From a virus, in IMG/VR virus record IMGVR_UViG_3300045988_173726, positions 192,001-256,000 of that record: a DNA stretch of 64,000 nt; one strand, 5' to 3'. A program made the position numbers and the translations under genes. Of the stretch, positions 1 through 64,000 are shown one piece after another (position 1 is the stretch's first letter; every line of letters starts with the position of its first letter). The notes under the pieces were generated by a model, which was given only the letters and a program-made list of their open reading frames with translations, searched no databases and had not been told where the DNA came from.

Positions 1-555
1 TTCACTGCAATTTCATTTGTGGCAGTAATTGCTTGCATAGTTGTAACGTTGGACTGGTATCAGAGTTTTAGCCTATTAAGCAGTGCCGAGAAGTCACTGT
101 CATCCGTAGCATCCAATATTACAGTACAGCCAGCACAGGTTTCATTGAGTTTAGCGACAGATTCTTTCGTTTATGATGAGCAGGGAGGCTCGGTAGTCGG
201 GGATTCTTTGATGTCGTTTAATGCAGGGAGTAATGAATTAAATTTTGGTGTGAGTTATCCTATTAATTCGGGGAAGCAGAAGTCTGTCAAGGTTAGTTTA
301 TCTGGTAAGCGGGATGGTGCTAAGTATCTGTTTACTGTTAAGAAAGCACGCATGATTAAGTCGGTTGAGTTTCAAGTGTCTGGATTAGATAATTCGCTTA
401 ACTGGTATTTGGACGGCAAGCGTGTAATTCCTTCCGATGACGGAATACTTTCGACATCCTATGAGTTTCGGCAGGGGAAATGGTATATCATTTTGATGGG
501 ATACAATAGTGTAGATGGCTCGGTGAGTGACGGAGTTATCATAAAGATTGTGTAG
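1..555 (+). CDS. single-pass membrane protein, member M1 of the 'TM + SGL beta-module' paralog family (5' end may lie upstream of the window)
   Basis: The frame is open from nt 1. The N-terminus is hydrophobic (FTAISFVAVIACIVVTL). The ectodomain aligns by eye with ORF 3808-4410 (NITVQPAQVSLSLATDSFVYDEQGGSVVGDSL vs SIVIQPTTVSLRLPKDSFVYGEHGGSVIGDSL; FQVSGLDNSLNWYLDGKR vs FRVSGLDTSLVWYADGKR). Confidence 0.6.
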   Translation, partial: FTAISFVAVIACIVVTLDWYQSFSLLSSAEKSLSSVASNITVQPAQVSLSLATDSFVYDEQGGSVVGDSLMSFNAGSNELNFGVSYPINSGKQKSVKVSLSGKRDGAKYLFTVKKARMIKSVEFQVSGLDNSLNWYLDGKRVIPSDDGILSTSYEFRQGKWYIILMGYNSVDGSVSDGVIIKIV

Positions 556-589
556 GGTGTCAACCAAAAACACACAGAAAGGTCTACAA

Positions 590-2662
590 ATGGCAGGCTC
601 AATCGAAGAACAGGTCGAGGGATATTACAAGAACCTCTTAAAAGGTTTAGGGGTTCGCTATTATGCAAAGACGGAAGAAGTGAATAGCAAAATCACAGAG
701 GCGTTGAAAAATAGCGTTTCTAAGGGTGGTGGTTCGGGTATGAATTACCCCGACATCAAACTCTTGCTCGAAAATTCCACGCGCCGTGATATTCCCGTCA
801 TGATTGAAGTAAAGGGAACTTTCGGTAAACTTGAAAAAGTTGACAAAAATGGTGAACTTATCGGAGTAACCCCTTGGGCGAGTGATGGTAAAGCCGGGAA
901 AGACGGAAAGCCTACGCATTTCAAAGGTGACCCAAACTATAGCGTTGTCAAAAGCTTTGCTGTAAATGGAGCGATGCACTATGGTTCAGCCATTTTAGAC
1001 GGTGGGTATGACGAAGTAATCATCGTTGGTGTCAATGGTTGCGAGTTAAAAGACGGTCAAGTTGTAAACCCGGAATGCAAGGCTTATTACGTTTCCAAGA
1101 AGAACAACTGCATTCCAAAAATTATTTCTGAAATTACAGCCGAGGATTGGAGTTTGTTTGCTCATGTTGATGACTTATTTGAGCGTTTAGACCAGTTGAA
1201 TTTGTCGGAAGCAGAGATTGAAGCTTTGACTAATAAGACCGAGGCGACACTTGAAGAGAAAATCAAACGGATTCACCAAAGTTTATATGACGATGTTCAA
1301 CTAAAGACAGCGCTTACGACAAATGAAAAGCTGTATCTTTTCTGTGGATTGATTATGGCAGGGTTGAAAACCGATGGCGTTCGTACGTTAGAGGTTAGTG
1401 ACTTGCATTCCAATAACAGTGACCATAACAATGACGGAACGGTTATTCTTAGCAACATTGAGAGCTTTTTGTACGCTAAAAACGCAAGTGTTGAGAAGGT
1501 GCAGCTGATTTCCGGCTTGTTGCGGGGTGTATTCACGAAAGCGGTTTTATGGAAACCGAAGAATGGTGAGAGTTTACTCAAAGTTTTGTTCCATCAAGTG
1601 AAAGTAGACATTATTCCACTGCTCGAAAGTAAACTGCATTTGGACTTTACGGGGCGCATTTTGAATTCCCTTAACGATTGGGTGTCGATTGACAATGACG
1701 CGGCAAATGATGTGGTTTTGACCCCTCGCTACGTCACGCAATTTATGGCGAAATGTGCCCGCACGAACAAGGATTCCTTTGTTTGGGATAAAGCGATGGG
1801 GTCGGCTGGCTTCTTGGTTTCGGCTATGGACGTGATGATTAAGGATGCTCGTGAAACGATTGCAAATCCCGAGGAGTTAGCCAAAAAAATCAAACATATC
1901 AAAGAAAACCAACTCTTAGGGATTGAAATATTGGGGAACATCTACATTCTAGCCGTTCTCAACATGATTTTGATGGGTGACGGTTCATCCTCGGTTCTCC
2001 AAGGGGATTCTCATGACTATGTTTTGTCTAAAGATTTTCCGGCAAATGTCTTTTTGCTGAATCCTCCGTATAGCGCTCAAGGGAAGGGTTTCAACTTTGT
2101 GGAAGAAGCCTTTAGCCAGATGACGCATGGTTACGGTGCTATTCTCATTCAAGACAGTGCAGGAAACGGTCAAGGTTTGCCATATACGGAACGCATTTTG
2201 CGGAACAATACGCTAGAAGCATCCATTAAAATGCCCTCGGGTTTATTTGGGAATAAGGCGAGCGTGTCGGTTTGTATCTTCGTCTTTAAGGTTGGTCGTC
2301 CACATGAAGCAGATGACTTAGTGACTTTTATTGATATGAGCGAGGATGGCTATAGCCGTCTCAATCGTAAGAAGTCAACGCAGGACACGAATCTGCGCGA
2401 CACAGATGACGCAACGGGTCGTTATGAAGAGGTCTTAGCTCGTGTGCTGGGTAAAAAACCAAAAACAACTTATTACACAGAGAGTAACGGTAAGGTCATT
2501 CATGACACTATTAGCTTGAATGGTGATGATTGGCTGTTTGTACAACACCAGAGCTTAGACACTGTACCAACAGAAGCCGATTTCAAAGCGGTGGTTGCTG
2601 ACTATTTGAGTTGGAAGGTTGCTTCGTTGATGAGGGGCGGTAATAGGGATGGTGAAGTTTAA
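590..2662 (+). CDS. gamma-class N6-adenine DNA methyltransferase with an N-terminal PD-(D/E)xK-like region (BcgI-A-like type IIB / IIG-like R-M subunit)
   Basis: ORF 548-2662; ATG 590 (MAGSIEEQ) follows GAAAGG. MTase motif I-like DKAMGSAGFLVSAM and motif IV LLNPPYS are present. About 400 extra N-terminal residues contain NYPD-x19-IEVKG. An overlapping HsdS-like gene follows and no HsdR is visible. Confidence 0.75.
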   Translation: MAGSIEEQVEGYYKNLLKGLGVRYYAKTEEVNSKITEALKNSVSKGGGSGMNYPDIKLLLENSTRRDIPVMIEVKGTFGKLEKVDKNGELIGVTPWASDGKAGKDGKPTHFKGDPNYSVVKSFAVNGAMHYGSAILDGGYDEVIIVGVNGCELKDGQVVNPECKAYYVSKKNNCIPKIISEITAEDWSLFAHVDDLFERLDQLNLSEAEIEALTNKTEATLEEKIKRIHQSLYDDVQLKTALTTNEKLYLFCGLIMAGLKTDGVRTLEVSDLHSNNSDHNNDGTVILSNIESFLYAKNASVEKVQLISGLLRGVFTKAVLWKPKNGESLLKVLFHQVKVDIIPLLESKLHLDFTGRILNSLNDWVSIDNDAANDVVLTPRYVTQFMAKCARTNKDSFVWDKAMGSAGFLVSAMDVMIKDARETIANPEELAKKIKHIKENQLLGIEILGNIYILAVLNMILMGDGSSSVLQGDSHDYVLSKDFPANVFLLNPPYSAQGKGFNFVEEAFSQMTHGYGAILIQDSAGNGQGLPYTERILRNNTLEASIKMPSGLFGNKASVSVCIFVFKVGRPHEADDLVTFIDMSEDGYSRLNRKKSTQDTNLRDTDDATGRYEEVLARVLGKKPKTTYYTESNGKVIHDTISLNGDDWLFVQHQSLDTVPTEADFKAVVADYLSWKVASLMRGGNRDGEV

Positions 2663-3785
2663 GGAGTTTAAGGTCGGGGAGCTGTTTGAGGTGGTAGGCA
2701 ACAAACAAGTGAAGAGCCAGAAAAATATTGTTGCGCGTGATGATGGAATTCCTTTTGTAGTCCAATCAACTAAAAACAATATGGTAAAGTGCCATGTTGA
2801 CCGTGAAAGATTATTAGCCGGTGGTGAGACAGTTTATGAAGGGAACGCGATTGTGTTAGGCGTTGTATCACCTGTTGCGTCTTACCAAGAGACAGAGTTT
2901 GGGGCTAGTCAATCAATTAGTTTGAGAGCTGATTTTTTGAACCCTACGAGAGGGTTATATCTTGTTACAGTGATTAGAAAAGTGATTGAATCCAAATATT
3001 CGTATACAAATTTACCTGGAATCGAAAAATACAAGCAAGATGTGATTCAGCTCCCAGTCAAGCCCGACACTGATGAATCAGATTACACCGAAGCTGACAT
3101 TGACTGGGACTATATGGAGTCCTACATTCACGAATTAGAGGAGTCCTACATTCACGAATTAGACGTTTATCTCAAAGAGACAGGCTTGGATGACTATAGG
3201 TTGACGGATGCCGAGAGAGATGTTATAGGACGTGCGCCTGTGTTTAGAGAGTTTAAGGTCGGGGAGTTGTTTGATGTAACTCAAGGACGACGGTTAAAAA
3301 AGTCAGATTTCGAGAATGGCAATATACCTTTTGTCATGGCAAGTTCTAAAAACAATGGTGTTGTTGCCTATCTATCCAATCCAGTGAACACTAATACGAA
3401 TTTTATCACGGCTGATATTTTAGGGAACGTCTTTTATCAAGATGGTTTGGTTGGGTTTGGTGATGATAATTGCGGGTTGAAGCTCAAAGACGGTAATGAA
3501 TCGGAATCTGTCTATTTATACTTGGCTTGCGCCATTTCACGGTTTAAGTCGATAGCATCATATGGGAATAAATTACGCGGTAAATGGTATAATGAGCAGT
3601 TTATTCAACTCCCAGTCAAGCCAGACACCGATGAAAACAATTATAGTGACTCCGACATTGATTGGGAGTATATGGAGTCCTACATTCGCGTCATGGAAAA
3701 ACAAGTCATCGCTGACGTTGTTGACTACAAAAATGCGGTCATTGAAAACACAAAGAAAATTGTCTCTGGGGCTGGGTTATCATAG
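2649..3785 (+). CDS. R-M specificity subunit (HsdS / BcgI-B-like) with two target-recognition domains
   Basis: The protein shows a two-fold internal repeat. FKEFKVGELFEVV at the N-terminus recurs as FREFKVGELFDVT mid-protein. IQLPVKPDTDESDYTEADIDWDYMESYIHELE recurs as IQLPVKPDTDENNYSDSDIDWEYMESYIRVME. The gene overlaps the MTase gene by 14 nt. Confidence 0.85.
   Translation: MVKFKEFKVGELFEVVGNKQVKSQKNIVARDDGIPFVVQSTKNNMVKCHVDRERLLAGGETVYEGNAIVLGVVSPVASYQETEFGASQSISLRADFLNPTRGLYLVTVIRKVIESKYSYTNLPGIEKYKQDVIQLPVKPDTDESDYTEADIDWDYMESYIHELEESYIHELDVYLKETGLDDYRLTDAERDVIGRAPVFREFKVGELFDVTQGRRLKKSDFENGNIPFVMASSKNNGVVAYLSNPVNTNTNFITADILGNVFYQDGLVGFGDDNCGLKLKDGNESESVYLYLACAISRFKSIASYGNKLRGKWYNEQFIQLPVKPDTDENNYSDSDIDWEYMESYIRVMEKQVIADVVDYKNAVIENTKKIVSGAGLS
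3117..3164 (+). repeat. perfect-but-one tandem 24-bp duplication (2 x ESYIHEL[E/D]) in the central conserved region of the S subunit
   Basis: gagtcctacattcacgaattagag is followed directly by gagtcctacattcacgaattagac. The equivalent C-terminal conserved region carries only one copy (ESYIRVME). Confidence 0.95.
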
Positions 3786-3807
3786 GGGTTGTATAGAGGG
3801 TGTTGTA

Positions 3808-4410
3808 ATGGATTTCGAAGCTAACGCAGGTAAGGATAACGAACAGAGTTCGAGTATTAATAACTTGATATTTTATTCTGGAATAGTTCTTGTAGTAAGT
3901 GCGTTCATATTGCCTGTATTTGTGCATATGATTGCCAGTGACCGAGCTAATAGAATGACTAAATTGGTATCGTCAACGCAGTCTAGCATTGTAATACAGC
4001 CAACAACTGTGTCTCTACGATTACCTAAAGACTCGTTTGTGTACGGAGAGCATGGTGGGTCAGTAATAGGGGATTCTCTAATAGCGTTTAACGATGGGAG
4101 TAACGATTTAAGTTTTCATGTGAGCTACCCGACTTTGGATGTACAAAAGTCGTTTACGGTTCATTTATTTGGCGCGTATGACCATATTACATATAAGCTT
4201 ACAACGGAAATGAACGGTTATGATTATGCTGTTGTTTCAGCTCGGTTTCGAGTTTCTGGCTTAGACACTTCATTGGTCTGGTATGCGGATGGAAAGCGTG
4301 AAGTTAGTAGCGGATTTGCAGAGGCGAGCGACATGGTTTATTTGACTGGATATAGTGGAGTTGATAACTCATTGTGCGGTGGGGCTATAGTAAAATATGC
4401 CTGCAAATGA
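3808..4410 (+). CDS. single-pass membrane protein, family member M2
   Basis: ATG 3808 (MDFEANAG) is the first start downstream of the HsdS stop. TM segment: LIFYSGIVLVVSAFILPVFVHMI. Paralog of ORF 1-555. The upstream part of track ORF 3562-4410 overlaps hsdS out of frame and was discarded. Confidence 0.7.
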   Translation: MDFEANAGKDNEQSSSINNLIFYSGIVLVVSAFILPVFVHMIASDRANRMTKLVSSTQSSIVIQPTTVSLRLPKDSFVYGEHGGSVIGDSLIAFNDGSNDLSFHVSYPTLDVQKSFTVHLFGAYDHITYKLTTEMNGYDYAVVSARFRVSGLDTSLVWYADGKREVSSGFAEASDMVYLTGYSGVDNSLCGGAIVKYACK

Positions 4411-4543
4411 GCGCCGAGAAGCCCCTATACGGGCGTCTAATCTTTAGGCGGTAAAGGTATCAATGGAAGCCCTATCGTGTCTCTACGGGGCGCGTGGTGT
4501 GCGAGAGAGGCAATCTAGGTTTAGTTTATACGGGAGGATAGAG

Positions 4544-6703
4544 ATGGCAGAGGTCAGTCAAAATTTTTACACATCGGATTCGATTAAGTCCTTAAAGGGT
4601 GCAGAGCCGTATCGTTTGCGTCCAGAGACAGTGCTTGGGACGAAGGACGAGAACGGTGTGCTTCATGCGGAGTTTGAGGTATTGTCGAATGCGACCGATG
4701 AGGTGCGAGAGGGTCATTCGGACAAGGTGATTGTTCGGACATTTAAGGACGGAGCGATTGAGATACAGGATTTCGGTCGCGGCGTGCCTATGGGGTGGAA
4801 TGAGGCAGAGGGGAAGTATGCGTATGAGTTAATCTTCTGTACGATGTATGCCTCGGGAAAGTATGACGCTTCAAACTATAGCCGTTCAGCGGGCTTAAAC
4901 GGTATCGGAGACACGGCGGCGCAGTTTACTTCGGAGTATATGGATGTGGAGTCGGTGCGTGACGAGCATAAGAATGTCGTGTTTAACGGTGATGGCAGTG
5001 TGAAGTCGTTTGATACGGTGAGAACGCGCTATACGATGCGCTTTGAGAAGGGTTATCCCGTAGGGGAGTTGCAGATAGAAGAGGGCGTTGAACAGCATAC
5101 AGGGACTAAGATTAAGTTTAAGCCCGATTTAGAAGAGGTTTTTAAGGACGCGCAGACGATTCATTTCGACATAAGCACATATCTTACGAGGCTTCGGCGG
5201 GATTCGATGCTAAGTGGGGCGCTTATGGAGCTTCACTACGAGGATATGAAGCCGATAGAGGTGTATTATCCAGACGGGGTGAAGAGTTGGCTTGACGAGA
5301 CTGTTCCTGTAGAGAGCCGATATACAAAGGATTTGTTATCGTTTAGTGGTTCTGGGACAGGTAAGGATAGCGATACAGCCTCGGCAGAGGAGTATACGGC
5401 GACTTACGATATAAATTTCGGGTTCAAGAAGTACTCTGCAAAGGTAGAAGTGGACGATGAGGGCGAGCAGAGTTCGGTTTACGAGGTTTATCATAACGGC
5501 GGTCTTTTGTCGGAGGGTGGTGCGCCGTCAGAGGGCTTTTATGACGCGGTGATTAATGTTCTAAACGGCTATGCAAGGTCTGTGGGCGTGCTATCCAAAA
5601 AAGATAGATTCAAGCGAGAGGATTTAAGCGGTGTTCTATTCGCGGTAGTGTCAACGGAGTGCCCTGGTTATCTTACGAACTACATGAACCAGACGAAAGT
5701 CGCAATCACGAACAGGTTTATCCGTAAGCTTGTAAGCGAGCAGACGAAGAAGTATTTTGAGAACTGGGTGCTTTCGCATAAGGCAGAGCTAGATGATGTC
5801 GTGCAGGCGGCGATTACAGCGAAGTCCGCGCGTGAGAAAGCGGATGCTGTGCGTCAAGCCGACTTAAAGCAGTTATCAAAGGGAGTAGACAGCTTTAGGA
5901 GTGCACCGGAGAAGCTTACGAGGTGTACTAGCAGGAAAGCAAGTGAGTGCGAGCTGTATATCGTAGAGGGGGATTCGGCAAAAGGACCAATCGTCTTAGC
6001 GCGTGATTCTAAGACGCAAGCGGTTTTGCCTGTGCGTGGAAAGATAATTAACTGCATTACGGCTAGTTTAGCAGAGATATTAAAGTCGGATGTAGTGCTT
6101 GCGCTCGTGCAGAGTATCGGGTGCGGTGTAGAGGCAAAGAGTAAGCTGTTAAAGGATTTGCCACAGTTTGATATTACAAAGCTAAACTACGATAAGATTA
6201 TCATTTGTACGGACGCGGATGATGACGGGTATCATATTCGATGCTTGGTTTTAACGGTGCTGTATAGGCTAATGCCGACACTGATTCGCGAGGGCAAGGT
6301 TTATATCGCGGAAACCCCCTTGTTTCTTATCGACACGCACGGCGGTAAGGGGAAGAAAGCTACGAAGTATGCGTATACGACAGCGGAGAAGGATAAGCTT
6401 GTAACGCGGCTCATTTTAGACGGGATAAAGGAGTCCGACATACTGGTAAAGCGGTTAAAGGGACTTGGCGAGACGAGTGCGGCGGTGATGCACACGACAA
6501 CGATGGATAAGAGGAATCGTCATTTAATACGGGTGACGATGGAGAATTTGCAGGAGTTTGCGTCACTTGCGGAAAGTCTGATGGGGACGGATGTTCCGAG
6601 CCGTAGAAGTTTGGTGGAAGCCTACTACGAGACAGATTTCGAGGAGATAGCATACGACACGGAAGAGGGATTGCCGAAGGTAGTCGATGCCGACCTTTTG
6701 TAA
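4544..6703 (+). CDS. type IIA DNA topoisomerase, ATPase/Toprim subunit (GyrB/ParE/T4 gp39-like)
   Basis: GGGAGG RBS before ATG 4544. GHKL ATPase motif GLNGIGDTAAQ; Toprim motif LYIVEGDSAKG; LPVRGKIIN; IICTDADDDGYHI. Confidence 0.9.
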   Translation: MAEVSQNFYTSDSIKSLKGAEPYRLRPETVLGTKDENGVLHAEFEVLSNATDEVREGHSDKVIVRTFKDGAIEIQDFGRGVPMGWNEAEGKYAYELIFCTMYASGKYDASNYSRSAGLNGIGDTAAQFTSEYMDVESVRDEHKNVVFNGDGSVKSFDTVRTRYTMRFEKGYPVGELQIEEGVEQHTGTKIKFKPDLEEVFKDAQTIHFDISTYLTRLRRDSMLSGALMELHYEDMKPIEVYYPDGVKSWLDETVPVESRYTKDLLSFSGSGTGKDSDTASAEEYTATYDINFGFKKYSAKVEVDDEGEQSSVYEVYHNGGLLSEGGAPSEGFYDAVINVLNGYARSVGVLSKKDRFKREDLSGVLFAVVSTECPGYLTNYMNQTKVAITNRFIRKLVSEQTKKYFENWVLSHKAELDDVVQAAITAKSAREKADAVRQADLKQLSKGVDSFRSAPEKLTRCTSRKASECELYIVEGDSAKGPIVLARDSKTQAVLPVRGKIINCITASLAEILKSDVVLALVQSIGCGVEAKSKLLKDLPQFDITKLNYDKIIICTDADDDGYHIRCLVLTVLYRLMPTLIREGKVYIAETPLFLIDTHGGKGKKATKYAYTTAEKDKLVTRLILDGIKESDILVKRLKGLGETSAAVMHTTTMDKRNRHLIRVTMENLQEFASLAESLMGTDVPSRRSLVEAYYETDFEEIAYDTEEGLPKVVDADLL

Positions 6704-6782
6704 GTCCGTTTGATTTGTAATCCTTAGATATACGGTGGTACCATTTGGCGTATCACCGTATATTTTAAGCGGAGGTATAGGT

Positions 6783-7739
6783 ATGCAAATAGAGTTGCGG
6801 GAAATCCCGAAGCGGATGCTTTACGAGGTCACACGGGTAAGACAGGTAGTTCGGTTTCGGATGCTTACAGATGCGGAGCAGATAGCGTATAAGTGTGATG
6901 TTTATACGGATATAGCGATTTTAGATGTGTCGGGGCGGCGTATTCTAAAGTTTATAAGTCGAAAGGAGCTTGTGCGGGAATATAGGACAGCGCTTGGGAA
7001 GAAGATTAGGCTTATAGGCTTGCACTATCGAAAGACATATTTGGCAGTGCAGGAGGATAATCGGACGCTGTATGCTACAAAGGTAAAGGGGAATCATACG
7101 CTGACGGTACGGGGACGGGCTGTGCCGAGAGATACGCTTATCGTGTTTTCCTTGGTGGGAGACGCGATAGACTATAATAGCCTTGAGTTTTATACGGGTC
7201 GCACGGGAGAGATGCTGTTTAAGAAGCAGTATCATATCGTGGGTCGAGTAAGGGGAGCAGAGGCGATGCGCTCTGTAAAGTCCGTAAAGTCTACGCCGTC
7301 CGTTACGCCTACGGGAGCGCCTGTGATAAGCGTATATACGGGTGAGCGCGGAGAGCTTGATGAGATTCGGGCATTGCAGGAAGAGAGAAGTCGGGTAGAG
7401 AGTACAAAGGTCTGGAGTCCGACTGACAGCAAAGAAGAGGACGAGTTAAAGACAGCGCCGTATGTAGTCGTGTATAAGCTACTTCGGGGTGGTAAGAGTC
7501 TGGTCGGGTTTATTGTGCGTGACACGCGGTTGAATCCAGATGAGAGTAGTCTTACGCTCGGGAAAGGCGATAAGCCTGTTAATCTTAGTATGGCAAAGGA
7601 ACTCTGTATCAGTAAGCAGATACGGAATATGACGATAGGAGTTCGGAAAGAGAACAATAAGGTGTTCTTTAGAGGAGTCGGGATAAGACTTGAAAATGTT
7701 CCGCAGTTTCCAGTCGAGCGGTTAAGCGGAAGGAAGTAA
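6783..7739 (+). CDS. hypothetical protein located between the two topoisomerase subunit genes
   Basis: GGAGG RBS before ATG 6783 (MQIELREIPK); long ORF in the coding strand orientation. No recognisable catalytic motif. It carries the small recurrent 'GF-x-V-x-D ... L-x-x-x-x-I-x-N' module seen in several other ORFs here. Confidence 0.6.
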   Translation: MQIELREIPKRMLYEVTRVRQVVRFRMLTDAEQIAYKCDVYTDIAILDVSGRRILKFISRKELVREYRTALGKKIRLIGLHYRKTYLAVQEDNRTLYATKVKGNHTLTVRGRAVPRDTLIVFSLVGDAIDYNSLEFYTGRTGEMLFKKQYHIVGRVRGAEAMRSVKSVKSTPSVTPTGAPVISVYTGERGELDEIRALQEERSRVESTKVWSPTDSKEEDELKTAPYVVVYKLLRGGKSLVGFIVRDTRLNPDESSLTLGKGDKPVNLSMAKELCISKQIRNMTIGVRKENNKVFFRGVGIRLENVPQFPVERLSGRK

Positions 7740-7865
7740 ATACCAGCCAGTCTCAAATTGGTTTTAGCTTAAATCGTCATACTTTACAAAAAGTAAAACA
7801 GTACACAGGACTTCTTACGATTAGAAATTTTATTTAAGGATTTTCAGAAGGGTGCGTGAAGAGAG

Positions 7866-10070
7866 ATGATTGTCAACAAAGACATCGGGGAGCTGTTTAT
7901 TCGGAATTATGTGCAGTATGCAAAGATGACGATACAGGCGAGAGCGATTCCAGACGCGCGGGATGGCATGAAGCCCGTCCAGCGCCGAATCTTGTATTCG
8001 ATGCATGATAACGGCATGTATGCGTTTGACAAGAACGGGAAGGCGGGGAAGGCGTATAAGTCAACCAGAATCGTGGGTGATGTTATGGGTAAATATCATC
8101 CGCACGGAGATATGTCTATTTACGGGTCGCTTGTAGACTTGACGGACGATAAGGGGGTAACGCTTGCGCCGTATGTGCATGGAGATGGAACTTTCGGTCG
8201 TGTATGGTCGGATAAGATAATCGCGGCGAGTTCGAGATATACGGAGGCTAATCTACTGCCGATTGCGCGGGAGCTGTTTGACGGGTTAAACGAGGATGCC
8301 GTGGATATGTCTCCGAACTTTGATAACAGCGAGGAAGAGCCGACTTTGTTGCCTGTAACTTTCCCGACTATTCTGGTAGGGTCTACGGACGGCATTGCGG
8401 TAGGGTTTAGCTCAAGTGTTCCGAGGTTTAGCCTTAAGAGTGTCTGTAATACGGCGATAGGTATGCTTAATGGAAAGTATAATAAGGCAGAGGACATTTT
8501 AGCTGTACTTGGGCTTCCAGATTTCAGCACAGGCGGGTTTATTCATCGTAATGACGCAGAGCTTCTTAGGTTGTTAAAGACGGGTAGGGGTTCGTTTACG
8601 GTAAGCGGGACGGTAACTGTCCTTCGGGATAAGATTATTGTAACGGAAGTGCCTGTAGGTACGACAGTTGAGAAGATAGACGAGAAGATACGGGAGTTGA
8701 TTGCCGAGGGCAGGGTGTTAAAGGGAGTCCGAGATGTGATTAACTCATCGGGCTTTGACACAGTTAAGAACGAGGCGAAGTTAGGTCTTACGATAGAGTT
8801 AAAGAACGGAGCGGATGCAGATAGGACGCTTGCGGAGCTTTGTCGGTATACGCCTCTTAGAACTCGGGTAAGCTTTACGACACGGGTCTTAATGGGAGAG
8901 GGTTGTAAAGAGGGTCGTCCGACCGAGCTAGGCGTTTATGAGCTACTTTGTAAGTGGCTTGAGTGGCGACAGGGGACGGTAATTCGGCAGTATAGCTATA
9001 AGCTTGAGAAAGAGAAGCGTAACGAGTATCTGCTATCGTCTTGGGAGAAGATAAGCAGTCGTTGCAGTGAGTTTGTGCAGGATGTAGCTACGAATGACGA
9101 GGATAAGCTGTTTACTCTTTGCGAAGAGAAGTATGGACTCACAAAAGAGCAGACAGAGTATCTAATTGAGAAGAAGATACGGAGTATCACGCAGGACAAG
9201 GTAGCGAGTGCTTTAGCCCAGCTTAAGAAGTCCAGAGAGGATATGTCGTATTACGAGCGGGTTGTGACGGATGAGGGAGAGAGAACGAAGTTAATCGTGT
9301 CACAGCTTGAGCGGGTAAGAGACACTTACGGGATTGAGAGAAAGTGCGCGGTAGCGGACGCGGTTGTAGAGTCCGAGATAGACGAGCGTCTAGCAGAGGT
9401 CGTGCAGGACTGTGATGTAAGCGTGGTAGTCACGAGAAGCGGTCTTGCGAAGCGGTTTATGAATCCTTCGGACAGCGAGGGGGCGGATAGCCTGCTTGTA
9501 AGCAAGGATGACGAAGTAAGGTGGAAGATAGACTGCAATAACCGAGATACGCTATTGGTGTTTACGACAACAGGCGTTTGTTACAAAGTAGCCGTGCATG
9601 ATATAGACAATTCAAGTAGGACTAGAATCAAGAACAGCCTTTGGAATATCGCAACAAAGACAGAGGACGGTGGAATCCTGTATGTAACGAATGCAGGAGA
9701 CTATTCTGGTGGCTTTACGGTCATTTACGGTGACGGAAAGGCTATGTATGTACCTCTCTGCACGGTAAACGGAAAGCGCAGTAAGTATATCAATGTGTTT
9801 ATGGATATTACGGCGCATAACGGCGGGATTGTGACAGAGCATGAGAAGTTTTTTGTCACGACAAAGCGGAATTACGCGAAGCTTGTAGACTTAGCAGGTT
9901 TATCCAGTCTTGATAGGCGTTCAAAGTTTAGGGTTGCGAGTTTAACAAAGGGGGATAACATTGTTAAGCTCGTGCCGTCCGATAAGGTAGCGAATTTCGA
10001 TAGTGTGGATTGGAGTCCATATTGCAAGCCTTATGCAGTAAAGATTAAGTCATATCTGCCGATTTTATAA
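7866..10070 (+). CDS. type IIA DNA topoisomerase, breakage-reunion subunit (GyrA/ParC/T4 gp52-like)
   Basis: PDARDGMKPVQRRILYSM, KYHPHGDMSIYGSLV, and the catalytic Tyr context SSRYTEANL. Confidence 0.9.
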   Translation: MIVNKDIGELFIRNYVQYAKMTIQARAIPDARDGMKPVQRRILYSMHDNGMYAFDKNGKAGKAYKSTRIVGDVMGKYHPHGDMSIYGSLVDLTDDKGVTLAPYVHGDGTFGRVWSDKIIAASSRYTEANLLPIARELFDGLNEDAVDMSPNFDNSEEEPTLLPVTFPTILVGSTDGIAVGFSSSVPRFSLKSVCNTAIGMLNGKYNKAEDILAVLGLPDFSTGGFIHRNDAELLRLLKTGRGSFTVSGTVTVLRDKIIVTEVPVGTTVEKIDEKIRELIAEGRVLKGVRDVINSSGFDTVKNEAKLGLTIELKNGADADRTLAELCRYTPLRTRVSFTTRVLMGEGCKEGRPTELGVYELLCKWLEWRQGTVIRQYSYKLEKEKRNEYLLSSWEKISSRCSEFVQDVATNDEDKLFTLCEEKYGLTKEQTEYLIEKKIRSITQDKVASALAQLKKSREDMSYYERVVTDEGERTKLIVSQLERVRDTYGIERKCAVADAVVESEIDERLAEVVQDCDVSVVVTRSGLAKRFMNPSDSEGADSLLVSKDDEVRWKIDCNNRDTLLVFTTTGVCYKVAVHDIDNSSRTRIKNSLWNIATKTEDGGILYVTNAGDYSGGFTVIYGDGKAMYVPLCTVNGKRSKYINVFMDITAHNGGIVTEHEKFFVTTKRNYAKLVDLAGLSSLDRRSKFRVASLTKGDNIVKLVPSDKVANFDSVDWSPYCKPYAVKIKSYLPIL

Positions 10071-10108
10071 TCGGGTAATAAGGGGTAGTTGTCTGTTAAG
10101 GAGAGGCG

Positions 10109-11665
10109 ATGGCGAAGAAGCAAGTAATAGACTTCGATGCTGGTACGCTTGAGTCGCTAGAGATAATCTTTTCAGCGCTCACGGTCGGTAGCAGTCTAGT
10201 GAAGAATCCAGATATGCTTGCGCGGAAACGGGAAACATATCAAGAGGCTATGCGGGAGTTTATAAGCCAGTTTACGGTAAATGTATTCTATAACGAATAT
10301 TATTTCCTATACCAGCTAATCCGCGTAGCGAAGATAACAAATTTCGGAGAGGCACAGATAAGTTCCGAGATAGAGGCAAACAGTGCGGATATTCTGTCAT
10401 CCCCGTTTATTGAGGTCGTTACAGAGTATGTAGCGGGGAACGGAAATGTAATATCGGATGACGAGAAGGTAGAGTATTTTCGAGAGGTAGTGATTGAGCG
10501 GGTTACGAAGCTTGCGAATCGGGAAGTAACGATGAGTGAGTTTTTGTCAGCCTGTGAGCAGTATAAGAGAGCCTATAAGAATCAAGTGATGTTGCAGACT
10601 GCGAATGCGATGTCTATGATAATGCAGAGTACAGGGTATGATGAGCCTCGTAAGCGCGGTGGAGTAAAGCATTTGCAGGGTTATCTTGACGCTTCTGACT
10701 ATTATAGTCGCCAGTCAGCCCGTATACGGGAGTTAGATAACGAGAGTGGGAGTAGGGCTATCGTCATTGATAATGACTGGGTGATGAATGAGAACGAGAG
10801 AGATAAGTCGCCCGAGGATACGATAGTCCTAGACTACGGGATAGAGGAGCTGGATAAAGTTTGCCGAGGGATACGGCGAACGAATATGCTAAACATTATT
10901 GGACCAACGAAGGGTGGTAAGACAACTTTCACTTGTTACATGGTGCATAGAGCCTTGAAGCGTGGCTTAAATGTAGCTATTTGGGCGTTAGAGGGAACAT
11001 ATAGCGAATGGATGGCGCAGTTAATCGCCTTGACAGCATTGGATATGCGAAAAGAGGGCGATGTTTCGGTAATCCAGAAGTCAGATATACTGCATCAGAG
11101 CTACAAGACGGACGAGGTTCGTGTAGCGGTAGGAGCGGCGAGACAGCATTTGGTATCTGGTGCGGGAATGGGGAAGCTTTCGTTTATCGGTGGAGCGGCG
11201 TATATTGAAGATTATATTGATACAATAGATAATCACAGGAGAAACGAGAACAAGTTTGATGTGATAGTCGTAGACTCGCCCGTGCTTGTGGTAAGTAGGA
11301 CAGGTCGAACGAAGGTGGATAGAGCGGGAGAGGCGTTCACTTCGCTAAAGAACTATGTTGCGAATCAAGTGCCAGAGGGTGCGGTAGCGATAGTTACAGC
11401 GCAGTTAAAGCAGGATGTAGTAAACAGCATGAGAGCGAACAAAGACCAGACTTTGGATGTGACGGTAGGTGCAGAGACTTCGGAGACTATCAAAACGCCA
11501 GACGAGGTAATTGGTTTGTTTAGCTCAAAGGAAGAGCGCTTAACGGGAAAGATGAAGATATATAATATAGCGGCGCGGCATCATGAGACATTTAGGGACT
11601 GTTATATCGGGTGTGACATGAGTTGCGGGACATTCTTTAGTCAGCCAGAGTTAAACGAGGGTTAA
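10109..11665 (+). CDS. DnaB-family / RecA-fold replicative DNA helicase
   Basis: AAGGAGAGG RBS. C-terminal P-loop domain with Walker A IIGPTKGGKTTF and Walker B-like FDVIVVDSP; helical N-terminal region. Confidence 0.7.
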   Translation: MAKKQVIDFDAGTLESLEIIFSALTVGSSLVKNPDMLARKRETYQEAMREFISQFTVNVFYNEYYFLYQLIRVAKITNFGEAQISSEIEANSADILSSPFIEVVTEYVAGNGNVISDDEKVEYFREVVIERVTKLANREVTMSEFLSACEQYKRAYKNQVMLQTANAMSMIMQSTGYDEPRKRGGVKHLQGYLDASDYYSRQSARIRELDNESGSRAIVIDNDWVMNENERDKSPEDTIVLDYGIEELDKVCRGIRRTNMLNIIGPTKGGKTTFTCYMVHRALKRGLNVAIWALEGTYSEWMAQLIALTALDMRKEGDVSVIQKSDILHQSYKTDEVRVAVGAARQHLVSGAGMGKLSFIGGAAYIEDYIDTIDNHRRNENKFDVIVVDSPVLVVSRTGRTKVDRAGEAFTSLKNYVANQVPEGAVAIVTAQLKQDVVNSMRANKDQTLDVTVGAETSETIKTPDEVIGLFSSKEERLTGKMKIYNIAARHHETFRDCYIGCDMSCGTFFSQPELNEG

Positions 11666-11691
11666 GTAAAAGTTTTTTGGAGGGAAGAGGA

Positions 11692-12360
11692 ATGGGACGA
11701 GTAAATTTATCGGATGACGCAGTAGGAAAGCTCGCAGAGGTCATTTGCACGGATATTCACACGAATATCGTAAAGGGCGTGACTTATATTCTGTTAGAGG
11801 AGAAGCCGAATACTAAGGTAAGGCTTGATATGTATATGGGTCTTCGCAGGGAGATAGACAGCGAGGGGTTTAAGCCAGACGAGGTATTTCGGGTTTATAA
11901 GGTATCAAACGGGTATGTGTTTGATATGGAGCAGGAGATAGCGGTTTCGATTACAAAGGCGATAATGCAGAAGTCTGGGTCGCTAGATGATAAGAACATG
12001 CGGGCGGTGCTAAACAGCGTGGTAGAGAGAAGCAAGGTACGGCGAGAGAAAGAGATGAAGCGGCTTGCGGCGCTTTGTTATAAGGCGTATAAGGCAGGAA
12101 AGACATCTCTTGAGGTATTGCTGTTTGGTAAGAACGAGGTCGGGAAAGTTATCATCACGGTAAAGGATGGGAAAGACGACTATGTAATCACATATCCTTC
12201 GTTTATGCTCCGTCCGAGTGATATGCAGAGTGTAAACGAAGAGTATTTGATTAAGAGTGGTATACGGATAAAGAGTATCGAGACAGGTGAGATAGTGGGG
12301 ACGAATCGTGGTCTAAGGGTCGTGGTGAACTTAGGTGCGAATGTAAAGAAGGTGCTGTAA
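11692..12360 (+). CDS. hypothetical protein
   Basis: GGAGGG RBS 8 nt before ATG 11692 (the track ORF starts at TTG 11677). No motif recognised. Confidence 0.6.
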   Translation: MGRVNLSDDAVGKLAEVICTDIHTNIVKGVTYILLEEKPNTKVRLDMYMGLRREIDSEGFKPDEVFRVYKVSNGYVFDMEQEIAVSITKAIMQKSGSLDDKNMRAVLNSVVERSKVRREKEMKRLAALCYKAYKAGKTSLEVLLFGKNEVGKVIITVKDGKDDYVITYPSFMLRPSDMQSVNEEYLIKSGIRIKSIETGEIVGTNRGLRVVVNLGANVKKVL

Positions 12361-12362
12361 AT

Positions 12363-13310
12363 TTGAAAGCGAGTATACGGGGGATAACGCTAGGTACGGA
12401 CGGGGCGAGGCAAGCTTATTGTATGCAGGAGATAAGTCTTGAGAGTTTAGCAAAGACTTGTGCGGGGGTTAAGGTCTTACTCGGGATAGACGGGTCGTCT
12501 ACATGTACGGGCGTGTCGGTATTTAACCTAGGGAACGGCGGGCTAATCGGGACGATAGCGTTAAAGCGTAGCAGTAAAGAGGACGCGGTTCACTATAAGG
12601 TGGAGTTAAAGCGGTTTCTGGTAGAGTTACTGGGGGCAGTGGATGCGCGTGAGGCAGTGTATGAAGAGCCGTTCTTCGGGGTAAACGCTTTAACGAATAA
12701 GGTGCTGTTTATGCTCCGCTCGTCTGTCGAAGAGGTCATCGCCGAGAACGAGCCAAGGTTTAATCAGCTTAATTTTCACGAGATAAGTAACGCTAGGTGG
12801 AAGAAGCTGTTTTTAGAGAAAGTCCCGAAGGGCGGGAAAGAAGTGCAGAAGGCGGCGATACGGGAGAAAGTGCTTGCCTTGTACCCGTTCATGTGTGTAT
12901 GCACACAGGATGAGTGTGACGCGACAGGGATAGGGTACGCGGCGTGTAGGGCGGACAGTATAAAGGGGCTTGAGAATCAGCGTAAGCCGCGCCCGTTCCA
13001 GTATTGCATTGAGTTTTTCGGTGGGGACAGTGACGAGGAGTTTGTAGGGTGGTTTGACGGGAACTGGGAGAGGGTTTCAGTTCCCGAGGCGCTGGTTTGC
13101 GGTGGGTATTGGATTGTGCCGATAAAGGGGACAGGGAGCTTTGAGAACTATATCTACCGTGAGATGGGGGACGAGGATAATCTGCTGGTGCTAAGGTTTA
13201 GTAGTCAGCATCATGCGAATGTGGTGATGCAGTATCGGATAGCGGATTTGACGGTACGGAATAAGTTTATTTACGCAGTCGTCTGGAGGAAGCACAGGAA
13301 GAAAGCATAG
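12363..13310 (+). CDS. RuvC-like Holliday-junction resolvase with an extra C-terminal region of about 120 aa
   Basis: LLGIDGSSTCTGVSV (cf. RuvC ILGIDPGS..TG), YEEPFFG (cf. AIEQVF) and DECDATGIGYAA (cf. DAADALAIA). The start is uncertain: TTG 12363 or ATG 12423. Confidence 0.65.
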   Translation: MKASIRGITLGTDGARQAYCMQEISLESLAKTCAGVKVLLGIDGSSTCTGVSVFNLGNGGLIGTIALKRSSKEDAVHYKVELKRFLVELLGAVDAREAVYEEPFFGVNALTNKVLFMLRSSVEEVIAENEPRFNQLNFHEISNARWKKLFLEKVPKGGKEVQKAAIREKVLALYPFMCVCTQDECDATGIGYAACRADSIKGLENQRKPRPFQYCIEFFGGDSDEEFVGWFDGNWERVSVPEALVCGGYWIVPIKGTGSFENYIYREMGDEDNLLVLRFSSQHHANVVMQYRIADLTVRNKFIYAVVWRKHRKKA

Positions 13311-13522
13311 GGGGAGCATGGGGGAGTCTTTTAGTCGAAATGGTTTGACAAAAGACAGATAGGTGCGTTGCGGTAACAGCAGTGCGCGTTATATAAGGGC
13401 TTGGGCGGGTAGTAAAGATTGCCTGTTCAAGTCCTTTTGTAGTAATTAGTCGTACCGCTCCTAGTACTTTAGCAGTTTGGGCTTGCAAATAAAAGAATTT
13501 TGCCGAAAGGAGATTTTGGGTC

Positions 13523-13894
13523 ATGGGAGTTTGTAAGTTGTGCGGAGCGGATACCGAGCTTATTGATGGCAAGTGCTACAGGTGCTTATCGCTGTCTGTG
13601 TATGAGGAAGCAAAGATAGAGCCTGCGAGTGAAGAGGAAGAGGCGAAGTTTGCGGAGTCGTTAAAGGGTATGGCGGCTATGCTAGTCACGAAAACGCCGC
13701 TTGAGCTAATGAAAGAGCAGATAGCGGGTATTACTGACTCGGAGGCAGAGGAGTTTAAGCCAGACTATCAGATTATGTATCACAGGTATCGGGAGGCTAT
13801 CGACAGCGGAGCGTACTGTATGGTTTTGGCGTGGAACAGTGCAGGGAAAGAGGTAGTAGACGCTTCTAGGGCGATAGCTGTTTGTAAGGCGTAA
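13523..13894 (+). CDS. hypothetical protein with an N-terminal CxxC...CxxC zinc-ribbon-like motif
   Basis: AAGGAG RBS; CKLCGADTELIDGKCYRC. Confidence 0.6.
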   Translation: MGVCKLCGADTELIDGKCYRCLSLSVYEEAKIEPASEEEEAKFAESLKGMAAMLVTKTPLELMKEQIAGITDSEAEEFKPDYQIMYHRYREAIDSGAYCMVLAWNSAGKEVVDASRAIAVCKA

Positions 13895-13905
13895 GGGTAG
13901 CGAGA

Positions 13906-15045
13906 ATGGACGGGAGCGATAGCACGACTAAGTTACTGCTAGGGGCAGGGTTTAACAGCGTTGAGGGTCTTGAGCGGTATATACGGGGCTTACAGGAAGC
14001 CGAGCAGATTGGAGAGCCAGAGGTAAGCGACTCTGTGTATGATAATCTCATTCGGGTCTTACGGACAGTAAAGCCAGAGAGTAAGGTGTTAAATCGGAGT
14101 TTACCAGAGAGATGCTATCGTGGCGCAGGGCTAACAGTTATACGGGATTTATCGGAGTTAAGCTATCTAAGGCGGTTGTTTTTAGAAAAAGGGATAGATA
14201 CAAGTCTCTTATCGAGCGCAAAGATAGTCGGGCATAGCGTAACGATTAGGTATATTGACGGTAGGTATGCGAGTGGGGAATTTCGGTGCGGTATAGACAT
14301 AACCGAGGTTTTGCATAGCATAGTTCCAGCATATCTTCCAGAGCTAGGGTTTTACAGAGTGGTAACAATAGGCGGGGTAGTGACGATAAGCCGAAAGAAC
14401 TTTGATAAGGTCAGTCGGGTTTATAAAACGCCGTTAAGTGCGGTAACTTCGTTTATGCGGGAGACATCGAGCGCGGAAGAGAGAGGGCTACTAAGCCTAG
14501 TGTGTGACTCTATATCGAGTGAGGAAGATGATAGCTTTCGTAGCCTGCTTAATGAGTATCAGACGCTATCTGCTCTCGGGTTTTTGATTCCTACCTTTCG
14601 GGTAACGGATGGAGTGGGGGCGTATAACTTTGACACTCGGGTAGAAGAGATATTAAGCGAGTTTACGGGGCTTACGCTTCCCTTTGACGCAGACGGAGTG
14701 GTGGTAAGAGTAAACGATAACGCTTTGTTTCGAGAGTTAGGAGAAAACGGTAACACTTATCTCGGTGGGTTTATCCTAAAGACAGGGGAACGGTTTGGAG
14801 CGAAGGTCTATAGCGGGTTAATTCACGAGATAGAGTGGGAGTACGGGAGTGATAAGCTAAGTCCTAGGGCGGTAATAAGTCCTGTTACAGTGTATGACGG
14901 TAATACGATAAACACTGTGCCGCTTTATAGCGTGGGGGTTATGCGGGACAACAGCTTTACAGTAGGTTCTAAGATATATTTTTTATACGACAACGAGACA
15001 GGCGCGATGCTTTGTGACGAGGATGGAAAGGTCGTAAGCGCCTAG
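13906..15045 (+). CDS. NAD-dependent DNA ligase (LigA)-like adenylation + OB domains, with diverged catalytic motifs
   Basis: Aligns by eye with E. coli LigA. PEVSDSVYDNLIRVLRTVKPES matches PEIPDAEYDRLMRELRELE. SAKIVGHSVTIRYIDG matches ELKLDGLAVSILYENG, so motif I KxDG is KIVG here. FDADGVVVRVND matches FDIDGVVIKVN. The ORF stops before the Zn-finger/HhH/BRCT parts. Confidence 0.65.
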   Translation: MDGSDSTTKLLLGAGFNSVEGLERYIRGLQEAEQIGEPEVSDSVYDNLIRVLRTVKPESKVLNRSLPERCYRGAGLTVIRDLSELSYLRRLFLEKGIDTSLLSSAKIVGHSVTIRYIDGRYASGEFRCGIDITEVLHSIVPAYLPELGFYRVVTIGGVVTISRKNFDKVSRVYKTPLSAVTSFMRETSSAEERGLLSLVCDSISSEEDDSFRSLLNEYQTLSALGFLIPTFRVTDGVGAYNFDTRVEEILSEFTGLTLPFDADGVVVRVNDNALFRELGENGNTYLGGFILKTGERFGAKVYSGLIHEIEWEYGSDKLSPRAVISPVTVYDGNTINTVPLYSVGVMRDNSFTVGSKIYFLYDNETGAMLCDEDGKVVSA

Positions 15046-15062
15046 AGAGGGGGCAAAGAGAG

Positions 15063-16823
15063 ATGGATGGATTTAATAGCTTTGACGATGACGAGATAGA
15101 GCTTCCAGAGGACAAGGGAGAGGTTACAGACCTAGCGGATAACGGAGAGCTTGAAAGTAGCGAGGATACCTTTGATGACGACATAGACGGTCTTTTGGGT
15201 AACTATAACGGGGAAGCGGATGAGACAGAGGACAGTCATGCGGGCGAGGAAGTTCTGTATGACGATAACGGAGAGCCTTATTACGCGAGTGACTTGGTAG
15301 ATGAGGACGAGAGCGAAGAGTCGGGTCACGAGAGTTTATCAGAGGACGTAGAGGGTAGCACAGTAGGTTCGGACGAAGAGGACGGATTAGACACTATCAG
15401 CGAGGAAAGTGTTGATAGCATAGACGAGGAAGCGGATAGCGAAGAAGCCGAGGATGATACGAGTGATAGTACGGGTGAGGTGGCTACGGTTCGGAGTGAT
15501 AGTTTCCTAGACGAGAACGGAAATGTTCGGGTCATGGACACGGAGGCTTCGGGAGAGACTTTCGAGTTAATCAAGATAAAGTACGAGAATCTAGGCTATA
15601 GTAAGAGAATCCGCACGAGTAAGAATGTGGACGACTTGACAAGTAGCATACGGAGTACGGGTTTACTCAATCCTATCGTAGTTGCGCCGTCAGTCACAGA
15701 GGGCGTTTATGCGATAATTGACGGGTATCGAAGGATTCTTGCTTGTTCAAAGGTCGGAATCAAAGAGATTCCTGCAATCGTAAACAGAAAGATAACTACG
15801 AAAGAGATAGCTGTAGTAGAAGCTCTTTATAATCACAAGAAGCCCTACACGATGCAGGAGATAGTAGATTATATCGAGTATCTTGAAAAGGAGAAGGGAA
15901 TCACCGACCCGCCGACAGTTGAGTATTTATTAGACTTAAATAACGGTGACTACAGTAAGCTAAAAGACATTCTGTCGGACAATGACGAAGAGATAGTGAG
16001 TAAGCTCCTTGAGGGTCAGCTTACTATCGGGGAAGCGTTTAAGAGGCTTGAGAAGCGCCGTTCAAAGGAGACCCGTGAAGAGAAAGACATTAAGAAAGCG
16101 GGGAAAGTTTATAACGAGGGGGGCGGCACAGAGGAGAGCGCGTTAAATAACTCTGGCGAGATGGCAGACAGCGGAGAGGAGTCGGAAGAGGACAAGGGGT
16201 CGCGTTTAACAGCCGACCAGATAGCGGCGCTAGCTGTTGACCCGAGTAAGATAGATTCCGAGATAGAGGATAAGTCGCTTGACGAGATGATAGCGGAGAG
16301 CGATAAGACAGAGGGCTTTGAGCCGCATCAGCAGAAGGTAGGGGAGAGGGAGTATTTAGACCCTGCAATCAAGAAAGCGGTTTTAGCGAGAGACAAGTTT
16401 ACTTGCCAGTGCTGTGGAATTGGAAAAGACGATAGCGAGAGTTATGTAAGCGTAATGGACGCGCATCACATTATACCAGTCTTTCTCGGGGGCAAGGACA
16501 CCTCGGAGAGCGGAGTAACGAATATAGATAACATCGTTACGCTCTGCATCATCTGTCATAAAATGGTACATGAGTTTTCTACGGGAGATTTGCACTTGCC
16601 GAGAGAGCGTAAGGCAGACGAAGTAGCAGAGATGAGTGTGGAAGAGCGTGAGCAGTATAAGAAAGAGCAGACGCGCTTCAAGAAAGTCGTTTATTTTGGA
16701 GATTTAATCAGAAAGGCGATGGCACAGCGAGGTATCAATCGCAAGGAGTTTAAGAAACAGCATCCTTCTAACGCAATAGGACGAAGGAAGCCGGGAAAGA
16801 ACACGCCACAGGTCGATATTTAA
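15063..16823 (+). CDS. ParB-like nuclease domain + HNH endonuclease fusion with a long acidic N-terminal region
   Basis: The first ~160 aa are D/E/S-rich. ParB N-domain motif LNPIVVAPSVTEGVYAIIDGYRRILAC. C-terminal HNH: CQCCG...DAHHIIPVFLGG...NIVTLCIICHKMVH. Confidence 0.8.
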   Translation: MDGFNSFDDDEIELPEDKGEVTDLADNGELESSEDTFDDDIDGLLGNYNGEADETEDSHAGEEVLYDDNGEPYYASDLVDEDESEESGHESLSEDVEGSTVGSDEEDGLDTISEESVDSIDEEADSEEAEDDTSDSTGEVATVRSDSFLDENGNVRVMDTEASGETFELIKIKYENLGYSKRIRTSKNVDDLTSSIRSTGLLNPIVVAPSVTEGVYAIIDGYRRILACSKVGIKEIPAIVNRKITTKEIAVVEALYNHKKPYTMQEIVDYIEYLEKEKGITDPPTVEYLLDLNNGDYSKLKDILSDNDEEIVSKLLEGQLTIGEAFKRLEKRRSKETREEKDIKKAGKVYNEGGGTEESALNNSGEMADSGEESEEDKGSRLTADQIAALAVDPSKIDSEIEDKSLDEMIAESDKTEGFEPHQQKVGEREYLDPAIKKAVLARDKFTCQCCGIGKDDSESYVSVMDAHHIIPVFLGGKDTSESGVTNIDNIVTLCIICHKMVHEFSTGDLHLPRERKADEVAEMSVEEREQYKKEQTRFKKVVYFGDLIRKAMAQRGINRKEFKKQHPSNAIGRRKPGKNTPQVDI

Positions 16824-16847
16824 GCGTATAAGAGGGGGTAAAGTCCT

Positions 16848-17513
16848 TTGAGGGTAGGAAAGATAAGGTTAAGTCTGCATGGAGTGGCGTTAGCTTGCTA
16901 CTGCGCGGTATTTCTAGCGTTAGCGGTATTATCGGCAATGTTTTACGACATGCAGACCTTGGTTTACGGGTTTCTAGGAATATCAATGCTTGAACTCGGA
17001 TACTTGGTTATTCAGCAGAGCAGAGGAAAGACAGCTACTAAGAGTCCGAGCGTGAGGCTTGGGTTGGTAGCAGTTCTCGGGATTACGGTAGGCAGTCACT
17101 TTATAAGCTATGGTGCAGTGACTGCGGCGGCGGTGATAGCGGTGACAGGGCTTATTGTTATCGTGTTAAGCCTAAAGGAGATAGGTGCAAAAGAGGTTGT
17201 GCTTGCGTTTTGCTTAATGGTCGGTATGTCAGCGCTCACGCTTGTTTATCCGATGGGTTTATCAAGGTTTACGGATGAGCGGGATTTAAGAAGTGTAAGG
17301 GCGGTAGACAAGTATAGCGAGTATCTAGGAAACAGCGAGAAGCTATTAAGGCTTTCGCTAGACTATGATTTCTCGGTCGGGGGTAACGACATAGACGCGG
17401 ATACCCTAACGGTGCTTTCTTCGATTACTGGGAGAGAGGCAACGGTCGAAGCAGTTACGGACAGTGCGCTTGTAGACAGGGCGATAAGTGACTATAAGAA
17501 TAGTCGGGAGTAA
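16848..17513 (+). CDS. multi-pass membrane protein, unknown function
   Basis: TTG start 9 nt after AGAGGGGG. There are at least four hydrophobic segments (e.g. LACYCAVFLALAVLSAMF, AAAVIAVTGLIVIVLSL). Confidence 0.55.
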   Translation: MRVGKIRLSLHGVALACYCAVFLALAVLSAMFYDMQTLVYGFLGISMLELGYLVIQQSRGKTATKSPSVRLGLVAVLGITVGSHFISYGAVTAAAVIAVTGLIVIVLSLKEIGAKEVVLAFCLMVGMSALTLVYPMGLSRFTDERDLRSVRAVDKYSEYLGNSEKLLRLSLDYDFSVGGNDIDADTLTVLSSITGREATVEAVTDSALVDRAISDYKNSRE

Positions 17514-17516
17514 ACT

Positions 17517-18104
17517 ATGAAAGGCAAGATAATCACGCGAGAAGAGGTTATGAAGCGGAGTCTTATTTTGCCTGAGGTTTTAGCGAATATACCCGATAGG
17601 TGCGAGTGCGGGGGCGAAGTAGGGTTTAGTAGTGACCTTAGAGAAGTGGTCTGTCTAAATCCGAAGTGCTTTTATAAGACAGCGGAGCGGCTGGGCGACA
17701 TGGCAGAGGCTATGGGGGTAACGGGGTTTGATAAGTGGACTTGTACTCGGATTTGTAAAGAGTTTAAGTTAGAAAGCCCGTTTATGGCGTTTCTGATAGA
17801 GAGTAAAGATAAAGGTCTTAATGAGAAACTTAACGCCTTAAGGGAGAGTCCTAGCCGAGAGTGTAGCCTAGTCGAAATGGCAGAATACAGTGGGATTCCG
17901 TTGATAGCCGATAATGCAGAGACGCTGTTTCGTAAGGTAGGGAGTATCGAGCAGTTTTACGGCAGTATCATCGGGGAGCGAGTACGAGAGTGCTGTAGAG
18001 GCGGAGTTGGACTTTCGGAGTTAAGCGTAGCGCTTCAAGAGAGTAAAGAAGAATTGACGCTTGGCGAGCGGGTGTTTTATATAAGGGGTCGGCATGGCAG
18101 ATAA
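17517..18104 (+). CDS. LigA C-terminal-like protein (Zn-finger + helix-hairpin-helix region) encoded as a separate ORF
   Basis: [47 protein letters not shown] aligns with LigA [78 protein letters not shown] aligns with [31 protein letters not shown]. Confidence 0.6.
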   Translation: [195 protein letters not shown]

Positions 18105-18507
18105 ATACCGAGTAACTGGAAAAGTTTATTCTGGTGTGGAGATAGCAGGGTTTTCAATAGAGGACAGCGCGGGAGCGGTTAAGCATATCTCAAAGAAGAA
18201 GTTAATTGAGATGATAAAGGCAGGGCTTATAGAGAACATGGGTCTTGTTGAGAGGGACGGAGAGACAATAATAACTGGGGCATTTGACAAGATACCTTCG
18301 GTCGCAACGGTCGGGAGGCTCGGATATAAGAGCAGGGTTACGGACGACAGCGGTCATGTTACGGGGTACACGCTCTCTATTGAGGGAAAAGAGGACGAGA
18401 TAGAGGTAAGTATAGACAAGGCGTGGGAGCTGTGCTTTAGTGTCGGGGTAGCCGACATGAAAGCCTATCTTTCGCCAAGCAACGAGAAATATATCATTGT
18501 GAGTTGA
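18094..18507 (+). CDS. hypothetical protein (two copies of the small recurrent 'G-F/Y-x-h-x-D ... h-x-x-G-h-x-N' module)
   Basis: AAGGGG RBS. VEIAGFSIEDSAGAVKHISKKKLIEMIKAGLIENMG and GRLGYKSRVTDDSGHVTGYTLSI... Confidence 0.55.
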   Translation: MADKYRVTGKVYSGVEIAGFSIEDSAGAVKHISKKKLIEMIKAGLIENMGLVERDGETIITGAFDKIPSVATVGRLGYKSRVTDDSGHVTGYTLSIEGKEDEIEVSIDKAWELCFSVGVADMKAYLSPSNEKYIIVS

Positions 18508-18522
18508 TAGAGAGGTAACAAA

Positions 18523-18867
18523 ATGAGAAGTGCAGTGACAGCGGGTATCTTAATCGCGAATCTCCTGTTTATTTGGTGGTTTCGTAGATATAGCGAGGAC
18601 AGGGGAATGGTAGCCGAGAATCCGTTTAAGTTTATATACACATTTTATTGTGTGACGCTGTTTGGCGGGCTGTATGCGGCAAGGTTAAGCGATGTTTCGA
18701 TAGCTTCTAGGTTTACGAAAGCCTTTATGGAGTTACAGGTAATGCTTTTACTGTATAGTTTAGTAGTTCCGTTTGTAATCGGGGTAAAGAGCCTTGTTAA
18801 TAAGATTGCTACGGTGATTCTGGTATACAGTGCGAGCCTTCTTGTAATAAGGATTCTGGTTAGGTAA
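18523..18867 (+). CDS. small multi-pass membrane protein
   Basis: GAGAGG RBS; three hydrophobic segments. Confidence 0.55.
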   Translation: MRSAVTAGILIANLLFIWWFRRYSEDRGMVAENPFKFIYTFYCVTLFGGLYAARLSDVSIASRFTKAFMELQVMLLLYSLVVPFVIGVKSLVNKIATVILVYSASLLVIRILVR

Positions 18868-18911
18868 AGGCTGTGGATAGGGTGTAAAATAAAGACAACA
18901 GGGGAGTATTC

Positions 18912-20354
18912 ATGCAGAGTAGCGATATAACGAGAAGAAATGCGGCGAAGAGGATATTTGAGTATATAGCGACCGCAGAGAGTCCGAGTGCTAACGACTA
19001 TCTAAGGAGAGTGGTTAAGCAGTTTAAGGACGAGGATATAGACGCAGTAAGCGTGGTGTTTAGCACAGATTGCAAAAACCTTACTACGATTCAGAACTAT
19101 ATCGAGTATGTAGTAGCAGAGAAGCATAAGGCAGAGATTTCAGAGCGTTATTCTTCATATAAGCTAGGTTTATCTACGGCGACTGATTTAAGTGAGCAGT
19201 TAGCGGAGTGGGTAGCTACGCCGTGCTTTGAGTCGGTAGAGATAAACGAGGGTTTGCTAGGTACTAGCATAGAGACGCTTAAGAGCCTAGGCGTTCCCGC
19301 GATATATGTTAGGTATTTAACGAGTTATTACGGAACGACTTACGGAGAGGTCGTAAATACGAACGCTTTTAGGGTATTAGAGCCTAGGTTTCATTTGTCT
19401 AAGATGCTCTCTAAGCCGTTGGCAGAGGTAATAGACGAGATACTAAAGGAAGGCTGTGCTAGGTTTAAGACGAATGTCTACGAGTTTATAGAACTCTACT
19501 TAGACCCGTCAACGCGGATAACTTGTGCAGAGTTTGCGCGTAAGGTCGGCATTACGAAGCAGTTTATAAGTTTTAGTCTCGGCAGGGCGCTCGGAGAGGT
19601 AAGGGATATAGCGAAGGTTTATGCGTTTGGTGCAGATTTTTCAAAGCGTATACGGGTTTTAACAGAGAGTAGATATGATACGCTTATAAGTCTTATATTA
19701 GCACCGAGTCAGAGCCGTTATCCCCGTGTCGTAGGAATAGATGAGGGCGAGGTAGCAGAGCTAATCGGTGCGGTAGAGGAGCTTGGCGTAAGGGTTACTA
19801 AGCTAGGCGAAGCATATAGAGAGTTACACAACGAGTTTAATCTAAATCGTGACGAGTTTAATATGCTAATCGGTATGCTTGATAAGAAGCGGTATACGAT
19901 TACGGAGAGCAGTATAACGAGAAAGAAGCAGGAGATTTTCGACACACTAAACAGCCTTGTATCAGAGCAGTACGGAAGTAGCGGTATAGACATCAACGAC
20001 AACGAAGTGGTAGAAGCCCTAAACACTAAGATTAACGCCTTAAAGGGCTATGATAGAACGGTAGACGGACTAAAGGTAGCGATAAGGCGTGACTTAATGG
20101 ATTTAGGTAACGGCAGATATGCAAGCTTTGACGATGTGGAGTATAAAGCGACGGTAGTTCCGAGGTTAATGACTTATATCGTTTCAAACGGCGGTAAGGT
20201 AAACTACCTTGAGATGTTTGACGACTTAGAGTTTGTGTTAAAGAAGTACGGAATTACGAGTGCGGCGTATCTAAAGACAGTGCTTATAGTGGCGCTTGGG
20301 CATAAGGTTAAGTGCGGTCGGTGGTCTTGTGAAGTAAGGGAGGGAGTAGAGTGA
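18912..20354 (+). CDS. hypothetical protein with a possible helix-turn-helix (sigma region-4-like)
   Basis: Long ORF with a GGGGAG RBS. The segment ITCAEFARKVGITKQFISFSLGRAL resembles an HTH. The function is not established. Confidence 0.5.
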   Translation: MQSSDITRRNAAKRIFEYIATAESPSANDYLRRVVKQFKDEDIDAVSVVFSTDCKNLTTIQNYIEYVVAEKHKAEISERYSSYKLGLSTATDLSEQLAEWVATPCFESVEINEGLLGTSIETLKSLGVPAIYVRYLTSYYGTTYGEVVNTNAFRVLEPRFHLSKMLSKPLAEVIDEILKEGCARFKTNVYEFIELYLDPSTRITCAEFARKVGITKQFISFSLGRALGEVRDIAKVYAFGADFSKRIRVLTESRYDTLISLILAPSQSRYPRVVGIDEGEVAELIGAVEELGVRVTKLGEAYRELHNEFNLNRDEFNMLIGMLDKKRYTITESSITRKKQEIFDTLNSLVSEQYGSSGIDINDNEVVEALNTKINALKGYDRTVDGLKVAIRRDLMDLGNGRYASFDDVEYKATVVPRLMTYIVSNGGKVNYLEMFDDLEFVLKKYGITSAAYLKTVLIVALGHKVKCGRWSCEVREGVE

Positions 20355-21565
20355 AGAGGCGTAAGGTAGTTTATGCGGCACTTTTAGCGACAGCGGTGCT
20401 GGGGCTAACGGCTTGTGGAAAGACAGTGGTTTATGACGAGTCGAATCTGCCGACCGAGACGGTAAAGGGAGCAGAGACAGGGGAAGCTGTGACAGAAGCG
20501 GCTAGGTCAGAGAGCGCAGAAAGTACGGATAGTGGGAAGCCCGAGAATGACGGCGCACGGTCAGCGGGGATAGATAAAGTCCATGAGGTTGTAGATAATA
20601 AGGCAACCAATACAAAGATAGAGGACACGGCTAAGCAACAGGAAGTGATAGCGGCGATACGTGGGAAATTAAACGAGGCGCACAGCAGTTTATCCTCGGT
20701 CGGGACGGTAAACTTCGAGATGATACAGCTTGACAAAGCGTCTTATGCGCCGAAGCGGTATATTGCGAACATAAATCGGACGGTTAAAAAGACGGGCAAG
20801 GTGTATTCGGTAGAGTCCTTGTCGGACGAGACATATAAGGGAGTGGAATCGCTTACGAACAGAAAGACTTATCTAATCGACAGCGGGGAGAGGACTTTAA
20901 GCTACTCTAAGAAGTACGATTCAACGCTAGAGGACGGAAGTAAGAAGCCGTGGCTTGCGGTAATCGTAGATAAGGACATAGAGAACGAGCCAATAAACTT
21001 ATCGGAGATAGACAAGGTGATTGACCTAAGTTTATTTGAGGTAGGCGAGGAGACGAATGACAACATCGAGAGTTATACGCTGACTTGCTATATACCAATC
21101 TACAGCGAGCTTGAGTTAATGGGCATCAATCCAGACAGTGTGCTTGTAAGTAAGGATAACTCTGGCGGGTATAAGGGAACGATAAAGATTTACGCAGATA
21201 AGAGCGACTATACGATACATAAAATTGAGTTTTCTGGAAAGAAAGCGATGGATGTGTATTACAATAACACATATACGGCGAGCGGAGAGTCGAGTGAAGA
21301 GGTAAAGATACAGAAGTGCAGGGCATCGTTTAAGCTGGGCGACTATAGCGACCTTAAGATAGACATTCCGAAGGAGATAGAGGAGAAGCTTCCAGAGGAT
21401 GCGAAGGCGGCGGCAGAGTCGTTTGTAACGCCGACCGAGGATAAGGAGTCGATAAGCCTAGACGGAGACTTTAGTTTAGGGCTAGACGCAGAAAAGGCGG
21501 ACGATAGCGGCAAGGCAGAGACGAGCGGCACAGACGCGGCGAGTGAAGATTCCCTTAAAAAGTAA
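20351..21565 (+). CDS. secreted lipoprotein
   Basis: GTG start in a GTGA overlap with the upstream stop. Signal peptide plus lipobox: LLATAVLGLTAC|GK. Confidence 0.7.
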   Translation: MKRRKVVYAALLATAVLGLTACGKTVVYDESNLPTETVKGAETGEAVTEAARSESAESTDSGKPENDGARSAGIDKVHEVVDNKATNTKIEDTAKQQEVIAAIRGKLNEAHSSLSSVGTVNFEMIQLDKASYAPKRYIANINRTVKKTGKVYSVESLSDETYKGVESLTNRKTYLIDSGERTLSYSKKYDSTLEDGSKKPWLAVIVDKDIENEPINLSEIDKVIDLSLFEVGEETNDNIESYTLTCYIPIYSELELMGINPDSVLVSKDNSGGYKGTIKIYADKSDYTIHKIEFSGKKAMDVYYNNTYTASGESSEEVKIQKCRASFKLGDYSDLKIDIPKEIEEKLPEDAKAAAESFVTPTEDKESISLDGDFSLGLDAEKADDSGKAETSGTDAASEDSLKK

Positions 21566-21610
21566 GGGGAAATAAGGGAAAGTAGACAAGAGTAAGGGCA
21601 ATAGCTTTCG

Positions 21611-21643
21611 GGCGGGGTTTAGGAGACCCCGCCTTTTTATTTT
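21611..21643 (+). terminator. rho-independent terminator
   Basis: GGCGGGG / CCCCGCC 7-bp GC stem with a 9-nt loop, followed by TTTTTATTTT. Confidence 0.8.
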
Positions 21644-21695
21644 GGGGAAAAGCGGGCGTGGGGTTTAACAGGTACGGTAGGGGCTGGCAGTCTTA

Positions 21696-21735
21696 ATTTT
21701 GATTTTGAGCTATTTTTGCCCGAGAGTTCTTTAGG
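21696..21735 (+). repeat. copy A of a ~40-bp intergenic motif (ATTTYGATTYTG-N7-TTTYYGCCCGAKAGTTYTTTAG)
   Basis: attttgattttgagctatttttgcccgagagttctttaggg aligns with 43121-43159 and 43371-43410. Confidence 0.8.
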
Positions 21736-22108
21736 GATTTCAGAGGGAAAGGCTTTAGGGGCAGGGGAATAGGGGTAAGAGGGAGAGTGGTCTTAAAAGG
21801 GCTTCTCGTGGGTATAGCGGGGTAACAGATGGGACGGGAGGTGGAGTCGGACATTGAGCGGGTCAGTAGCGGCACAGGGGAGGTGGGGCGAGATAAGGGG
21901 AGGGTCTTTGGGGATGTTCCCGAAACAAATGTCGGGAACATAGGATGGCGAGACAGAAAGCCCCTGTCGCGCACGGGAAGGGGTCAAATCGGGGCTTTAG
22001 TGGTTTCTGGGTAGGAACAAGTAGGATGGGGGCAGATGGCGGTTTATGGGGTTTCTCGTGGGTCTTAGGGGCAAGTGATTATTTTGCTAGGAGTTTATAA
22101 GAAAGTGG

Positions 22109-22137
22109 TTGCAAGCTAATAACTTTCGTGCTAAAAT
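22109..22137 (+). promoter_or_regulatory. sigma-70/sigma-A-type promoter of the first adenine MTase gene
   Basis: TTGCAA - 17 bp - TAAAAT. The downstream CTTAAATAG box is conserved with the promoter at 43532. Confidence 0.6.
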
Positions 22138-22176
22138 AGGCTTAAATAGTATAACTAGTTGGAAACGGAGGGCAAA

Positions 22177-23145
22177 ATGGCAGGGAACAGTAATCTTCAC
22201 AGAGCAAAAGAGGCGAAGAACGATGAGTTCTACACACAGCTTTCGGATGTAGAGAATGAGCTTGTGCATTATCGGGAGCATTTTAGGGGTAAGACAGTGT
22301 TTTGTAACTGTGATGACCCGACATGGAGTGCGTTCTGGAAGTATTTTCATTTGAATTTCGGCTTTCTTGGTCTTACGCGTCTTGTTTCTACGCATTACGA
22401 CAAAGAGCAAAGCACATATATGATGGAGTATCTTGGCGGGGATGATAACGATGTGAGTGTCGGGACGAAAACGCCGCTCAAGGGAAACGGAGATTTTAGA
22501 AACGAAGAGTGTTTGGAATTGCTTCGGCAGAGTGACATCGTGGTGACGAACCCGCCGTTTTCGCTGTTTAGAGAGTTTATCGGGACGCTGATGGAGTATG
22601 AGAAGAAGTTTATTGTGTGGGGAAACAATAACGCTGTAACATATAAGGAATTCTTTCCGTTGATTCGTGAAGATAAGTTATGGCTCGGGTATTTGTCGAA
22701 TAAGACCTGCATATTCGGGGTAGGTGAAGGCTATAGGTACGATGAGAAGATAACGGCACAGATGAATGACGGAATGAAGTACGGGAAAGTTCCTGCAATT
22801 TCGACTTTTACCAACCTCGACATCAAGAAGCGTCACGAAAATCTTATTCTCTATAAGCATTATAGTCCCGAGGGATTTCCGAAGTATGATAACTACGATG
22901 CAATCAACGTAGACAAGGTATCGGATATACCGATGGATTATGACGGAGTAATGGGAGTTCCTATTACATTTCTCGACAAGTATAATCCAGAGCAGTTTGT
23001 GCTTATCGGAACAGATTTTCAAGTAAAAGACGGCGAGTTAGCTGACATCAGAAATAAGAGTTGGGGCGGTAAGTTTGACAGGGGCTATATTAACGGTAAG
23101 CGTCTCTATTCGAGGGTGTTTATTCGTAAAACATTACATAGCTAA
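22177..23145 (+). CDS. adenine-specific DNA methyltransferase, EcoRI-methylase-like family (paralog 1 of 3)
   Basis: GGAGGG RBS. N-terminal RAKEAKNDEFYTQLSDVENEL...GKTVFCNCDDP and catalytic VVTNPPFSLFREFI. Paralogous to 43594-44601 and 44588-45463. Confidence 0.8.
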   Translation: MAGNSNLHRAKEAKNDEFYTQLSDVENELVHYREHFRGKTVFCNCDDPTWSAFWKYFHLNFGFLGLTRLVSTHYDKEQSTYMMEYLGGDDNDVSVGTKTPLKGNGDFRNEECLELLRQSDIVVTNPPFSLFREFIGTLMEYEKKFIVWGNNNAVTYKEFFPLIREDKLWLGYLSNKTCIFGVGEGYRYDEKITAQMNDGMKYGKVPAISTFTNLDIKKRHENLILYKHYSPEGFPKYDNYDAINVDKVSDIPMDYDGVMGVPITFLDKYNPEQFVLIGTDFQVKDGELADIRNKSWGGKFDRGYINGKRLYSRVFIRKTLHS

Positions 23146-23409
23146 AGCAAGTAAGCTTGGCGCTAGTTAATGAATGTGTCATTTTATGCGTGCAATAGAT
23201 ATGGGACAGAAATCGAGACGATAGACTTGTTTTATCCAAAGTCTATGGCGATTTGTGGATGTATGAACTCTCCAAAAGACACCTTAGTGAGTGGTGTAAA
23301 GAAGTATGCGAGGCTTCTGATTAGGTTTCGGCAGAAGTAGGCTTAGTGAAAGCAAGAGCGAGAGCTGATTGACTAGCTTATTTGCGAGTTAGCAGAAAGG
23401 GGGGTTTGT

Positions 23410-23724
23410 TTGGGCAACGATAATAAATCTTCGGAGGTAGTAGGGATTATCTCTGTGATAGCTTTTGTAAGCGTGCTTGTTCTGTTGTCATGGTGGATTT
23501 CGTCTACTGCATTGGAGAGGTTTCAAGCGTCAAAGGGTAGTGATTCAGACACTACACGGGTATACGCTGTGTTTAACCGTGCAACTGTAAATTATTGGAC
23601 GAAAGCCCGTTTAGACGCACTGAAAGTAAAGTACGGAACAGAGATAGCAGAGCCTTTGACAGAGGATATGTCAATGGAAAGCGTATGTATTCGCGTATTC
23701 TCATTAGGTATCATAACGATTTAA
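23410..23724 (+). CDS. truncated membrane-family paralog M3 (TM + juxtamembrane segment only)
   Basis: TTG start after AAAGGGGGG. It has a TM segment plus DTTRVYAVFNRATVNYWTKARLDALKVKYGTEIAEP, matching M4 DTRVSAVFERATVVYWSKSRLDGLKVKYEAEIAEP. It ends before the C-terminal module. It may be a gene remnant. Confidence 0.45.
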   Translation: MGNDNKSSEVVGIISVIAFVSVLVLLSWWISSTALERFQASKGSDSDTTRVYAVFNRATVNYWTKARLDALKVKYGTEIAEPLTEDMSMESVCIRVFSLGIITI

Positions 23725-23739
23725 GCGAGGGAAACAGTT

Positions 23740-24600
23740 TTGCAGTACAATAGCGACAATGTAATGAGGCGGCTATTACAGCTGTGTGCAACGATTTTTC
23801 TCATGGTGATTACGGTTTCCGTTATCGTGTCGGTAGTTTCTGAACAGAAGGCATTTGAGGAAAACAGTAAAACAGAGGATACTCGGGTAAGCGCTGTTTT
23901 TGAGCGAGCAACAGTTGTATATTGGAGTAAGAGTCGTTTAGACGGGTTGAAGGTAAAGTACGAGGCAGAGATAGCCGAGCCGAGGATAGATTATTGGACT
24001 CGGGAGTATTTGGATACTTCATATGTTAGGTATCAGCAGGGGTTTATAGATATTCCTGCTAGGACAGCTTATTTGCCAAAGTATCGTCCGACAAGAAGGA
24101 ATCGCTTGAAGGTAGAGACTCTAGTAAGGTCTACGAGGTATGTGTATAGCTGGGTAGTTCCGCTTACGCTTTATAGGAACGAAATTAATTCCGAGGTAAA
24201 CCCAGACAGTGAGGCGGTATGTGATATTATTTTCCAGTCCGGAGAAACAGAGGAGTATACCTTCAAGGCAAAGTATTCAGTGAGTGAGAGAGCCTTTCAT
24301 ATAAGTACTTATGTGTCGGATGGGTGGTCTGACAGGCAAGAGGGAATTTTTGATGTTCATTTTAAGTTGAAAAACTTAGTTTCTGGAAGAAAGTATCTTT
24401 TAGGTAGCCAAGAGTTTATTGCAGATGACAGCGGGGAGCGGGATTGCAGTATAGACATACCAAATTACGGTCTGCGTTCATATTTGTTTAATGAAGATTC
24501 TTCTTATCGTGTGCTGTTGCATAGTATGGACGATAGCGGGGTGCTTAAAGAGGAGTTAGCGTTTGATGTGTCGTTAGGAGATATAGACTGGAAGAGATGA
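23740..24600 (+). CDS. single-pass membrane protein, family member M4
   Basis: TM LQLCATIFLMVITVSVIVSVV. C-terminal signature VHFKLKNLVSGRKYLLGSQEFIADDSGERDCSIDIPNYG. TTG 23740 or ATG 23764. Confidence 0.7.
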   Translation: MQYNSDNVMRRLLQLCATIFLMVITVSVIVSVVSEQKAFEENSKTEDTRVSAVFERATVVYWSKSRLDGLKVKYEAEIAEPRIDYWTREYLDTSYVRYQQGFIDIPARTAYLPKYRPTRRNRLKVETLVRSTRYVYSWVVPLTLYRNEINSEVNPDSEAVCDIIFQSGETEEYTFKAKYSVSERAFHISTYVSDGWSDRQEGIFDVHFKLKNLVSGRKYLLGSQEFIADDSGERDCSIDIPNYGLRSYLFNEDSSYRVLLHSMDDSGVLKEELAFDVSLGDIDWKR

Positions 24601-25523
24601 GCAGAGAACGGACGGATGCAGACGATTTTAGCTTGGCTATGGTTGGTGCTATTGTGGTTGCGGTGGTGCTAATTTTTGTAATAGCTGGGCTTGTGACGCA
24701 TTGGGAGAAGAAAGAGGCTTCTGAAAACTTAAAAGGCGACCCGTCAAGGGTAAACGCAGTGGTGGAGTCCGCACGGGTAACATATTGGTCGAAAGATAGG
24801 CTTGACGGGTTAAAGATACAGTTCGGGGGCGAAGTTTATACGCCAAAGGTTACACCTGTGGCTCGGAATTATAGCGTAGTTCACCGAGGACATGGGAACT
24901 CTGGTGTTGGAGTTTATGAGAAGTCGGATGGGAAGCTTGGGATTGGCTTTGTATCTGGAACAGGTTACGGATGGTATATTGGTTCGGATGGAGAGACGGG
25001 GACAGGCTGGGTTGTGAGTGGTAGTAATACGCCGACAACGCGCGAGAGCGTAACTGCTGTTAGGTATCTGTACAGCTTTAATGTCCCTGTAGGTGTGTAT
25101 GCGAATGACGGTGGCAGTCTTGTAAATCCAGACTGCGGTGCAGAGTGCAGTGTAATTTTGCCTAATGGTGGGATAGAGAGGTTTTTATTTTCTGCGAAGT
25201 ATGACTTAGTGAATCGAGGCTACGACATATTGTCGGTATCAAAGACAGGGCTAGGAAGTGCCTATGACATTGAGTGTGGAGTATATAGGGTAAATCTTCG
25301 ACTTAATAACCTTACGGTCGGAAAGACTTATATTCTTGGCGGGTATCGGTTTACGGCAGACAGTAAGGAGCGTGAGTGTGTGATAGATATTCCGAATTAC
25401 GGAGTTTATTACAGGGAGCTTGGCGACCAAGCTGTGTATCGGGTTGACTTATCGAGTATAGACGAGCAGGGGAATGCGGAGCTTGAGCTACGGTTTAATG
25501 TATATTGCGGTCGGGTAGATTAA
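24597..25523 (+). CDS. single-pass membrane protein, family member M5
   Basis: ATGA overlap with M4. TM AMVGAIVVAVVLIFVIAGLV. Signature VNLRLNNLTVGKTYILGGYRFTADSKERECVIDIPNYG. Confidence 0.75.
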   Translation: MSRERTDADDFSLAMVGAIVVAVVLIFVIAGLVTHWEKKEASENLKGDPSRVNAVVESARVTYWSKDRLDGLKIQFGGEVYTPKVTPVARNYSVVHRGHGNSGVGVYEKSDGKLGIGFVSGTGYGWYIGSDGETGTGWVVSGSNTPTTRESVTAVRYLYSFNVPVGVYANDGGSLVNPDCGAECSVILPNGGIERFLFSAKYDLVNRGYDILSVSKTGLGSAYDIECGVYRVNLRLNNLTVGKTYILGGYRFTADSKERECVIDIPNYGVYYRELGDQAVYRVDLSSIDEQGNAELELRFNVYCGRVD

Positions 25524-25551
25524 GCGGCGCAAGCCCTTTGTACAAATCTTA

Positions 25552-25580
25552 TTGACAGGTTTCTATTAGCCTGTTATGAT
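25552..25580 (+). promoter_or_regulatory. sigma-70/sigma-A-type promoter
   Basis: TTGACA - 17 bp - TATGAT, about 45 nt upstream of ATG 25626. Confidence 0.6.
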
Positions 25581-25625
25581 TATCTCATAGCAAAGCATTT
25601 AAGGCTTGGGTGGGGGAGATAGAAG

Positions 25626-26375
25626 ATGTATAACAGAGGGCTAATGGACGATATGATTGTTGTGGGGACTGGGGTTTTTCTGGCTCTGCTTTTATGTGGG
25701 GGTTTAATTGTCCATGAGGAGATAAAGGATAGAACAGGGGATGTTAGCCCGATAGAGGTTGAGTTCTTGTCGGTGTCGCCTTGCCTTTACGATAAGACAC
25801 CGATAGGTGGAACACTGCTTTCCGCAAGCGGAGAGAATAGCGGGTTAAAGACGGGTGACCCGATTTCGTATCAGTCGGGGCGTGCAGGGTATGTTTATCA
25901 GCAGAACAGTGGGCTTGGTGTTTATACATATTCCTCAAACGATATGTTGTTTTCGTGCTACGCAGAGGTTGTTCCGACACAGGACGCGAAGGGGAACTGG
26001 AATGCAGGATTTAATTTGTTGTCCCCGAGCGGAGATACAGTAAATGTAGGCTTTAAGGCAAGTTCAAATCGCAGAAAGACAGAATACAGCTTGATTAGCG
26101 GGGGTAACACTTCGCTCGACACAGGTATTTATGGTTTCATGCTAAAGTTTAGTGGTTTAACGGTGGGAGATAGATATGTGTTTGCGGGGCAGGAGTTGCA
26201 TGTTTCCGAGGACGGAAGTGCGATAGCGAGTGTTCTTACGCCTTGCGGGGGAGTCGGGTTTACTCGGGAAGGCACGCTTTCACAGCATGGCTATCATTAT
26301 CTAAATCTGGTTAAGATTTTGGATAGTGGCACGGTAGAGAAAGAGATTGAGTTTAGCATCGAGATGGCACATTAA
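25626..26375 (+). CDS. single-pass membrane protein, family member M6
   Basis: GGGGGAG RBS. TM IVVGTGVFLALLLCGGLIV. Signature FMLKFSGLTVGDRYVFAGQELHVSEDGSAIASVLTPCGG. Confidence 0.75.
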   Translation: MYNRGLMDDMIVVGTGVFLALLLCGGLIVHEEIKDRTGDVSPIEVEFLSVSPCLYDKTPIGGTLLSASGENSGLKTGDPISYQSGRAGYVYQQNSGLGVYTYSSNDMLFSCYAEVVPTQDAKGNWNAGFNLLSPSGDTVNVGFKASSNRRKTEYSLISGGNTSLDTGIYGFMLKFSGLTVGDRYVFAGQELHVSEDGSAIASVLTPCGGVGFTREGTLSQHGYHYLNLVKILDSGTVEKEIEFSIEMAH

Positions 26376-26388
26376 GGGGGAGTGGGAG

Positions 26389-26583
26389 ATGGTTTTCTCG
26401 GTAATGCTCTGTATTGCGAGTCTGTGTATGCTCGTTAATACGCTGAAAGAGAAGGAAGTTCCTGCCGAGCGGTTTGTCGGGTTTGGGATTCTGTTTATTT
26501 TGTGGGGTGTTACCGTCTTGTTTCCGAGCTTCGGAGAAGCCCCTGCCGAGCTGGTGAGGTCAATGTTTAATGGTGGAAGTTAG
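26389..26583 (+). CDS. small two-TM membrane peptide (64 aa)
   Basis: GGGGGAG RBS before ATG 26389 (MVFSVMLCIASLCMLV...GFGILFILWGVTVLF). Confidence 0.5.
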   Translation: MVFSVMLCIASLCMLVNTLKEKEVPAERFVGFGILFILWGVTVLFPSFGEAPAELVRSMFNGGS

Positions 26584-26779
26584 ACGGTTTATTCAGCGCA
26601 TCAGAAGCGATATTTGCCGTTACAGGATTCGCCTTTATTTGTATGATACTGCGAAAATTCGCAGTATCATCGTGGTAACTATTTGTGTGGTTATAGCTTG
26701 TCTTTATATATACAGCGTTGGACAGGCGCGTTTAGAAGAAATTCGGTATATAAGGGGACACACTGTAGTTAGGTTTTAA
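26570..26779 (+). CDS. possible small membrane protein (69 aa)
   Basis: ORF with one TM (IIVVTICVVIACLYIY), overlapping the upstream gene by 14 nt. There is no clear RBS and it contains a 28-nt palindrome, so coding status is uncertain. Confidence 0.3.
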   Translation: MVEVRRFIQRIRSDICRYRIRLYLYDTAKIRSIIVVTICVVIACLYIYSVGQARLEEIRYIRGHTVVRF

Positions 26780-26832
26780 GTATCGTAGCGTTCCGCGATT
26801 ATCCGATAAAGCTAAAGAGGGGGTATATAGGG

Positions 26833-27510
26833 TTGTTTGAGAAATTGTATGGGCGATACAAAAATGTATTTGATGGCATATTAGTAGCCTTTGCGCTAGT
26901 TGTATTTGTTTGCTTTGTCTTATTGTTTTGTGGGTGGGTCAGCCCGTCTTGCAAGCGGCATAGTCCCATCACAAGTTCCGTGAAAGTAAGCTTCGAGTCA
27001 GTAACGCTTTGTTATTATTCATACTCTCCTGTTAGCTGTAGTTGGATGTACGGAGACAATATAGCGAGTCCAGAGCCGACAGTTGGGGCAGTCGGAATAA
27101 TGTCTAAAAGCGAATTGTATTCCTATCCGTCTTTCCCTTTAACTGTAACAGACAGCAATAGCGGTTCTAAGATGGCTGGTTGCGCTCTTCTTGTGAACAA
27201 TAATCCCGCAGATTGCAGTGTTTATCTGGACAGTGACAATACGCTTTCTGCCGAAGCTAAATTCGAGTGTTCGAAGGAACAGCTAGGTATATTGGGCGGT
27301 CGTGTTAGGTTTAGTGGCTTGACTTACGGGAAGAACTATGTGTTTGACGGAAAGAGATTGGATGTGCAAGAGGACGGCACAGCGGTCGGAGAGTTTGTGT
27401 CTATGGACGTTTACGGAGGGGTTTATTATATCCCGCTATTGGAAGTTGATGCAGGAGAGCAGATTAGTCTATTGGAGATAGGAGTCAAGAGACTCGTTCC
27501 TTGGGATTAA
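26833..27510 (+). CDS. single-pass membrane protein, family member M7
   Basis: TTG start after AGAGGGGG. TM ILVAFALVVFVCFVLLFCGWV. Signature RVRFSGLTYGKNYVFDGKRLDVQEDGTAVGEFVSMDVYG. Confidence 0.7.
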   Translation: MFEKLYGRYKNVFDGILVAFALVVFVCFVLLFCGWVSPSCKRHSPITSSVKVSFESVTLCYYSYSPVSCSWMYGDNIASPEPTVGAVGIMSKSELYSYPSFPLTVTDSNSGSKMAGCALLVNNNPADCSVYLDSDNTLSAEAKFECSKEQLGILGGRVRFSGLTYGKNYVFDGKRLDVQEDGTAVGEFVSMDVYGGVYYIPLLEVDAGEQISLLEIGVKRLVPWD

Positions 27511-27566
27511 CGGCGGTATGCGTTAAGCGTGCAGAAGTTAGATAGTGTGAGTTTGGAGGTGTAATT

Positions 27567-27674
27567 GTGAAGTTTAATCGAACGGCAGTCAGTATGGTTG
27601 TAGTTATCTGTATAGGACTTTTAATATTGAGTGTGCTTTCATTTGTTGAGGCAGGGGGTTTAGGTAGAATATGA
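27567..27674 (+). CDS. possible 35-aa TM micro-protein
   Basis: Below the track cut-off. GGAGGT RBS, GTG 27567, product VKFNRTAVSMVVVICIGLLILSVLSFVEAGGLGRI. Its TGA overlaps ATG 27671 as ATGA. Confidence 0.4.
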   Translation: MKFNRTAVSMVVVICIGLLILSVLSFVEAGGLGRI

Positions 27675-28516
27675 TTGTAACAGCGGAGACTTTTATTCCT
27701 GCCCTTTTGGGGATTATGCTTGGCTTGATGGTGATATTTATTGCCAGCCTTTGGGTAATCAAGCGTTATGTGTTGTCTGCCTCTCTTGCTATATTAGCCG
27801 CATGTGCGGTATTTACTGTATTTATAGGCTCTATCATATGGTTTTGCAACGATGCTCCAGTAGATAAGCCAGATTTTATACCTAGGGCAAGTAACGAAGT
27901 AATTTCTGGCAGTAACACTAGTATTAACTTCGAATCCTTAACAGTTACAGGCTATTCTGTTGGTTCTCCAGTTCCCTGTAGTTACTCTTCTAACGGGAGT
28001 GTAGGCGGTTCAGCTTCGATTCAGAGTGGTAGTGTTAATGGAGATATGAATACTAGCTTTAATTGGTATGCCTATCCTATGACCGTGCCTGTTGATAGCC
28101 AAAATTCTGGGAGCTTAGTGTCTTTTGGCATTCTGTTTGATAACTTGTCAGCTAATTGCAGTGTAAATCTTTCTTCTCCTGCTACAAACGGAGACAACAA
28201 GTATATTTTGAACGCGAAAGCCGACTTTAATAACGGGGTGTCAGAGTCGTTTGGAATTGCTGGTGGTAAGGTGCGGTTTAGCGGGTTGCAGTACGGAAAG
28301 AGTTATGCTTTTGGTGATAAGAGCCTTACAGTGGCAGAGGATGGAACGGCAGAGGTAGAGTTTACTGTTCCAGACTACGGGTATGTGGACAGTATGTTTC
28401 CAGATTTGTATTCGGTTAGGCTTGTAAAAGCCGAGGGAAATTCCTTGGAGACAGAGTTAATTTTGTATGTGAAGCGTCCAATAAAGAGGGCTGTGGATGT
28501 GCGAGCGGGGAAGTGA
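27671..28516 (+). CDS. membrane protein, family member M8 (two N-terminal hydrophobic segments)
   Basis: Signature KVRFSGLQYGKSYAFGDKSLTVAEDGTAEVEFTVPDYG. N-terminal TM segments. Confidence 0.75.
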   Translation: MIVTAETFIPALLGIMLGLMVIFIASLWVIKRYVLSASLAILAACAVFTVFIGSIIWFCNDAPVDKPDFIPRASNEVISGSNTSINFESLTVTGYSVGSPVPCSYSSNGSVGGSASIQSGSVNGDMNTSFNWYAYPMTVPVDSQNSGSLVSFGILFDNLSANCSVNLSSPATNGDNKYILNAKADFNNGVSESFGIAGGKVRFSGLQYGKSYAFGDKSLTVAEDGTAEVEFTVPDYGYVDSMFPDLYSVRLVKAEGNSLETELILYVKRPIKRAVDVRAGK

Positions 28517-28546
28517 ATTTGGCTAAAAATTTTCCTGTAAAAACAG

Positions 28547-28575
28547 TTGACAGCTTAGAGGCAATCTGCTAGACT
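28547..28575 (+). promoter_or_regulatory. sigma-70/sigma-A-type promoter of the tRNA array
   Basis: TTGACA - 17 bp - TAGACT, with an A/T-rich upstream stretch (AAAAATTTTCCTGTAAAAACA). Confidence 0.6.
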
Positions 28576-28738
28576 ATGGTTGTGGTTAAGAGAGAGGCGG
28601 GAGCGGCTGAATCGTCATGGGACTTTTACAGGTTCTGCGCATCTCAAGACCACTTAAGAGAGGGGATAGCGTTATCTCCTAGCGCAGAGGGTACTGCGGG
28701 ATGCGCGGCGTTTAACAGAGTTTAAGCGCCGTAAGGAA

Positions 28739-28811
28739 CGGGATGTGGCTCAAGTGGTAGAGCGCTTGCTTTGGGAGCAAGACGTTGCAGGTTCAAGTCC
28801 TGTCATTCCGA
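28739..28811 (+). tRNA. tRNA-Pro (anticodon TGG)
   Basis: Hand-folded cloverleaf: CGGGATG / TG / GCTC-AAGTGGTA-GAGC / G / CTTGC-TTTGGGA-GCAAG / ACGTT / GCAGG-TTCAAGT-CCTGT / CATTCCG / A. No encoded CCA. Confidence 0.85.
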
Positions 28812-28884
28812 TTTACCGTATGGGGATGTACGGTAAGCCACTTTGCCTCCTTACAATGTGGGATTTTCCAGACGGATAGACGGT

Positions 28885-28950
28885 GTGGCGGTAGTGTAGA
28901 GGGAGCATGACGCTAAGGCGTAGGAGCGGGTTCGAGCCTCGCCCGTCACA
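28885..28950 (+). ncRNA. tRNA-like element TL1 (66 nt) lacking an anticodon loop
   Basis: GTGGCGG / CCGTCAC acceptor; D arm GTGT-AGAGGGA-GCAT; canonical T arm GCGGG-TTCGAGC-CTCGC. The anticodon-arm position holds only ACGC-TAAG-GCGT. No 5-bp/7-nt-loop alternative was found by exhaustive hand check. Confidence 0.45.
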
Positions 28951-29026
28951 TTAGCTGACTTCGGTCAGCGAACATTTTCCTCATCTCCAACAAACAGAGC
29001 GGCGAGTGCGTGAATACCATTCGCCT

Positions 29027-29075
29027 CGGATACGCGACATATGGTCGCCGCTGGGTGCAAGTCCTAGGTATCCGA
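29027..29075 (+). ncRNA. tRNA-like mini-element TL2 (49 nt)
   Basis: CGGATAC / GTATCCG acceptor; one hairpin GCGAC-ATATG-GTCGC; T-like arm CTGGG-TGCAAGT-CCTAG. The T loop is non-canonical. Confidence 0.3.
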
Positions 29076-29131
29076 TTTGCTAGAGCATCCGTGAACAGTG
29101 CTTTAGCGGTTAACCAATCAAATTGTCTTGG

Positions 29132-29190
29132 AAGTCAGTAGTTTAGTGGTAAAACGCTTTGAGACGCGGGTTCGAGTCCCGTCTGACTTC
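29132..29190 (+). ncRNA. tRNA-like element TL3 (59 nt): tRNA-Gly-type body without an anticodon arm
   Basis: AAGTCAG / TA / GTTT-AGTGGTA-AAAC / G / CTTTGAGAC / GCGGG-TTCGAGT-CCCGT / CTGACTT / C. Only 9 nt occupy the place of the ~22-nt anticodon arm plus variable loop. Confidence 0.5.
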
Positions 29191-29260
29191 TTCCGTCCCT
29201 CGGAATTTCCCCCGTTGGCTTGAGAAGGCTCACCGACACACAACTCCGAGGAGACGGTTT

Positions 29261-29306
29261 ACGGGCGCGGTAAGGCGCAGTGGGGGTTCAACTTCCCCCG
29301 CCCGTT
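29261..29306 (+). ncRNA. tRNA-like minihelix TL4 (46 nt)
   Basis: Perfect 7-bp acceptor ACGGGCG / CGCCCGT, a 14-nt linker, and a canonical T arm GGGGG-TTCAACT-TCCCC. Confidence 0.4.
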
Positions 29307-29368
29307 CTGTGCGGTCGTTGTCTTGCAAAATACCTGCCAAGTGAGACAGCGCTCCGCACTCCCCCCAA

Positions 29369-29442
29369 GGAAAGGTGGCTCAATAGGTGAGAGCATTCGG
29401 CTCATAACCGAACGGTTGCGGGTTCGAGTCCCGCCCTTTCCA
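29369..29442 (+). tRNA. tRNA with CAT anticodon (elongator Met or, after lysidinylation, Ile2)
   Basis: GGAAAGG / TG / GCTC-AATAGGTGA-GAGC / A / TTCGG-CTCATAA-CCGAA / CGGTT / GCGGG-TTCGAGT-CCCGC / CCTTTCC / A. Initiator hallmarks are absent (G1:C72 pair; no GGG/CCC in the anticodon stem). Confidence 0.85.
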
Positions 29443-29455
29443 CTAGAGTTTTTAG

Positions 29456-29519
29456 ACGACAGTAGTTTACGGGAATGCGCCAAAGGCGCGGAGAGAGGTT
29501 CGATTCCTTTCCTGTCGTA
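29456..29519 (+). ncRNA. tRNA-like element TL5 (64 nt) with a triloop in place of the anticodon loop
   Basis: ACGACAG / CTGTCGT acceptor. The anticodon-arm position is GCGCC-AAA-GGCGC. T arm (G)AGAGG-TTCGATT-CCTTT(C). Confidence 0.4.
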
Positions 29520-29587
29520 TAGCCGTAGTTCCGTGATACTCCATATCTGCTACGGTGAATCCTTTCTGGTACCTGCTGGTGCTTGGT

Positions 29588-29652
29588 TGTGCGGTAGCTT
29601 AACGGCTAGAGCTAGGCGTAGTCCGATGCGGGTTCGACTCCCGCCTGCACAA
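29588..29652 (+). ncRNA. tRNA-like element TL6 (65 nt) lacking an anticodon arm
   Basis: TGTGCGG / CTGCACA acceptor; D arm GCTT-AACGGCTA-GAGC; perfect T arm GCGGG-TTCGACT-CCCGC. Only 15 nt lie between the D and T arms. Confidence 0.45.
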
Positions 29653-29697
29653 TTTGTCCGAAGGTCGGGCAAAAATACTATGGTTTCGATTACTCGG

Positions 29698-29761
29698 TAG
29701 GGCGTTCGTTTAAGCGGAAAGACGGCATATTGCCATGTAGGTTCGACTCCTACGCGCCTAC
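29698..29761 (+). ncRNA. tRNA-like element TL7 (64 nt) with a triloop in place of the anticodon loop
   Basis: Acceptor TAGG(G)CGT / GCGCCTA with one bulge; D arm GTTT-AAGCGGAA-AGAC. The anticodon-arm position is GGCA-TAT-TGCC. T arm GTAGG-TTCGACT-CCTAC. Confidence 0.3.
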
Positions 29762-29826
29762 TCGTAACTGTAGAGTTTGGTTGGGCTTTGCAGTTACGGG
29801 ATACAAGCCCAGAGTTTGTATCCTAC

Positions 29827-29900
29827 GCTTTGTTAGTTCAGTTGGGAGAACGCACGGCTGTAAAGCGTGGTCGCCATTGGTTCGAGTCCAATACAGAGCG
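29827..29900 (+). tRNA. tRNA-Tyr (anticodon GTA), short-variable-loop form
   Basis: GCTTTGT / TA / GTTC-AGTTGGGA-GAAC / G / CACGG-CTGTAAA-GCGTG / GTCGCC / ATTGG-TTCGAGT-CCAAT / ACAGAGC / G. There is a G:G mismatch at the loop-closing pair and no long variable arm. Confidence 0.65.
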
Positions 29901-29929
29901 TTAGACCATATGGTCTAAAGAGTTTATCT

Positions 29930-30008
29930 GCTGTCGTGGTGGAATAGGTATACACGGCGGACTTAAAATCCGCTGGCTTCGAGCCATGTTCAAATCCGAC
30001 CGTCAGCA
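29930..30008 (+). pseudogene. tRNA-Leu (TAA)-like gene with an unpaired T stem (possible pseudogene or aberrant tRNA)
   Basis: Class-II layout: GCTGTCG / TG / GTG-GAATAGGTATA-CAC / G / GCGGA-CTTAAAA-TCCGC / variable hairpin TGGCT-TCG-AGCCA. The 5 nt before TTCAAAT (CCATG) cannot pair with CCGAC. The acceptor has one T:T mismatch. Confidence 0.45.
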
Positions 30009-30170
30009 TTGCTTGTGCCATAGATGCCCTAAGTATTGTTCCTTGGAGCAGGATGCAGGCATCACAAGTAGAACTTCCGTCTAAGCGAGGCGAATGCTCC
30101 AGTCCTTGCGATGACGGGGAGAGCCGAAGTTCAAATCATTAGAGTAGGCATAGTTATAGGCTTTCAGTGT

Positions 30171-30258
30171 GGAGAGGTACTCAAGTGGTTTAAGAGAACG
30201 GTCTTGAAAACCGTGAGGTCGTGAAAACGGCGCGAGGGTTCAAATCCCTCCTTCTCCG
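30171..30258 (+). tRNA. tRNA-Ser (anticodon TGA)
   Basis: GGAGAGG / CTTCTCC acceptor; ACGGT-CTTGAAA-ACCGT anticodon arm; long variable arm; T arm GAGGG-TTCAAAT-CCCTC. Confidence 0.85.
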
Positions 30259-30398
30259 TTAGAGGTGTTTTGCTGGTTCACCTCTAAACCTCCTTCTTTT
30301 TGGAAACAGCCGTTCGCTTATTTCGGGCAAGATAAGCGGAAAAGTAAGTACTGTGGCTAAGGACGCAGTGTTTACCAGAGGGATGGCGACCCTCATAT

Positions 30399-30486
30399 GG
30401 AGAGATACTCAAGTTGGTGAAGAGGACAGGTTGCTAACCTGTTAGGTCGCGAAAGTGGCGCAAGGGTTCAAGCCCCTTTCTCTCCG
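30399..30486 (+). tRNA. tRNA-Ser (anticodon GCT)
   Basis: GGAGAGA / TCTCTCC acceptor; ACAGG-TTGCTAA-CCTGT anticodon arm; long variable arm; T arm AAGGG-TTCAAGC-CCCTT. Confidence 0.85.
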
Positions 30487-30543
30487 TTCTGCCGTTTATT
30501 TCCCTAAGTGTGTGCTTTGGGAGCGAGCGGCAGTATTAAACAG

Positions 30544-30593
30544 TCCTATATAGATGTATTAAACTCAAGATAGTTTAGCATCTCCCTGTAGGA
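30544..30593 (+). repeat. copy 1 of a ~50-nt conserved hairpin element (R1)
   Basis: tcctatatagatgtattaaactcaagatagtttagcatctccctgtagga. Outer stem TCCTATA/TGTAGGA, inner stem AGATG/CATCT. Aligns with 30989-31037. Confidence 0.8.
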
Positions 30594-30751
30594 CGTAGAT
30601 TACTTGCCTCGTGTGAGCGTAAAGCGTTCACAGAAAAGTATGGGCGTTGCACACGCGCCTATGCACTGCAGAATGCCGCACTGTAAATGCGGAAGCCGAA
30701 TGGCATAAAGTGTCTGCGGGGACAGTGGCTAGGGCGGGCGCTGTCCGATTT

Positions 30752-30825
30752 GAGGCTGTAGCTTATCTGGATAAAGCGACAGATTCCTAATCTGTAGACG
30801 GTAGGTTCGAGTCCTATCAGCCTCA
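30752..30825 (+). tRNA. tRNA-Arg (anticodon CCT)
   Basis: GAGGCTG / TA / GCTT-ATCTGGATA-AAGC / G / ACAGA-TTCCTAA-TCTGT / AGACG / GTAGG-TTCGAGT-CCTAT / CAGCCTC / A. Confidence 0.85.
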
Positions 30826-30832
30826 TTGTTTT

Positions 30833-30904
30833 GCCGTGATAGCACAATGGCAGTGCATTTGATTTGTAATCAAAAGGTTATCGGTTCGAGTCCGATTTGC
30901 GGCT
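30833..30904 (+). tRNA. tRNA-Thr (anticodon TGT)
   Basis: GCCGTGA / TA / GCAC-AATGGCA-GTGC / A / TTTGA-TTTGTAA-TCAAA / AGGTT / ATCGG-TTCGAGT-CCGAT / TTGCGGC / T. Confidence 0.85.
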
Positions 30905-30907
30905 TAT

Positions 30908-30987
30908 GCCCGCATGGTGGAATAGGCAGACACGCTGGATTTAGGTTCCAGTGGGAAACCGTGTAGGTTCAAATCCTACTGTGGGCA
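30908..30987 (+). tRNA. tRNA-Leu (anticodon TAG)
   Basis: GCCCGCA / TGTGGGC acceptor; CTGGA-TTTAGGT-TCCAG anticodon arm; 11-nt variable region; T arm GTAGG-TTCAAAT-CCTAC. Confidence 0.8.
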
Positions 30988-30988
30988 T

Positions 30989-31037
30989 TCCTATACAGAT
31001 GTATCAACACAAGATAGTTGGGCATCTCCCTGTAGGA
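30989..31037 (+). repeat. copy 2 of the conserved hairpin element R1
   Basis: tcctatacagatgtatcaacacaagatagttgggcatctccctgtagga. Both stems and the CAAGATAGTT loop core are conserved with copy 1. Confidence 0.8.
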
Positions 31038-31114
31038 TGCGTGGCTATCGTAGTTGTTTACCCCTTATGACTGCGGTAGCCCCTTTGTTTGTATAGGGGA
31101 TAGAGGAGGTAGAG

Positions 31115-31456
31115 ATGAGCGAAAGACAGGGAGATATGAGTTATAAGGGCTTTGTGGGCGAGGTCAAGTATTCGGAAGAGGACGGAAAGTTTATCGGTCG
31201 AGTGCTTGATATTGAGGATGCAGAGCTTGAGTTTGCGGGTAGCTCCGTGAGTGAGTTGCAGGAGGGCTTTCGTGCGGTGGTTGACCGTTATCTGGAGCTT
31301 AAGGGTGACGACCAAGATGTAGAAATCGAGGTTACGCTAAAGAAAAGCCTTTTGCGGGCGGTTGTAGAGTGTGCGGAAGAGCAGGAAGTGACGATTGACG
31401 AGTTTGTGAGCGCGGCGCTGTTTGACTATTGCAGTGCGAATTACGGGGAAGAGTAA
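31115..31456 (+). CDS. hicB: HicB-family antitoxin-like protein (no adjacent HicA)
   Basis: AGGAGG RBS. YKGFVGEVKYSEEDGKFIGRVLDIEDAELEFAGSSVSELQEGFRAVVDRYLE matches the HicB-like antitoxin N-domain pattern. The C-terminus is RHH-like (VTLKKSLLRAVVECAEEQEVTIDEFVSAAL). Confidence 0.7.
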   Translation: MSERQGDMSYKGFVGEVKYSEEDGKFIGRVLDIEDAELEFAGSSVSELQEGFRAVVDRYLELKGDDQDVEIEVTLKKSLLRAVVECAEEQEVTIDEFVSAALFDYCSANYGEE

Positions 31457-31462
31457 CGCGCG

Positions 31463-32452
31463 GTGATTACGAATAGAGTATTTTCGGCAGTAAAACAGAG
31501 CCTTGACAAAGCGACCAGTGCAGAGGATGTACTGGTCGTTGCTGTATCTGGGGGCGCGGATAGTATGTGTTTATTAGACACTGTGCGACAGATACGGAGA
31601 CAGGTCGGGAAAGTAGTTGTGTGTCACTTGCATCATGGGGTAAGGACGGACGGTAGTGCAGAGCGGGATATGCTCTTGGTAAAGGGGTATTGTGACGGAT
31701 GCGGGATACCCTTCTTTTATCGGCGGGTAGATGTGCCGAGTATTGTAGAGGAAACGGGGAAGTCGGCAGAGCTTGTCGGGAGAGAGCTTCGGTATCGGTT
31801 TTTTAACGAGGTAGGGTCGTGTTACGGTTCGTATAAGATTCTGACTGGGGCAAATGCGAATGATTCTGTAGAGACAGTGCTTATGCACTTAATTCGTGGG
31901 GCTTCGGTAGATGGTTTATGCGGGATACGGGAAGTAAACGGTAGGGTAGTTCGTCCTTTGGTCGGGGTAAGTCGGAGAGAGATAGAGGCTTATGTTAAGG
32001 GAAACGGAGTTCCGTATAGCATAGACCCTACAAACCTAGAAGTAGAGTATACGAGAAACAAGGTTAGATTAGAGCTACTCCCGTATATCGAGGGGAATTT
32101 GAATCCTAACATCGTGAATACGCTTTTAAGTAGCATAAAGTCGTTTTCGGAGGACAGTGAGACGCTTAATCGGCTTACGGAGAGGGCGTATCAGAAGTAT
32201 TTACTTAGGGATACGGGGAAGGAGCGAGTGTTTTCGCTTAGTCTTTTAGGTGAAGATAGGTCGATAGTGAAGCGGGTACTGCTTAGAGCAGTACGAGAGG
32301 TGCTTAACACAACGCAGTTTAGCTTTAAGACAGCGATGATAGATAAGCTACTGGATAGCCCGCTTACAGATGGCAGGACTCGGCAGGTAAGTTTATCAAA
32401 GCGCCTAAAGGTAGTTGTATCAAAGGGAAGGATAGCAGTCATTTCGGAGTGA
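31463..32452 (+). CDS. tilS: tRNA(Ile)-lysidine synthetase
   Basis: PP-loop motif VLVVAVSGGADSMCLLD; size and downstream conserved segments (HLHHG, TGANANDSVETVLMHLIRG) are typical of TilS. GTG start. Confidence 0.8.
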   Translation: MITNRVFSAVKQSLDKATSAEDVLVVAVSGGADSMCLLDTVRQIRRQVGKVVVCHLHHGVRTDGSAERDMLLVKGYCDGCGIPFFYRRVDVPSIVEETGKSAELVGRELRYRFFNEVGSCYGSYKILTGANANDSVETVLMHLIRGASVDGLCGIREVNGRVVRPLVGVSRREIEAYVKGNGVPYSIDPTNLEVEYTRNKVRLELLPYIEGNLNPNIVNTLLSSIKSFSEDSETLNRLTERAYQKYLLRDTGKERVFSLSLLGEDRSIVKRVLLRAVREVLNTTQFSFKTAMIDKLLDSPLTDGRTRQVSLSKRLKVVVSKGRIAVISE

Positions 32453-32471
32453 CGCGCGGGGGATTTGGAAG

Positions 32472-34190
32472 ATGAGAAAAGTAGTAGCTCGGATTACCGA
32501 GGACAAAGTAGAGAGGTTTGTGGTAGCAGACACGGAGACGCTTTCGGTAGACGAGGTTTATAAGGACGAGTTAGCGACTTACGGGTTTAGCGAGGCAGAC
32601 TGCTCGGATATTATGGCATTATATTGTGGCGGAAAGAGTGAATTTTACGGGATTGCTGACTTTGTAGACACAGAGTATGCGTGGATTCTTGAGGTGTCTA
32701 ATAGCGGGACGCTTAACTATCTTCGTAAGAAAGCAGAGCTTGATTACGGAGAGGTGCACTCTATTCTTGATAAGAACCTTGAGAATCATTACTTTGCGCT
32801 TGAGATTCCTGCAACAGACGGAGTTTACGCGGAGCTTGCATCATTTAAGAATCGCATCCGAGGCGAGTTTATGCTTAGAGGGTCTGGAGATGTTAATCTC
32901 GACATTGTAAGAAAGACGATTAGCGTGTGTAGTGGAAGTGGAAATGCAGTAATTCCGAAGGTAGACGGGATTGAGACGCTTGAGGGGTTCATTGGGTATA
33001 GGAATCGGCGTGTTCTAGTCGGAGATGGGATAAAGCGAGTGCTTGGCGGTGGGCTTGATGGTTTAGTGGTAGTCGGAGAGAAACTTTGCATTCAAGAGAT
33101 TGTAGGGGTTAATTACAGTGTTTCTTTCGATGGTGCGTGTTATTTTGAAAGCCCTGTTAAGATTACGGGTAATATTACTGTAGCTGACTTCTCGGAGTTG
33201 TCTATTAATGTAAAGAGGATTTGTACATACGGAATTACGCTCTCTGGGACGGACTCGCCTGTATCGTTACGCCTTTACTCGAGCGTTGATGGCGTGGTTG
33301 AAAGGGACGGAATAAATTTTGGTATGTTTGATAACGCTCGGCTTACGCTCGAGGACGGTCTTAGTTTGTGCGGTCATAGCATATACGGAAGTTTAACAGA
33401 GCTTATCTTAGACGGTGAAATTGCGACTTTAGACGATGAGTCCCCGTTTAGCGGTTCGATAGAGCGGGTAGTCATTACAGAGAAGTGTAAGGAGTTGCCG
33501 CCGTATTTGTTTTATGGATTGAGTATTGGGAGTATAGAGATTCTTCCAAGGGAAACGCCGTTATATATCGGAGCGTGTGCGCTTACGACAAAGGATTTGC
33601 TTAGGACGGACGGCTATTCTGGGTTTATTGGGTCGGTTTTTAGTAATGAGAGAGTCGTGTTGCGTGAGGACGCGCTTAATGGAGCGCATATTTCCTTGGC
33701 AGTTGGGGTAGATATAGCGTGTAAAGCAGAGACAAGAGCATTTAGGGGTGTAACATTTGCGGATACGCAAGTTCGTGTTACTGCTGGTAGCGAAGATTCG
33801 TTTTTGTTCAGCGGGACAGAGTTTTTAAGCTGTAAGATAGAGCTTCCGTGCTATACGAATGGTATGTTTTACGATGCAAAGCTGATTTGGTGTAGGTTAG
33901 CAGTAAAGGGAAAGAAGAAAGCGCTTGACTGGGGCTTGTTCTGTGGGGCTACTGTTGATGTAGAGAATATAGTAGATACCTTTAACTTAGACTCTGGAGA
34001 ACTCACGCTTATGCCTTTTAGCATAGACAATGCTCGGTTTATTCGTTTCGGGAGTGAACAATTTAGCGCGGTTAGTCTTGTGGCAGACAAAGCTACAGAA
34101 GCCGAGAAAGAGATTAAGCGGGCAGAAATCGTGTGTGACAGAGGGTTTACTGTTTACGCTAGCCTCCCGTCTGGGGTAAAGATTTTTTAA
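32472..34190 (+). CDS. leucine-rich-repeat (BspA/LRR_5-like) protein
   Basis: Repetitive ~23-aa units of the type I..V.I...C.ELPPYLFYG.SI.SIEI (e.g. IERVVITEKCKELPPYLFYGLSIGSIEILPRE). No signal peptide. Confidence 0.6.
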   Translation: MRKVVARITEDKVERFVVADTETLSVDEVYKDELATYGFSEADCSDIMALYCGGKSEFYGIADFVDTEYAWILEVSNSGTLNYLRKKAELDYGEVHSILDKNLENHYFALEIPATDGVYAELASFKNRIRGEFMLRGSGDVNLDIVRKTISVCSGSGNAVIPKVDGIETLEGFIGYRNRRVLVGDGIKRVLGGGLDGLVVVGEKLCIQEIVGVNYSVSFDGACYFESPVKITGNITVADFSELSINVKRICTYGITLSGTDSPVSLRLYSSVDGVVERDGINFGMFDNARLTLEDGLSLCGHSIYGSLTELILDGEIATLDDESPFSGSIERVVITEKCKELPPYLFYGLSIGSIEILPRETPLYIGACALTTKDLLRTDGYSGFIGSVFSNERVVLREDALNGAHISLAVGVDIACKAETRAFRGVTFADTQVRVTAGSEDSFLFSGTEFLSCKIELPCYTNGMFYDAKLIWCRLAVKGKKKALDWGLFCGATVDVENIVDTFNLDSGELTLMPFSIDNARFIRFGSEQFSAVSLVADKATEAEKEIKRAEIVCDRGFTVYASLPSGVKIF

Positions 34191-34234
34191 GCCTTGACTA
34201 GCCAAGAGTAAAAATTTAATTTGTAGTAAAATGC

Positions 34235-34262
34235 TTGATTTTCTACCAACTTATGCTATATT
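34235..34262 (+). promoter_or_regulatory. sigma-70/sigma-A-type promoter
   Basis: TTGATT - 16 bp - TATATT, about 25 nt upstream of ATG 34287 (RBS AAGGGGGA). Confidence 0.5.
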
Positions 34263-34286
34263 AGTAGGCAAGGGGGATGTCGAGTC

Positions 34287-35120
34287 ATGCGAGTCTGGAA
34301 TGAATATGCTACAGAGTATTGCGCGAAGCGGGAAGAACTTCTTTCGGAGCTTACAGGACGGTATCGGGCGGCAGAGGAGAGCGGGGACGCAGAGGCACAG
34401 TTTAACTGTATGCTTGCACTGATGCGTTATAAGCTCGTTTCGAAGGGCAGTGAGTTGGTGTCCAAAGAGGCGTTTTCCCAAGTAAAGCGAGCGGCAAAGG
34501 GGAACGCGCGGATTTCCGACTATGAGACGAAGAAGCGCCGTCCTCCGAAGGTAACGGATGTGTCGGACGCATGGCTTGAGGCTTACGGTTATGAGAGTAA
34601 CCCTTACGATTATCGAACTAGCGGGAACGGGCAGTATTTGCCGAGTCGTGTCGGGTTTGTCGGGGATAGTTTTACGGTTGTTCGAGTGAAGTATGGCGAG
34701 CGAACGGTGCGAAGAGAAGAGTATGGTCGTATCGGGGAACAGAAGATAGACGAAGGCGAGGTTTCATATAAACTCGGGAGTACTAGCCTATCTGGGGCGG
34801 CGAAACGCTATGCAGAGGGCATGAAAGGTTTGTATGAGCGGCTTAGAAAAGAGCGCCTAGACCTTTCATTAAACTTTTCAAATGGGGAATCTGGCATTTC
34901 AGAGATAGTTCTTCACGAGCATAACGCCTATCAGTTAAAGAGTATCGGATATGTTGTTTATTGCTACGGAGATAGGCGCGTTCGGGTTTATGTGCTTTTG
35001 GATAGTGAGGGCTTGGGGGCTTGTAAGATAAGCGAAGATGAGACATTTTCGCGCATTGAGCAGGCGTTGATTAAGCATTACGAGGCGCTAGGGAGCAAAA
35101 TAGAGGTAGTAAAGCTGTAA
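34287..35120 (+). CDS. hypothetical protein
   Basis: 277-aa ORF with an RBS; no motif recognised. Confidence 0.6.
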   Translation: MRVWNEYATEYCAKREELLSELTGRYRAAEESGDAEAQFNCMLALMRYKLVSKGSELVSKEAFSQVKRAAKGNARISDYETKKRRPPKVTDVSDAWLEAYGYESNPYDYRTSGNGQYLPSRVGFVGDSFTVVRVKYGERTVRREEYGRIGEQKIDEGEVSYKLGSTSLSGAAKRYAEGMKGLYERLRKERLDLSLNFSNGESGISEIVLHEHNAYQLKSIGYVVYCYGDRRVRVYVLLDSEGLGACKISEDETFSRIEQALIKHYEALGSKIEVVKL

Positions 35121-35131
35121 GGGGGGAAGAG

Positions 35132-35944
35132 ATGAGACTTGGCAGGGGTCTAATCGTAAAGGTTGCGGTCGGTGTAGTGGCTCTTGGGCTTGTCGGGTTT
35201 TGGGCGAGTTCAATCATTCGTGACAAGGCAGAGCGGGAGTATGAGAGGCGAGAGACAGTTGCAAAGGCGGCATATGACGGGAGCGGAATAAAGGCAGACA
35301 TAACTTCCGTTAAGGTCGCATTTGCGGTGCGGAAAGAGGGAGTTTATTCAGCTTTCTCTGGGGATTCGTTTCTCGGTTTATCAGTGGACAAGTGGGATAG
35401 AAGCTATGTCAGTAACTACACAAGTAGTAGTACGGATAAAGACGGAAACAATTCCTATCATAGCCACTCACAGCTAGTGAAGCAGATACGGTATCTTTAT
35501 AGCACATCTATTGCGCTTAATAACTCTTTAGAGTCAGAATTAGACAAAGAGGCAGGGTTTAAGGTTACAAACAGTAAGGGAAAGAGCTTTTCTGTAAAGG
35601 TAGCCGCAAAGTATGGCTACTCAAGAAATAGCTATTGCATTACGGCGAAGGCTTCAAACGGCAGAGACTTAGGCGTAGCCGAGGTAACGGTTCGACTTAG
35701 CGGTTTAGTTCCGAATAAGAATTACGCTATGGCGGGAGTCCCGTTTACTGCGGGGTCGGATGGAACGGCAGAAGTTTCGTTTAACACAGTAGACAGAGGC
35801 TTTGAGAATCCAGACACTTTTGGTCGGGTTACGAAGTATAGTCTAATGAGCCTAGACAGTAAGGGGAACGCAAAGACAGAGATGACGATTATAATTCCAG
35901 AGGCGCATATCAAGGGATTTATTTGGAATTTCCCGCGCATATAA
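35132..35944 (+). CDS. single-pass membrane protein, family member M9
   Basis: TM VAVGVVALGLVGFWASSII. Signature VTVRLSGLVPNKNYAMAGVPFTAGSDGTAEVSFNTVDRG. Confidence 0.75.
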   Translation: MRLGRGLIVKVAVGVVALGLVGFWASSIIRDKAEREYERRETVAKAAYDGSGIKADITSVKVAFAVRKEGVYSAFSGDSFLGLSVDKWDRSYVSNYTSSSTDKDGNNSYHSHSQLVKQIRYLYSTSIALNNSLESELDKEAGFKVTNSKGKSFSVKVAAKYGYSRNSYCITAKASNGRDLGVAEVTVRLSGLVPNKNYAMAGVPFTAGSDGTAEVSFNTVDRGFENPDTFGRVTKYSLMSLDSKGNAKTEMTIIIPEAHIKGFIWNFPRI

Positions 35945-35955
35945 GGGGGGCAGGG

Positions 35956-36762
35956 ATGAGTTTACTAGATTACTCGGGGCTTTTACAGAGAGCTGGCGAG
36001 ACGAAAGGTATAAGCAAGAGCGAGTCAAGCGTAGGCACGCATAAGGGTCTTACCGAAGAAGAGAAAGCCGAGATATTCGCGCGAGTAGACAGGGAGTTTC
36101 GAGGTCGGGAGTGCAGACGGGTTCAGTTAATCGGTTTAGCGGCTATGGTGCTTTCGGTTGTTCTCGCGATAGGCGGGATACGGTATCTAAACTCGCATAG
36201 TGTAGCTATCGGGGCGCGGTTTATGGGAGTTACGGTAAGTCGTGTGGTGGATACAGCTTCTACTGGGGAGACAGGGAACGATGACATAGCGCTTCTTCCG
36301 AGTAACTCGCTTTCTGACGGTAGGGTAGTAGAGAGCTATCGGTTAAGCGGGATACTGCATGAGATAGACGAAAACAATGCAGTTAAGAATAACGGCGACC
36401 GTTTTCTAAAGGAGTCGTTTAGCGTTGGCGGGGCATTACGGCAGATAGACTTAGCTGTAGCCTATGACGGTGGTTCTGCGACTTATACCTTAAAGAAAGC
36501 CAAGTTGTCTGGGGAGTTTGGTGTATCTGATTTAGGCATTTCGGAGATTGAGCTGTCTCTCGGCGGTCTAAGTACGGATAGCAAGTATCTGTTAAACGAT
36601 AGTCCTGTAGATGTTTTGTCAGACGGAACGGCTACGGCAGTATTAAAGCTAGCTAACTACGGGTTAAGTAGCGGGCAGAAGTTTACTTTGTATCGAGTAG
36701 ACGGTACGAACAAGGTGCGGACGCTACGGTTTATCATTCCCGCAATCGGGAAAAGGGGGTAA
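35956..36762 (+). CDS. single-pass membrane protein, family member M10
   Basis: GGGGGG RBS before ATG 35956. TM LIGLAAMVLSVVLAIGGI. Signature IELSLGGLSTDSKYLLNDSPVDVLSDGTATAVLKLANYG. Confidence 0.7.
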   Translation: MSLLDYSGLLQRAGETKGISKSESSVGTHKGLTEEEKAEIFARVDREFRGRECRRVQLIGLAAMVLSVVLAIGGIRYLNSHSVAIGARFMGVTVSRVVDTASTGETGNDDIALLPSNSLSDGRVVESYRLSGILHEIDENNAVKNNGDRFLKESFSVGGALRQIDLAVAYDGGSATYTLKKAKLSGEFGVSDLGISEIELSLGGLSTDSKYLLNDSPVDVLSDGTATAVLKLANYGLSSGQKFTLYRVDGTNKVRTLRFIIPAIGKRG

Positions 36763-36765
36763 TGA

Positions 36766-37515
36766 GTGAGCGGTTTGTTATCCGTTTTGGGAGTAATCGG
36801 TAAATTAGGGATTCTTCTGATTATTTTGATTCTTCTAGCAGTACTGTCTTATCTGATTTTGAATAAGAGTTTCCCGTGGTTTAGAAACTTTAATGTGAAC
36901 GCATTTAAGCCAAGTGAGCGCAGAGAGCGGTCTAGCGAGGAAGCATATTTAGCCGCTTTGGAGAGCGGTGAGGTAGTAGCGCCGAAGGTGACTGTGAAAG
37001 AAATTTCGTTGGCTACAAGAACAAGAGGTTTCGCTAGGATTTTTCAGATTACAAACAGTGGTTTGAAGGAATTGAAGGAAACAACGCATTGTTGCGAGCT
37101 GGGAGGTCTGTATTCGGCGTGGTGGGATTCTGATAGTGTGAGTCTATCCGATAGCCCCTTTACTGGAAGCGAGAAGTATCGGTTTTTAGGCGTTTTGAGT
37201 AATGGAAATCGCGTTCAGTTTCACTTACATGAGCGGTACCAAGACAACGGGAAGTTATATGAAATTTCTTCATCTGTGTGTCTTGGCGCACGCAAAGTAG
37301 TATTTACAATATCAAATCTAACGCCTAATGCTACTTATCTTCTTGACGAGGTAACACATACGGCGGATGAGAGCGGTTGTATCACTCAATCCTTCCGGCA
37401 TAAAGATAGCCACGGTTGGCTCTTTGATGGTGTGTATCATCTTCGCAGATTGGATAGCTACGATTTTACAGATATTATTGACATAAAGCTTTCGTTATGG
37501 AGACCAAACGAATAA
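36766..37515 (+). CDS. single-pass membrane protein, family member M11
   Basis: GTG start. TM LSVLGVIGKLGILLIILILLAVLSYLIL. Signature VVFTISNLTPNATYLLDEVTHTADESGCITQSF. Confidence 0.65.
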   Translation: MSGLLSVLGVIGKLGILLIILILLAVLSYLILNKSFPWFRNFNVNAFKPSERRERSSEEAYLAALESGEVVAPKVTVKEISLATRTRGFARIFQITNSGLKELKETTHCCELGGLYSAWWDSDSVSLSDSPFTGSEKYRFLGVLSNGNRVQFHLHERYQDNGKLYEISSSVCLGARKVVFTISNLTPNATYLLDEVTHTADESGCITQSFRHKDSHGWLFDGVYHLRRLDSYDFTDIIDIKLSLWRPNE

Positions 37516-37567
37516 CCGCCAATAAAACCATAGAGGTTTTGCACAGTAAACTAAGAAAAGGAGAGAT

Positions 37568-37720
37568 ATGCAGAAGAGTTATCGTGAGTTACAGCATTTG
37601 CGAGAGGAGCTTGAGGAAGCGCTTTCAGAGTGTGAGGAGTCCGAGAGGAAGAAACTTTCGGATAAGTTACGAGGTGTGATGAAGCAGTTACAGCAGTATG
37701 AGGACGAACGCTTAATCTAA
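37568..37720 (+). CDS. small coiled-coil protein (50 aa)
   Basis: Below the track cut-off. AAGGAGAG RBS before ATG 37568. Product MQKSYRELQHLREELEEALSECEESERKKLSDKLRGVMKQLQQYEDERLI. Preferred over the overlapping track ORF 37497-37679. Confidence 0.5.
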   Translation: MQKSYRELQHLREELEEALSECEESERKKLSDKLRGVMKQLQQYEDERLI

Positions 37721-37745
37721 GACAACAGAAAGAGAGGTAGACGGG

Positions 37746-38018
37746 ATGGTGACGATACGGTTACGGACGCTTGCGGATTGCAAGGATTTTGTGGATTTAG
37801 TCGGGTCTGGAAAGTACGAGGAATGCACAGTGGATGTTTACCTCGGAGACCAGAGGTCTAAGGTTACGGTAGATGGAAAGTCCTTGCTCGGGATAATGAG
37901 TTTAGAGCCGAACAAGGTGCTTAATGTTACGGTTTCAAGCTTTGATAGCGATTTAGCTACAGAGTTAGAACATAAAATAGGTGAGAAATTCGGAGGACAA
38001 GAGCATGGATGCAATTAA
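37746..38018 (+). CDS. HPr/Crh-like protein lacking the PTS histidine
   Basis: SGKYEECTVDVYLGDQRSKVTVDGKSLLGIMSLEPNKVLNVTVSSFDSDLATELEH aligns with B. subtilis HPr [54 protein letters not shown]. The Ser46-equivalent is present. The GIHARPA region is replaced by ADCKDFV. Confidence 0.6.
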   Translation: MVTIRLRTLADCKDFVDLVGSGKYEECTVDVYLGDQRSKVTVDGKSLLGIMSLEPNKVLNVTVSSFDSDLATELEHKIGEKFGGQEHGCN

Positions 38019-38163
38019 CAGGTTTAACCACGGTGACAAGGACGGAAAGAACGAGGCAGACGGGCTGGATAGCTTGAATCTCGACTTAGACATTGAGGAT
38101 GGCGAAGAGGTCGAGGGTCTTGATGATGACGACAGTCTGTTTGCGAATCCAGAGGAGGAGTGA
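38005..38163 (+). CDS. small highly acidic protein
   Basis: GGAGG RBS before ATG 38005; DLDIEDGEEVEGLDDDDSLFANPEEE. Confidence 0.4.
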   Translation: MDAINRFNHGDKDGKNEADGLDSLNLDLDIEDGEEVEGLDDDDSLFANPEEE

Positions 38164-38165
38164 GA

Positions 38166-39119
38166 ATGGGGAGAAAGAAACGGGTAGGTAGCTCTACGGA
38201 GAACGACCGCGACATTCTTGCGGATTTAGGTAGTTTGTCGGACAAAGATTTCGACACGGCTAATGATTTGCCTTTTGACTTGGATTTGGATGACGAAGAG
38301 GATGCAGACGAGGAAGCCGTTGATAACGGCATGAGCGAAGAGGACGCGGCAAAGCGTGTCGCAGAGCTTCTATCGGGTCTTTTTGAGGCGGCGGGTCATA
38401 AGGGCGCTAAACAGAAAGACGCAGTGTCTAAGTCGGGCGACAGTGACGCAGAGATTGACGCTATGGTGTCTAAGGCGGCTTCTAAGGTTGGAAAGGCGTT
38501 AAAGAAGGCAAAGCGCGGTGCAGAGGTCGGTAAGAAAGGTCTTGAGACAGCGGCAGAGAGTGTTACAGAGTCGGAGGCATTTAAGAAGCTTGTAGACAGT
38601 GTTTATCGCGCGATGGAAGTCGCAAAGGTTGGCGCTGATAAGGTGAAGGATGCCGTAAAGAGAGAGGAGACAGAGACTAAGTGCGAGGAGTTTGATACAG
38701 TTCGCACGGAGTCCGAGTCTTTGGATTATGACAATCTGCTTGCCACAGTAGGTTTATCGAAGCCGACCAAAGAGGGGAGCGCGACAGAGGTACTGAACGA
38801 GGCTCTTACAGCGATTAGTGAGAAGTATCGTGGGCTTTCTGGAACAGTGATTGAGGAAGCGCTTCTTGCGGCTTTGGCGGCAGACACAGAGAGCCGCTTA
38901 AACGGCAAGGTCGTTGAGACAGAGAACAGGCTTCTTACCTATCGTGTCCGTAGCTTAGTGAATCTTAGTGCTGAACTGCGCGAGTCTATTAGCTCTTGTA
39001 TGCTCACAGCGAGCGAGTATATTGAGTTAAAAGAGAAGGTTGAGAAGCTTGACAAGCAGATTGCGGGGCTTCGGGAGATTAATGCCGAGTTTACGAGACT
39101 TGGGAAGAAATCCCGATAA
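38166..39119 (+). CDS. acidic / coiled-coil protein
   Basis: GGAGGAG RBS. Acidic N-terminal stretch (DLPFDLDLDDEEDADEEAVDNG). K/E-rich helical middle and a C-terminal coiled coil. Confidence 0.6.
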   Translation: MGRKKRVGSSTENDRDILADLGSLSDKDFDTANDLPFDLDLDDEEDADEEAVDNGMSEEDAAKRVAELLSGLFEAAGHKGAKQKDAVSKSGDSDAEIDAMVSKAASKVGKALKKAKRGAEVGKKGLETAAESVTESEAFKKLVDSVYRAMEVAKVGADKVKDAVKREETETKCEEFDTVRTESESLDYDNLLATVGLSKPTKEGSATEVLNEALTAISEKYRGLSGTVIEEALLAALAADTESRLNGKVVETENRLLTYRVRSLVNLSAELRESISSCMLTASEYIELKEKVEKLDKQIAGLREINAEFTRLGKKSR

Positions 39120-39136
39120 GGTTTGGAGGTGCCGAA

Positions 39137-41098
39137 ATGCAGAGAGAGCGTTTAACGCTTGCTGTGCTTGTAGGTGCGATGGTGCTTGGCTTGTCTGGGT
39201 GCAGAGATACAGGGCATCGTAAACAGAATAACGATTATGTGGTAGGGTACATAGATAAAAATATGTACCCTATTTATAATTTGCGACAGGATGCTAAGTT
39301 CACTTATCGTGCAAACGAGCCGTTAGAAGTAGAGTGCTTCACAGACAGCAGTTTATCCGAGGATTCAAAGGCAGAAATCATTGTAACGCCAGACGGAGCA
39401 GAGTCTAAGAGTAGGGATGGTGTGCTTTATACGGTACAGCCCGTAAGGGAATGGGAGCGGGATAAGGCATATTACCTTAGGGTCGGAAAGACGGTAATAC
39501 CGTTTCGGACAGCTTCGATTGCGGAGAAGCCCGTGCTTGGGTATAGCATTTCAGATAACGGGGAGTTGAGCCTTATCTGGAGCGAGGTAGCAGGGGCTAC
39601 GGGGTATAAGATATATAAGTCGGGTCGGGATTTATGTACAGTTCCGAGCAGTCCGCTCCTGTTTCGGGATTTTTCTCTAAACGGCTCGCACGGAATCGGG
39701 AAAGTGAGTAACGAGGTTACGCTGTATCAGAACTACGGGTTAGCGTGGGACGATGTTTATTCGGTTTCGGCGGTAGTCGGGGATAGGGAGAGTGCAGAGA
39801 GTAATCGTTTAGCGATAGCGGATATTGCGGGGATGTTGCCTGTTAAGATAAGCGAGGACACGCTAAAGGTAGGTTCAGAGGTTTCGAGGACGAAGGATTT
39901 GCCGCGTTCGGTCGGGGTAGAGATGCTAGACGGCGGGGTAGTGCGGCAGAGCATTGAGTATGAGATAGACGATTCGACAAGGTATAACAGTAATGTGTAT
40001 TACGGTTATCATGTGCTTGGGACAGAGCTTCGGGGTTATGTTGAGATAGCTGTCGGAGACAGAGGAGCATTGCAGGGTAGGATTGAGAACGGAATCGAGA
40101 CTTATGCAGATGCGATGTCGCCGCTTGCTGTTAAGCAGGACGGGGGAAAAGAGCTTTGGGGAGCTGTAAAGTCGGTTTATCTAAATGCCTATGTAAGTAA
40201 GGGCGAGGGAGAGAGCGAGAGTGCTGGCTTTGAAGAGTATTTGATAAGCGCTTTGAAAGCACACGAGACAGAGATAAGTCTTAAGGGGTATCCAGAGTTT
40301 ACGGATACGGATAGCTTGCAGGGGGCTGTAACGCGGGCTTTGTCGCAGAATCTAATTTACGGGGTCGAGCGGGTAGCCTTAAACTCCGATAGGACGGGTT
40401 TAACGGTAGAGTATACGGATAAGGCGTTTGAGCGTCAGGTAGAGATATACAAGTCGATTTCTGGGGTGAAGATAGACGGCTTGTCGGATATGGATGCGGA
40501 AGCCAAAGAGGATGCGCTTTATAAGTATGTGAATGACAACTTCCAGTATGAGGAGGGGTCAGATATATACGATATGGTAACAGAGGGAAGAGGGGACGCG
40601 GTAGCATATGCGCAGTATTTCAAGGATTTGTGCCGATATAACGGGGTAGACGCAGACATTGTAACGGGGTGTATGTACGGCAGGCGACACACTTGGAACA
40701 GCGTAAAGCTCGGGGATTCTATCGTTTATGTAGATGCGGTAAACTGCTTTAAGAATACAGGCGTTACGCGAATTTGTTATAACATGAGTCCCGAGTATGC
40801 GAAGAGTGTCGGGTATGTAAGCGACAGGTTTATAGAGGGAAGTGATAACAGCCACGAGTATTACAGCCAGAACGGGCTTGTAGCCACGAATTTAGAGGAG
40901 TATAGGAATCTGGTTCGGGGAGAGCTTGATAAGGGCAAGAAGGTAATCACGATTCGGTATACGGGAGATGAAATTCCGTCTGGTGAGATAACGAGTAATG
41001 TAGCGGAGGTATATAAGGCGGCTGGGAAAGAGAGTTTATTAAAGACGCTTCGGTTTGGGGACGGGTTAGGCTATTATGTCCTCTGGAACGAAGAATAA
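39137..41098 (+). CDS. lipoprotein with an FN3-like segment and a C-terminal transglutaminase-like fold (nucleophile Cys replaced)
   Basis: Lipobox LVGAMVLGLSGC|RD. ELSLIWSEVAGATGYKIYKSG is FN3-like. GRGDAVAYAQYFKDLCRYNGVDADIVTGCMYGRRHTWNSVKLGDSIVYVDAVN matches the G-x-C-x-x-[YF]-A...H-x-W...D core, with Ala at the Cys position. Confidence 0.6.
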   Translation: MQRERLTLAVLVGAMVLGLSGCRDTGHRKQNNDYVVGYIDKNMYPIYNLRQDAKFTYRANEPLEVECFTDSSLSEDSKAEIIVTPDGAESKSRDGVLYTVQPVREWERDKAYYLRVGKTVIPFRTASIAEKPVLGYSISDNGELSLIWSEVAGATGYKIYKSGRDLCTVPSSPLLFRDFSLNGSHGIGKVSNEVTLYQNYGLAWDDVYSVSAVVGDRESAESNRLAIADIAGMLPVKISEDTLKVGSEVSRTKDLPRSVGVEMLDGGVVRQSIEYEIDDSTRYNSNVYYGYHVLGTELRGYVEIAVGDRGALQGRIENGIETYADAMSPLAVKQDGGKELWGAVKSVYLNAYVSKGEGESESAGFEEYLISALKAHETEISLKGYPEFTDTDSLQGAVTRALSQNLIYGVERVALNSDRTGLTVEYTDKAFERQVEIYKSISGVKIDGLSDMDAEAKEDALYKYVNDNFQYEEGSDIYDMVTEGRGDAVAYAQYFKDLCRYNGVDADIVTGCMYGRRHTWNSVKLGDSIVYVDAVNCFKNTGVTRICYNMSPEYAKSVGYVSDRFIEGSDNSHEYYSQNGLVATNLEEYRNLVRGELDKGKKVITIRYTGDEIPSGEITSNVAEVYKAAGKESLLKTLRFGDGLGYYVLWNEE

Positions 41099-41191
41099 CG
41101 AAAAGGGTAACAAGAGAACAAAGCATACACTCTAAAATACCGACCTAGATTTTTGGCGTTGTAATGAAAATCTGGGAGGTGCATAGAGTGT

Positions 41192-41866
41192 ATGCTTTAT
41201 TTTGTTGGTTACGCAAGGAAGGAGTCCGAGACTAAGGCGCGGGTTTATTCCTGTAAAGAGGGGTGCATTTCAGACCTAAGCCTAGACAAGCTTTACGAGT
41301 ATACTAGGCTAAATCGCGTGCGGAATGCGAAGATGAGTGAGGGTGGCGTATTCGAGGTAAGCGGGTGCGAGGAGAAATACCCGAGTATCGACTACGACAG
41401 TGGGTATGTGTGGTACGGCGGGGTGGTAGTGGACGACAGTGTAGAGGATGGGGAGTCTGTCTATCATGTCGTGGACATAACAGGCGGGGAATCGGATATG
41501 CGAGCCTATGAGCTTCGGGATTTTACAAAGAGCGGTCTTTTAGGTAACGCAACGGTAGAGGGGGACACGGTAACGGTCGCCTCGTTTAATCCCGACAGAG
41601 TGCGCGAGGTATATGAGATGCGGGACAAGGTGTTAGATATATACTTGTCACGGCTTCGCGCGGTGAAAACATTCTTTGAGGCGTGTGATGCGCTTAAGAC
41701 AGAGCAGTATGAGTTAGATGATGAAGAGATTGAGCGATATTCCGAGGAGTTAAAGCGGCGTGCAGAGTATTTTATAGACGAGAGTTTAGCTAGCTCTGTA
41801 GTGCGCCGAGGAATAGCCGCGTCTCAAGGAAAGAATTGGCTTAGACAGGAGGAAAGCGATGCATGA
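41192..41866 (+). CDS. hypothetical protein
   Basis: 224-aa ORF with GGGAGG upstream. It contains two copies of the small recurrent module (e.g. YHVVDITGGESDMRAYELRDFTKSGLLGNATV). Confidence 0.55.
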   Translation: MLYFVGYARKESETKARVYSCKEGCISDLSLDKLYEYTRLNRVRNAKMSEGGVFEVSGCEEKYPSIDYDSGYVWYGGVVVDDSVEDGESVYHVVDITGGESDMRAYELRDFTKSGLLGNATVEGDTVTVASFNPDRVREVYEMRDKVLDIYLSRLRAVKTFFEACDALKTEQYELDDEEIERYSEELKRRAEYFIDESLASSVVRRGIAASQGKNWLRQEESDA

Positions 41867-42933
41867 GGGTAGTTAGGCACATAGCGGTAGCCTCGACTGT
41901 AGTAGCGTTTGTGGCGTTTAGTGGCGTGACAGCGTATGCGGCGGGGAATATCGCAGAGAACAGTACGATAGACTTTAACGAGGCTTCAAAGTACGGAGAG
42001 AAGGCAACGCCTGTGATTACGGACGGGAAGCTGGTGGTAAAGTCATCGCCCGATAGTAATGCGGGGGCGGTAGGAACGATGGCGGTCGGTTCGGCGGTAG
42101 ATGTAATGCGGTCGGATGACAGCGGGGACGGGTGGATAAAGATAAGCTCGAACGGCATTGAGGGGTGGGTAAAAGCCTCGGATGTAGTGACGGGCTACAA
42201 CATGGAGGCGTATGTCATAGACAACAGCGCGGTTTATCCGAGGGAAGCAACGATAATTGCGGATGGCGGGGCGACTCTAACGAAAGACGGGGGAGACAGT
42301 GCGTTAGCGGTCTTAAAAGAGAATGACACGGTAAAGATAGTTCGGGAGTCAGAGGATTATCTATATGTAAAGGCAGATAGGGGGCTAACGGGGTATATCG
42401 AGAAGAGTAAGGCGCGGGTAGACGAGCCAGAGTTTAAGGGAGCGGACAAGATAGAAGTTCCAAAGCCCGTAGTCCCGCAAGTCTCGAATCCGAATTACAG
42501 CGAGTATTATACTTTGCCAGACGACCCCGACACATGTAACGGGTATACGCCGAATAGCGAGACAGAGCTTCGGAAGGAGATATCGAATTACGGATTGCAG
42601 TGGCTAGGTCGTCCGTATGTGTTTGGTGGGACAAGTTTCGACACAGGAATCGACTGTTCAGCGTTTACGCAGAACATCTATCGGCAGTTTGGGATAAGTT
42701 TGCCGAGGACAGCGGCAGAGCAGGCTATGGTAGGCAGGGAGATAACGCAGAGCGAGCTAAGACCTGGAGATTTGCTGTTTTATTGGGACAGTGGACGAGG
42801 CTGTGTCGGACATGTAACGATGTATATTGGCAACAACAAGGTAGTTCATGCGTCAAATCCGAGGAACGGAGTTATCGTATCGAATGCGTTTTACAGAGCG
42901 CCTACAACGATACGGCGGTATATCGAGGATTAA
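41863..42933 (+). CDS. secreted peptidoglycan endopeptidase: signal peptide + SH3b repeats + NlpC/P60 domain (lysin)
   Basis: AGGAGG RBS and ATGA overlap. Hydrophobic N-terminus. SH3b-like GWIKISSNGIEGWVKASDV. NlpC/P60 motifs GRPYVFGGTSFDTGIDCSAF...GHVTMYIG...VVHAS. Confidence 0.85.
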   Translation: MRVVRHIAVASTVVAFVAFSGVTAYAAGNIAENSTIDFNEASKYGEKATPVITDGKLVVKSSPDSNAGAVGTMAVGSAVDVMRSDDSGDGWIKISSNGIEGWVKASDVVTGYNMEAYVIDNSAVYPREATIIADGGATLTKDGGDSALAVLKENDTVKIVRESEDYLYVKADRGLTGYIEKSKARVDEPEFKGADKIEVPKPVVPQVSNPNYSEYYTLPDDPDTCNGYTPNSETELRKEISNYGLQWLGRPYVFGGTSFDTGIDCSAFTQNIYRQFGISLPRTAAEQAMVGREITQSELRPGDLLFYWDSGRGCVGHVTMYIGNNKVVHASNPRNGVIVSNAFYRAPTTIRRYIED

Positions 42934-42944
42934 GAGAGAGAGGG

Positions 42945-42975
42945 GAGCGTCCTAGCGGGCGCTCTTTTTTGTTTT
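42945..42975 (+). terminator. rho-independent terminator
   Basis: GAGCGTCC-TAGC-GGGCGCTC (8-bp stem, tetraloop) followed by TTTTTTGTTTT. Confidence 0.85.
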
Positions 42976-43120
42976 AGGGGAAGCCGAGAGGGGCAGGGGA
43001 GGACAAGGGGGGTTTTAGGGACGCGGGCGGTAGGGTAGAAGTTTAAGGGTGGGGTGCTTGGACGATAAGAGACGGGTTTTAGGGGCGACAGGGTTTATCT
43101 GGCTAGGGGGGTAGCCTAGG

Positions 43121-43159
43121 ATTTCGATTCTGGCGTGTTTTCGCCCGAGAGTTTCTTAG
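43121..43159 (+). repeat. copy B1 of the ~40-bp intergenic motif
   Basis: atttcgattctggcgtgttttcgcccgagagtttcttag. Confidence 0.8.
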
Positions 43160-43370
43160 TATGCTTTGCTGTCTAGGGTCTTTAAGCTATCGGTGTAGGG
43201 GTGGGAGGGTAGTGCGAGAGATTCCTAGGTAATGTTAAGGCGAAAACGGGTAAGAGAACCTTTGTTCTATTCTGTACGGGGCGAGGGGGGTTTGTGGAAA
43301 AGTGGATAAGATTGTTAGTAAGATTGGGAGCTGTTCTGGTTTATGGGGTAGCAAGGGGGCGGCTACTCGC

Positions 43371-43410
43371 ATTTCGATTCTGGCGCGTTTCTGCCCGATA
43401 GTTCTTTAGG
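43371..43410 (+). repeat. copy B2 of the ~40-bp intergenic motif
   Basis: atttcgattctggcgcgtttctgcccgatagttctttagg. Confidence 0.8.
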
Positions 43411-43531
43411 AATTTAGGCGGGAAAGGTATTTAGGCTATAAGTGTAGCCTAAAACGTTTCCGTGCGTTCTAGGGGGCTTCTCGTGGCTCGTAGAGGGTCA
43501 TAGGACGAGGCATGAGTTTATTAGATTTCAG

Positions 43532-43560
43532 TTGTTTTAGGGAGGCATTTGTGGTAAAAT
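43532..43560 (+). promoter_or_regulatory. sigma-70/sigma-A-type promoter of the MTase pair
   Basis: TTGTTT - 17 bp - TAAAAT followed by ACTTAAATAGATAGCTAG, homologous to TAAAATAGGCTTAAATAGTATAACTAG at 22132. Confidence 0.6.
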
Positions 43561-43593
43561 AACTTAAATAGATAGCTAGACAGGAGGCTTGGG

Positions 43594-44601
43594 ATGGGAC
43601 GAAACAGCGAGCTAAATCGGGCGCGAGTTGGTAAAAATGACGAGTTTTATACAGATATGTCGGATGTTTCAAAGGAGATGGTGTGTCATAGGGAACAGTT
43701 TAGGGGAAAGACTGTGTTTCTTAACTGTGATGACCCAGTTACAAGCGCCTTTTGGGAGTATTTTCACTTAAATTTCGGGTTTCTCGGGCTTAGGCGGCTC
43801 ATTGCTACGCATTACGACAAGGATAAGCCGACATATAAGCTTGAGTATTGCGGTGGGGACGATAACGAGGTTCTTGTAGGGTATAAGACAGCTCTTATCG
43901 GGAACGGAGATTTTAGGAACGAAGAGTGCCTTGCACTCTTAAAAGAGAGCGACATAGTAGTTACAAACCCGCCGTTTTCTCTGTTTCGGGAGTTTATCGG
44001 GACGCTTATAGCATATGAGAAAAAGTTTATTATCCTCGGGAATATGAACGCAGTAACAGCGAAAGAGGTATTCGATTTATTCCGCGAGAATAAGGTCTGG
44101 TACGGTGATTCGATTCATTCTGGGGATAGACGATTTTATGTGCCAGAGAGCTATCCGCTTAACGCGGCTGGGTGCGGAGTCGATGCGGACGGTAGGCGGT
44201 TTATACGGGTCAAGGGAGTTCGCTGGTTTACGAATCTTCCTGTCAAATGTAGGTCTGAAAAGATTATTCTGTATAAGCAATACAGTGAAGCAGAATATCC
44301 GAAGTTTAATAAGTTTGATGTGATAAATGTGGACAAGACAGCGGAGATACCTGTGGATTATTCTGGCGTTATGGCAGTTCCGATTTCATTTCTCGATAAA
44401 TATAATCCAGAGCAGTTTGAGATAGTTACACTAAGAAAGTTATCGGACGGGAGTGTGAGAGCGTTTAGCGGGAACGAGGGAAGTGAGTTTCCCGTTGCTA
44501 CGAGGATAGCGGGGATGTTAAGGGGAAATGAAGGAGAGGTTGGAGATAGAACAACTTATGCGAGGATAACGATACGGGGGAAAGTCGGTGGCAGAGAATG
44601 A
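43594..44601 (+). CDS. adenine-specific DNA methyltransferase, EcoRI-methylase-like family (paralog 2)
   Basis: RARVGKNDEFYTDMSDVSKEM...GKTVFLNCDDP; VVTNPPFSLFREFI. It has a C-terminal extension relative to paralog 1. Confidence 0.8.
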   Translation: MGRNSELNRARVGKNDEFYTDMSDVSKEMVCHREQFRGKTVFLNCDDPVTSAFWEYFHLNFGFLGLRRLIATHYDKDKPTYKLEYCGGDDNEVLVGYKTALIGNGDFRNEECLALLKESDIVVTNPPFSLFREFIGTLIAYEKKFIILGNMNAVTAKEVFDLFRENKVWYGDSIHSGDRRFYVPESYPLNAAGCGVDADGRRFIRVKGVRWFTNLPVKCRSEKIILYKQYSEAEYPKFNKFDVINVDKTAEIPVDYSGVMAVPISFLDKYNPEQFEIVTLRKLSDGSVRAFSGNEGSEFPVATRIAGMLRGNEGEVGDRTTYARITIRGKVGGRE

Positions 44602-45463
44602 AAAGATAAATGAGCGGCTTAAGCGTGCAAAGGATAGGCAGGACGATGAGTTTTATACGCAGTATTCGGACATAGAGCGGGAGCTAAGATATTACGAGTC
44701 TAAGTTTGTCGGAAAGCGGATTTATTGTAACTGTGATAATCCGCTTGAGAGCGCATTCTTTCGATATTTTCACTTAAATTTTAATAGGCTCGGGCTTCGG
44801 AGTTTAACAGCAACACATCTTTCAGAGAATAGAGCCTTTTGTGCCAGATATACAGGGGAATGCGATAAGGATGTGCGAGTTTATTTATCAGAGCCGCTTA
44901 AGGGGGACGGTGACTTTAGAAGTGATGAGTGCAGGGAGCTATTAAAGAGTTCCGATATAGTTTGTACGAATCCACCGTTTTCTTTGGCAAGAGAATTTAT
45001 TGAGACACTGGTAACAGAGGACAAGTTATTTTTAATTGTCGGAGCGTTGCCTTGGCTCGGGTACGGTACGGTGTTTCCGCTTATTCGGGATAATAAGATT
45101 TGGGTCGGGATTAACGACATAACCGAGTTTATCCGTCCCGATGGGACTTTTCGGCATATCGGTTTCGGGCTTTGGCTCACGAATCTTGATAACGAGCGGC
45201 GGCATAAACGAATAGAGTTAAAGGCGCAGTTTTCTAGTGAAGCGTATACGAAATATGATAATTTTGACGCTATAAATGTGGATAAGGTAGCGGATATACC
45301 AAAAGATTATTTCGGAGTAATGGGGCTTCCTCTGCCGTTTCTGAAACAATATAATCCCGAGCAGTTTGAGATAGTGGGGTTTCGGAAAGGGAATGACGGG
45401 AAAGATTTGAGAGTAGGGGAGCAAGAGCTTTTTAGCCGAGTGTTAATTCGGAGAAAGGAGTAA
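44588..45463 (+). CDS. adenine-specific DNA methyltransferase, EcoRI-methylase-like family (paralog 3)
   Basis: GTG start overlapping paralog 2 by 14 nt. RAKDRQDDEFYTQYSDIEREL...GKRIYCNCDNP; VCTNPPFSLAREFI. Confidence 0.8.
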   Translation: MAENEKINERLKRAKDRQDDEFYTQYSDIERELRYYESKFVGKRIYCNCDNPLESAFFRYFHLNFNRLGLRSLTATHLSENRAFCARYTGECDKDVRVYLSEPLKGDGDFRSDECRELLKSSDIVCTNPPFSLAREFIETLVTEDKLFLIVGALPWLGYGTVFPLIRDNKIWVGINDITEFIRPDGTFRHIGFGLWLTNLDNERRHKRIELKAQFSSEAYTKYDNFDAINVDKVADIPKDYFGVMGLPLPFLKQYNPEQFEIVGFRKGNDGKDLRVGEQELFSRVLIRRKE

Positions 45464-45467
45464 AGGT

Positions 45468-45677
45468 ATGAGTGTAGATAAGTCGAATGAGGTAGCCGAA
45501 GAGGAGTTCTGGGGCAAGAAGAGTGCTAGGGAGTATGCGCTGTATGCTTTGTGTGACTACTTGTTAAACTTTCAGTTTCCAGTGTCCGTTGAAATGGGGT
45601 CGCACTTTGCAGAGGATAGTATACGGCGGAACGATAGGTTCAGTGTAGATATTGTCTATTACGTCTATTACGGTTGA
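45468..45677 (+). CDS. hypothetical small protein
   Basis: 69-aa ORF 5 nt after the MTase stop (AAGGAG within the upstream gene end). No motif. Confidence 0.4.
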   Translation: MSVDKSNEVAEEEFWGKKSAREYALYALCDYLLNFQFPVSVEMGSHFAEDSIRRNDRFSVDIVYYVYYG

Positions 45678-45874
45678 ATAGGCAGAGATAGTTTAGAGAT
45701 ACTTGATGCGCTTGGTATTTTCAGAGCAAAGGACGGTAATCCAAGAGTTTACGGTGATTGTGGCGTTTATGTTTATGCTCATGGTGTTTATAGGCTGTCT
45801 GTAGACGCAGAAGTATACATGGAAATGAACAATATTTGGAGAGAGGTTTTTCTTATGCAGAGAGGAAATGAGTT

Positions 45875-47035
45875 ATGAAGATTTCAGAGCGTAAATTAAA
45901 GGTTTCGGAGCTTGTGGCGGGCTATACCGATGACGGCGAGGACGGTGTTTTCGGATTTGGTGGGAAGCTTTCGATTCGTCCCGCATATCAGAGAGAGTTC
46001 GTTTATAAGGATGCACAGAGGAATGCGGTGATTGATTCGGTGCTTTGCGGGTATCCTCTGAATGTGATGTATTGGTCGAAGGTCGGGGATGACAAGTATG
46101 AGGTGCTTGACGGACAGCAGAGAACGATTTCGATTTGTCAGTTTATTAACAGCGGTTTCTCTATGAAGATAGACGGAAACGCGAAGTTTTATCATAATTT
46201 AACCGAGGATGAGAAGCAGATAATCCTAAACTACGAGTTATCGGTTTATGTGTGTGAGGGTAACGAGTCAGAAAAGCTTGCTTGGTTTAAGAGGATAAAC
46301 ATACCTGGGGCTGTTCTCACAGAGCAAGAACTTCTTAACGCGACATATACAGGAACTTGGCTTTCGGATGCGAAGAACTACTTTTCTCGGCGTAATTGCG
46401 TAGCTGGAAAGGTAGGAGAAGGGTTTATCAAGGGAAATCCGATACGGCAGGATTATCTTGAGAAAGCGTTAGCTTGGATAGCACTTCGAGACGGGTTAGC
46501 GAGTGGAGAGCAGTATATGGCGTTGCATCAGCATGACGCGGACGCAAGTGACATATGGCTTTATTTCCAAGAGGTGATTGCGTGGGCGAAGCGGTATTTT
46601 CCAGATATGGATAAGAAGCTCACGGAGGCACAGGATTGGGGCGCACTGTATACTAAGCATAAGACATGGAAGTATAATCCCAGTGAGCTAAAGAAAGAGG
46701 TTTCAAAGCTTTTGGAGGACGATGATGTAACGAAGCAGACAGGAATCATTCCGTATGTCTTATCGGAGAAAACGAGGCATGATGAGAGATACTTGTCGAT
46801 TCGGGCATTTTCCGACCAGATGAAGCGAAGAGTTTATCAGCGTCAGACAGAGGAAGCCGAGAAGAAGCACTTGTCAAACTGCCCGTATTGTGCGCAGGAG
46901 GGTCTTACTAAGATTTACGAGTATAGCGAGATGCAGGGCGACCATATAGTAGCGTGGCGAAACGGTGGAAAGACGGTAGAGAGTAACTTGCAGATGCTCT
47001 GTGCGGCTTGTAATAACGCAAAGAGCGGGAAGTAA
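45875..47035 (+). CDS. DUF262 (ParB/Srx-fold, GmrSD-N-like) + HNH nuclease fusion
   Basis: DGQQRT motif (YEVLDGQQRTISICQF). C-terminal HNH: CPYCAQ...GDHIVAWRNGGKTVESNLQMLCAACNNAKSGK. Confidence 0.8.
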   Translation: MKISERKLKVSELVAGYTDDGEDGVFGFGGKLSIRPAYQREFVYKDAQRNAVIDSVLCGYPLNVMYWSKVGDDKYEVLDGQQRTISICQFINSGFSMKIDGNAKFYHNLTEDEKQIILNYELSVYVCEGNESEKLAWFKRINIPGAVLTEQELLNATYTGTWLSDAKNYFSRRNCVAGKVGEGFIKGNPIRQDYLEKALAWIALRDGLASGEQYMALHQHDADASDIWLYFQEVIAWAKRYFPDMDKKLTEAQDWGALYTKHKTWKYNPSELKKEVSKLLEDDDVTKQTGIIPYVLSEKTRHDERYLSIRAFSDQMKRRVYQRQTEEAEKKHLSNCPYCAQEGLTKIYEYSEMQGDHIVAWRNGGKTVESNLQMLCAACNNAKSGK

Positions 47036-47048
47036 GAGGGATATAGAC

Positions 47049-47225
47049 ATGGCGAGAGAGAAAAGAGACGGAGAGTTTAGGAGTTTGAATGTGCGGTTAC
47101 CAGAGGAAGTTCTAGATAAACTTGACGAGTACGCAAAGGAGTCGCGGATTCCGAAGAACGCGATAACGGAGCTTGCTTTGAGTGAGTATCTGGACGCGCG
47201 GCTTAAGAGGAGCAAAGGGAAGTAA
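47049..47225 (+). CDS. ribbon-helix-helix (CopG/Arc-like) DNA-binding protein
   Basis: AAGAGGG RBS before ATG 47049. FRSLNVRLPEEVLDKLDEYAKESRIPKNAITELALSEYL fits a beta-strand / helix / helix RHH pattern. Confidence 0.6.
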   Translation: MAREKRDGEFRSLNVRLPEEVLDKLDEYAKESRIPKNAITELALSEYLDARLKRSKGK

Positions 47226-47325
47226 GAGGACAAAAAGAGGAGGAGAGCCGTTTTTAGGGGGATGAATAGCCTAGCGGCTCTTCCTTTGGCTTACAGGGCT
47301 TTTGGTAGGTAAGGGGGATAGGGAG

Positions 47326-49002
47326 ATGAGAGATAAGTTTCTTGTGTGTTCATATGTTGAGGGTAGTGGATTTTTGGTTGTGTCAGAAATGTCCGCAGAG
47401 GGAGCGGTTAAGACACAGGAAGAGATAGAGCGGGAGATGGCAGGGGATGATAGCGCCGAGTATCTGTTTGTGCGGGATAAGGCAGGAGAGCTTGACTTTA
47501 GTATTGAGGCAAACGGCTTGTCTGTATATCGCGAGGGGGAAGATGGGAAGCTTACACTTGTGTCCGAGGGAAGGAATCGCATTATAGGCGTGATTGACGA
47601 GGTAATTGGAAGTAAACTTCTGTATAAGGTGATTGACGCATATGGGAAAGCATCTGTAAAAGAGCTGTCGTTTGACGAAATCGCACGGGATAACTACTTA
47701 ATCATGCCATTTATCGGTGACAGCGGAAAATACCGCTCATTTTTAGATAAGATAGAAGAGAGAAGGAGAGTAATTTCAGAAAATCCGAAGTATTTCGAGG
47801 AAGAGGCTCGTAGTCGGCTCGTAGGGCAGGATTGCGCAGTCTATACAGAGGAGCGGCAGGGTGCAGAGTTTGTGACTGTGGTTCGTTCGTTTAATCCCTG
47901 TGGTAGCGGGGTTTGTAAACTTTCAAATCGTGTGAATCATGTTTTTATAGAATTAGGTTCTTTTATTTCAGCGGGTATTCGGGTGCTGGATTTAAGTGAG
48001 TGTTCTTGTCTAACGAGATTTATTCTAACAAAGGTTAGTGTTGTTATAAGCGAATCTCCGATAACGATAATCTTTAATGAGGGGTATCATGCAGGCTTAG
48101 ACGCACGCATACATGTGGAAGGGGCGAATATTAGGTTTATCGGGCTGTCCTCGGTAAAGGAGCTGAATATTGAGAATAGCCATATAGAGGGGATTTCTGC
48201 TTTGAGGGTAACAACTGGCTCACGAGTTCATGGTGAGGTGCGGATTAAGAATAGCACAGGGTTTAATCAGCTCAAGATTGATTTAAGCGAGAATGAGGGT
48301 AAAGAGGCTCTGGCGTATATTTGTGGGGTAGACGCGAATGAGATAGAGATTATCGGGAGTGGACAGGGAATCGGGGAAACGCACTGTGTTACTGGGTTAA
48401 AGGTTGCAAAGTGTAAGGAATTGACGCGCCTTAAAGTGAGTGGAGTTGGAGTTTGCTCATTGCAGGAAATCACAAGGTCGTTTTGTGACCTTCCAAAACT
48501 TGTTAGCTTTTCTCTTTACGCACATAAGCTAAATTTTACAGTCTCACAGTATGCGAGGCAGGAGGTGTTTAATTTGACTCTTGGCTCAACTGCGCTTCGT
48601 GAGCTTATTTTGTCAGCAGAGTATACGACTCGCGGGGCTAAGTGGCTAAAGGTCGGGTATGACAGGCGGGTAGCCTTAAGCCTTCCAGATTCGCTTCGGG
48701 AGTTTGTAGTTCCGATGGATTTAACAGACGAGTGCCTTAATTTACTGGCGCTTACGAGTTCATATAAAGGTCTTTTTATGGACGGTGATAAGCTTACGCT
48801 TGACTTAGGGGATGTAGATAATCCAGATGTTTACCCGATACTTGTGAGTTCTGGTGGCAAGGCTAATTTTAGAGTTCCGTCATGTGTAGATAAGATTGTT
48901 GACACGAGCGTATATTCTTGTGACTTAAAGTTTAGGCTGTTTTTACATAGTAGGACAGAGGTAGCGGATTCTGTGGTTGAAGAGGTAGTGAGATGCGACT
49001 AG
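47326..49002 (+). CDS. Cys-motif / LRR-like paralog family, member L2
   Basis: GGGAG RBS before ATG 47326. Family motifs EARSRLVGQDCAV ... GSGVCKLSNRV ... GIRVLDLSECSCL, followed by a repetitive Leu-rich region. Confidence 0.75.
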   Translation: MRDKFLVCSYVEGSGFLVVSEMSAEGAVKTQEEIEREMAGDDSAEYLFVRDKAGELDFSIEANGLSVYREGEDGKLTLVSEGRNRIIGVIDEVIGSKLLYKVIDAYGKASVKELSFDEIARDNYLIMPFIGDSGKYRSFLDKIEERRRVISENPKYFEEEARSRLVGQDCAVYTEERQGAEFVTVVRSFNPCGSGVCKLSNRVNHVFIELGSFISAGIRVLDLSECSCLTRFILTKVSVVISESPITIIFNEGYHAGLDARIHVEGANIRFIGLSSVKELNIENSHIEGISALRVTTGSRVHGEVRIKNSTGFNQLKIDLSENEGKEALAYICGVDANEIEIIGSGQGIGETHCVTGLKVAKCKELTRLKVSGVGVCSLQEITRSFCDLPKLVSFSLYAHKLNFTVSQYARQEVFNLTLGSTALRELILSAEYTTRGAKWLKVGYDRRVALSLPDSLREFVVPMDLTDECLNLLALTSSYKGLFMDGDKLTLDLGDVDNPDVYPILVSSGGKANFRVPSCVDKIVDTSVYSCDLKFRLFLHSRTEVADSVVEEVVRCD

Positions 49003-50714
49003 AGGGAGAACTGTTCGAGGTTAAGCGCGGGATGTTCTACGCCTGTTTAGCCTGTGTAGAGGGTTATAAGGGGTCTGACGGGTTTATAGTAGTGCCGATG
49101 GTTCGGAGTAATTTACGGGAAGAGGGGTTTTCAGCCAACAGCGGGTGGGTTATTGAGAAAGGGCTTTTTAATTCAGTAGACCCGAATTTTTTAATCTTTG
49201 GCAAAACACACCAGCTTCCAGTTTATCGTGTAAGGAGTGACAGAAAGCTCTCTCTAAAGTCTAGGGGAATGGATAGGATTTTCACGGTAGGTAATAGCTT
49301 GGGGTCTCTTTGTATTACGGAGATAAATTCTGTGGGAGAGCTTTTGGTAGAGAAAGTGAATATTCCAAAGATTTTAGAAAAGCAGGCTAGTTCGGTGTTT
49401 ATAAATGTTATAAGTGGCGAAGATGTGGCTTCTGTTAAGTTTAGGGACGCGTTGATGAATAAGCTAGGGGAGTTGAGGGGTAAATTCTCTGGAGATGATT
49501 TAGGGTTATCAATAGTACAAAATGCTCTAACAAACGCGGATTGCAGTATGTTAGAGCCAATGGGTCTTAATACTTGCCTAGTTGGTTTTTATGAATGTAA
49601 AACAGGGGTCTGCCAAGTCCTTGATAGGGTAGATTATGTTAGAATTAGCATATATTCTATGATTAAGGCAGGGGTTAGGGTTCTTGACTTATCAAGATGC
49701 ACGCGGTTAAAGGAGTTTACACTGACAGGTGGGGGAAGTGGTGGCATCATTACGATTATCTTTAATGACGCATTAAGTTATAGGATGGACAGTAAGATAC
49801 AGATTTCTTCTGCGGGGGTTCGGTTTATCGGGTTAAAGCATATTGGTATTCTGGAGGCTGACGATTGCCGTATAGAGGGTATTTCAGAAATCACCTTTGC
49901 TTCTCCTAGAGATACGATAAAGTCCTGTTGTGTTAATCTTCATAAGTGTGATGGATTTGATTCATTGAAGATTAACGTAGGAAATACAGCGTTTAACTTG
50001 GAATCTTCCATTTCAATTTCTGATATAGACGCAAAAGAGATTTCAATTAAGATGCACGAGAAAAAGGTAGAAGCCGAGGATTTTGAGATAGCGCGTTGTG
50101 CTGAATTAGAGAGTCTTACAATAGACGGAGCAGGGGAGTGGTATTTTTCAGATTTAGTACAAAAGATTAGGCTGTTACCTAAGCTAAGGAGGGCAAGATT
50201 TAATTTCGATTCCTTTAATATAAACCTGATTAATAACGAGAGAGGTGCAATTTCTAACCTAAGCCTAGGCTCTACAGTATTAGAGAGTCTTAAAATTTGC
50301 GCAGATTATTCAATGGACGAATACAGTATGAGTCCAGAGATATGGTGCGATAGTAGAGTGGAATTAGATTTGCCGAGTGAGTTAATGGAGCTGATAACTA
50401 TAAAAAGGCTCACAGATATGGGTAGATTTCTACTCGCGTTTACTTGCGGTACGGTAGCACTTAAAAGAAATGGTAGAGAGGTTAGCTTAAACTTAGAGGA
50501 GCTTAGGGATTGGGATGGCTTTGATGATAACGGATGGTCTATGGTTACAAGAAACCTTTCACTGTATCCAAAGTGTGCGCAAGTAAACGGAGAGCCAGCT
50601 ATCCGTATTCCAAAGAGCATAGTGAGTTCCGTGGATAGTAATTCTGTGAATGGTTGGAAGTCTGGGACAGGCTATCGAGTTTATTTAGGAGATGAGAGAA
50701 TTGATAAGGAATGA
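48993..50714 (+). CDS. Cys-motif / LRR-like family, member L3
   Basis: Overlaps L2 by 10 nt. VQNALTNADCSML ... KTGVCQVLDRV ... GVRVLDLSRCTRL. Confidence 0.75.
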   Translation: MRLEGELFEVKRGMFYACLACVEGYKGSDGFIVVPMVRSNLREEGFSANSGWVIEKGLFNSVDPNFLIFGKTHQLPVYRVRSDRKLSLKSRGMDRIFTVGNSLGSLCITEINSVGELLVEKVNIPKILEKQASSVFINVISGEDVASVKFRDALMNKLGELRGKFSGDDLGLSIVQNALTNADCSMLEPMGLNTCLVGFYECKTGVCQVLDRVDYVRISIYSMIKAGVRVLDLSRCTRLKEFTLTGGGSGGIITIIFNDALSYRMDSKIQISSAGVRFIGLKHIGILEADDCRIEGISEITFASPRDTIKSCCVNLHKCDGFDSLKINVGNTAFNLESSISISDIDAKEISIKMHEKKVEAEDFEIARCAELESLTIDGAGEWYFSDLVQKIRLLPKLRRARFNFDSFNINLINNERGAISNLSLGSTVLESLKICADYSMDEYSMSPEIWCDSRVELDLPSELMELITIKRLTDMGRFLLAFTCGTVALKRNGREVSLNLEELRDWDGFDDNGWSMVTRNLSLYPKCAQVNGEPAIRIPKSIVSSVDSNSVNGWKSGTGYRVYLGDERIDKE

Positions 50715-50871
50715 TAAGCTGACAGGTAGAAGTAGAGCAAGTAGTACGGTATATGCGAAAGAGGTTACAGGGGAAGCTAGGAGTAAAAACTTCGTTTATC
50801 TGATTCGAGGCTTGGTCTGTGAGGCAGACGGGGAAAATTCAAGAATAGTAGGCTTTTTAGTCCAGAAATAA
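50692..50871 (+). CDS. 59-aa ORF resembling the extreme N-terminus of the L family (possible gene fragment)
   Basis: Below the track cut-off. KNFVYLIRGLVCEADGENSRIVGF resembles L11 IRFCYVAGFLCNRDADGEIKRE and L10 IVTGVLCKHKADGSPVVTH. Poor RBS spacing. Confidence 0.3.
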   Translation: MRELIRNDKLTGRSRASSTVYAKEVTGEARSKNFVYLIRGLVCEADGENSRIVGFLVQK

Positions 50872-50882
50872 ACCTGCGAGGT

Positions 50883-51305
50883 ATGGTAGGCGGTGACGAC
50901 AGCTGGTATTATATTCCGCTTGCCGTTTATGCTGAACTACTTCGCGGAGGTTTTGTGGAGCATTTTAGTCTTAATGAAAAAGAGCATAGCGAGTTTAGTC
51001 CTTATTTGTTTCCGATATTTAAGCGCAGGAACGAGGGTGAATTTGTAGTGGTCGAGGCAGGGAAGGCGATACGAGTCTATGGTTCTGATAAGACAGGTTT
51101 ATTTGGGGCATTTGATAGGCTTGGAAATAATATATCTGGAAGTGATGTGCCTTTTAGCTGGTACAGGGAGCATCTGGGGGAGTTTGCGCTGTCTACAAGC
51201 GCCTCGATGCGGCTAATGGACAAGTATGGTATGGGAGAGGCTAGATTTTACTGGTGCTTGTCTCGTTCAATAGAGAAAGAGAATTTAAGGAGGAGAAATA
51301 AGTGA
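50883..51305 (+). CDS. 140-aa protein resembling the N-terminal module of the L family, without the Cys-motif/LRR part
   Basis: SPYLFPIFKRRNEGEFVVVEAGKAIRVYGSDKTGLFG resembles L10 DLPVFIGDKEKNTLYKKGKLRVIYADRTGVAARG and L11 DLPLFIGKKKGYKVYREGKLQIFAY. Confidence 0.5.
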   Translation: MVGGDDSWYYIPLAVYAELLRGGFVEHFSLNEKEHSEFSPYLFPIFKRRNEGEFVVVEAGKAIRVYGSDKTGLFGAFDRLGNNISGSDVPFSWYREHLGEFALSTSASMRLMDKYGMGEARFYWCLSRSIEKENLRRRNK

Positions 51306-51607
51306 GTGTGTCGAATATAGAGCGCGAGACAGTGATTCTGTTTAACGAAGCAGAGGATACGGTGAGTGTATACACATTTAACCAGACTCTAAAGCGGAAG
51401 TTAGGAGATTTTAGCGAGAAGTATCCTGCACTTTGTAAAAAGACGGCAGAGGATAGCCTAGGAAGCGTGACCTATTCAGTCGCAAAGGACAGGCTTTCGA
51501 TAAGTTTACGCGCTCCGCTTAGTGAGGAGAAGAAAGAAGCGCTTCGTGAGAGAGGTAAGAAGCTGTTTGAGAGGCTTAAGGCGAAGCAGAGTCGGGAAGA
51601 GGGGTAA
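51302..51607 (+). CDS. hypothetical protein
   Basis: AAGGAGGAG RBS; GTG in a GTGA overlap; 101 aa. Confidence 0.55.
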   Translation: MSVSNIERETVILFNEAEDTVSVYTFNQTLKRKLGDFSEKYPALCKKTAEDSLGSVTYSVAKDRLSISLRAPLSEEKKEALRERGKKLFERLKAKQSREEG

Positions 51608-51612
51608 GCCGA

Positions 51613-53589
51613 ATGGATTATTCTTATAATGGACGGAAGAAAGTAGAGGTTTACGCAGTTTACGGTAAGGTGGAGAGTTCCGATGAGTATTTGCTAGCGG
51701 TAGCAGACACTCATCGTGATGGATTTCGTTTTTCAGCCTGTAAGGTATGCGGCAGTGATTATATACGGGAGTTAGCGGAGAATGGTAGACTGCTGTTTTT
51801 CCGTAATTGCGGTGATAGGCTTACATCAAGTGTTCCGAACAGTATGTTTGCTTCATTTGTTGTGGGAGAAGATGGGAAGCCCGTGCTTAAGAAGCGTGGA
51901 GTTCCGATGCTTTTATCTGTAGAGAGTGTAGTGGAAAGCACAGCTACGGTAAATCTTATCCTAGCGGACGGCACGCTGTTTCATGGGGATATTGGGGCAT
52001 GGGAGTTAGGTCGTAGGATAGTTTATCGGGGTGAAGATGTAGTCGAGGGGTCTATTCTTTCGGATGCCTATTACGAAGATACAAGCGAGGTTTTAGGGGA
52101 TAGTCTAGAGCGTTTTATGATTCGCCGTTTTGAGATTGTTGCAAAGAACGCGGAGTATAGTAAAGAGGCTTCGAGGTCTGCACTGGTCGGCGGGGCTTTT
52201 GCAGAGTACAATGGAAATGCGAGGGATGCGTTTAAGGACGAGTTTTACAAAGAAAACGGTTTATTTTGGGTTGTAACGAGCTTTTATCAGTGTTCAAATC
52301 ATGTGTGTAGGTTACCTTCTTATGTAGACGGGTTAGAGTTTAACATAGACCGTTGTATGGAGACTGGTGTAAAGGTGGTGGATGCGTCTTGTTGTGAGAA
52401 GTTGAGCTATATTAATATATTCTCCGCAAGTGGAAGGATTTATGATGAGAAAGTCACTGTAATTCTTCCCAGTAAGTTTAGGTCTATTAAGGATAAGTTA
52501 AGCCTCTACGGGGTAAGTATCGACTTTTTAGGGGCTAATATATCTGTAAAAGAGTTTTCGGCAACGGACAGTGAAGTTAAAAACATAGGTCGGGTTAAGA
52601 CGAATGGGATATACATAGCAGGAACTAGCTTTATGCAGGACGAATTAGAGGTGTCACTTGTGGGCGGGTATAGAAGTGACAGGGAAATTTTCCTAGAGGT
52701 ACCGTCCCTTGTGTTAAACATTTCTTCAAAGTATGACGGATGTATTATAGAGAGTGATAGCCTAGAGCGTTTGTCGGTATCCTGTAAGAGCGTCTGCTTA
52801 GAGAGTTTTTCCGAGTGCGTTACAGCGCAGAATCTAAAAGAAGTTCGTCTGGTTGCTGGGGAAGTGAGTTCTTTGCTCGCTGGTAGAGTAGAGGATAGGT
52901 TTCATGTGTTATTGTTTGGGTCAGAGCGTCTTTCGAGCATAAGTATCATGGCAGACAGTATAAAGGGGCGTGCGACTACTTTGTTTTGTAGGGACAGTGT
53001 GAGGGTAAACATAGAGACCAAGGACGGGAGTGAGGAGAAGGTTTGTATTTCTCCTAGGCAGTTTAGCGATAGGTTTATTAGGATATGTAGCGTGCTTGGT
53101 GGCGGCTGTATTCGGTATCATAACGGGGTATTTGCGCTGGCTTTTGACTATGATTATTCGTTTGATAAGATGGCACGGGTATTTAGGACAGAGGGAGACA
53201 AAATAATCCTAGACATACCGGAAGAAATCAAAGAGTTTAGAGGGTTTTCTAGGGATTATGAGTTTGATTTCGAGACGGTTCTGCGCTTTAACGGGGATAT
53301 AGCAATAACTGGGCAGATGGACGGGCTTAAGCCTGTTCGTATTGAGAACAGTGAGTTTATTACGAGTCTTTGTAACTATGCGTTTGCGGATTGCGAGGTA
53401 GCGAAGTTTGAGTTTAGGATAGGTGATAAGCTAAAGAGGTTGCCTGATAACTGTTTTCGGAGTTCTGGGATAAGTAGGATTTACGGGATAGAGAAGCTAG
53501 AGAGCGTATCTCCGACTGCGGTAGAGAATTGCGTATTAGATAGTGCGACCGAGAGGGAGCTAAAGGCTAAGATTCAGCGGAAGGTTTAA
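51613..53589 (+). CDS. Cys-motif / LRR-like family, member L4 (C-terminal BspA-type LRR units)
   Basis: ASRSALVGGAFAEY ... SNHVCRLPSYV ... GVKVVDASCCEKL. C-terminus IENSEFITSLCNYAFADCEVAKFEFRIGDKLKRLPDNCFRSSGISRIYG. Confidence 0.75.
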   Translation: MDYSYNGRKKVEVYAVYGKVESSDEYLLAVADTHRDGFRFSACKVCGSDYIRELAENGRLLFFRNCGDRLTSSVPNSMFASFVVGEDGKPVLKKRGVPMLLSVESVVESTATVNLILADGTLFHGDIGAWELGRRIVYRGEDVVEGSILSDAYYEDTSEVLGDSLERFMIRRFEIVAKNAEYSKEASRSALVGGAFAEYNGNARDAFKDEFYKENGLFWVVTSFYQCSNHVCRLPSYVDGLEFNIDRCMETGVKVVDASCCEKLSYINIFSASGRIYDEKVTVILPSKFRSIKDKLSLYGVSIDFLGANISVKEFSATDSEVKNIGRVKTNGIYIAGTSFMQDELEVSLVGGYRSDREIFLEVPSLVLNISSKYDGCIIESDSLERLSVSCKSVCLESFSECVTAQNLKEVRLVAGEVSSLLAGRVEDRFHVLLFGSERLSSISIMADSIKGRATTLFCRDSVRVNIETKDGSEEKVCISPRQFSDRFIRICSVLGGGCIRYHNGVFALAFDYDYSFDKMARVFRTEGDKIILDIPEEIKEFRGFSRDYEFDFETVLRFNGDIAITGQMDGLKPVRIENSEFITSLCNYAFADCEVAKFEFRIGDKLKRLPDNCFRSSGISRIYGIEKLESVSPTAVENCVLDSATERELKAKIQRKV

Positions 53590-53612
53590 GAGTTTACAGA
53601 AAGCGGGTACAA

Positions 53613-54497
53613 GTGAACGGAAGCCTGTATTTTGATTGTGCGAGTGGGTGTAGATTTAACGAAGCGCTAAGTGCCTTTACAATGAGTTATGGAGTTGCGA
53701 ATCTGCTTACGAGTGTCCCGCCATGTGATAATGGAGTTTGCGTGCTACCTTCATTTACAGACGGGATTGATTTAGACTCTGGCGACTTATCAGATATGGG
53801 GATTAAGGTTTTAGACGCTTCTAAGTGCAAGAAGTTAAAGTTTGTTAGCTTATCGGCAGGAAGGGTAGAGAACAAGGTTAGGCTAATAATGCCGAGAAAT
53901 TTATCAGATTTAAGGGTATTGATGCTGTGTGGAGTGACAGTTGATTTTAAGTCAGCAGAGTTATGGCTAGATACTCTGGCAATAGACTTATTTAGCGAGG
54001 TATCTGGAATTGAAGAGGTGCATTGTGCGAATGTGAGTATAGACAATACAGTTTGTTTTAGGCAGGATATCCTAGTGCTTAACAATGATGTAGTAACTTA
54101 TGACAACATACCTTCCATTAGCGAGGTATATAGCAGTCCTATTCGACTTAAAGTAGTGGGATTGGATAGGATTTCACAGCAGGAGATAGAGATTCAGAGT
54201 GATGAGGTAGCGGAGCTAAGTTTATTTGGTAGTATATTTGCGGTGATTCCGTTTAGTGAGGCAATAAGAGCCAAAAATCTTCGAGTTCTAAATTTAGAGG
54301 TGCAAGAGGTAAGGTCATATATGCGCGGCTATGGTAGAGAAGTTTGCGTTGGTGCTTTTGGAAATCGTCTGTTGTTCGGTTCTGATAAGCTAAAAGAGAT
54401 AAATATACGCGCAGAGAAGATAGACAGCGAGGATGAGAGAACTCTTCGCGATTATTACAGTAAGTTCGGGGTGAGATTGAGCGTAACAAGAGTTTAA
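53613..54497 (+). CDS. Cys-motif / LRR-like family, short member L5 (no N-terminal module)
   Basis: GTG start. DNGVCVLPSF ... GIKVLDASKCKKL. Confidence 0.65.
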   Translation: MNGSLYFDCASGCRFNEALSAFTMSYGVANLLTSVPPCDNGVCVLPSFTDGIDLDSGDLSDMGIKVLDASKCKKLKFVSLSAGRVENKVRLIMPRNLSDLRVLMLCGVTVDFKSAELWLDTLAIDLFSEVSGIEEVHCANVSIDNTVCFRQDILVLNNDVVTYDNIPSISEVYSSPIRLKVVGLDRISQQEIEIQSDEVAELSLFGSIFAVIPFSEAIRAKNLRVLNLEVQEVRSYMRGYGREVCVGAFGNRLLFGSDKLKEINIRAEKIDSEDERTLRDYYSKFGVRLSVTRV

Positions 54498-54529
54498 GCG
54501 GACGGTAGGAACAAAATTTGATTTAGAGA

Positions 54530-54559
54530 CGGGAGCTGATAAGTACACGCTCCCGTTTT
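54530..54559 (+). terminator. rho-independent terminator
   Basis: CGGGAGC / GCTCCCG 7-bp stem, 12-nt loop, then TTTT. Confidence 0.65.
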
Positions 54560-54878
54560 AGCGATATAAGTTTAAGTAAGAGTTTGGGCTTTATGAGGCT
54601 TATTTTGCCTCTAGCCTTATGGGGGACGAGAGTGCTGTTTTAGGGGAGTTTAACAATTAGGGGTAGAGGGGGCCGAGTAATCGGTTTAAGCGGCGTAGCG
54701 GGGCGCGTGGTGCGTCACAGGGCATGCAGAAGATGTTTGCTGGGGCAAGCGTTAGTATCGAAGCAAGTGCGGTTGTCTGGGAATCTTATGGTTCAGATAG
54801 CCCACGCAATAGCGACACAGAGGTAGGATTTAGTAAGTTGCCAGAGAGTCTAAGAGGAATTATTGTGAGGAGGGGGAG

Positions 54879-56582
54879 ATGAGCGAGCAAGAGTTTATTT
54901 TGGAGGCGAAAGAATATAGCTTTGATGAAAATAAGAAGGATTCTGTCTTTCAGATAGCGGCTATTGTTATAGCTACAGTAGGAGATGTAACGCGGCTAGG
55001 TAAATCTTTCAAGCATGGGGCTGGCGGGTTTAAGGGAGCGCTTATAACTTATTGGCAGAGCTTGGAGAACAAGGAGACAGGTGAGTTAGAGGGAAAGTAT
55101 TCTGACTATGAGTATGTTAGTGAAGCAGAGCTAGTGAAGCTATATAACGAGTCAGAGGAGCATGGTAAGCGCTATGTTTATTACGGCGAAGATGAGAACT
55201 TGTTTCCCTATAAGATTGCTGAATATGCTGTAGTGGCTACTGACGGATGGTCTGCTTTATGGTATGAGCCTATATCCTATCCTAATTATATTTCATGTGG
55301 TGACGGTAAGTATCAACTGGTAAGTGAGGGGCATATTCGGGGTTTGTTTGGTAGTTTATATGATTGTTTGAACTACGGAACAAGCGGTTTAATCGTGTCT
55401 AAGTTTGAGTATTTTGATTCAAAAGGAGTTATAAAGGAAAAGATTTGGTCTGACGAAGCTTTGATTTGGGTTCAGCGGAAGCTGTTGGTTGAGGACGACC
55501 TGTTTCTTAGCCTTAATGATAGAGAGTCTGCTTTTGTGAAGTATTGGATTAGAAAGACAGCAGAGCTTTCCACTAATGAGGAGTATGCGTTGGCTGTGGC
55601 AAGAAACAGGATAACTTATGCGGACTGTAGCGCGGAAATATATTCTGAATTTAATGCAGAATACGGGAAGTGCTTAGACGGGTTCAACCCCTGTGCCAGT
55701 GGAGTTTGTAAGCTAATTGGGGATATTGATACAGCAGAGCTTATGTTGCCACTTCCCGATGACATGCGAGTTCTGGATTTTTCAAACTGTAAGTATCTAT
55801 CAAAGATTAAGTTCGCTATGTATGAAGCTAACGCGGGGTTGCCAAAGGATAGTATAGTTCTACCTAAAGGCGGTAAAAGTATTTTGTCGGTGTTAGCGTG
55901 GGATGAAGGTGAAGATATTTCAGAGATTGGGTTGCCCTCGTATGGTGGGAGTACAATTGCGTTTATTGGGGAAGGATGGTTAAAGGCAGAGTCATTGTTC
56001 TTTAACGAGGCTGTGATTGAGGGTATATCTAAAATACAAATCATAGGGTGTGAGAATACTTCTGCTCCTTATGAGGATTATATTTGGGCTATTCATCCCG
56101 ACCCTATACGGTTTTATAGCGTGACTGGCATTCCGAATCTTGATATATGGTGCAACTATGCAAAGATTCTTTGCGGAAGAGAGGTATCGGAGGCTTTAGA
56201 CTTAACCTGTAGGATAGACATGTATAATACTGATACAGAGGTTTTGCGTATAACAGGTAACGCGCCGAATCTTGTTGTAGAGGTTAGTAACTGCGGTAAG
56301 CTTCGAGAGGTAGAGATTAAAACCGAAGGTACGGTATGTTTTACGGATATTATTAAACTGGTGAATGATAATCATTCTTTAGCGCGTGTAACTGTAAAGG
56401 CGGGTAGGCTTGTAGGTAAAGTAGACAGTTTCGAGGACTTTCCTGTTTTTAAGAAGGCTCTAAAGAGAGGGGTGCTTGTCACAGTAGAGGCAAATTCCCT
56501 ACAGATAGACGGTAAGGTATCCCTTTCGTTTGATACTGGCAAGGCAGAATCCTGCACACTTAGTTGGGGAGGAAAGAAATGA
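54879..56582 (+). CDS. Cys-motif / LRR-like family, member L6
   Basis: GAGGAGGGGG RBS. VARNRITYADCSA ... ASGVCKLIGDI ... MRVLDFSNCKYL. Confidence 0.75.
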   Translation: MSEQEFILEAKEYSFDENKKDSVFQIAAIVIATVGDVTRLGKSFKHGAGGFKGALITYWQSLENKETGELEGKYSDYEYVSEAELVKLYNESEEHGKRYVYYGEDENLFPYKIAEYAVVATDGWSALWYEPISYPNYISCGDGKYQLVSEGHIRGLFGSLYDCLNYGTSGLIVSKFEYFDSKGVIKEKIWSDEALIWVQRKLLVEDDLFLSLNDRESAFVKYWIRKTAELSTNEEYALAVARNRITYADCSAEIYSEFNAEYGKCLDGFNPCASGVCKLIGDIDTAELMLPLPDDMRVLDFSNCKYLSKIKFAMYEANAGLPKDSIVLPKGGKSILSVLAWDEGEDISEIGLPSYGGSTIAFIGEGWLKAESLFFNEAVIEGISKIQIIGCENTSAPYEDYIWAIHPDPIRFYSVTGIPNLDIWCNYAKILCGREVSEALDLTCRIDMYNTDTEVLRITGNAPNLVVEVSNCGKLREVEIKTEGTVCFTDIIKLVNDNHSLARVTVKAGRLVGKVDSFEDFPVFKKALKRGVLVTVEANSLQIDGKVSLSFDTGKAESCTLSWGGKK

Positions 56583-58006
56583 ATAGTGAGGAGAGTTTTC
56601 GTGAACTCTTGTGTGAGAAAGAGGGCGGTGTTTTAACGGTAGACGGGGAATCAAAGCACTGGAATATGCTGTATCTCGTGGGGCTTGTCGGGTATTCGGA
56701 AAAGCGTATAATGGGAAAACTTGTTACTGCGAAGTCCCCGAGTAGTGGAAAGGGTGAAGTCTTTTATATCTCTGTCAAAGCGTTTAATCGGTGGTGTGTA
56801 AAACCAAGAGGTACAAAGCCAGAGAACAAGCATAGGTGGGACTGCGCCGTGAGGGGAAGGTCGGATGAGAGCAACCCAGATAATAGACTTAGCTTTGAAG
56901 TATCGGATTTTCCTTTTTATAAAAAGGATGGTGCAGTGTTTACGCGACTTTCGTTGGGTAGGTATCGCTTTTTCGGGGATTTCAAAGATTTTAAGGACGG
57001 AAATCCCTTTGTAGGGTTTAGCGGAGAGGGAGAGCCTTTATGTTTTACTCCGAGTTATGAGTGGTTGAAACGAGAGTATGAGAATGTATCTTTTATTAGC
57101 GATACAGATTATGGGTCGGATGTTTGTAAGCGTATAATTATGCGGCATCTTCGTCTTGTAGAAGATGAAGAGTATCAGCTAGAGGCGGTGAGGAGTAAGC
57201 TAACGGGGAGTGATTGCGCAGTTAAGGCTGTGGGAAATGACGGGGTTAATGTATACTATTTTAATTCCTCGAATAATGGGGTTTGTAAGTTACTGAATGA
57301 TGTAGACTGTCTGTATATTGGCAGGGCTGACTATCTTAATGGGGTTAAAGTTATTGACGCATCTAGCTGTAAAGACCTTCATAACATTGACATAGCATGG
57401 GTTGGTGATTGCACTTTTATCATGCCTTCCGCGTCTAATGGATTAAAGAAGTTAAGTCTTTGCGCGGTTAATGTTGTTGGTTTATCTAAAGTCATATTTA
57501 GACGCGAGCTAGGGGACACTGGAAATTTTACATTAGAGTTAAAGTCGTGTACAGGGTTAGACATGCTTAGTGTCGAGGCTACTGGATATTCAAGAAATGA
57601 CGCTAGTAACGCTATTGTAATTGAAGATGCTACGCTTAGAGGGTTAGTCATAAACGCTCCTACATTAAGGCTGTCGGCTGGAACATTTCGTCTTACGACC
57701 CCGTGTTTACGGAGTTTAGAGGTAGAAGCGGGGGCGTTAAAAGTGAGTGAATTGTTCGCAATGCTTTTAGAGATGCCAGAGGTAGAGAATATTAGCCTAA
57801 GAGTTAGTAAGATAGAGGTATCTAAAGATGAGCGCGGGTCTATATGGCTTAATTTTGACGCATTTAAGAGGTTAAAGTGCCTGCATATAGAGGTAGCAGA
57901 GCAGTGTAACGAGGAGTTTCGGCTTGTATTGCCAGAGGGTTGTTCTGCGACTGCCAGAGGAGTGATGTGTTCAGTTTATAAGAAAGTAGGTGAACTTGGT
58001 GGATAA
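56579..58006 (+). CDS. Cys-motif / LRR-like family, member L7
   Basis: GGGGAGG RBS; ATGA overlap with L6. AVRSKLTGSDCAV ... NNGVCKLLNDV ... GVKVIDASSCKDL. Confidence 0.75.
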   Translation: MNSEESFRELLCEKEGGVLTVDGESKHWNMLYLVGLVGYSEKRIMGKLVTAKSPSSGKGEVFYISVKAFNRWCVKPRGTKPENKHRWDCAVRGRSDESNPDNRLSFEVSDFPFYKKDGAVFTRLSLGRYRFFGDFKDFKDGNPFVGFSGEGEPLCFTPSYEWLKREYENVSFISDTDYGSDVCKRIIMRHLRLVEDEEYQLEAVRSKLTGSDCAVKAVGNDGVNVYYFNSSNNGVCKLLNDVDCLYIGRADYLNGVKVIDASSCKDLHNIDIAWVGDCTFIMPSASNGLKKLSLCAVNVVGLSKVIFRRELGDTGNFTLELKSCTGLDMLSVEATGYSRNDASNAIVIEDATLRGLVINAPTLRLSAGTFRLTTPCLRSLEVEAGALKVSELFAMLLEMPEVENISLRVSKIEVSKDERGSIWLNFDAFKRLKCLHIEVAEQCNEEFRLVLPEGCSATARGVMCSVYKKVGELGG

Positions 58007-59087
58007 TGGAGTGTTGAAGATTAGAGAAACAAGTTTACAGGAGATGCTTGATAAAGGCGAGTGTTTGGTTCGTTTTCCAGACGGTAGGGAGGAGATGGTA
58101 AAACTAACTTTTGACTTTGTAAAGGCGAATTACGAGCAAATAGAGTTTCCGCTGATTAACGAGAAGGAGGAGGAAGTGTATAAGGCGAATCTTTATCGCC
58201 GTCTTAAGCTAACAGATAATGACGAGTATCGGCTTGCCCGTGCAAGGAGCGCGCTTACCCATGAGGATTGCGGGGTTAGAGAGTGCAGTAGAGACGGGAT
58301 TGTAGAGATTAATGAGTTGTGTGAGAGCCATAACGGAGTTTGTAAGCTAATAAATGATATAGATAAGTTGTCACTTGACACTAGAGAGCTTTCAAAGAGT
58401 GGAGTTAAGGTTCTTGATTTAGGCGCGTGTGACGATTTATTGAATCTACAGCTATTTATTGACCAGTCCAATAAGCCTGATACTGTGTTAATTCTTCCGT
58501 CTGCTTCAAATGGTTACGAGAAGTTTTTTATTGGAAACTGTGCAGTAAAGGGTTTATCGGAGATAAAGGTTTTGCTAAGCAGGATGACTATTGGTCGTAA
58601 GGCTGGTCATTATGTAAGAGTAGCTAGTGTAACTGGTCTTGATAGTCTTAGCATACGGTTGGAAGGTAGTGATTACTGTGCTGGAGACAGTCATGATATA
58701 AGCGTATATGAAAATGACGACCTAAAGAGCCTAGATATAGACTATATTTTGCCGTCTTACGGTACGAAGTTTGGCTTGTCTGTAAGGAATAACGACAAAT
58801 TAAAGAAATTATCAATTAGGACTCTTGAGTTTAAATTTGATATTGATTCCGCATTTGGCTTTCTTCCGAGTCTCGAAGAGCTTAGTATTTCTGTGCTTTC
58901 GTCATATGGAATCACAGCGCTTGATTTAAGCAATTTGGAAAGTCTTAAGAGGTTTTCGTTTACATCGGAGGAATCTGGCTGTATCAATATTCTTGTCAGT
59001 AATGAGTGTGAGGTTGTGGTAAACGGAACGAGCGCGAAGGTTTTTAGATACGATAGGTATATTGAAGGAGGAAAGCATGAAGAATAA
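57990..59087 (+). CDS. Cys-motif / LRR-like family, member L8
   Basis: The start is uncertain (GTG 57990, or GTG 58011 just after the L7 stop). RARSALTHEDCGV ... HNGVCKLINDI ... GVKVLDLGACDDL. Confidence 0.7.
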   Translation: MNLVDNGVLKIRETSLQEMLDKGECLVRFPDGREEMVKLTFDFVKANYEQIEFPLINEKEEEVYKANLYRRLKLTDNDEYRLARARSALTHEDCGVRECSRDGIVEINELCESHNGVCKLINDIDKLSLDTRELSKSGVKVLDLGACDDLLNLQLFIDQSNKPDTVLILPSASNGYEKFFIGNCAVKGLSEIKVLLSRMTIGRKAGHYVRVASVTGLDSLSIRLEGSDYCAGDSHDISVYENDDLKSLDIDYILPSYGTKFGLSVRNNDKLKKLSIRTLEFKFDIDSAFGFLPSLEELSISVLSSYGITALDLSNLESLKRFSFTSEESGCINILVSNECEVVVNGTSAKVFRYDRYIEGGKHEE

Positions 59088-59134
59088 GCTAGTAGCAAAG
59101 GCGTTAAATCCTTGTATTTTGGTCGAGGGCATAA

Positions 59135-60784
59135 ATGATTGATAGAGAGGGTTTATTTAGCCCGAATGCGACTAGTAGAGGAGAGCCAGATAGCGACAAG
59201 CTAGCATATTTGTCTCTTAGGATAAATGGTCTGGCGGGTGATGTTGACATAAGAACACTTGAAAAAATATCGTTTTATGCCGCATTAGCCTACGACCCGA
59301 TTCGGACAAGAGTCCAAGAATCAGTTCAATGTAAATTTGCGACTGCTGGTTTTGGGATTACAAAAGAGGGTTTACCATTTGCTTTGGTAGTACCAATGAG
59401 CAGTTTTTTGTCTCGTAATGTCGGACGGGATTGGTCGGTACGCGCCGTTACGACGTCCGAGTATTGGGAGCATGTATCATTGAATGTGGTAGTCGAGTTT
59501 AGCGCAGGAATCCCTTTGTCAGATGAATGGAAAGCCGAATTTCCTTTGATGGACGAGGAAGGCAATTTACTAGAGAGTGGTAGGCTTCGGGTTTATGCTT
59601 TTGGGGATGTACTTGTAGCTAACGGGTTTGACGTGGAGATACCGTGCGGCTTTGTTTCTGTGGATGGTGAGCTTTGGAATGGAAGTGAGTTAAATGACAG
59701 TTATTTTGTAGATAACGAAGAAGTTAAGGTTTATTCAGATAAACAGGAATATAAGGATAGCATTACGAACGGTATAGCTCGGTTGTCTAGCTATTTAAGT
59801 AGAAGTGTAGCGGCGCGTAATCGTTTAACAGGTGCAGACTGTTGTGTTTATAAGCTAGTCGCAAGCAAGACAGCTCCGATTGTAGTGACTGGGTTTAATT
59901 CAAGTCAGAACGGTGTTTGTACAGTAAGTGATTGTGCCGATTGGATAGGTGCAAGAGAGGATAGCTTATATAACGCAAACATCAAAGTGCTTGATATGCA
60001 GAAGAGCGCGGTAAAGCGTGTTCAGATATTTGAGAGTAAGGGGGATAGCCTGTCTTTATGCTTTCCAGAGAGCCAGTATTTCGGAAGCCTTGTATTTTCA
60101 GACCTAGAGGTAATACTTGTAGGTCAAGTTTGTGTCCGAGGTTTTAAGGCGACATCCTGTAAGGTTTCTGGTTTAAGCTATGTGCAGTATGTGGATTATG
60201 ACGCTTTTGGAATTACGCCGATAAAGGAAGGGATGGATGACGAGTTCGAGAGAGGGCTTATCTTTCACTTGATACGAGTGGTAGGGCTTGGTTTAGTCGT
60301 AATAGAGGGAAGTAACTGTTTATCGGAGACAACGCATTCAGAGCTGTTAATAAGCAACACAGATATAAAGAGTTTAACGGTTAAGTTGTATGGGACTGTT
60401 ATAAAGATGCTTCGTGTTTCGGATTGTCTTTATATTAAGTCTATAGATATTGACTGCGACGAGGTAAGCCTTAGAGAAATAATAGGATTTGTGCAGAACT
60501 GTCCTAGGCTAAAGGAGATTAAGATACATGTAAAGAGGATGCCGTTTGTAACATACGATACGAAGTCGAAATGGGTCGGCGAAGAGTTTGTAAACAAGAC
60601 ATACAGTGAAATTACGGCAGATGCGATGTTGTTGCTGACGAACGAGGCTCTTACAAAGTTTACGCTATTGGCAGACAACCTAGTAGATTTTCCGAGCATA
60701 AAGGTTAAGTTCCCGATTTTGCACAAGATGGAGCTAAGTTTATCCGACAATTTGAAAAAGTTTATAGATGTCATAAAGTGTTAG
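59135..60784 (+). CDS. Cys-motif / LRR-like family, member L9
   Basis: AARNRLTGADCCV ... QNGVCTVSDC ... NIKVLDMQKSAV. Confidence 0.7.
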   Translation: MIDREGLFSPNATSRGEPDSDKLAYLSLRINGLAGDVDIRTLEKISFYAALAYDPIRTRVQESVQCKFATAGFGITKEGLPFALVVPMSSFLSRNVGRDWSVRAVTTSEYWEHVSLNVVVEFSAGIPLSDEWKAEFPLMDEEGNLLESGRLRVYAFGDVLVANGFDVEIPCGFVSVDGELWNGSELNDSYFVDNEEVKVYSDKQEYKDSITNGIARLSSYLSRSVAARNRLTGADCCVYKLVASKTAPIVVTGFNSSQNGVCTVSDCADWIGAREDSLYNANIKVLDMQKSAVKRVQIFESKGDSLSLCFPESQYFGSLVFSDLEVILVGQVCVRGFKATSCKVSGLSYVQYVDYDAFGITPIKEGMDDEFERGLIFHLIRVVGLGLVVIEGSNCLSETTHSELLISNTDIKSLTVKLYGTVIKMLRVSDCLYIKSIDIDCDEVSLREIIGFVQNCPRLKEIKIHVKRMPFVTYDTKSKWVGEEFVNKTYSEITADAMLLLTNEALTKFTLLADNLVDFPSIKVKFPILHKMELSLSDNLKKFIDVIKC

Positions 60785-60794
60785 AGTAATACTA

Positions 60795-60832
60795 ATAGGC
60801 GGGACAGCGGTTAATCCGAAAGACCCGCCTAT
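60795..60832 (+). terminator. possible terminator hairpin
   Basis: ATAGGCGGG / CCCGCCTAT 9-bp stem with a 20-nt loop, followed only by GTTTATGTT (weak T tract). Confidence 0.35.
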
Positions 60833-60868
60833 GTTTATGTTAAAAATAATTTACAGGAGGCTTGTCAA

Positions 60869-63094
60869 ATGGCGGGTAAAACTAAGATTGTAACGGGGGT
60901 GCTTTGTAAGCATAAAGCAGACGGAAGCCCCGTAGTAACGCATATGATAGTTAGGGAGTTACAGTGGGAATCTAGCAAGAAGGCTCGGCTTGGAGACTAT
61001 CGGTATGTTGGGATAAAGGCTTGGAAGAATAGCACGAGCAAGGCTAAGTTTATTGGGTTTAAGTGGGTATATAACAGTGGGAATAGGGAGAGAGAGTATA
61101 TACAGCAGTATTCTGATAGCGATTTACCAGTCTTTATCGGGGATAAAGAGAAGAATACGCTTTATAAGAAAGGTAAGCTTCGTGTGATTTACGCGGATAG
61201 GACAGGCGTAGCGGCGCGGGGTGTAGGGGTTTTATATCTTGATGAGGCGGGGGTTCTTCGTGAGTACTCTGAATTTAGTTCATTTGTAGAGAGGCATCGC
61301 GGGGAGTATGCGCTTTTGCAGGGAGTGAGTGGGTCAGCAAAGCTTAGTAGCTTAGAGGAACAGGCAGTTACGCTTTTAGAGGATAATGAGTATAAGTTAA
61401 ATCGCGCAAGGAATCGTATGACGGGAGAGGATTGTACGATAAGCGAGGTAGCAGAGGACGGAGTTCATGTAACGGGGCTTAATAGGTGTGAAACTGGGAT
61501 ATGTAAGGTAAATCCTAGAGCGAGTGAGATTGATTTAGAAATTTCAAGCGGGAGCGGGGTTAGAGTGCTTGACTTAAGCGGGTGTAATGAGCTTAAGAAG
61601 TGTCGGTTATCGGTTAAGGGAGTAGCGTCCTTTGTTTATGTTTCGCCGCCTGTAGGTGCTAAGAATGTAATACTAGATATTACAGATTGTAGTGATTTAA
61701 CACTCATGGGGGATAAGCCAGAGTTTTTTTCGTTGTCGGTAAATCATAGTAAGCTTCAAGGGCTTAAGAAAATTATAGTGGATTATAGCTTAGTGCTTAA
61801 CGGTTGCACTGGGATACCAGAACTTTTTGTGAGTTCTTATTCTAGGAGATTTGAGAAGTTAGAGATAAGTAATTGTGATTTAGAGAGACTAAAGGTTGCT
61901 GTGGCTGTTAATGTAGCTATCCGAAACTGTAGTCTACTTAAAGAGCTGTCTATAGATATGGATACGCTTTTTATTGACAAGTTATCTAGGCTTGTTAGCA
62001 ACTGTAGAGCGCTTGAGAAGGTAGTAGTACACGCAAGACGGGTTAGCTATAGTGTAGACTCAAATAGAGACGGAAATCCGATAGTTACTGCAACATTCGG
62101 GTCTATGTCGTTAAAGCGAATAGAAATTAATGTGGAGGATAAGCTTAGTGTAGGGATACTTCCAGTTCCGAATGACTTTGCAATCGGGTATGAGGATAGA
62201 GTAAGAGTTGCGTGTAACAACGATAAGCTACGGGCATATTTTAAGCCAGTGAAGTTTAGTGATGAGATTAAAGACTTGCTGTGTGCGTCAGTGTTTGCGC
62301 CACTTTTTTATGTAAAGGATAGAGTGACGGTACAGTTTAACTCGCTATTGTTTAGGGGCGCAATGGTGGGGAATCCTTTGTTTAGAGGGGGAGAGCTTCG
62401 GATTCCAAAGGAGGTAGAGGCGCTACAAGGTAGTTTAGGCAGTGATTTTCCTATTAAGAGTCTGCATTTAAGCGGTAAGGTATCAGTAGGGGACTCGGTG
62501 TTTAAGAATACAGGTCTTTCAGAGGTTGTAGGCAGTGAGTATTTAACTTCGGTCGGGGCGCTGTCGTTTGCGGGGACGAAGCTTAGTCGGTTGGCTCTGG
62601 GGAAAGAGGCGAAGCTTTCGGAGTTTTCGTTTGGTGGATGTGAGAGTTTAACAAGTGTAAGTGGGCTTTGGGAGATAAAGAGTGCAAAGAGGACAGCATT
62701 TGCTCTTTGTAATAACCTAGATAGCGACACTTTTGGGGTTCTTTATAAGAAGCAGTGGTATATGTCAACGGATGAGCTATTAAGCGAGTATCCAGAGAGG
62801 GCATACGAAAAGTATGTTCATAGGGAAATAGACGGAGTGATTACGGAGGACGACTGCAAATATACACAGCGCTTAATCGAGCTTAGGATAGATGACGCGG
62901 CTATAAAGAGGTTTATGAAGGAGCAAGGGGTAAGCCGAGAGGAGAAAGCGGGGTTAAAGGAGCTTCTTAGTATTATCAGCAATGTTTATTACACTTACGA
63001 GGGGAAGGGGATTTCGCCAGTGGCGAGTTATTATGTTGACCTAGGGACTACGGAGCGTCTTATCTATCGTTTACGCAGGGTATTGGAGTTGTGA
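60869..63094 (+). CDS. Cys-motif / LRR-like family, member L10 (long; C-terminal BspA-type LRR units)
   Basis: AGGAGG RBS. RARNRMTGEDCTI ... ETGICKVNPR ... GVRVLDLSGCNEL. C-terminal LHLSGKVSVGDSVFKNTGLSEVVGSEYLTSVGALSFAGTKLSRL. Confidence 0.75.
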   Translation: MAGKTKIVTGVLCKHKADGSPVVTHMIVRELQWESSKKARLGDYRYVGIKAWKNSTSKAKFIGFKWVYNSGNREREYIQQYSDSDLPVFIGDKEKNTLYKKGKLRVIYADRTGVAARGVGVLYLDEAGVLREYSEFSSFVERHRGEYALLQGVSGSAKLSSLEEQAVTLLEDNEYKLNRARNRMTGEDCTISEVAEDGVHVTGLNRCETGICKVNPRASEIDLEISSGSGVRVLDLSGCNELKKCRLSVKGVASFVYVSPPVGAKNVILDITDCSDLTLMGDKPEFFSLSVNHSKLQGLKKIIVDYSLVLNGCTGIPELFVSSYSRRFEKLEISNCDLERLKVAVAVNVAIRNCSLLKELSIDMDTLFIDKLSRLVSNCRALEKVVVHARRVSYSVDSNRDGNPIVTATFGSMSLKRIEINVEDKLSVGILPVPNDFAIGYEDRVRVACNNDKLRAYFKPVKFSDEIKDLLCASVFAPLFYVKDRVTVQFNSLLFRGAMVGNPLFRGGELRIPKEVEALQGSLGSDFPIKSLHLSGKVSVGDSVFKNTGLSEVVGSEYLTSVGALSFAGTKLSRLALGKEAKLSEFSFGGCESLTSVSGLWEIKSAKRTAFALCNNLDSDTFGVLYKKQWYMSTDELLSEYPERAYEKYVHREIDGVITEDDCKYTQRLIELRIDDAAIKRFMKEQGVSREEKAGLKELLSIISNVYYTYEGKGISPVASYYVDLGTTERLIYRLRRVLEL

Positions 63095-63107
63095 GGGGGT
63101 GGCAAGA

Positions 63108-64000
63108 ATGAGTAGAGATAGAAATGGTAGACAGATAAGGTTTTGTTATGTGGCGGGATTTCTCTGTAATCGGGACGCGGATGGAGAGATTAAGAGGGAA
63201 GCCGCAGTTACGGTAGAGGCAGTCGTTGAGCGGCAGTATTATAAAGACGATAGCGTGGCTATTCTAAGGGCTAAGAAGAAGTTTATCCCGATTAGCGATT
63301 GGGAAGCCTTTAAGCGGACAGAGACTCATGAATACGCAGGGTTTAGCCTCCAGAGGGATGGGTGTGAGTTTGAGCAAGGGTTTTTAGACGCTGATTTGCC
63401 TTTATTTATCGGAAAGAAGAAAGGGTACAAGGTTTATCGAGAGGGGAAGTTACAGATATTCGCTTATTGTGCGCTTTTCCGTAAACAGGCAGTAATTGCT
63501 TATGCTGATAGTGACGGTGAGCTTAAGTTATCATTCGGAGTTAACGCTAGCCAATTTATGTTAGAGCATAGCGGGAAGTATATCTTAAATCAAGTGCGGG
63601 GATTTAGCGGAGAGAACTTAACAATGCTCGAAGAGGAGGCGGTTAAGCTAGCTAGTGATAAAGAATATCAGCTTAATGCGGCGCGTAGCAGGATGACGGC
63701 GGCAGACAGCACAGTAACGGATGTAAGAGCCGAGGGTTTAACTGTGACTAAGGTTTTAAGAAGTGAGTCGGGGGTTTGTAGGGTTAATCCGAATGTCAAT
63801 GTATTTCGTCCAAGCGAAAGGATAAACGGGACACTCTTAAAGGTTTTGGATTTAAGCGCGTGTAAAGAGCTAAGGATGGCAGATGTTTGGCTTGAAAACG
63901 CGGATAGTGTGGCAGTGTTGTTTCCGTCAGAGAGGTTAAACTGGTTATCGCTTAAATTACAAGATGTAAAGCAGGCTAATCTTGTAAATCTTGGAGCTTT
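63108..64000 (+). CDS. Cys-motif / LRR-like family, member L11 (3' partial, runs off the window)
   Basis: Not in the track because it has no stop codon. I translated it from ATG 63108 (MSRDRNGRQIRFCYVAGFLCNRDADGE...) and it stays open to nt 64000. AARSRMTAADSTV ... ESGVCRVNPN ... LLKVLDLSACKEL. Confidence 0.7.
   Translation, partial: MSRDRNGRQIRFCYVAGFLCNRDADGEIKREAAVTVEAVVERQYYKDDSVAILRAKKKFIPISDWEAFKRTETHEYAGFSLQRDGCEFEQGFLDADLPLFIGKKKGYKVYREGKLQIFAYCALFRKQAVIAYADSDGELKLSFGVNASQFMLEHSGKYILNQVRGFSGENLTMLEEEAVKLASDKEYQLNAARSRMTAADSTVTDVRAEGLTVTKVLRSESGVCRVNPNVNVFRPSERINGTLLKVLDLSACKELRMADVWLENADSVAVLFPSERLNWLSLKLQDVKQANLVNLGA

What the first reader, a model, noticed from the sequence alone, without database searches (positions are those of the whole stretch)
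47326..64000. At least 10 tandem paralogs (~17 kb) of an unrecognised Cys-motif + LRR-like protein family
L2-L11 form an almost uninterrupted head-to-tail array with frequent overlapping start/stop codons, and the array continues past the window end.

Members share a tripartite core:
1. A helix, EY-x-L-x-x-[AV]-R-[SN]-[RAK]-[LMI]-T-G-x-D-C.
2. About 20-30 aa later, N-G-V-C-K-[LV].
3. About 15-25 aa later, G-[VI]-[KR]-V-[LIV]-D-[LA]-S-x-C-x-x-L.

These are followed by irregular Leu-rich repeats. L4 and L10 end in BspA/LRR_5-type units, and the solitary LRR protein at 32472-34190 may be a distant relative.

The N-terminal modules are variable and modular. L5 lacks one entirely, and 50692-51305 looks like an N-module without the core. 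There are no signal peptides or TM segments.

I cannot assign the family. The conserved Cys pattern (DC...C..GVC...C..L) suggests a metal- or disulfide-stabilised domain presenting a variable LRR surface. The expansion suggests an arms-race function: binding diverse host targets, host-range or receptor-binding modules, or anti-defence decoys.
Basis: partly seen in the sequence, partly recalled or inferred. Interest (0 to 1): 0.8.

Follow-up and report, generated by a model that had tools for sequence, protein, structure and literature searches.

The report
Expanding LRR-protein gene array in phage
An uncultivated ~215–273 kb phage lineage seen in human saliva gives an estimated 14–17% of its genome to a fast-changing tandem array of about 20–26 related, unannotated leucine-rich-repeat-like proteins, a gene-family expansion of a kind better known from giant eukaryotic viruses; their function is still only inferred.

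Summary
Window 47326–64000 holds 10 head-to-tail paralogs (20–36% identity, BLASTP E down to 1e-41), one frameshifted N-domain-only copy and the 3' remnant of a deleted copy.

In related ~240–273 kb contigs the array continues to about 20–26 members, an estimated 34–44 kb.

Each protein has three parts:
- an orphan β-rich N-domain of about 160 aa;
- an irregular β-solenoid of LRR type, which motif 3 begins as its first canonical LxxLxLxxCxxL unit.

The cysteines are not a metal or disulfide site. Over 102 distinct members they are 77–94% conserved, and the first is replaced by L, F or I.

Pfam, PHROGs, NCBIfam, PADLOC and 50,697 GenBank phage records do not contain the family. All 37 family-like representatives among 1.84 billion proteins align to arrays of this phage clade, 35 of them at ≥50% identity.

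Array genes diverge far faster than core genes (ω 0.14–0.46 versus 0.01–0.24). Alleles are mosaic, and natural variants have lost 6 to about 20 members.

Most likely this is a dispensable repertoire of intracellular binding proteins used in host or competitor conflicts. The function is inferred, not shown.

The parts
47326..49002 (+). L2, family member (558 aa from the ATG; N-domain + cap + LRR-like solenoid)
   Evidence: Core HMM E 2e-93. The ortholog P0087 starts at this ATG. Its best paralog is its neighbour L3.
48993..50714 (+). L3, family member (573 aa); overlaps the end of L2 by 10 nt
   Evidence: Core HMM E 1e-93. BLASTP against L2 gives E 1e-41.
50692..51305 (+). N-domain-only member, disrupted in the window by a 46-bp deletion and frameshift (frames 50692–50868 and 50883–51305); intact at 219–237 aa in relatives
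   Evidence: Translations; DNA alignment to L003; N-domain HMM E 5e-5 to 1.5e-5.
51302..51607 (+). Conserved 101-aa ORF embedded in the array; not a family member, function unknown
   Evidence: 94–97% identical in three relatives, ω 0.08–0.16. No Pfam hit and no hit to the core or N-domain HMMs.
51613..53589 (+). L4, family member (658 aa) with a C-terminal BspA-type LRR_5 stretch
   Evidence: Core HMM E 2e-78. Pfam LRR_5 at residues 574–654, 26.5 bits, just below the 27.7 cut-off.
53613..54497 (+). L5, short family member (294 aa) lacking the N-domain and motif 1
   Evidence: Core HMM positions 43–275, E 1e-59. Its best paralog is its neighbour L4.
54724..54882 (+). 3' remnant of a deleted family member ('X'; 547–553 aa where it is one ORF in relatives, split into two ORFs in others)
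   Evidence: The 52-aa ORF matches the C-terminus of P0104/P0102. BLASTN shows about 1.57 kb missing relative to L016, L003 and L005.
54879..56582 (+). L6, family member (567 aa); a divergent allele, 50–63% identical to orthologs
   Evidence: Core HMM E 4e-81; ortholog comparison.
56579..58006 (+). L7, family member (475 aa from the ATG; ORF open from the TTG at 56564)
   Evidence: Core HMM E 7e-74. AF2 model with pLDDT about 90 over most of residues 170–480. More than 60 orthologs found.
57990..59087 (+). L8, family member (365 aa) with a truncated N-domain
   Evidence: Core HMM E 2e-79. BLASTP against its neighbour L7 gives E 1e-29.
59135..60784 (+). L9, family member (549 aa); motif 3 lacks the Cys
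   Evidence: Core HMM E 8e-79; alignment.
60869..63094 (+). L10, long family member (741 aa): N-domain, cap, solenoid, LRR_5 block and a helical C-terminal tail
   Evidence: Core HMM E 7e-84. Pfam LRR_5 37.7 bits, above the gathering score. AF2 pLDDT 77.7. Foldseek best hit 4fs7, E 1.1e-4.
63108..64000 (+). L11, family member cut by the window end (771–772 aa in relatives)
   Evidence: Core HMM E 2.5e-42. BLASTP against L10 gives E 1e-32. Full-length orthologs are L005 16546–18861 and P0096.

Best explanation
**Shown**
- This is a lineage-specific multigene family of a ~215–273 kb uncultivated phage lineage; one related contig comes from human saliva.
- Every full member has three parts:
  - an orphan β-rich N-domain of about 160 aa, in which the only columns conserved at ≥60% are Gly, Pro, Phe, Leu and Arg (no invariant Asp, Glu, His, Ser or Cys);
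  - a helical hairpin plus β-hairpin carrying motifs 1 and 2;
  - an irregular β-solenoid of roughly 9–10 turns of about 21–22 residues, of BspA/TpLRR-like LRR type, which motif 3 begins as its first canonical LxxLxLxxCxxL unit.
- The family grew by local tandem duplication.
- It shrinks by deletion and by recombination between paralogs.
- It is the most variable part of an otherwise 86–99.8% identical set of sampled neighbouring genes.
- Most of it is dispensable in nature.

**Inferred**
- Motifs 1 and 2 form the N-terminal cap of the solenoid.
- The proteins have no secretion signal, so they act inside the infected cell.
- Each LRR solenoid is a binding surface for a different protein target, either a host defence or housekeeping factor or a protein of a competing phage.
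- The N-domain, which is better conserved, supplies a function common to all paralogs, such as docking or oligomerisation.
- The array would then be an accessory host-range or counter-defence repertoire, whose content is reshuffled between strains as targets change.
For: **Family and architecture**
- Paralogy and motifs.
- A single homologous N-domain in which only G, P, F, L and R columns reach ≥60% conservation.
- AF2 models: the helix pair (182–199 and 202–214 in L7), the β-hairpin and a run of short strands spaced about 10–12 residues apart, with pLDDT about 90.
- Foldseek hit lists are dominated by LRR proteins. The best is the BspA-type 4fs7 at E 1.1e-4, followed by 4h09, TpLRR 6mlx and 4oju.
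- The family HMM also hits the repeat regions of bacterial DUF285/LRR_5 surface proteins.

**Cysteines**
- They are substitutable by hydrophobic residues.

**Cellular location and genomic setting**
- No convincing TM segment or signal peptide.
- The array lies between an endolysin plus an R–M-like module upstream and guanylate kinase, a Dda-like helicase and clamp-loader-like ATPases downstream. It is not in a recognisable structural module.

**Lineage restriction**
- All 37 family-like representatives out of 1.84 billion align to this clade's arrays, 35 of them at ≥50% identity.
- No GenBank phage record matches.

**Evolutionary rates**
- Core replication genes are 86–99.8% identical, with ω 0.01–0.24.
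- Array genes are 50–98% identical, with ω 0.14–0.46 and dS from 0.05 to 1.3, which indicates mosaic alleles.
- Among orthologs, the LRR part is the most variable: entropy 0.41–0.94 per 20-residue block (mostly ≥0.56), against 0.14–0.46 for the N-domain.

**Turnover**
- In the complete array, 15 of 20 members have their best paralog as an immediate neighbour (none of 10,000 permutations did as well).
- The L6::L13 chimera P0078 sits on a contig that lacks L7–L12.
- A 214-kb contig keeps only the last 5 members.
- In the window itself, one member is deleted and one frameshifted.
Against: - No target, expression timing or cellular location is known. Absence of a signal peptide is equally expected for virion proteins.
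- No domain of at least 150 codons reaches ω > 1. Pooled values are N-domain 0.32, cap 0.24, LRR 0.34 and C-terminus 0.24. Relaxed constraint explains the rates as well as an arms race does.
- Many copies in relatives are split into two ORFs. This could be decay, or errors in metagenome assemblies.
- Canonical LRR units are few, and Foldseek TM-scores are low (0.1–0.5). The LRR assignment of the core therefore rests on predicted structure and profile hits, not on a curated model.
- An endolysin lies upstream, so the neighbourhood is not purely early genes.
- The 214-kb variant could be a misassembly.
Confidence: 0.45

Rival explanations
1. The proteins are virion-associated receptor-binding or adhesin proteins, a many-bladed set of tail appendages. 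The better-conserved N-domain anchors each protein to the particle, and the variable LRR solenoid binds different cell-surface structures, widening or switching host range.
For: - The pattern of a conserved N-part and a variable C-part, with mosaic alleles, is typical of phage receptor-binding proteins as I know them; searches show that pattern here.
- The nearest relatives of the repeats are bacterial surface adhesin-type LRRs: LRR_5/BspA, and DUF285 proteins with SLH or Listeria-Bacteroides repeats.
- Absence of a signal peptide is compatible with virion proteins.
- An endolysin and a transglutaminase-core protein lie a few kb upstream.
Against: - No member hits any tail-fibre, tailspike or baseplate family in PHROGs or Pfam.
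- The flanks are R–M-like and replication or nucleotide-metabolism genes.
- Twenty-plus monomer-type LRR proteins, with N-domains only about 15–20% identical to one another, are hard to seat on one particle.
- Variants that have lost 6 to about 20 members still exist in nature.
Confidence: 0.2
2. The array is part of a phage-borne defence or exclusion island. Each LRR protein is a sensor that recognises a protein of a competing phage or mobile element and, through the N-domain, blocks its development. It would work alongside the adjacent methyltransferase and nuclease genes.
For: - The array directly follows two EcoRI-type methyltransferases, a GmrSD_N+HNH nuclease (PADLOC REase_II, E 5.6e-118) and a small RHH-like ORF.
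- In one natural variant the R–M-like genes and about 20 array genes are absent together, as if one accessory block.
- Sensors built from LRR-type or other repeat scaffolds, with variable repeats and a conserved signalling part, are the logic of NLR-type immunity (established knowledge).
Against: - No NTPase, nuclease, TIR or other effector signature is present.
- N-domain columns conserved at ≥60% are only G, P, F, L and R.
- PADLOC has no hit for any member.
- Co-location with the R–M-like genes is a single observation.
Confidence: 0.12
3. The array is a largely neutral, decaying product of runaway tandem duplication. It is tolerated because a large capsid has room for it, and the individual members have no specific function.
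For: - ω is raised but stays below 1.
- Copies are frequently split, frameshifted or deleted.
- Large natural deletions occur.
- G+C is lower (41–43%) than in most upstream bins of the window (42–50%).
Against: - ω of 0.14–0.46 still means purifying selection on every member.
- Orthologs of single positions are kept across dozens of contigs at full length.
- Paralogs are old, at 20–36% identity with no long DNA repeats, yet remain open reading frames.
- Motif residues such as the R of motif 1, the G-V of motif 2 and the D and C of motif 3 are 84–94% conserved over 102 sequences.
Confidence: 0.08
4. This is the first reader's structural idea: the DC…GVC…SxC cysteines form a metal-binding or disulfide-stabilised domain that presents the LRR surface.
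For: - The three Cys are among the better-conserved positions in the ten window copies.
- The proteins are Cys-rich, with 6–20 Cys each.
Against: - Over 102 distinct members C1 is L, F or I in 19%, and C2 is N, Y or T in 23%.
- C3 occupies the C/N position of the LxxLxLxx(C/N)xxL unit.
- L4, L5, L9 and L11 in the window each lack one of the three.
- There is no fourth ligand and no His partner.
- The proteins have no export signal, and the bacterial cytoplasm is reducing (established knowledge), so disulfides are unlikely.
Confidence: 0.03

Closest known systems
BspA-like / TpLRR leucine-rich repeat proteins (Pfam LRR_5, PF13306; structures 4fs7 BACOVA_04585, 4h09, 6mlx TpLRR, 4oju)
   Same: - The predicted fold is a β-rich solenoid with repeats of about 21–23 residues and two strands per turn.
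- L10 passes the LRR_5 gathering score at its C-terminus, and L4 nearly does.
- 4fs7 is the only Foldseek hit below E 1e-3.
   Different: - The conserved core (cap plus about 9–10 turns) matches no Pfam LRR model.
- The repeats are irregular.
- The proteins lack signal peptides, and have an orphan N-domain and a specific helical cap.
- BspA-type proteins are typically secreted or surface proteins of bacteria and protists (my knowledge).
DUF285 (PF03382) / LRR_5 giant surface proteins of Firmicutes and Mollicutes
   Same: The family HMM hits their repeat regions, with E down to 6e-22 summed over up to 10 stretches, at profile positions about 83–250.
   Different: - The match is one-way only: hmmscan of the phage proteins finds no DUF285.
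- The bacterial proteins are 1,000–6,800 aa, some with SLH or Listeria-Bacteroides repeat anchors.
- They show no counterpart of profile positions 1–80 (motifs 1 and 2) or of the N-domain.
Multigene repeat-protein families of large eukaryotic DNA viruses (entomopoxvirus LRR gene family, mimivirus-group FNIP/LRR and ankyrin families, poxvirus ankyrin/F-box host-range genes)
   Same: - Tens of tandem paralogs of a repeat-scaffold binder take up a sizeable share of a large viral genome.
- Copy number and alleles vary between strains.
- The top BFVD structural neighbours are MSV253 (entomopox LRR family) and a Catovirus FNIP-repeat protein, at E 0.015–0.03, which is not significant.
- The correlation between repeat-protein gene number and genome size in amoebal viruses is described in PMC5753266 (abstract only seen).
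   Different: - This is a bacterial virus.
- There is no detectable sequence homology, and no F-box or PRANC partner domain.
- The resemblance is in logic and fold class only.
Bacterial LRR effector families with a constant partner domain (IpaH/SspH, YopM, internalins)
   Same: A variable LRR target-recognition module is joined to a conserved non-LRR module, and the family exists as multiple paralogs. A helical N-cap precedes the LRR, as in internalins (my knowledge). SspH1 and InlA/InlB appear among weak Foldseek hits.
   Different: - There is no NEL E3-ligase domain, no secretion signal and no inter-repeat Ig domain.
- The conserved module is N-terminal and shows no invariant Asp, Glu, His, Ser or Cys.
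- Foldseek E-values are above 0.1.
Lineage-specific expansions in jumbo phages (for example about 35 copies of a zinc ribbon in Bacillus phage G; Iyer et al. 2021, PMC7824862)
   Same: One jumbo-phage lineage carries a large lineage-specific paralog expansion of a small binding scaffold. That paper calls the phage G case 'unprecedented'.
   Different: - The scaffold differs (LRR-type solenoid versus zinc ribbon).
- The proteins are much larger (294–788 aa).
- The array is contiguous, takes an estimated 14–17% of the genome, and shows documented gain and loss between strains.

Membership tests
Leucine-rich repeat superfamily (structural class) | Tandem 20–30-residue units with the LxxLxLxx(N/C)xL signature | tested here: inconclusive
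   Motif 3 (V-[KR]-V-L-D-L-S-x-C-x-x-L) is a canonical unit in 8 of 10 members by the strict pattern. However, strict-pattern counts (0–4 per protein) do not exceed shuffles in 8 of the 10; L9 and L10 are marginal. The later turns are degenerate.
Leucine-rich repeat superfamily (structural class) | Curved solenoid of short parallel β-strands, one coil per repeat | tested here: met
   This is predicted, not solved. AF2 models of L7 and L10 have pLDDT about 85–95 over most of the core, with strands every 10–12 residues. Foldseek PDB hit lists are dominated by LRR proteins, the best being 4fs7 at E 1.1e-4, probability 1.0. TM-scores are low, 0.1–0.5.
Leucine-rich repeat superfamily (structural class) | Significant match of the repeat region to curated LRR profiles | tested here: inconclusive
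   The core matches no Pfam LRR model at E ≤ 1 apart from noise (LRR_4 at 13.9 bits in L5, LRR_EndoS at 12.7 bits in L10). In the other direction, the family profile hits DUF285/LRR_5 proteins at E down to 6e-22. Against PDB sequences it hits TIR1 at E 0.005 and SKP2 at E 0.19.
BspA-type LRR (Pfam LRR_5, PF13306) | Score at or above the Pfam gathering threshold (27.7 bits) | tested here: met
   This holds only for the C-terminal extension of L10 (residues 531–620, 37.7 bits). L4 is just below the threshold (26.5 bits). The other eight members have no hit. Orthologs of L10 carry precomputed PF13306.
DUF285 (PF03382) | Match to the DUF285 profile | tested here: not met
   No DUF285 hit at E ≤ 1 for any of the ten members. 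Only the reverse, family-profile search touches DUF285 proteins.
F-box / Cys-containing LRR proteins (FBXL, TIR1, SKP2 type) | An F-box (or other ligase-docking) domain N-terminal to Cys-containing LRRs | tested here: not met
   No F-box or related Pfam hit. The N-domain profile finds nothing outside the family, and nothing in PDB sequences (best E 0.064, adenosine kinase). The TIR1 and SKP2 sequence hits are weak.
Zinc-binding or disulfide-knot Cys domain | Invariant set of 3–4 Cys/His ligands | tested here: not met
   Conservation is C1 78% (otherwise L, F, I), C2 77% (otherwise N, Y, T) and C3 94%, over 102 distinct members. Four of the ten window copies lack one of them.
Phage receptor-binding proteins, tail fibres and tailspikes | Homology to known tail-fibre, tailspike or baseplate-attachment domains, or location in the tail module | tested here: not met
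   No PHROGs or Pfam tail family matches. The flanks are R–M-like, endolysin and replication genes.
Phage receptor-binding proteins, tail fibres and tailspikes | Presence in the virion | not testable with these tools
   This needs proteomics of purified particles. The phage is known only from metagenomes.
Diversity-generating retroelement targets | A template/variable repeat pair and a reverse transcriptase nearby | tested here: not met
   Within 42900–64000, the only direct repeats longer than 31 nt are a 131-nt pair inside the two methyltransferase genes (44296–44426 / 45245–45375) and two intergenic pairs of 44 and 38 nt. The large window ORFs that were scanned (20 of them) show no reverse transcriptase.

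The most novel reading that the evidence does not exclude
A bacteriophage maintains a germline-encoded repertoire of about 20–26 LRR-type recognition proteins that expands and contracts like a genomic accordion. This would be the prokaryotic-virus counterpart of poxvirus or giant-virus host-range multigene families. More radically, it could be a phage-owned pattern-recognition system in which each solenoid recognises a different host-defence or rival-phage protein, and the orphan N-domain couples recognition to a common output.
Probability: 0.2. Interest if true: 0.85.

Novelty: new variant of a known kind. Interest (0 to 1): 0.6.

Why it matters
If the inference holds, this is a natural library of about two dozen intracellular binders that one phage lineage reshuffles between strains. 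It would be a direct handle on which host or competitor proteins limit infection in the human mouth.

It would also show that the strategy of amplifying a repeat-scaffold binder family, long known from poxviruses and giant viruses, evolved in viruses of bacteria too.

On the practical side:
- The family adds two unannotated modules, the N-domain and the cap, that current databases miss.
- It marks a hypervariable region that breaks assemblies. One related contig ends inside the array and another within about 2.3 kb of it.
- It offers compact, Cys-rich LRR-like scaffolds with natural sequence diversity.

If the proteins turn out to be virion adhesins instead, the array would be one of the largest receptor-binding repertoires seen in a phage.

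Tried and rejected
**Searches that found nothing for the family**
- Pfam, PHROGs, NCBIfam and PADLOC scans of all members gave nothing for the core or the N-domain.
- Megablast of 20 kb of the window, and tblastn of L7 and L10, against 50,697 GenBank phage records gave no match.
- A scan of GTDB species genomes with L7 found no relative.
- The PDB sequence search with the core profile gave only weak LRR hits. With the N-domain profile it gave nothing credible.
- The N-domain profile search of 5.8 billion proteins returned only family fragments.
- Rfam over 42000–64000 gave nothing.
- The search for related loci with the core alignment failed for lack of a conserved 7–10 column stretch.

**Searches that gave only weak or uninformative results**
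- Foldseek of the L7 model against PDB and BFVD listed mostly LRR or FNIP-type proteins, but all at E > 0.01.
- All three fold-search jobs went on whole-protein models, so the fold of the N-domain alone could not be queried.
- The promoter and terminator scan found fewer sites than shuffles, so it says nothing about transcription units.
- Literature searches found no description of this family or phage clade. The saliva study that deposited BNJU01000154.1 does not list a 272-kb contig among its jumbo phages.

**Ideas tested and rejected**
- Kinship of the 32472–34190 protein with the family.
- A DGR mechanism.
- Recent gene conversion between paralogs in the window.
- Recombination at the 44-nt intergenic repeat as the cause of the big deletion: the motif is absent from the distal breakpoint in other contigs.
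- Domain-wise dN/dS above 1.

Full report
**What the window is**

All long ORFs lie on the + strand, and GC skew is +0.16 to +0.38 in every 2-kb bin. The upstream 47 kb encodes:
- a type II topoisomerase in two subunits, a DnaB-like helicase, an NAD-dependent ligase, a ParB/HNH protein and DNA methyltransferases;
- nine tRNAs;
- a transglutaminase-core protein and an SH3+NlpC/P60 endolysin.

This is a large tailed-phage genome. It has no near relative among 50,697 GenBank phage records; its topoisomerase is at most about 32% identical to any of them. Related contigs of 215–273 kb come from JGI, ENA and Logan metagenomes. One is an NCBI record, BNJU01000154.1 (272,439 bp), deposited by a long-read study of human saliva (PMC7782811).

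**Checking the observation**

- All-vs-all BLASTP gives 20–36% identity, with E from 1e-4 to 1e-41.
- The three motifs align in register.
- A profile of the core hits exactly these ten + strand window ORFs of ≥60 aa.

The genes overlap or are 5–84 nt apart, with one exception described below. Pfam finds LRR_5 only at the C-terminus of L10 (above threshold) and of L4 (just below). A hydropathy scan shows no convincing TM segment or signal peptide.

Three details need correcting:
- The N-termini are a single divergent homologous domain of about 160 aa, not assorted modules. L5 lacks it and L8 keeps only its end.
- The N-only ORF at 50692–51305 is a true N-domain-only gene, 219–237 aa in relatives. 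In the window it carries a 46-bp deletion and a frameshift.
- The 381-nt gap between L5 and L6 contains the last ~50 codons of a further member that relatives still have. About 1.57 kb has been deleted.

The protein at 32472–34190 is not related to the family.

**Anatomy**

AlphaFold2 models of L7 and L10 have pLDDT about 85–95 over most of the conserved core, and 70–90 for the N-domain of L10. The layout is:
- a β-rich N-domain;
- two helices, the second carrying E-Y-x-L-x-x-A-R-x-x-L-T-G;
- a β-hairpin beginning at D-C;
- a run of short strands every 10–12 residues, that is, two strands per turn of about 21–22 residues, for about 9–10 turns.

N-G-V-C-K-L is the first solenoid strand. V-K-V-L-D-L-S-x-C-x-x-L is a textbook LxxLxLxxCxxL unit. 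Later turns are degenerate, and strict LRR patterns are no more frequent than in shuffled sequence in 8 of the 10 members.

Foldseek hit lists are dominated by LRR proteins. For L10 the best hit is the BspA-type protein 4fs7 (E 1.1e-4, probability 1.0), followed by 4h09, TpLRR 6mlx and 4oju.

I therefore read motifs 1 and 2 as the N-terminal cap of an LRR-type solenoid, and motif 3 as its first regular turn.

The cysteines are not a ligand set. Over 102 distinct members:
- C1 is 78% Cys, otherwise L, F or I.
- C2 is 77% Cys, otherwise N, Y or T.
- C3 is 94% Cys and occupies the C/N position of the LxxLxLxx(C/N)xxL unit.

In the N-domain, the only columns conserved at ≥60% are G, P, F, L and R. 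This argues against an enzyme.

**How far the family reaches**

An exhaustive HMMER search of 1.84 billion representatives gave 321 hits, in two classes.
- Thirty-seven proteins under 900 aa match from the cap onwards. All 37 align to ORFs of this phage clade's arrays: 35 at ≥50% identity, and P0105 (42%) and P0098 (30%) more distantly.
- The others I examined are giant bacterial surface proteins that match only the repeat part. The five I scanned carry LRR-family Pfam domains: four have DUF285 (three of those also LRR_5), and some have SLH or Listeria-Bacteroides repeats.

The N-domain profile finds nothing outside the family. PHROGs, NCBIfam and PADLOC are silent. No GenBank phage record matches L7 or L10.

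**The complete array**

In contig IMGVR_UViG_3300006460_000097 the array has 20 core-bearing members. It runs to 133.8 kb from a start I estimate at about 99.4 kb, about 34 kb in all.

The distance from L7 to the first gene after the array is 23.6, 27.8, 32.9 and 33.0 kb in four contigs (coordinates). By my estimate this means about 20–26 members and about 14–17% of the genome.

The array is followed by guanylate kinase, a Dda-like helicase and clamp-loader-like ATPases. It is preceded by two EcoRI-type methyltransferases, a GmrSD_N+HNH nuclease that matches a PADLOC type II REase model end to end, and a small RHH-like ORF. I recognised no structural module on either side.

**Dynamics**

| | Core genes near the topoisomerase | Array genes |
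|---|---|---|
| Amino-acid identity, window vs four relatives | 86–99.8% | 50–98% |
| dN | 0.002–0.07 | 0.01–0.39 |
| ω | 0.01–0.24 | 0.14–0.46 |

- dS in the array ranges from 0.05 to 1.3, and differs between genes and within genes. The alleles are therefore mosaic.
- Among more than 60 L7 orthologs and 37 L10 orthologs, the solenoid is the most variable part and the N-domain and cap the least.
- No domain of at least 150 codons reaches ω > 1; pooled values are 0.24–0.34.
- In the complete array, 15 of 20 members have their best paralog next door (none of 10,000 permutations did as well). The family therefore grew by local tandem duplication.
- Paralogs share no long DNA repeats, so they are old. 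There is no DGR-like repeat pair.

Losses are documented:
- P0078 is an L6::L13 chimera, and its contig lacks L7–L12.
- A 214-kb contig (IMGVR_UViG_7000000698_000161) joins the intergenic region at window position ~43445 directly to the last five members. It omits the R–M-like genes and about 20 array genes.
- Many copies in relatives are split into two ORFs.

**Interpretation**

*Shown:* an orphan, lineage-specific family of LRR-type proteins that is amplified in tandem, evolves fast, is mosaic and is largely dispensable.

*Inferred:* the proteins have no export signal and sit among non-structural genes beside an R–M-like module. I think they most likely act inside the infected cell as a repertoire of binders. 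Each solenoid would be tuned to a different host or competitor protein, and the N-domain would give a shared docking or oligomerisation function. I put this at about 0.45.

Rivals:
- A virion-borne receptor-binding repertoire (0.2). The conserved-N, variable-C pattern and the adhesin-type repeats favour it. The lack of any tail signature and the gene neighbourhood count against it.
- A phage-owned exclusion or defence sensor set linked to the R–M-like genes (0.12).
- Neutral decay of a runaway duplication (0.08).

**Comparison with known systems**

In fold class the proteins are closest to BspA/TpLRR-type LRRs. Only the C-terminal extensions of L10 and L4 approach membership of Pfam LRR_5, and the core belongs to no curated family.

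In evolutionary logic the array resembles two things:
- the repeat-protein multigene families of poxviruses and giant viruses;
- the lineage-specific expansions noted in jumbo phages, for example about 35 zinc ribbons in phage G (PMC7824862).

I found no report of a comparable LRR array in a phage. The literature search covers open-access texts only.

**Verdict**

I class it as a new variant of a known kind and score interest at 0.6.

Noticed in passing
window 1-64000: GC skew is strongly positive in every 2-kb bin (+0.16 to +0.38, G far above C on the coding strand), and every long ORF is on the + strand. This is an unusually strong strand asymmetry for a phage of about 45% G+C.
   Followed up: no
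window 43594-47225: An R–M-like module lies directly upstream of the array. It comprises two tandem EcoRI-type adenine methyltransferases (43594–44601, 44588–45463), a GmrSD_N+HNH nuclease (45875–47035) that matches a PADLOC type II REase model end to end (E 5.6e-118), and a 74-aa RHH-like ORF (47001–47225).
   Followed up: partly
window 42933-43594: A 660-bp non-coding, G-rich stretch between the endolysin and the first methyltransferase carries a 44-nt direct repeat (43116–43159 and 43366–43409, 82% identical). Both copies are conserved in a related contig (L020 2279–2304 and 2530–2555). There is no Rfam match. It may be a regulatory region at the head of the accessory block.
   Followed up: partly
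L020 1-4700 (IMGVR_UViG_7000000698_000161, 214,136 bp): This related contig aligns to window 40881–43445 and then jumps straight to the last five array genes. The methyltransferases, the nuclease and about 20 array members are missing. It is either a natural deletion variant of about 45 kb or a misassembly.
   Followed up: partly
L016 10001-11350 (ENA ERZ1034294 NODE_16): P0078 is a chimeric gene: the N-terminal two-thirds of member L6 fused to the C-terminal helical tail of member L13. The six genes in between (L7–L12) are absent from that contig. This points to recombination between paralogs.
   Followed up: yes
window 51302-51607: A 101-aa ORF embedded in the array is far better conserved than its neighbours (94–97% identity, ω 0.08–0.16). 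It matches no family, and its function is unknown.
   Followed up: partly
L021 4646-5977 and L019 10779-12110: A 443-aa non-family ORF sits inside the array in one relative and just after it in another. It may be a mobile gene. There is no PHROG hit, and only a sub-threshold Pfam hit (DUF7307, E 0.004).
   Followed up: partly
window 28739-30988: A cluster of nine tRNA genes: Pro, Met, Tyr, Leu ×2, Ser ×2, Arg and Thr.
   Followed up: no
window 39137-42933: A 653-aa protein with a transglutaminase-core domain (39137–41098) is followed by a 224-aa ORF and an SH3_3+NlpC/P60 peptidoglycan hydrolase (41863–42933), the likely endolysin. These are the last genes before the accessory block.
   Followed up: partly
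window 19-555 and 3562-4410: These two ORFs, on either side of the N6 methyltransferase (548–2662) and upstream of the topoisomerase, are only 44–78% identical to their best matches in relatives whose neighbouring core genes are 95–99% identical. Both often hit the same ORF in a relative. This may be a second variable spot in the genome.
   Followed up: no
L001 (BNJU01000154.1, 272,439 bp): The NCBI relative comes from the human saliva long-read study PMC7782811. No contig of this length appears in that paper's table of jumbo phages as far as I could read it, so this lineage seems to have gone unnoticed there.
   Followed up: partly
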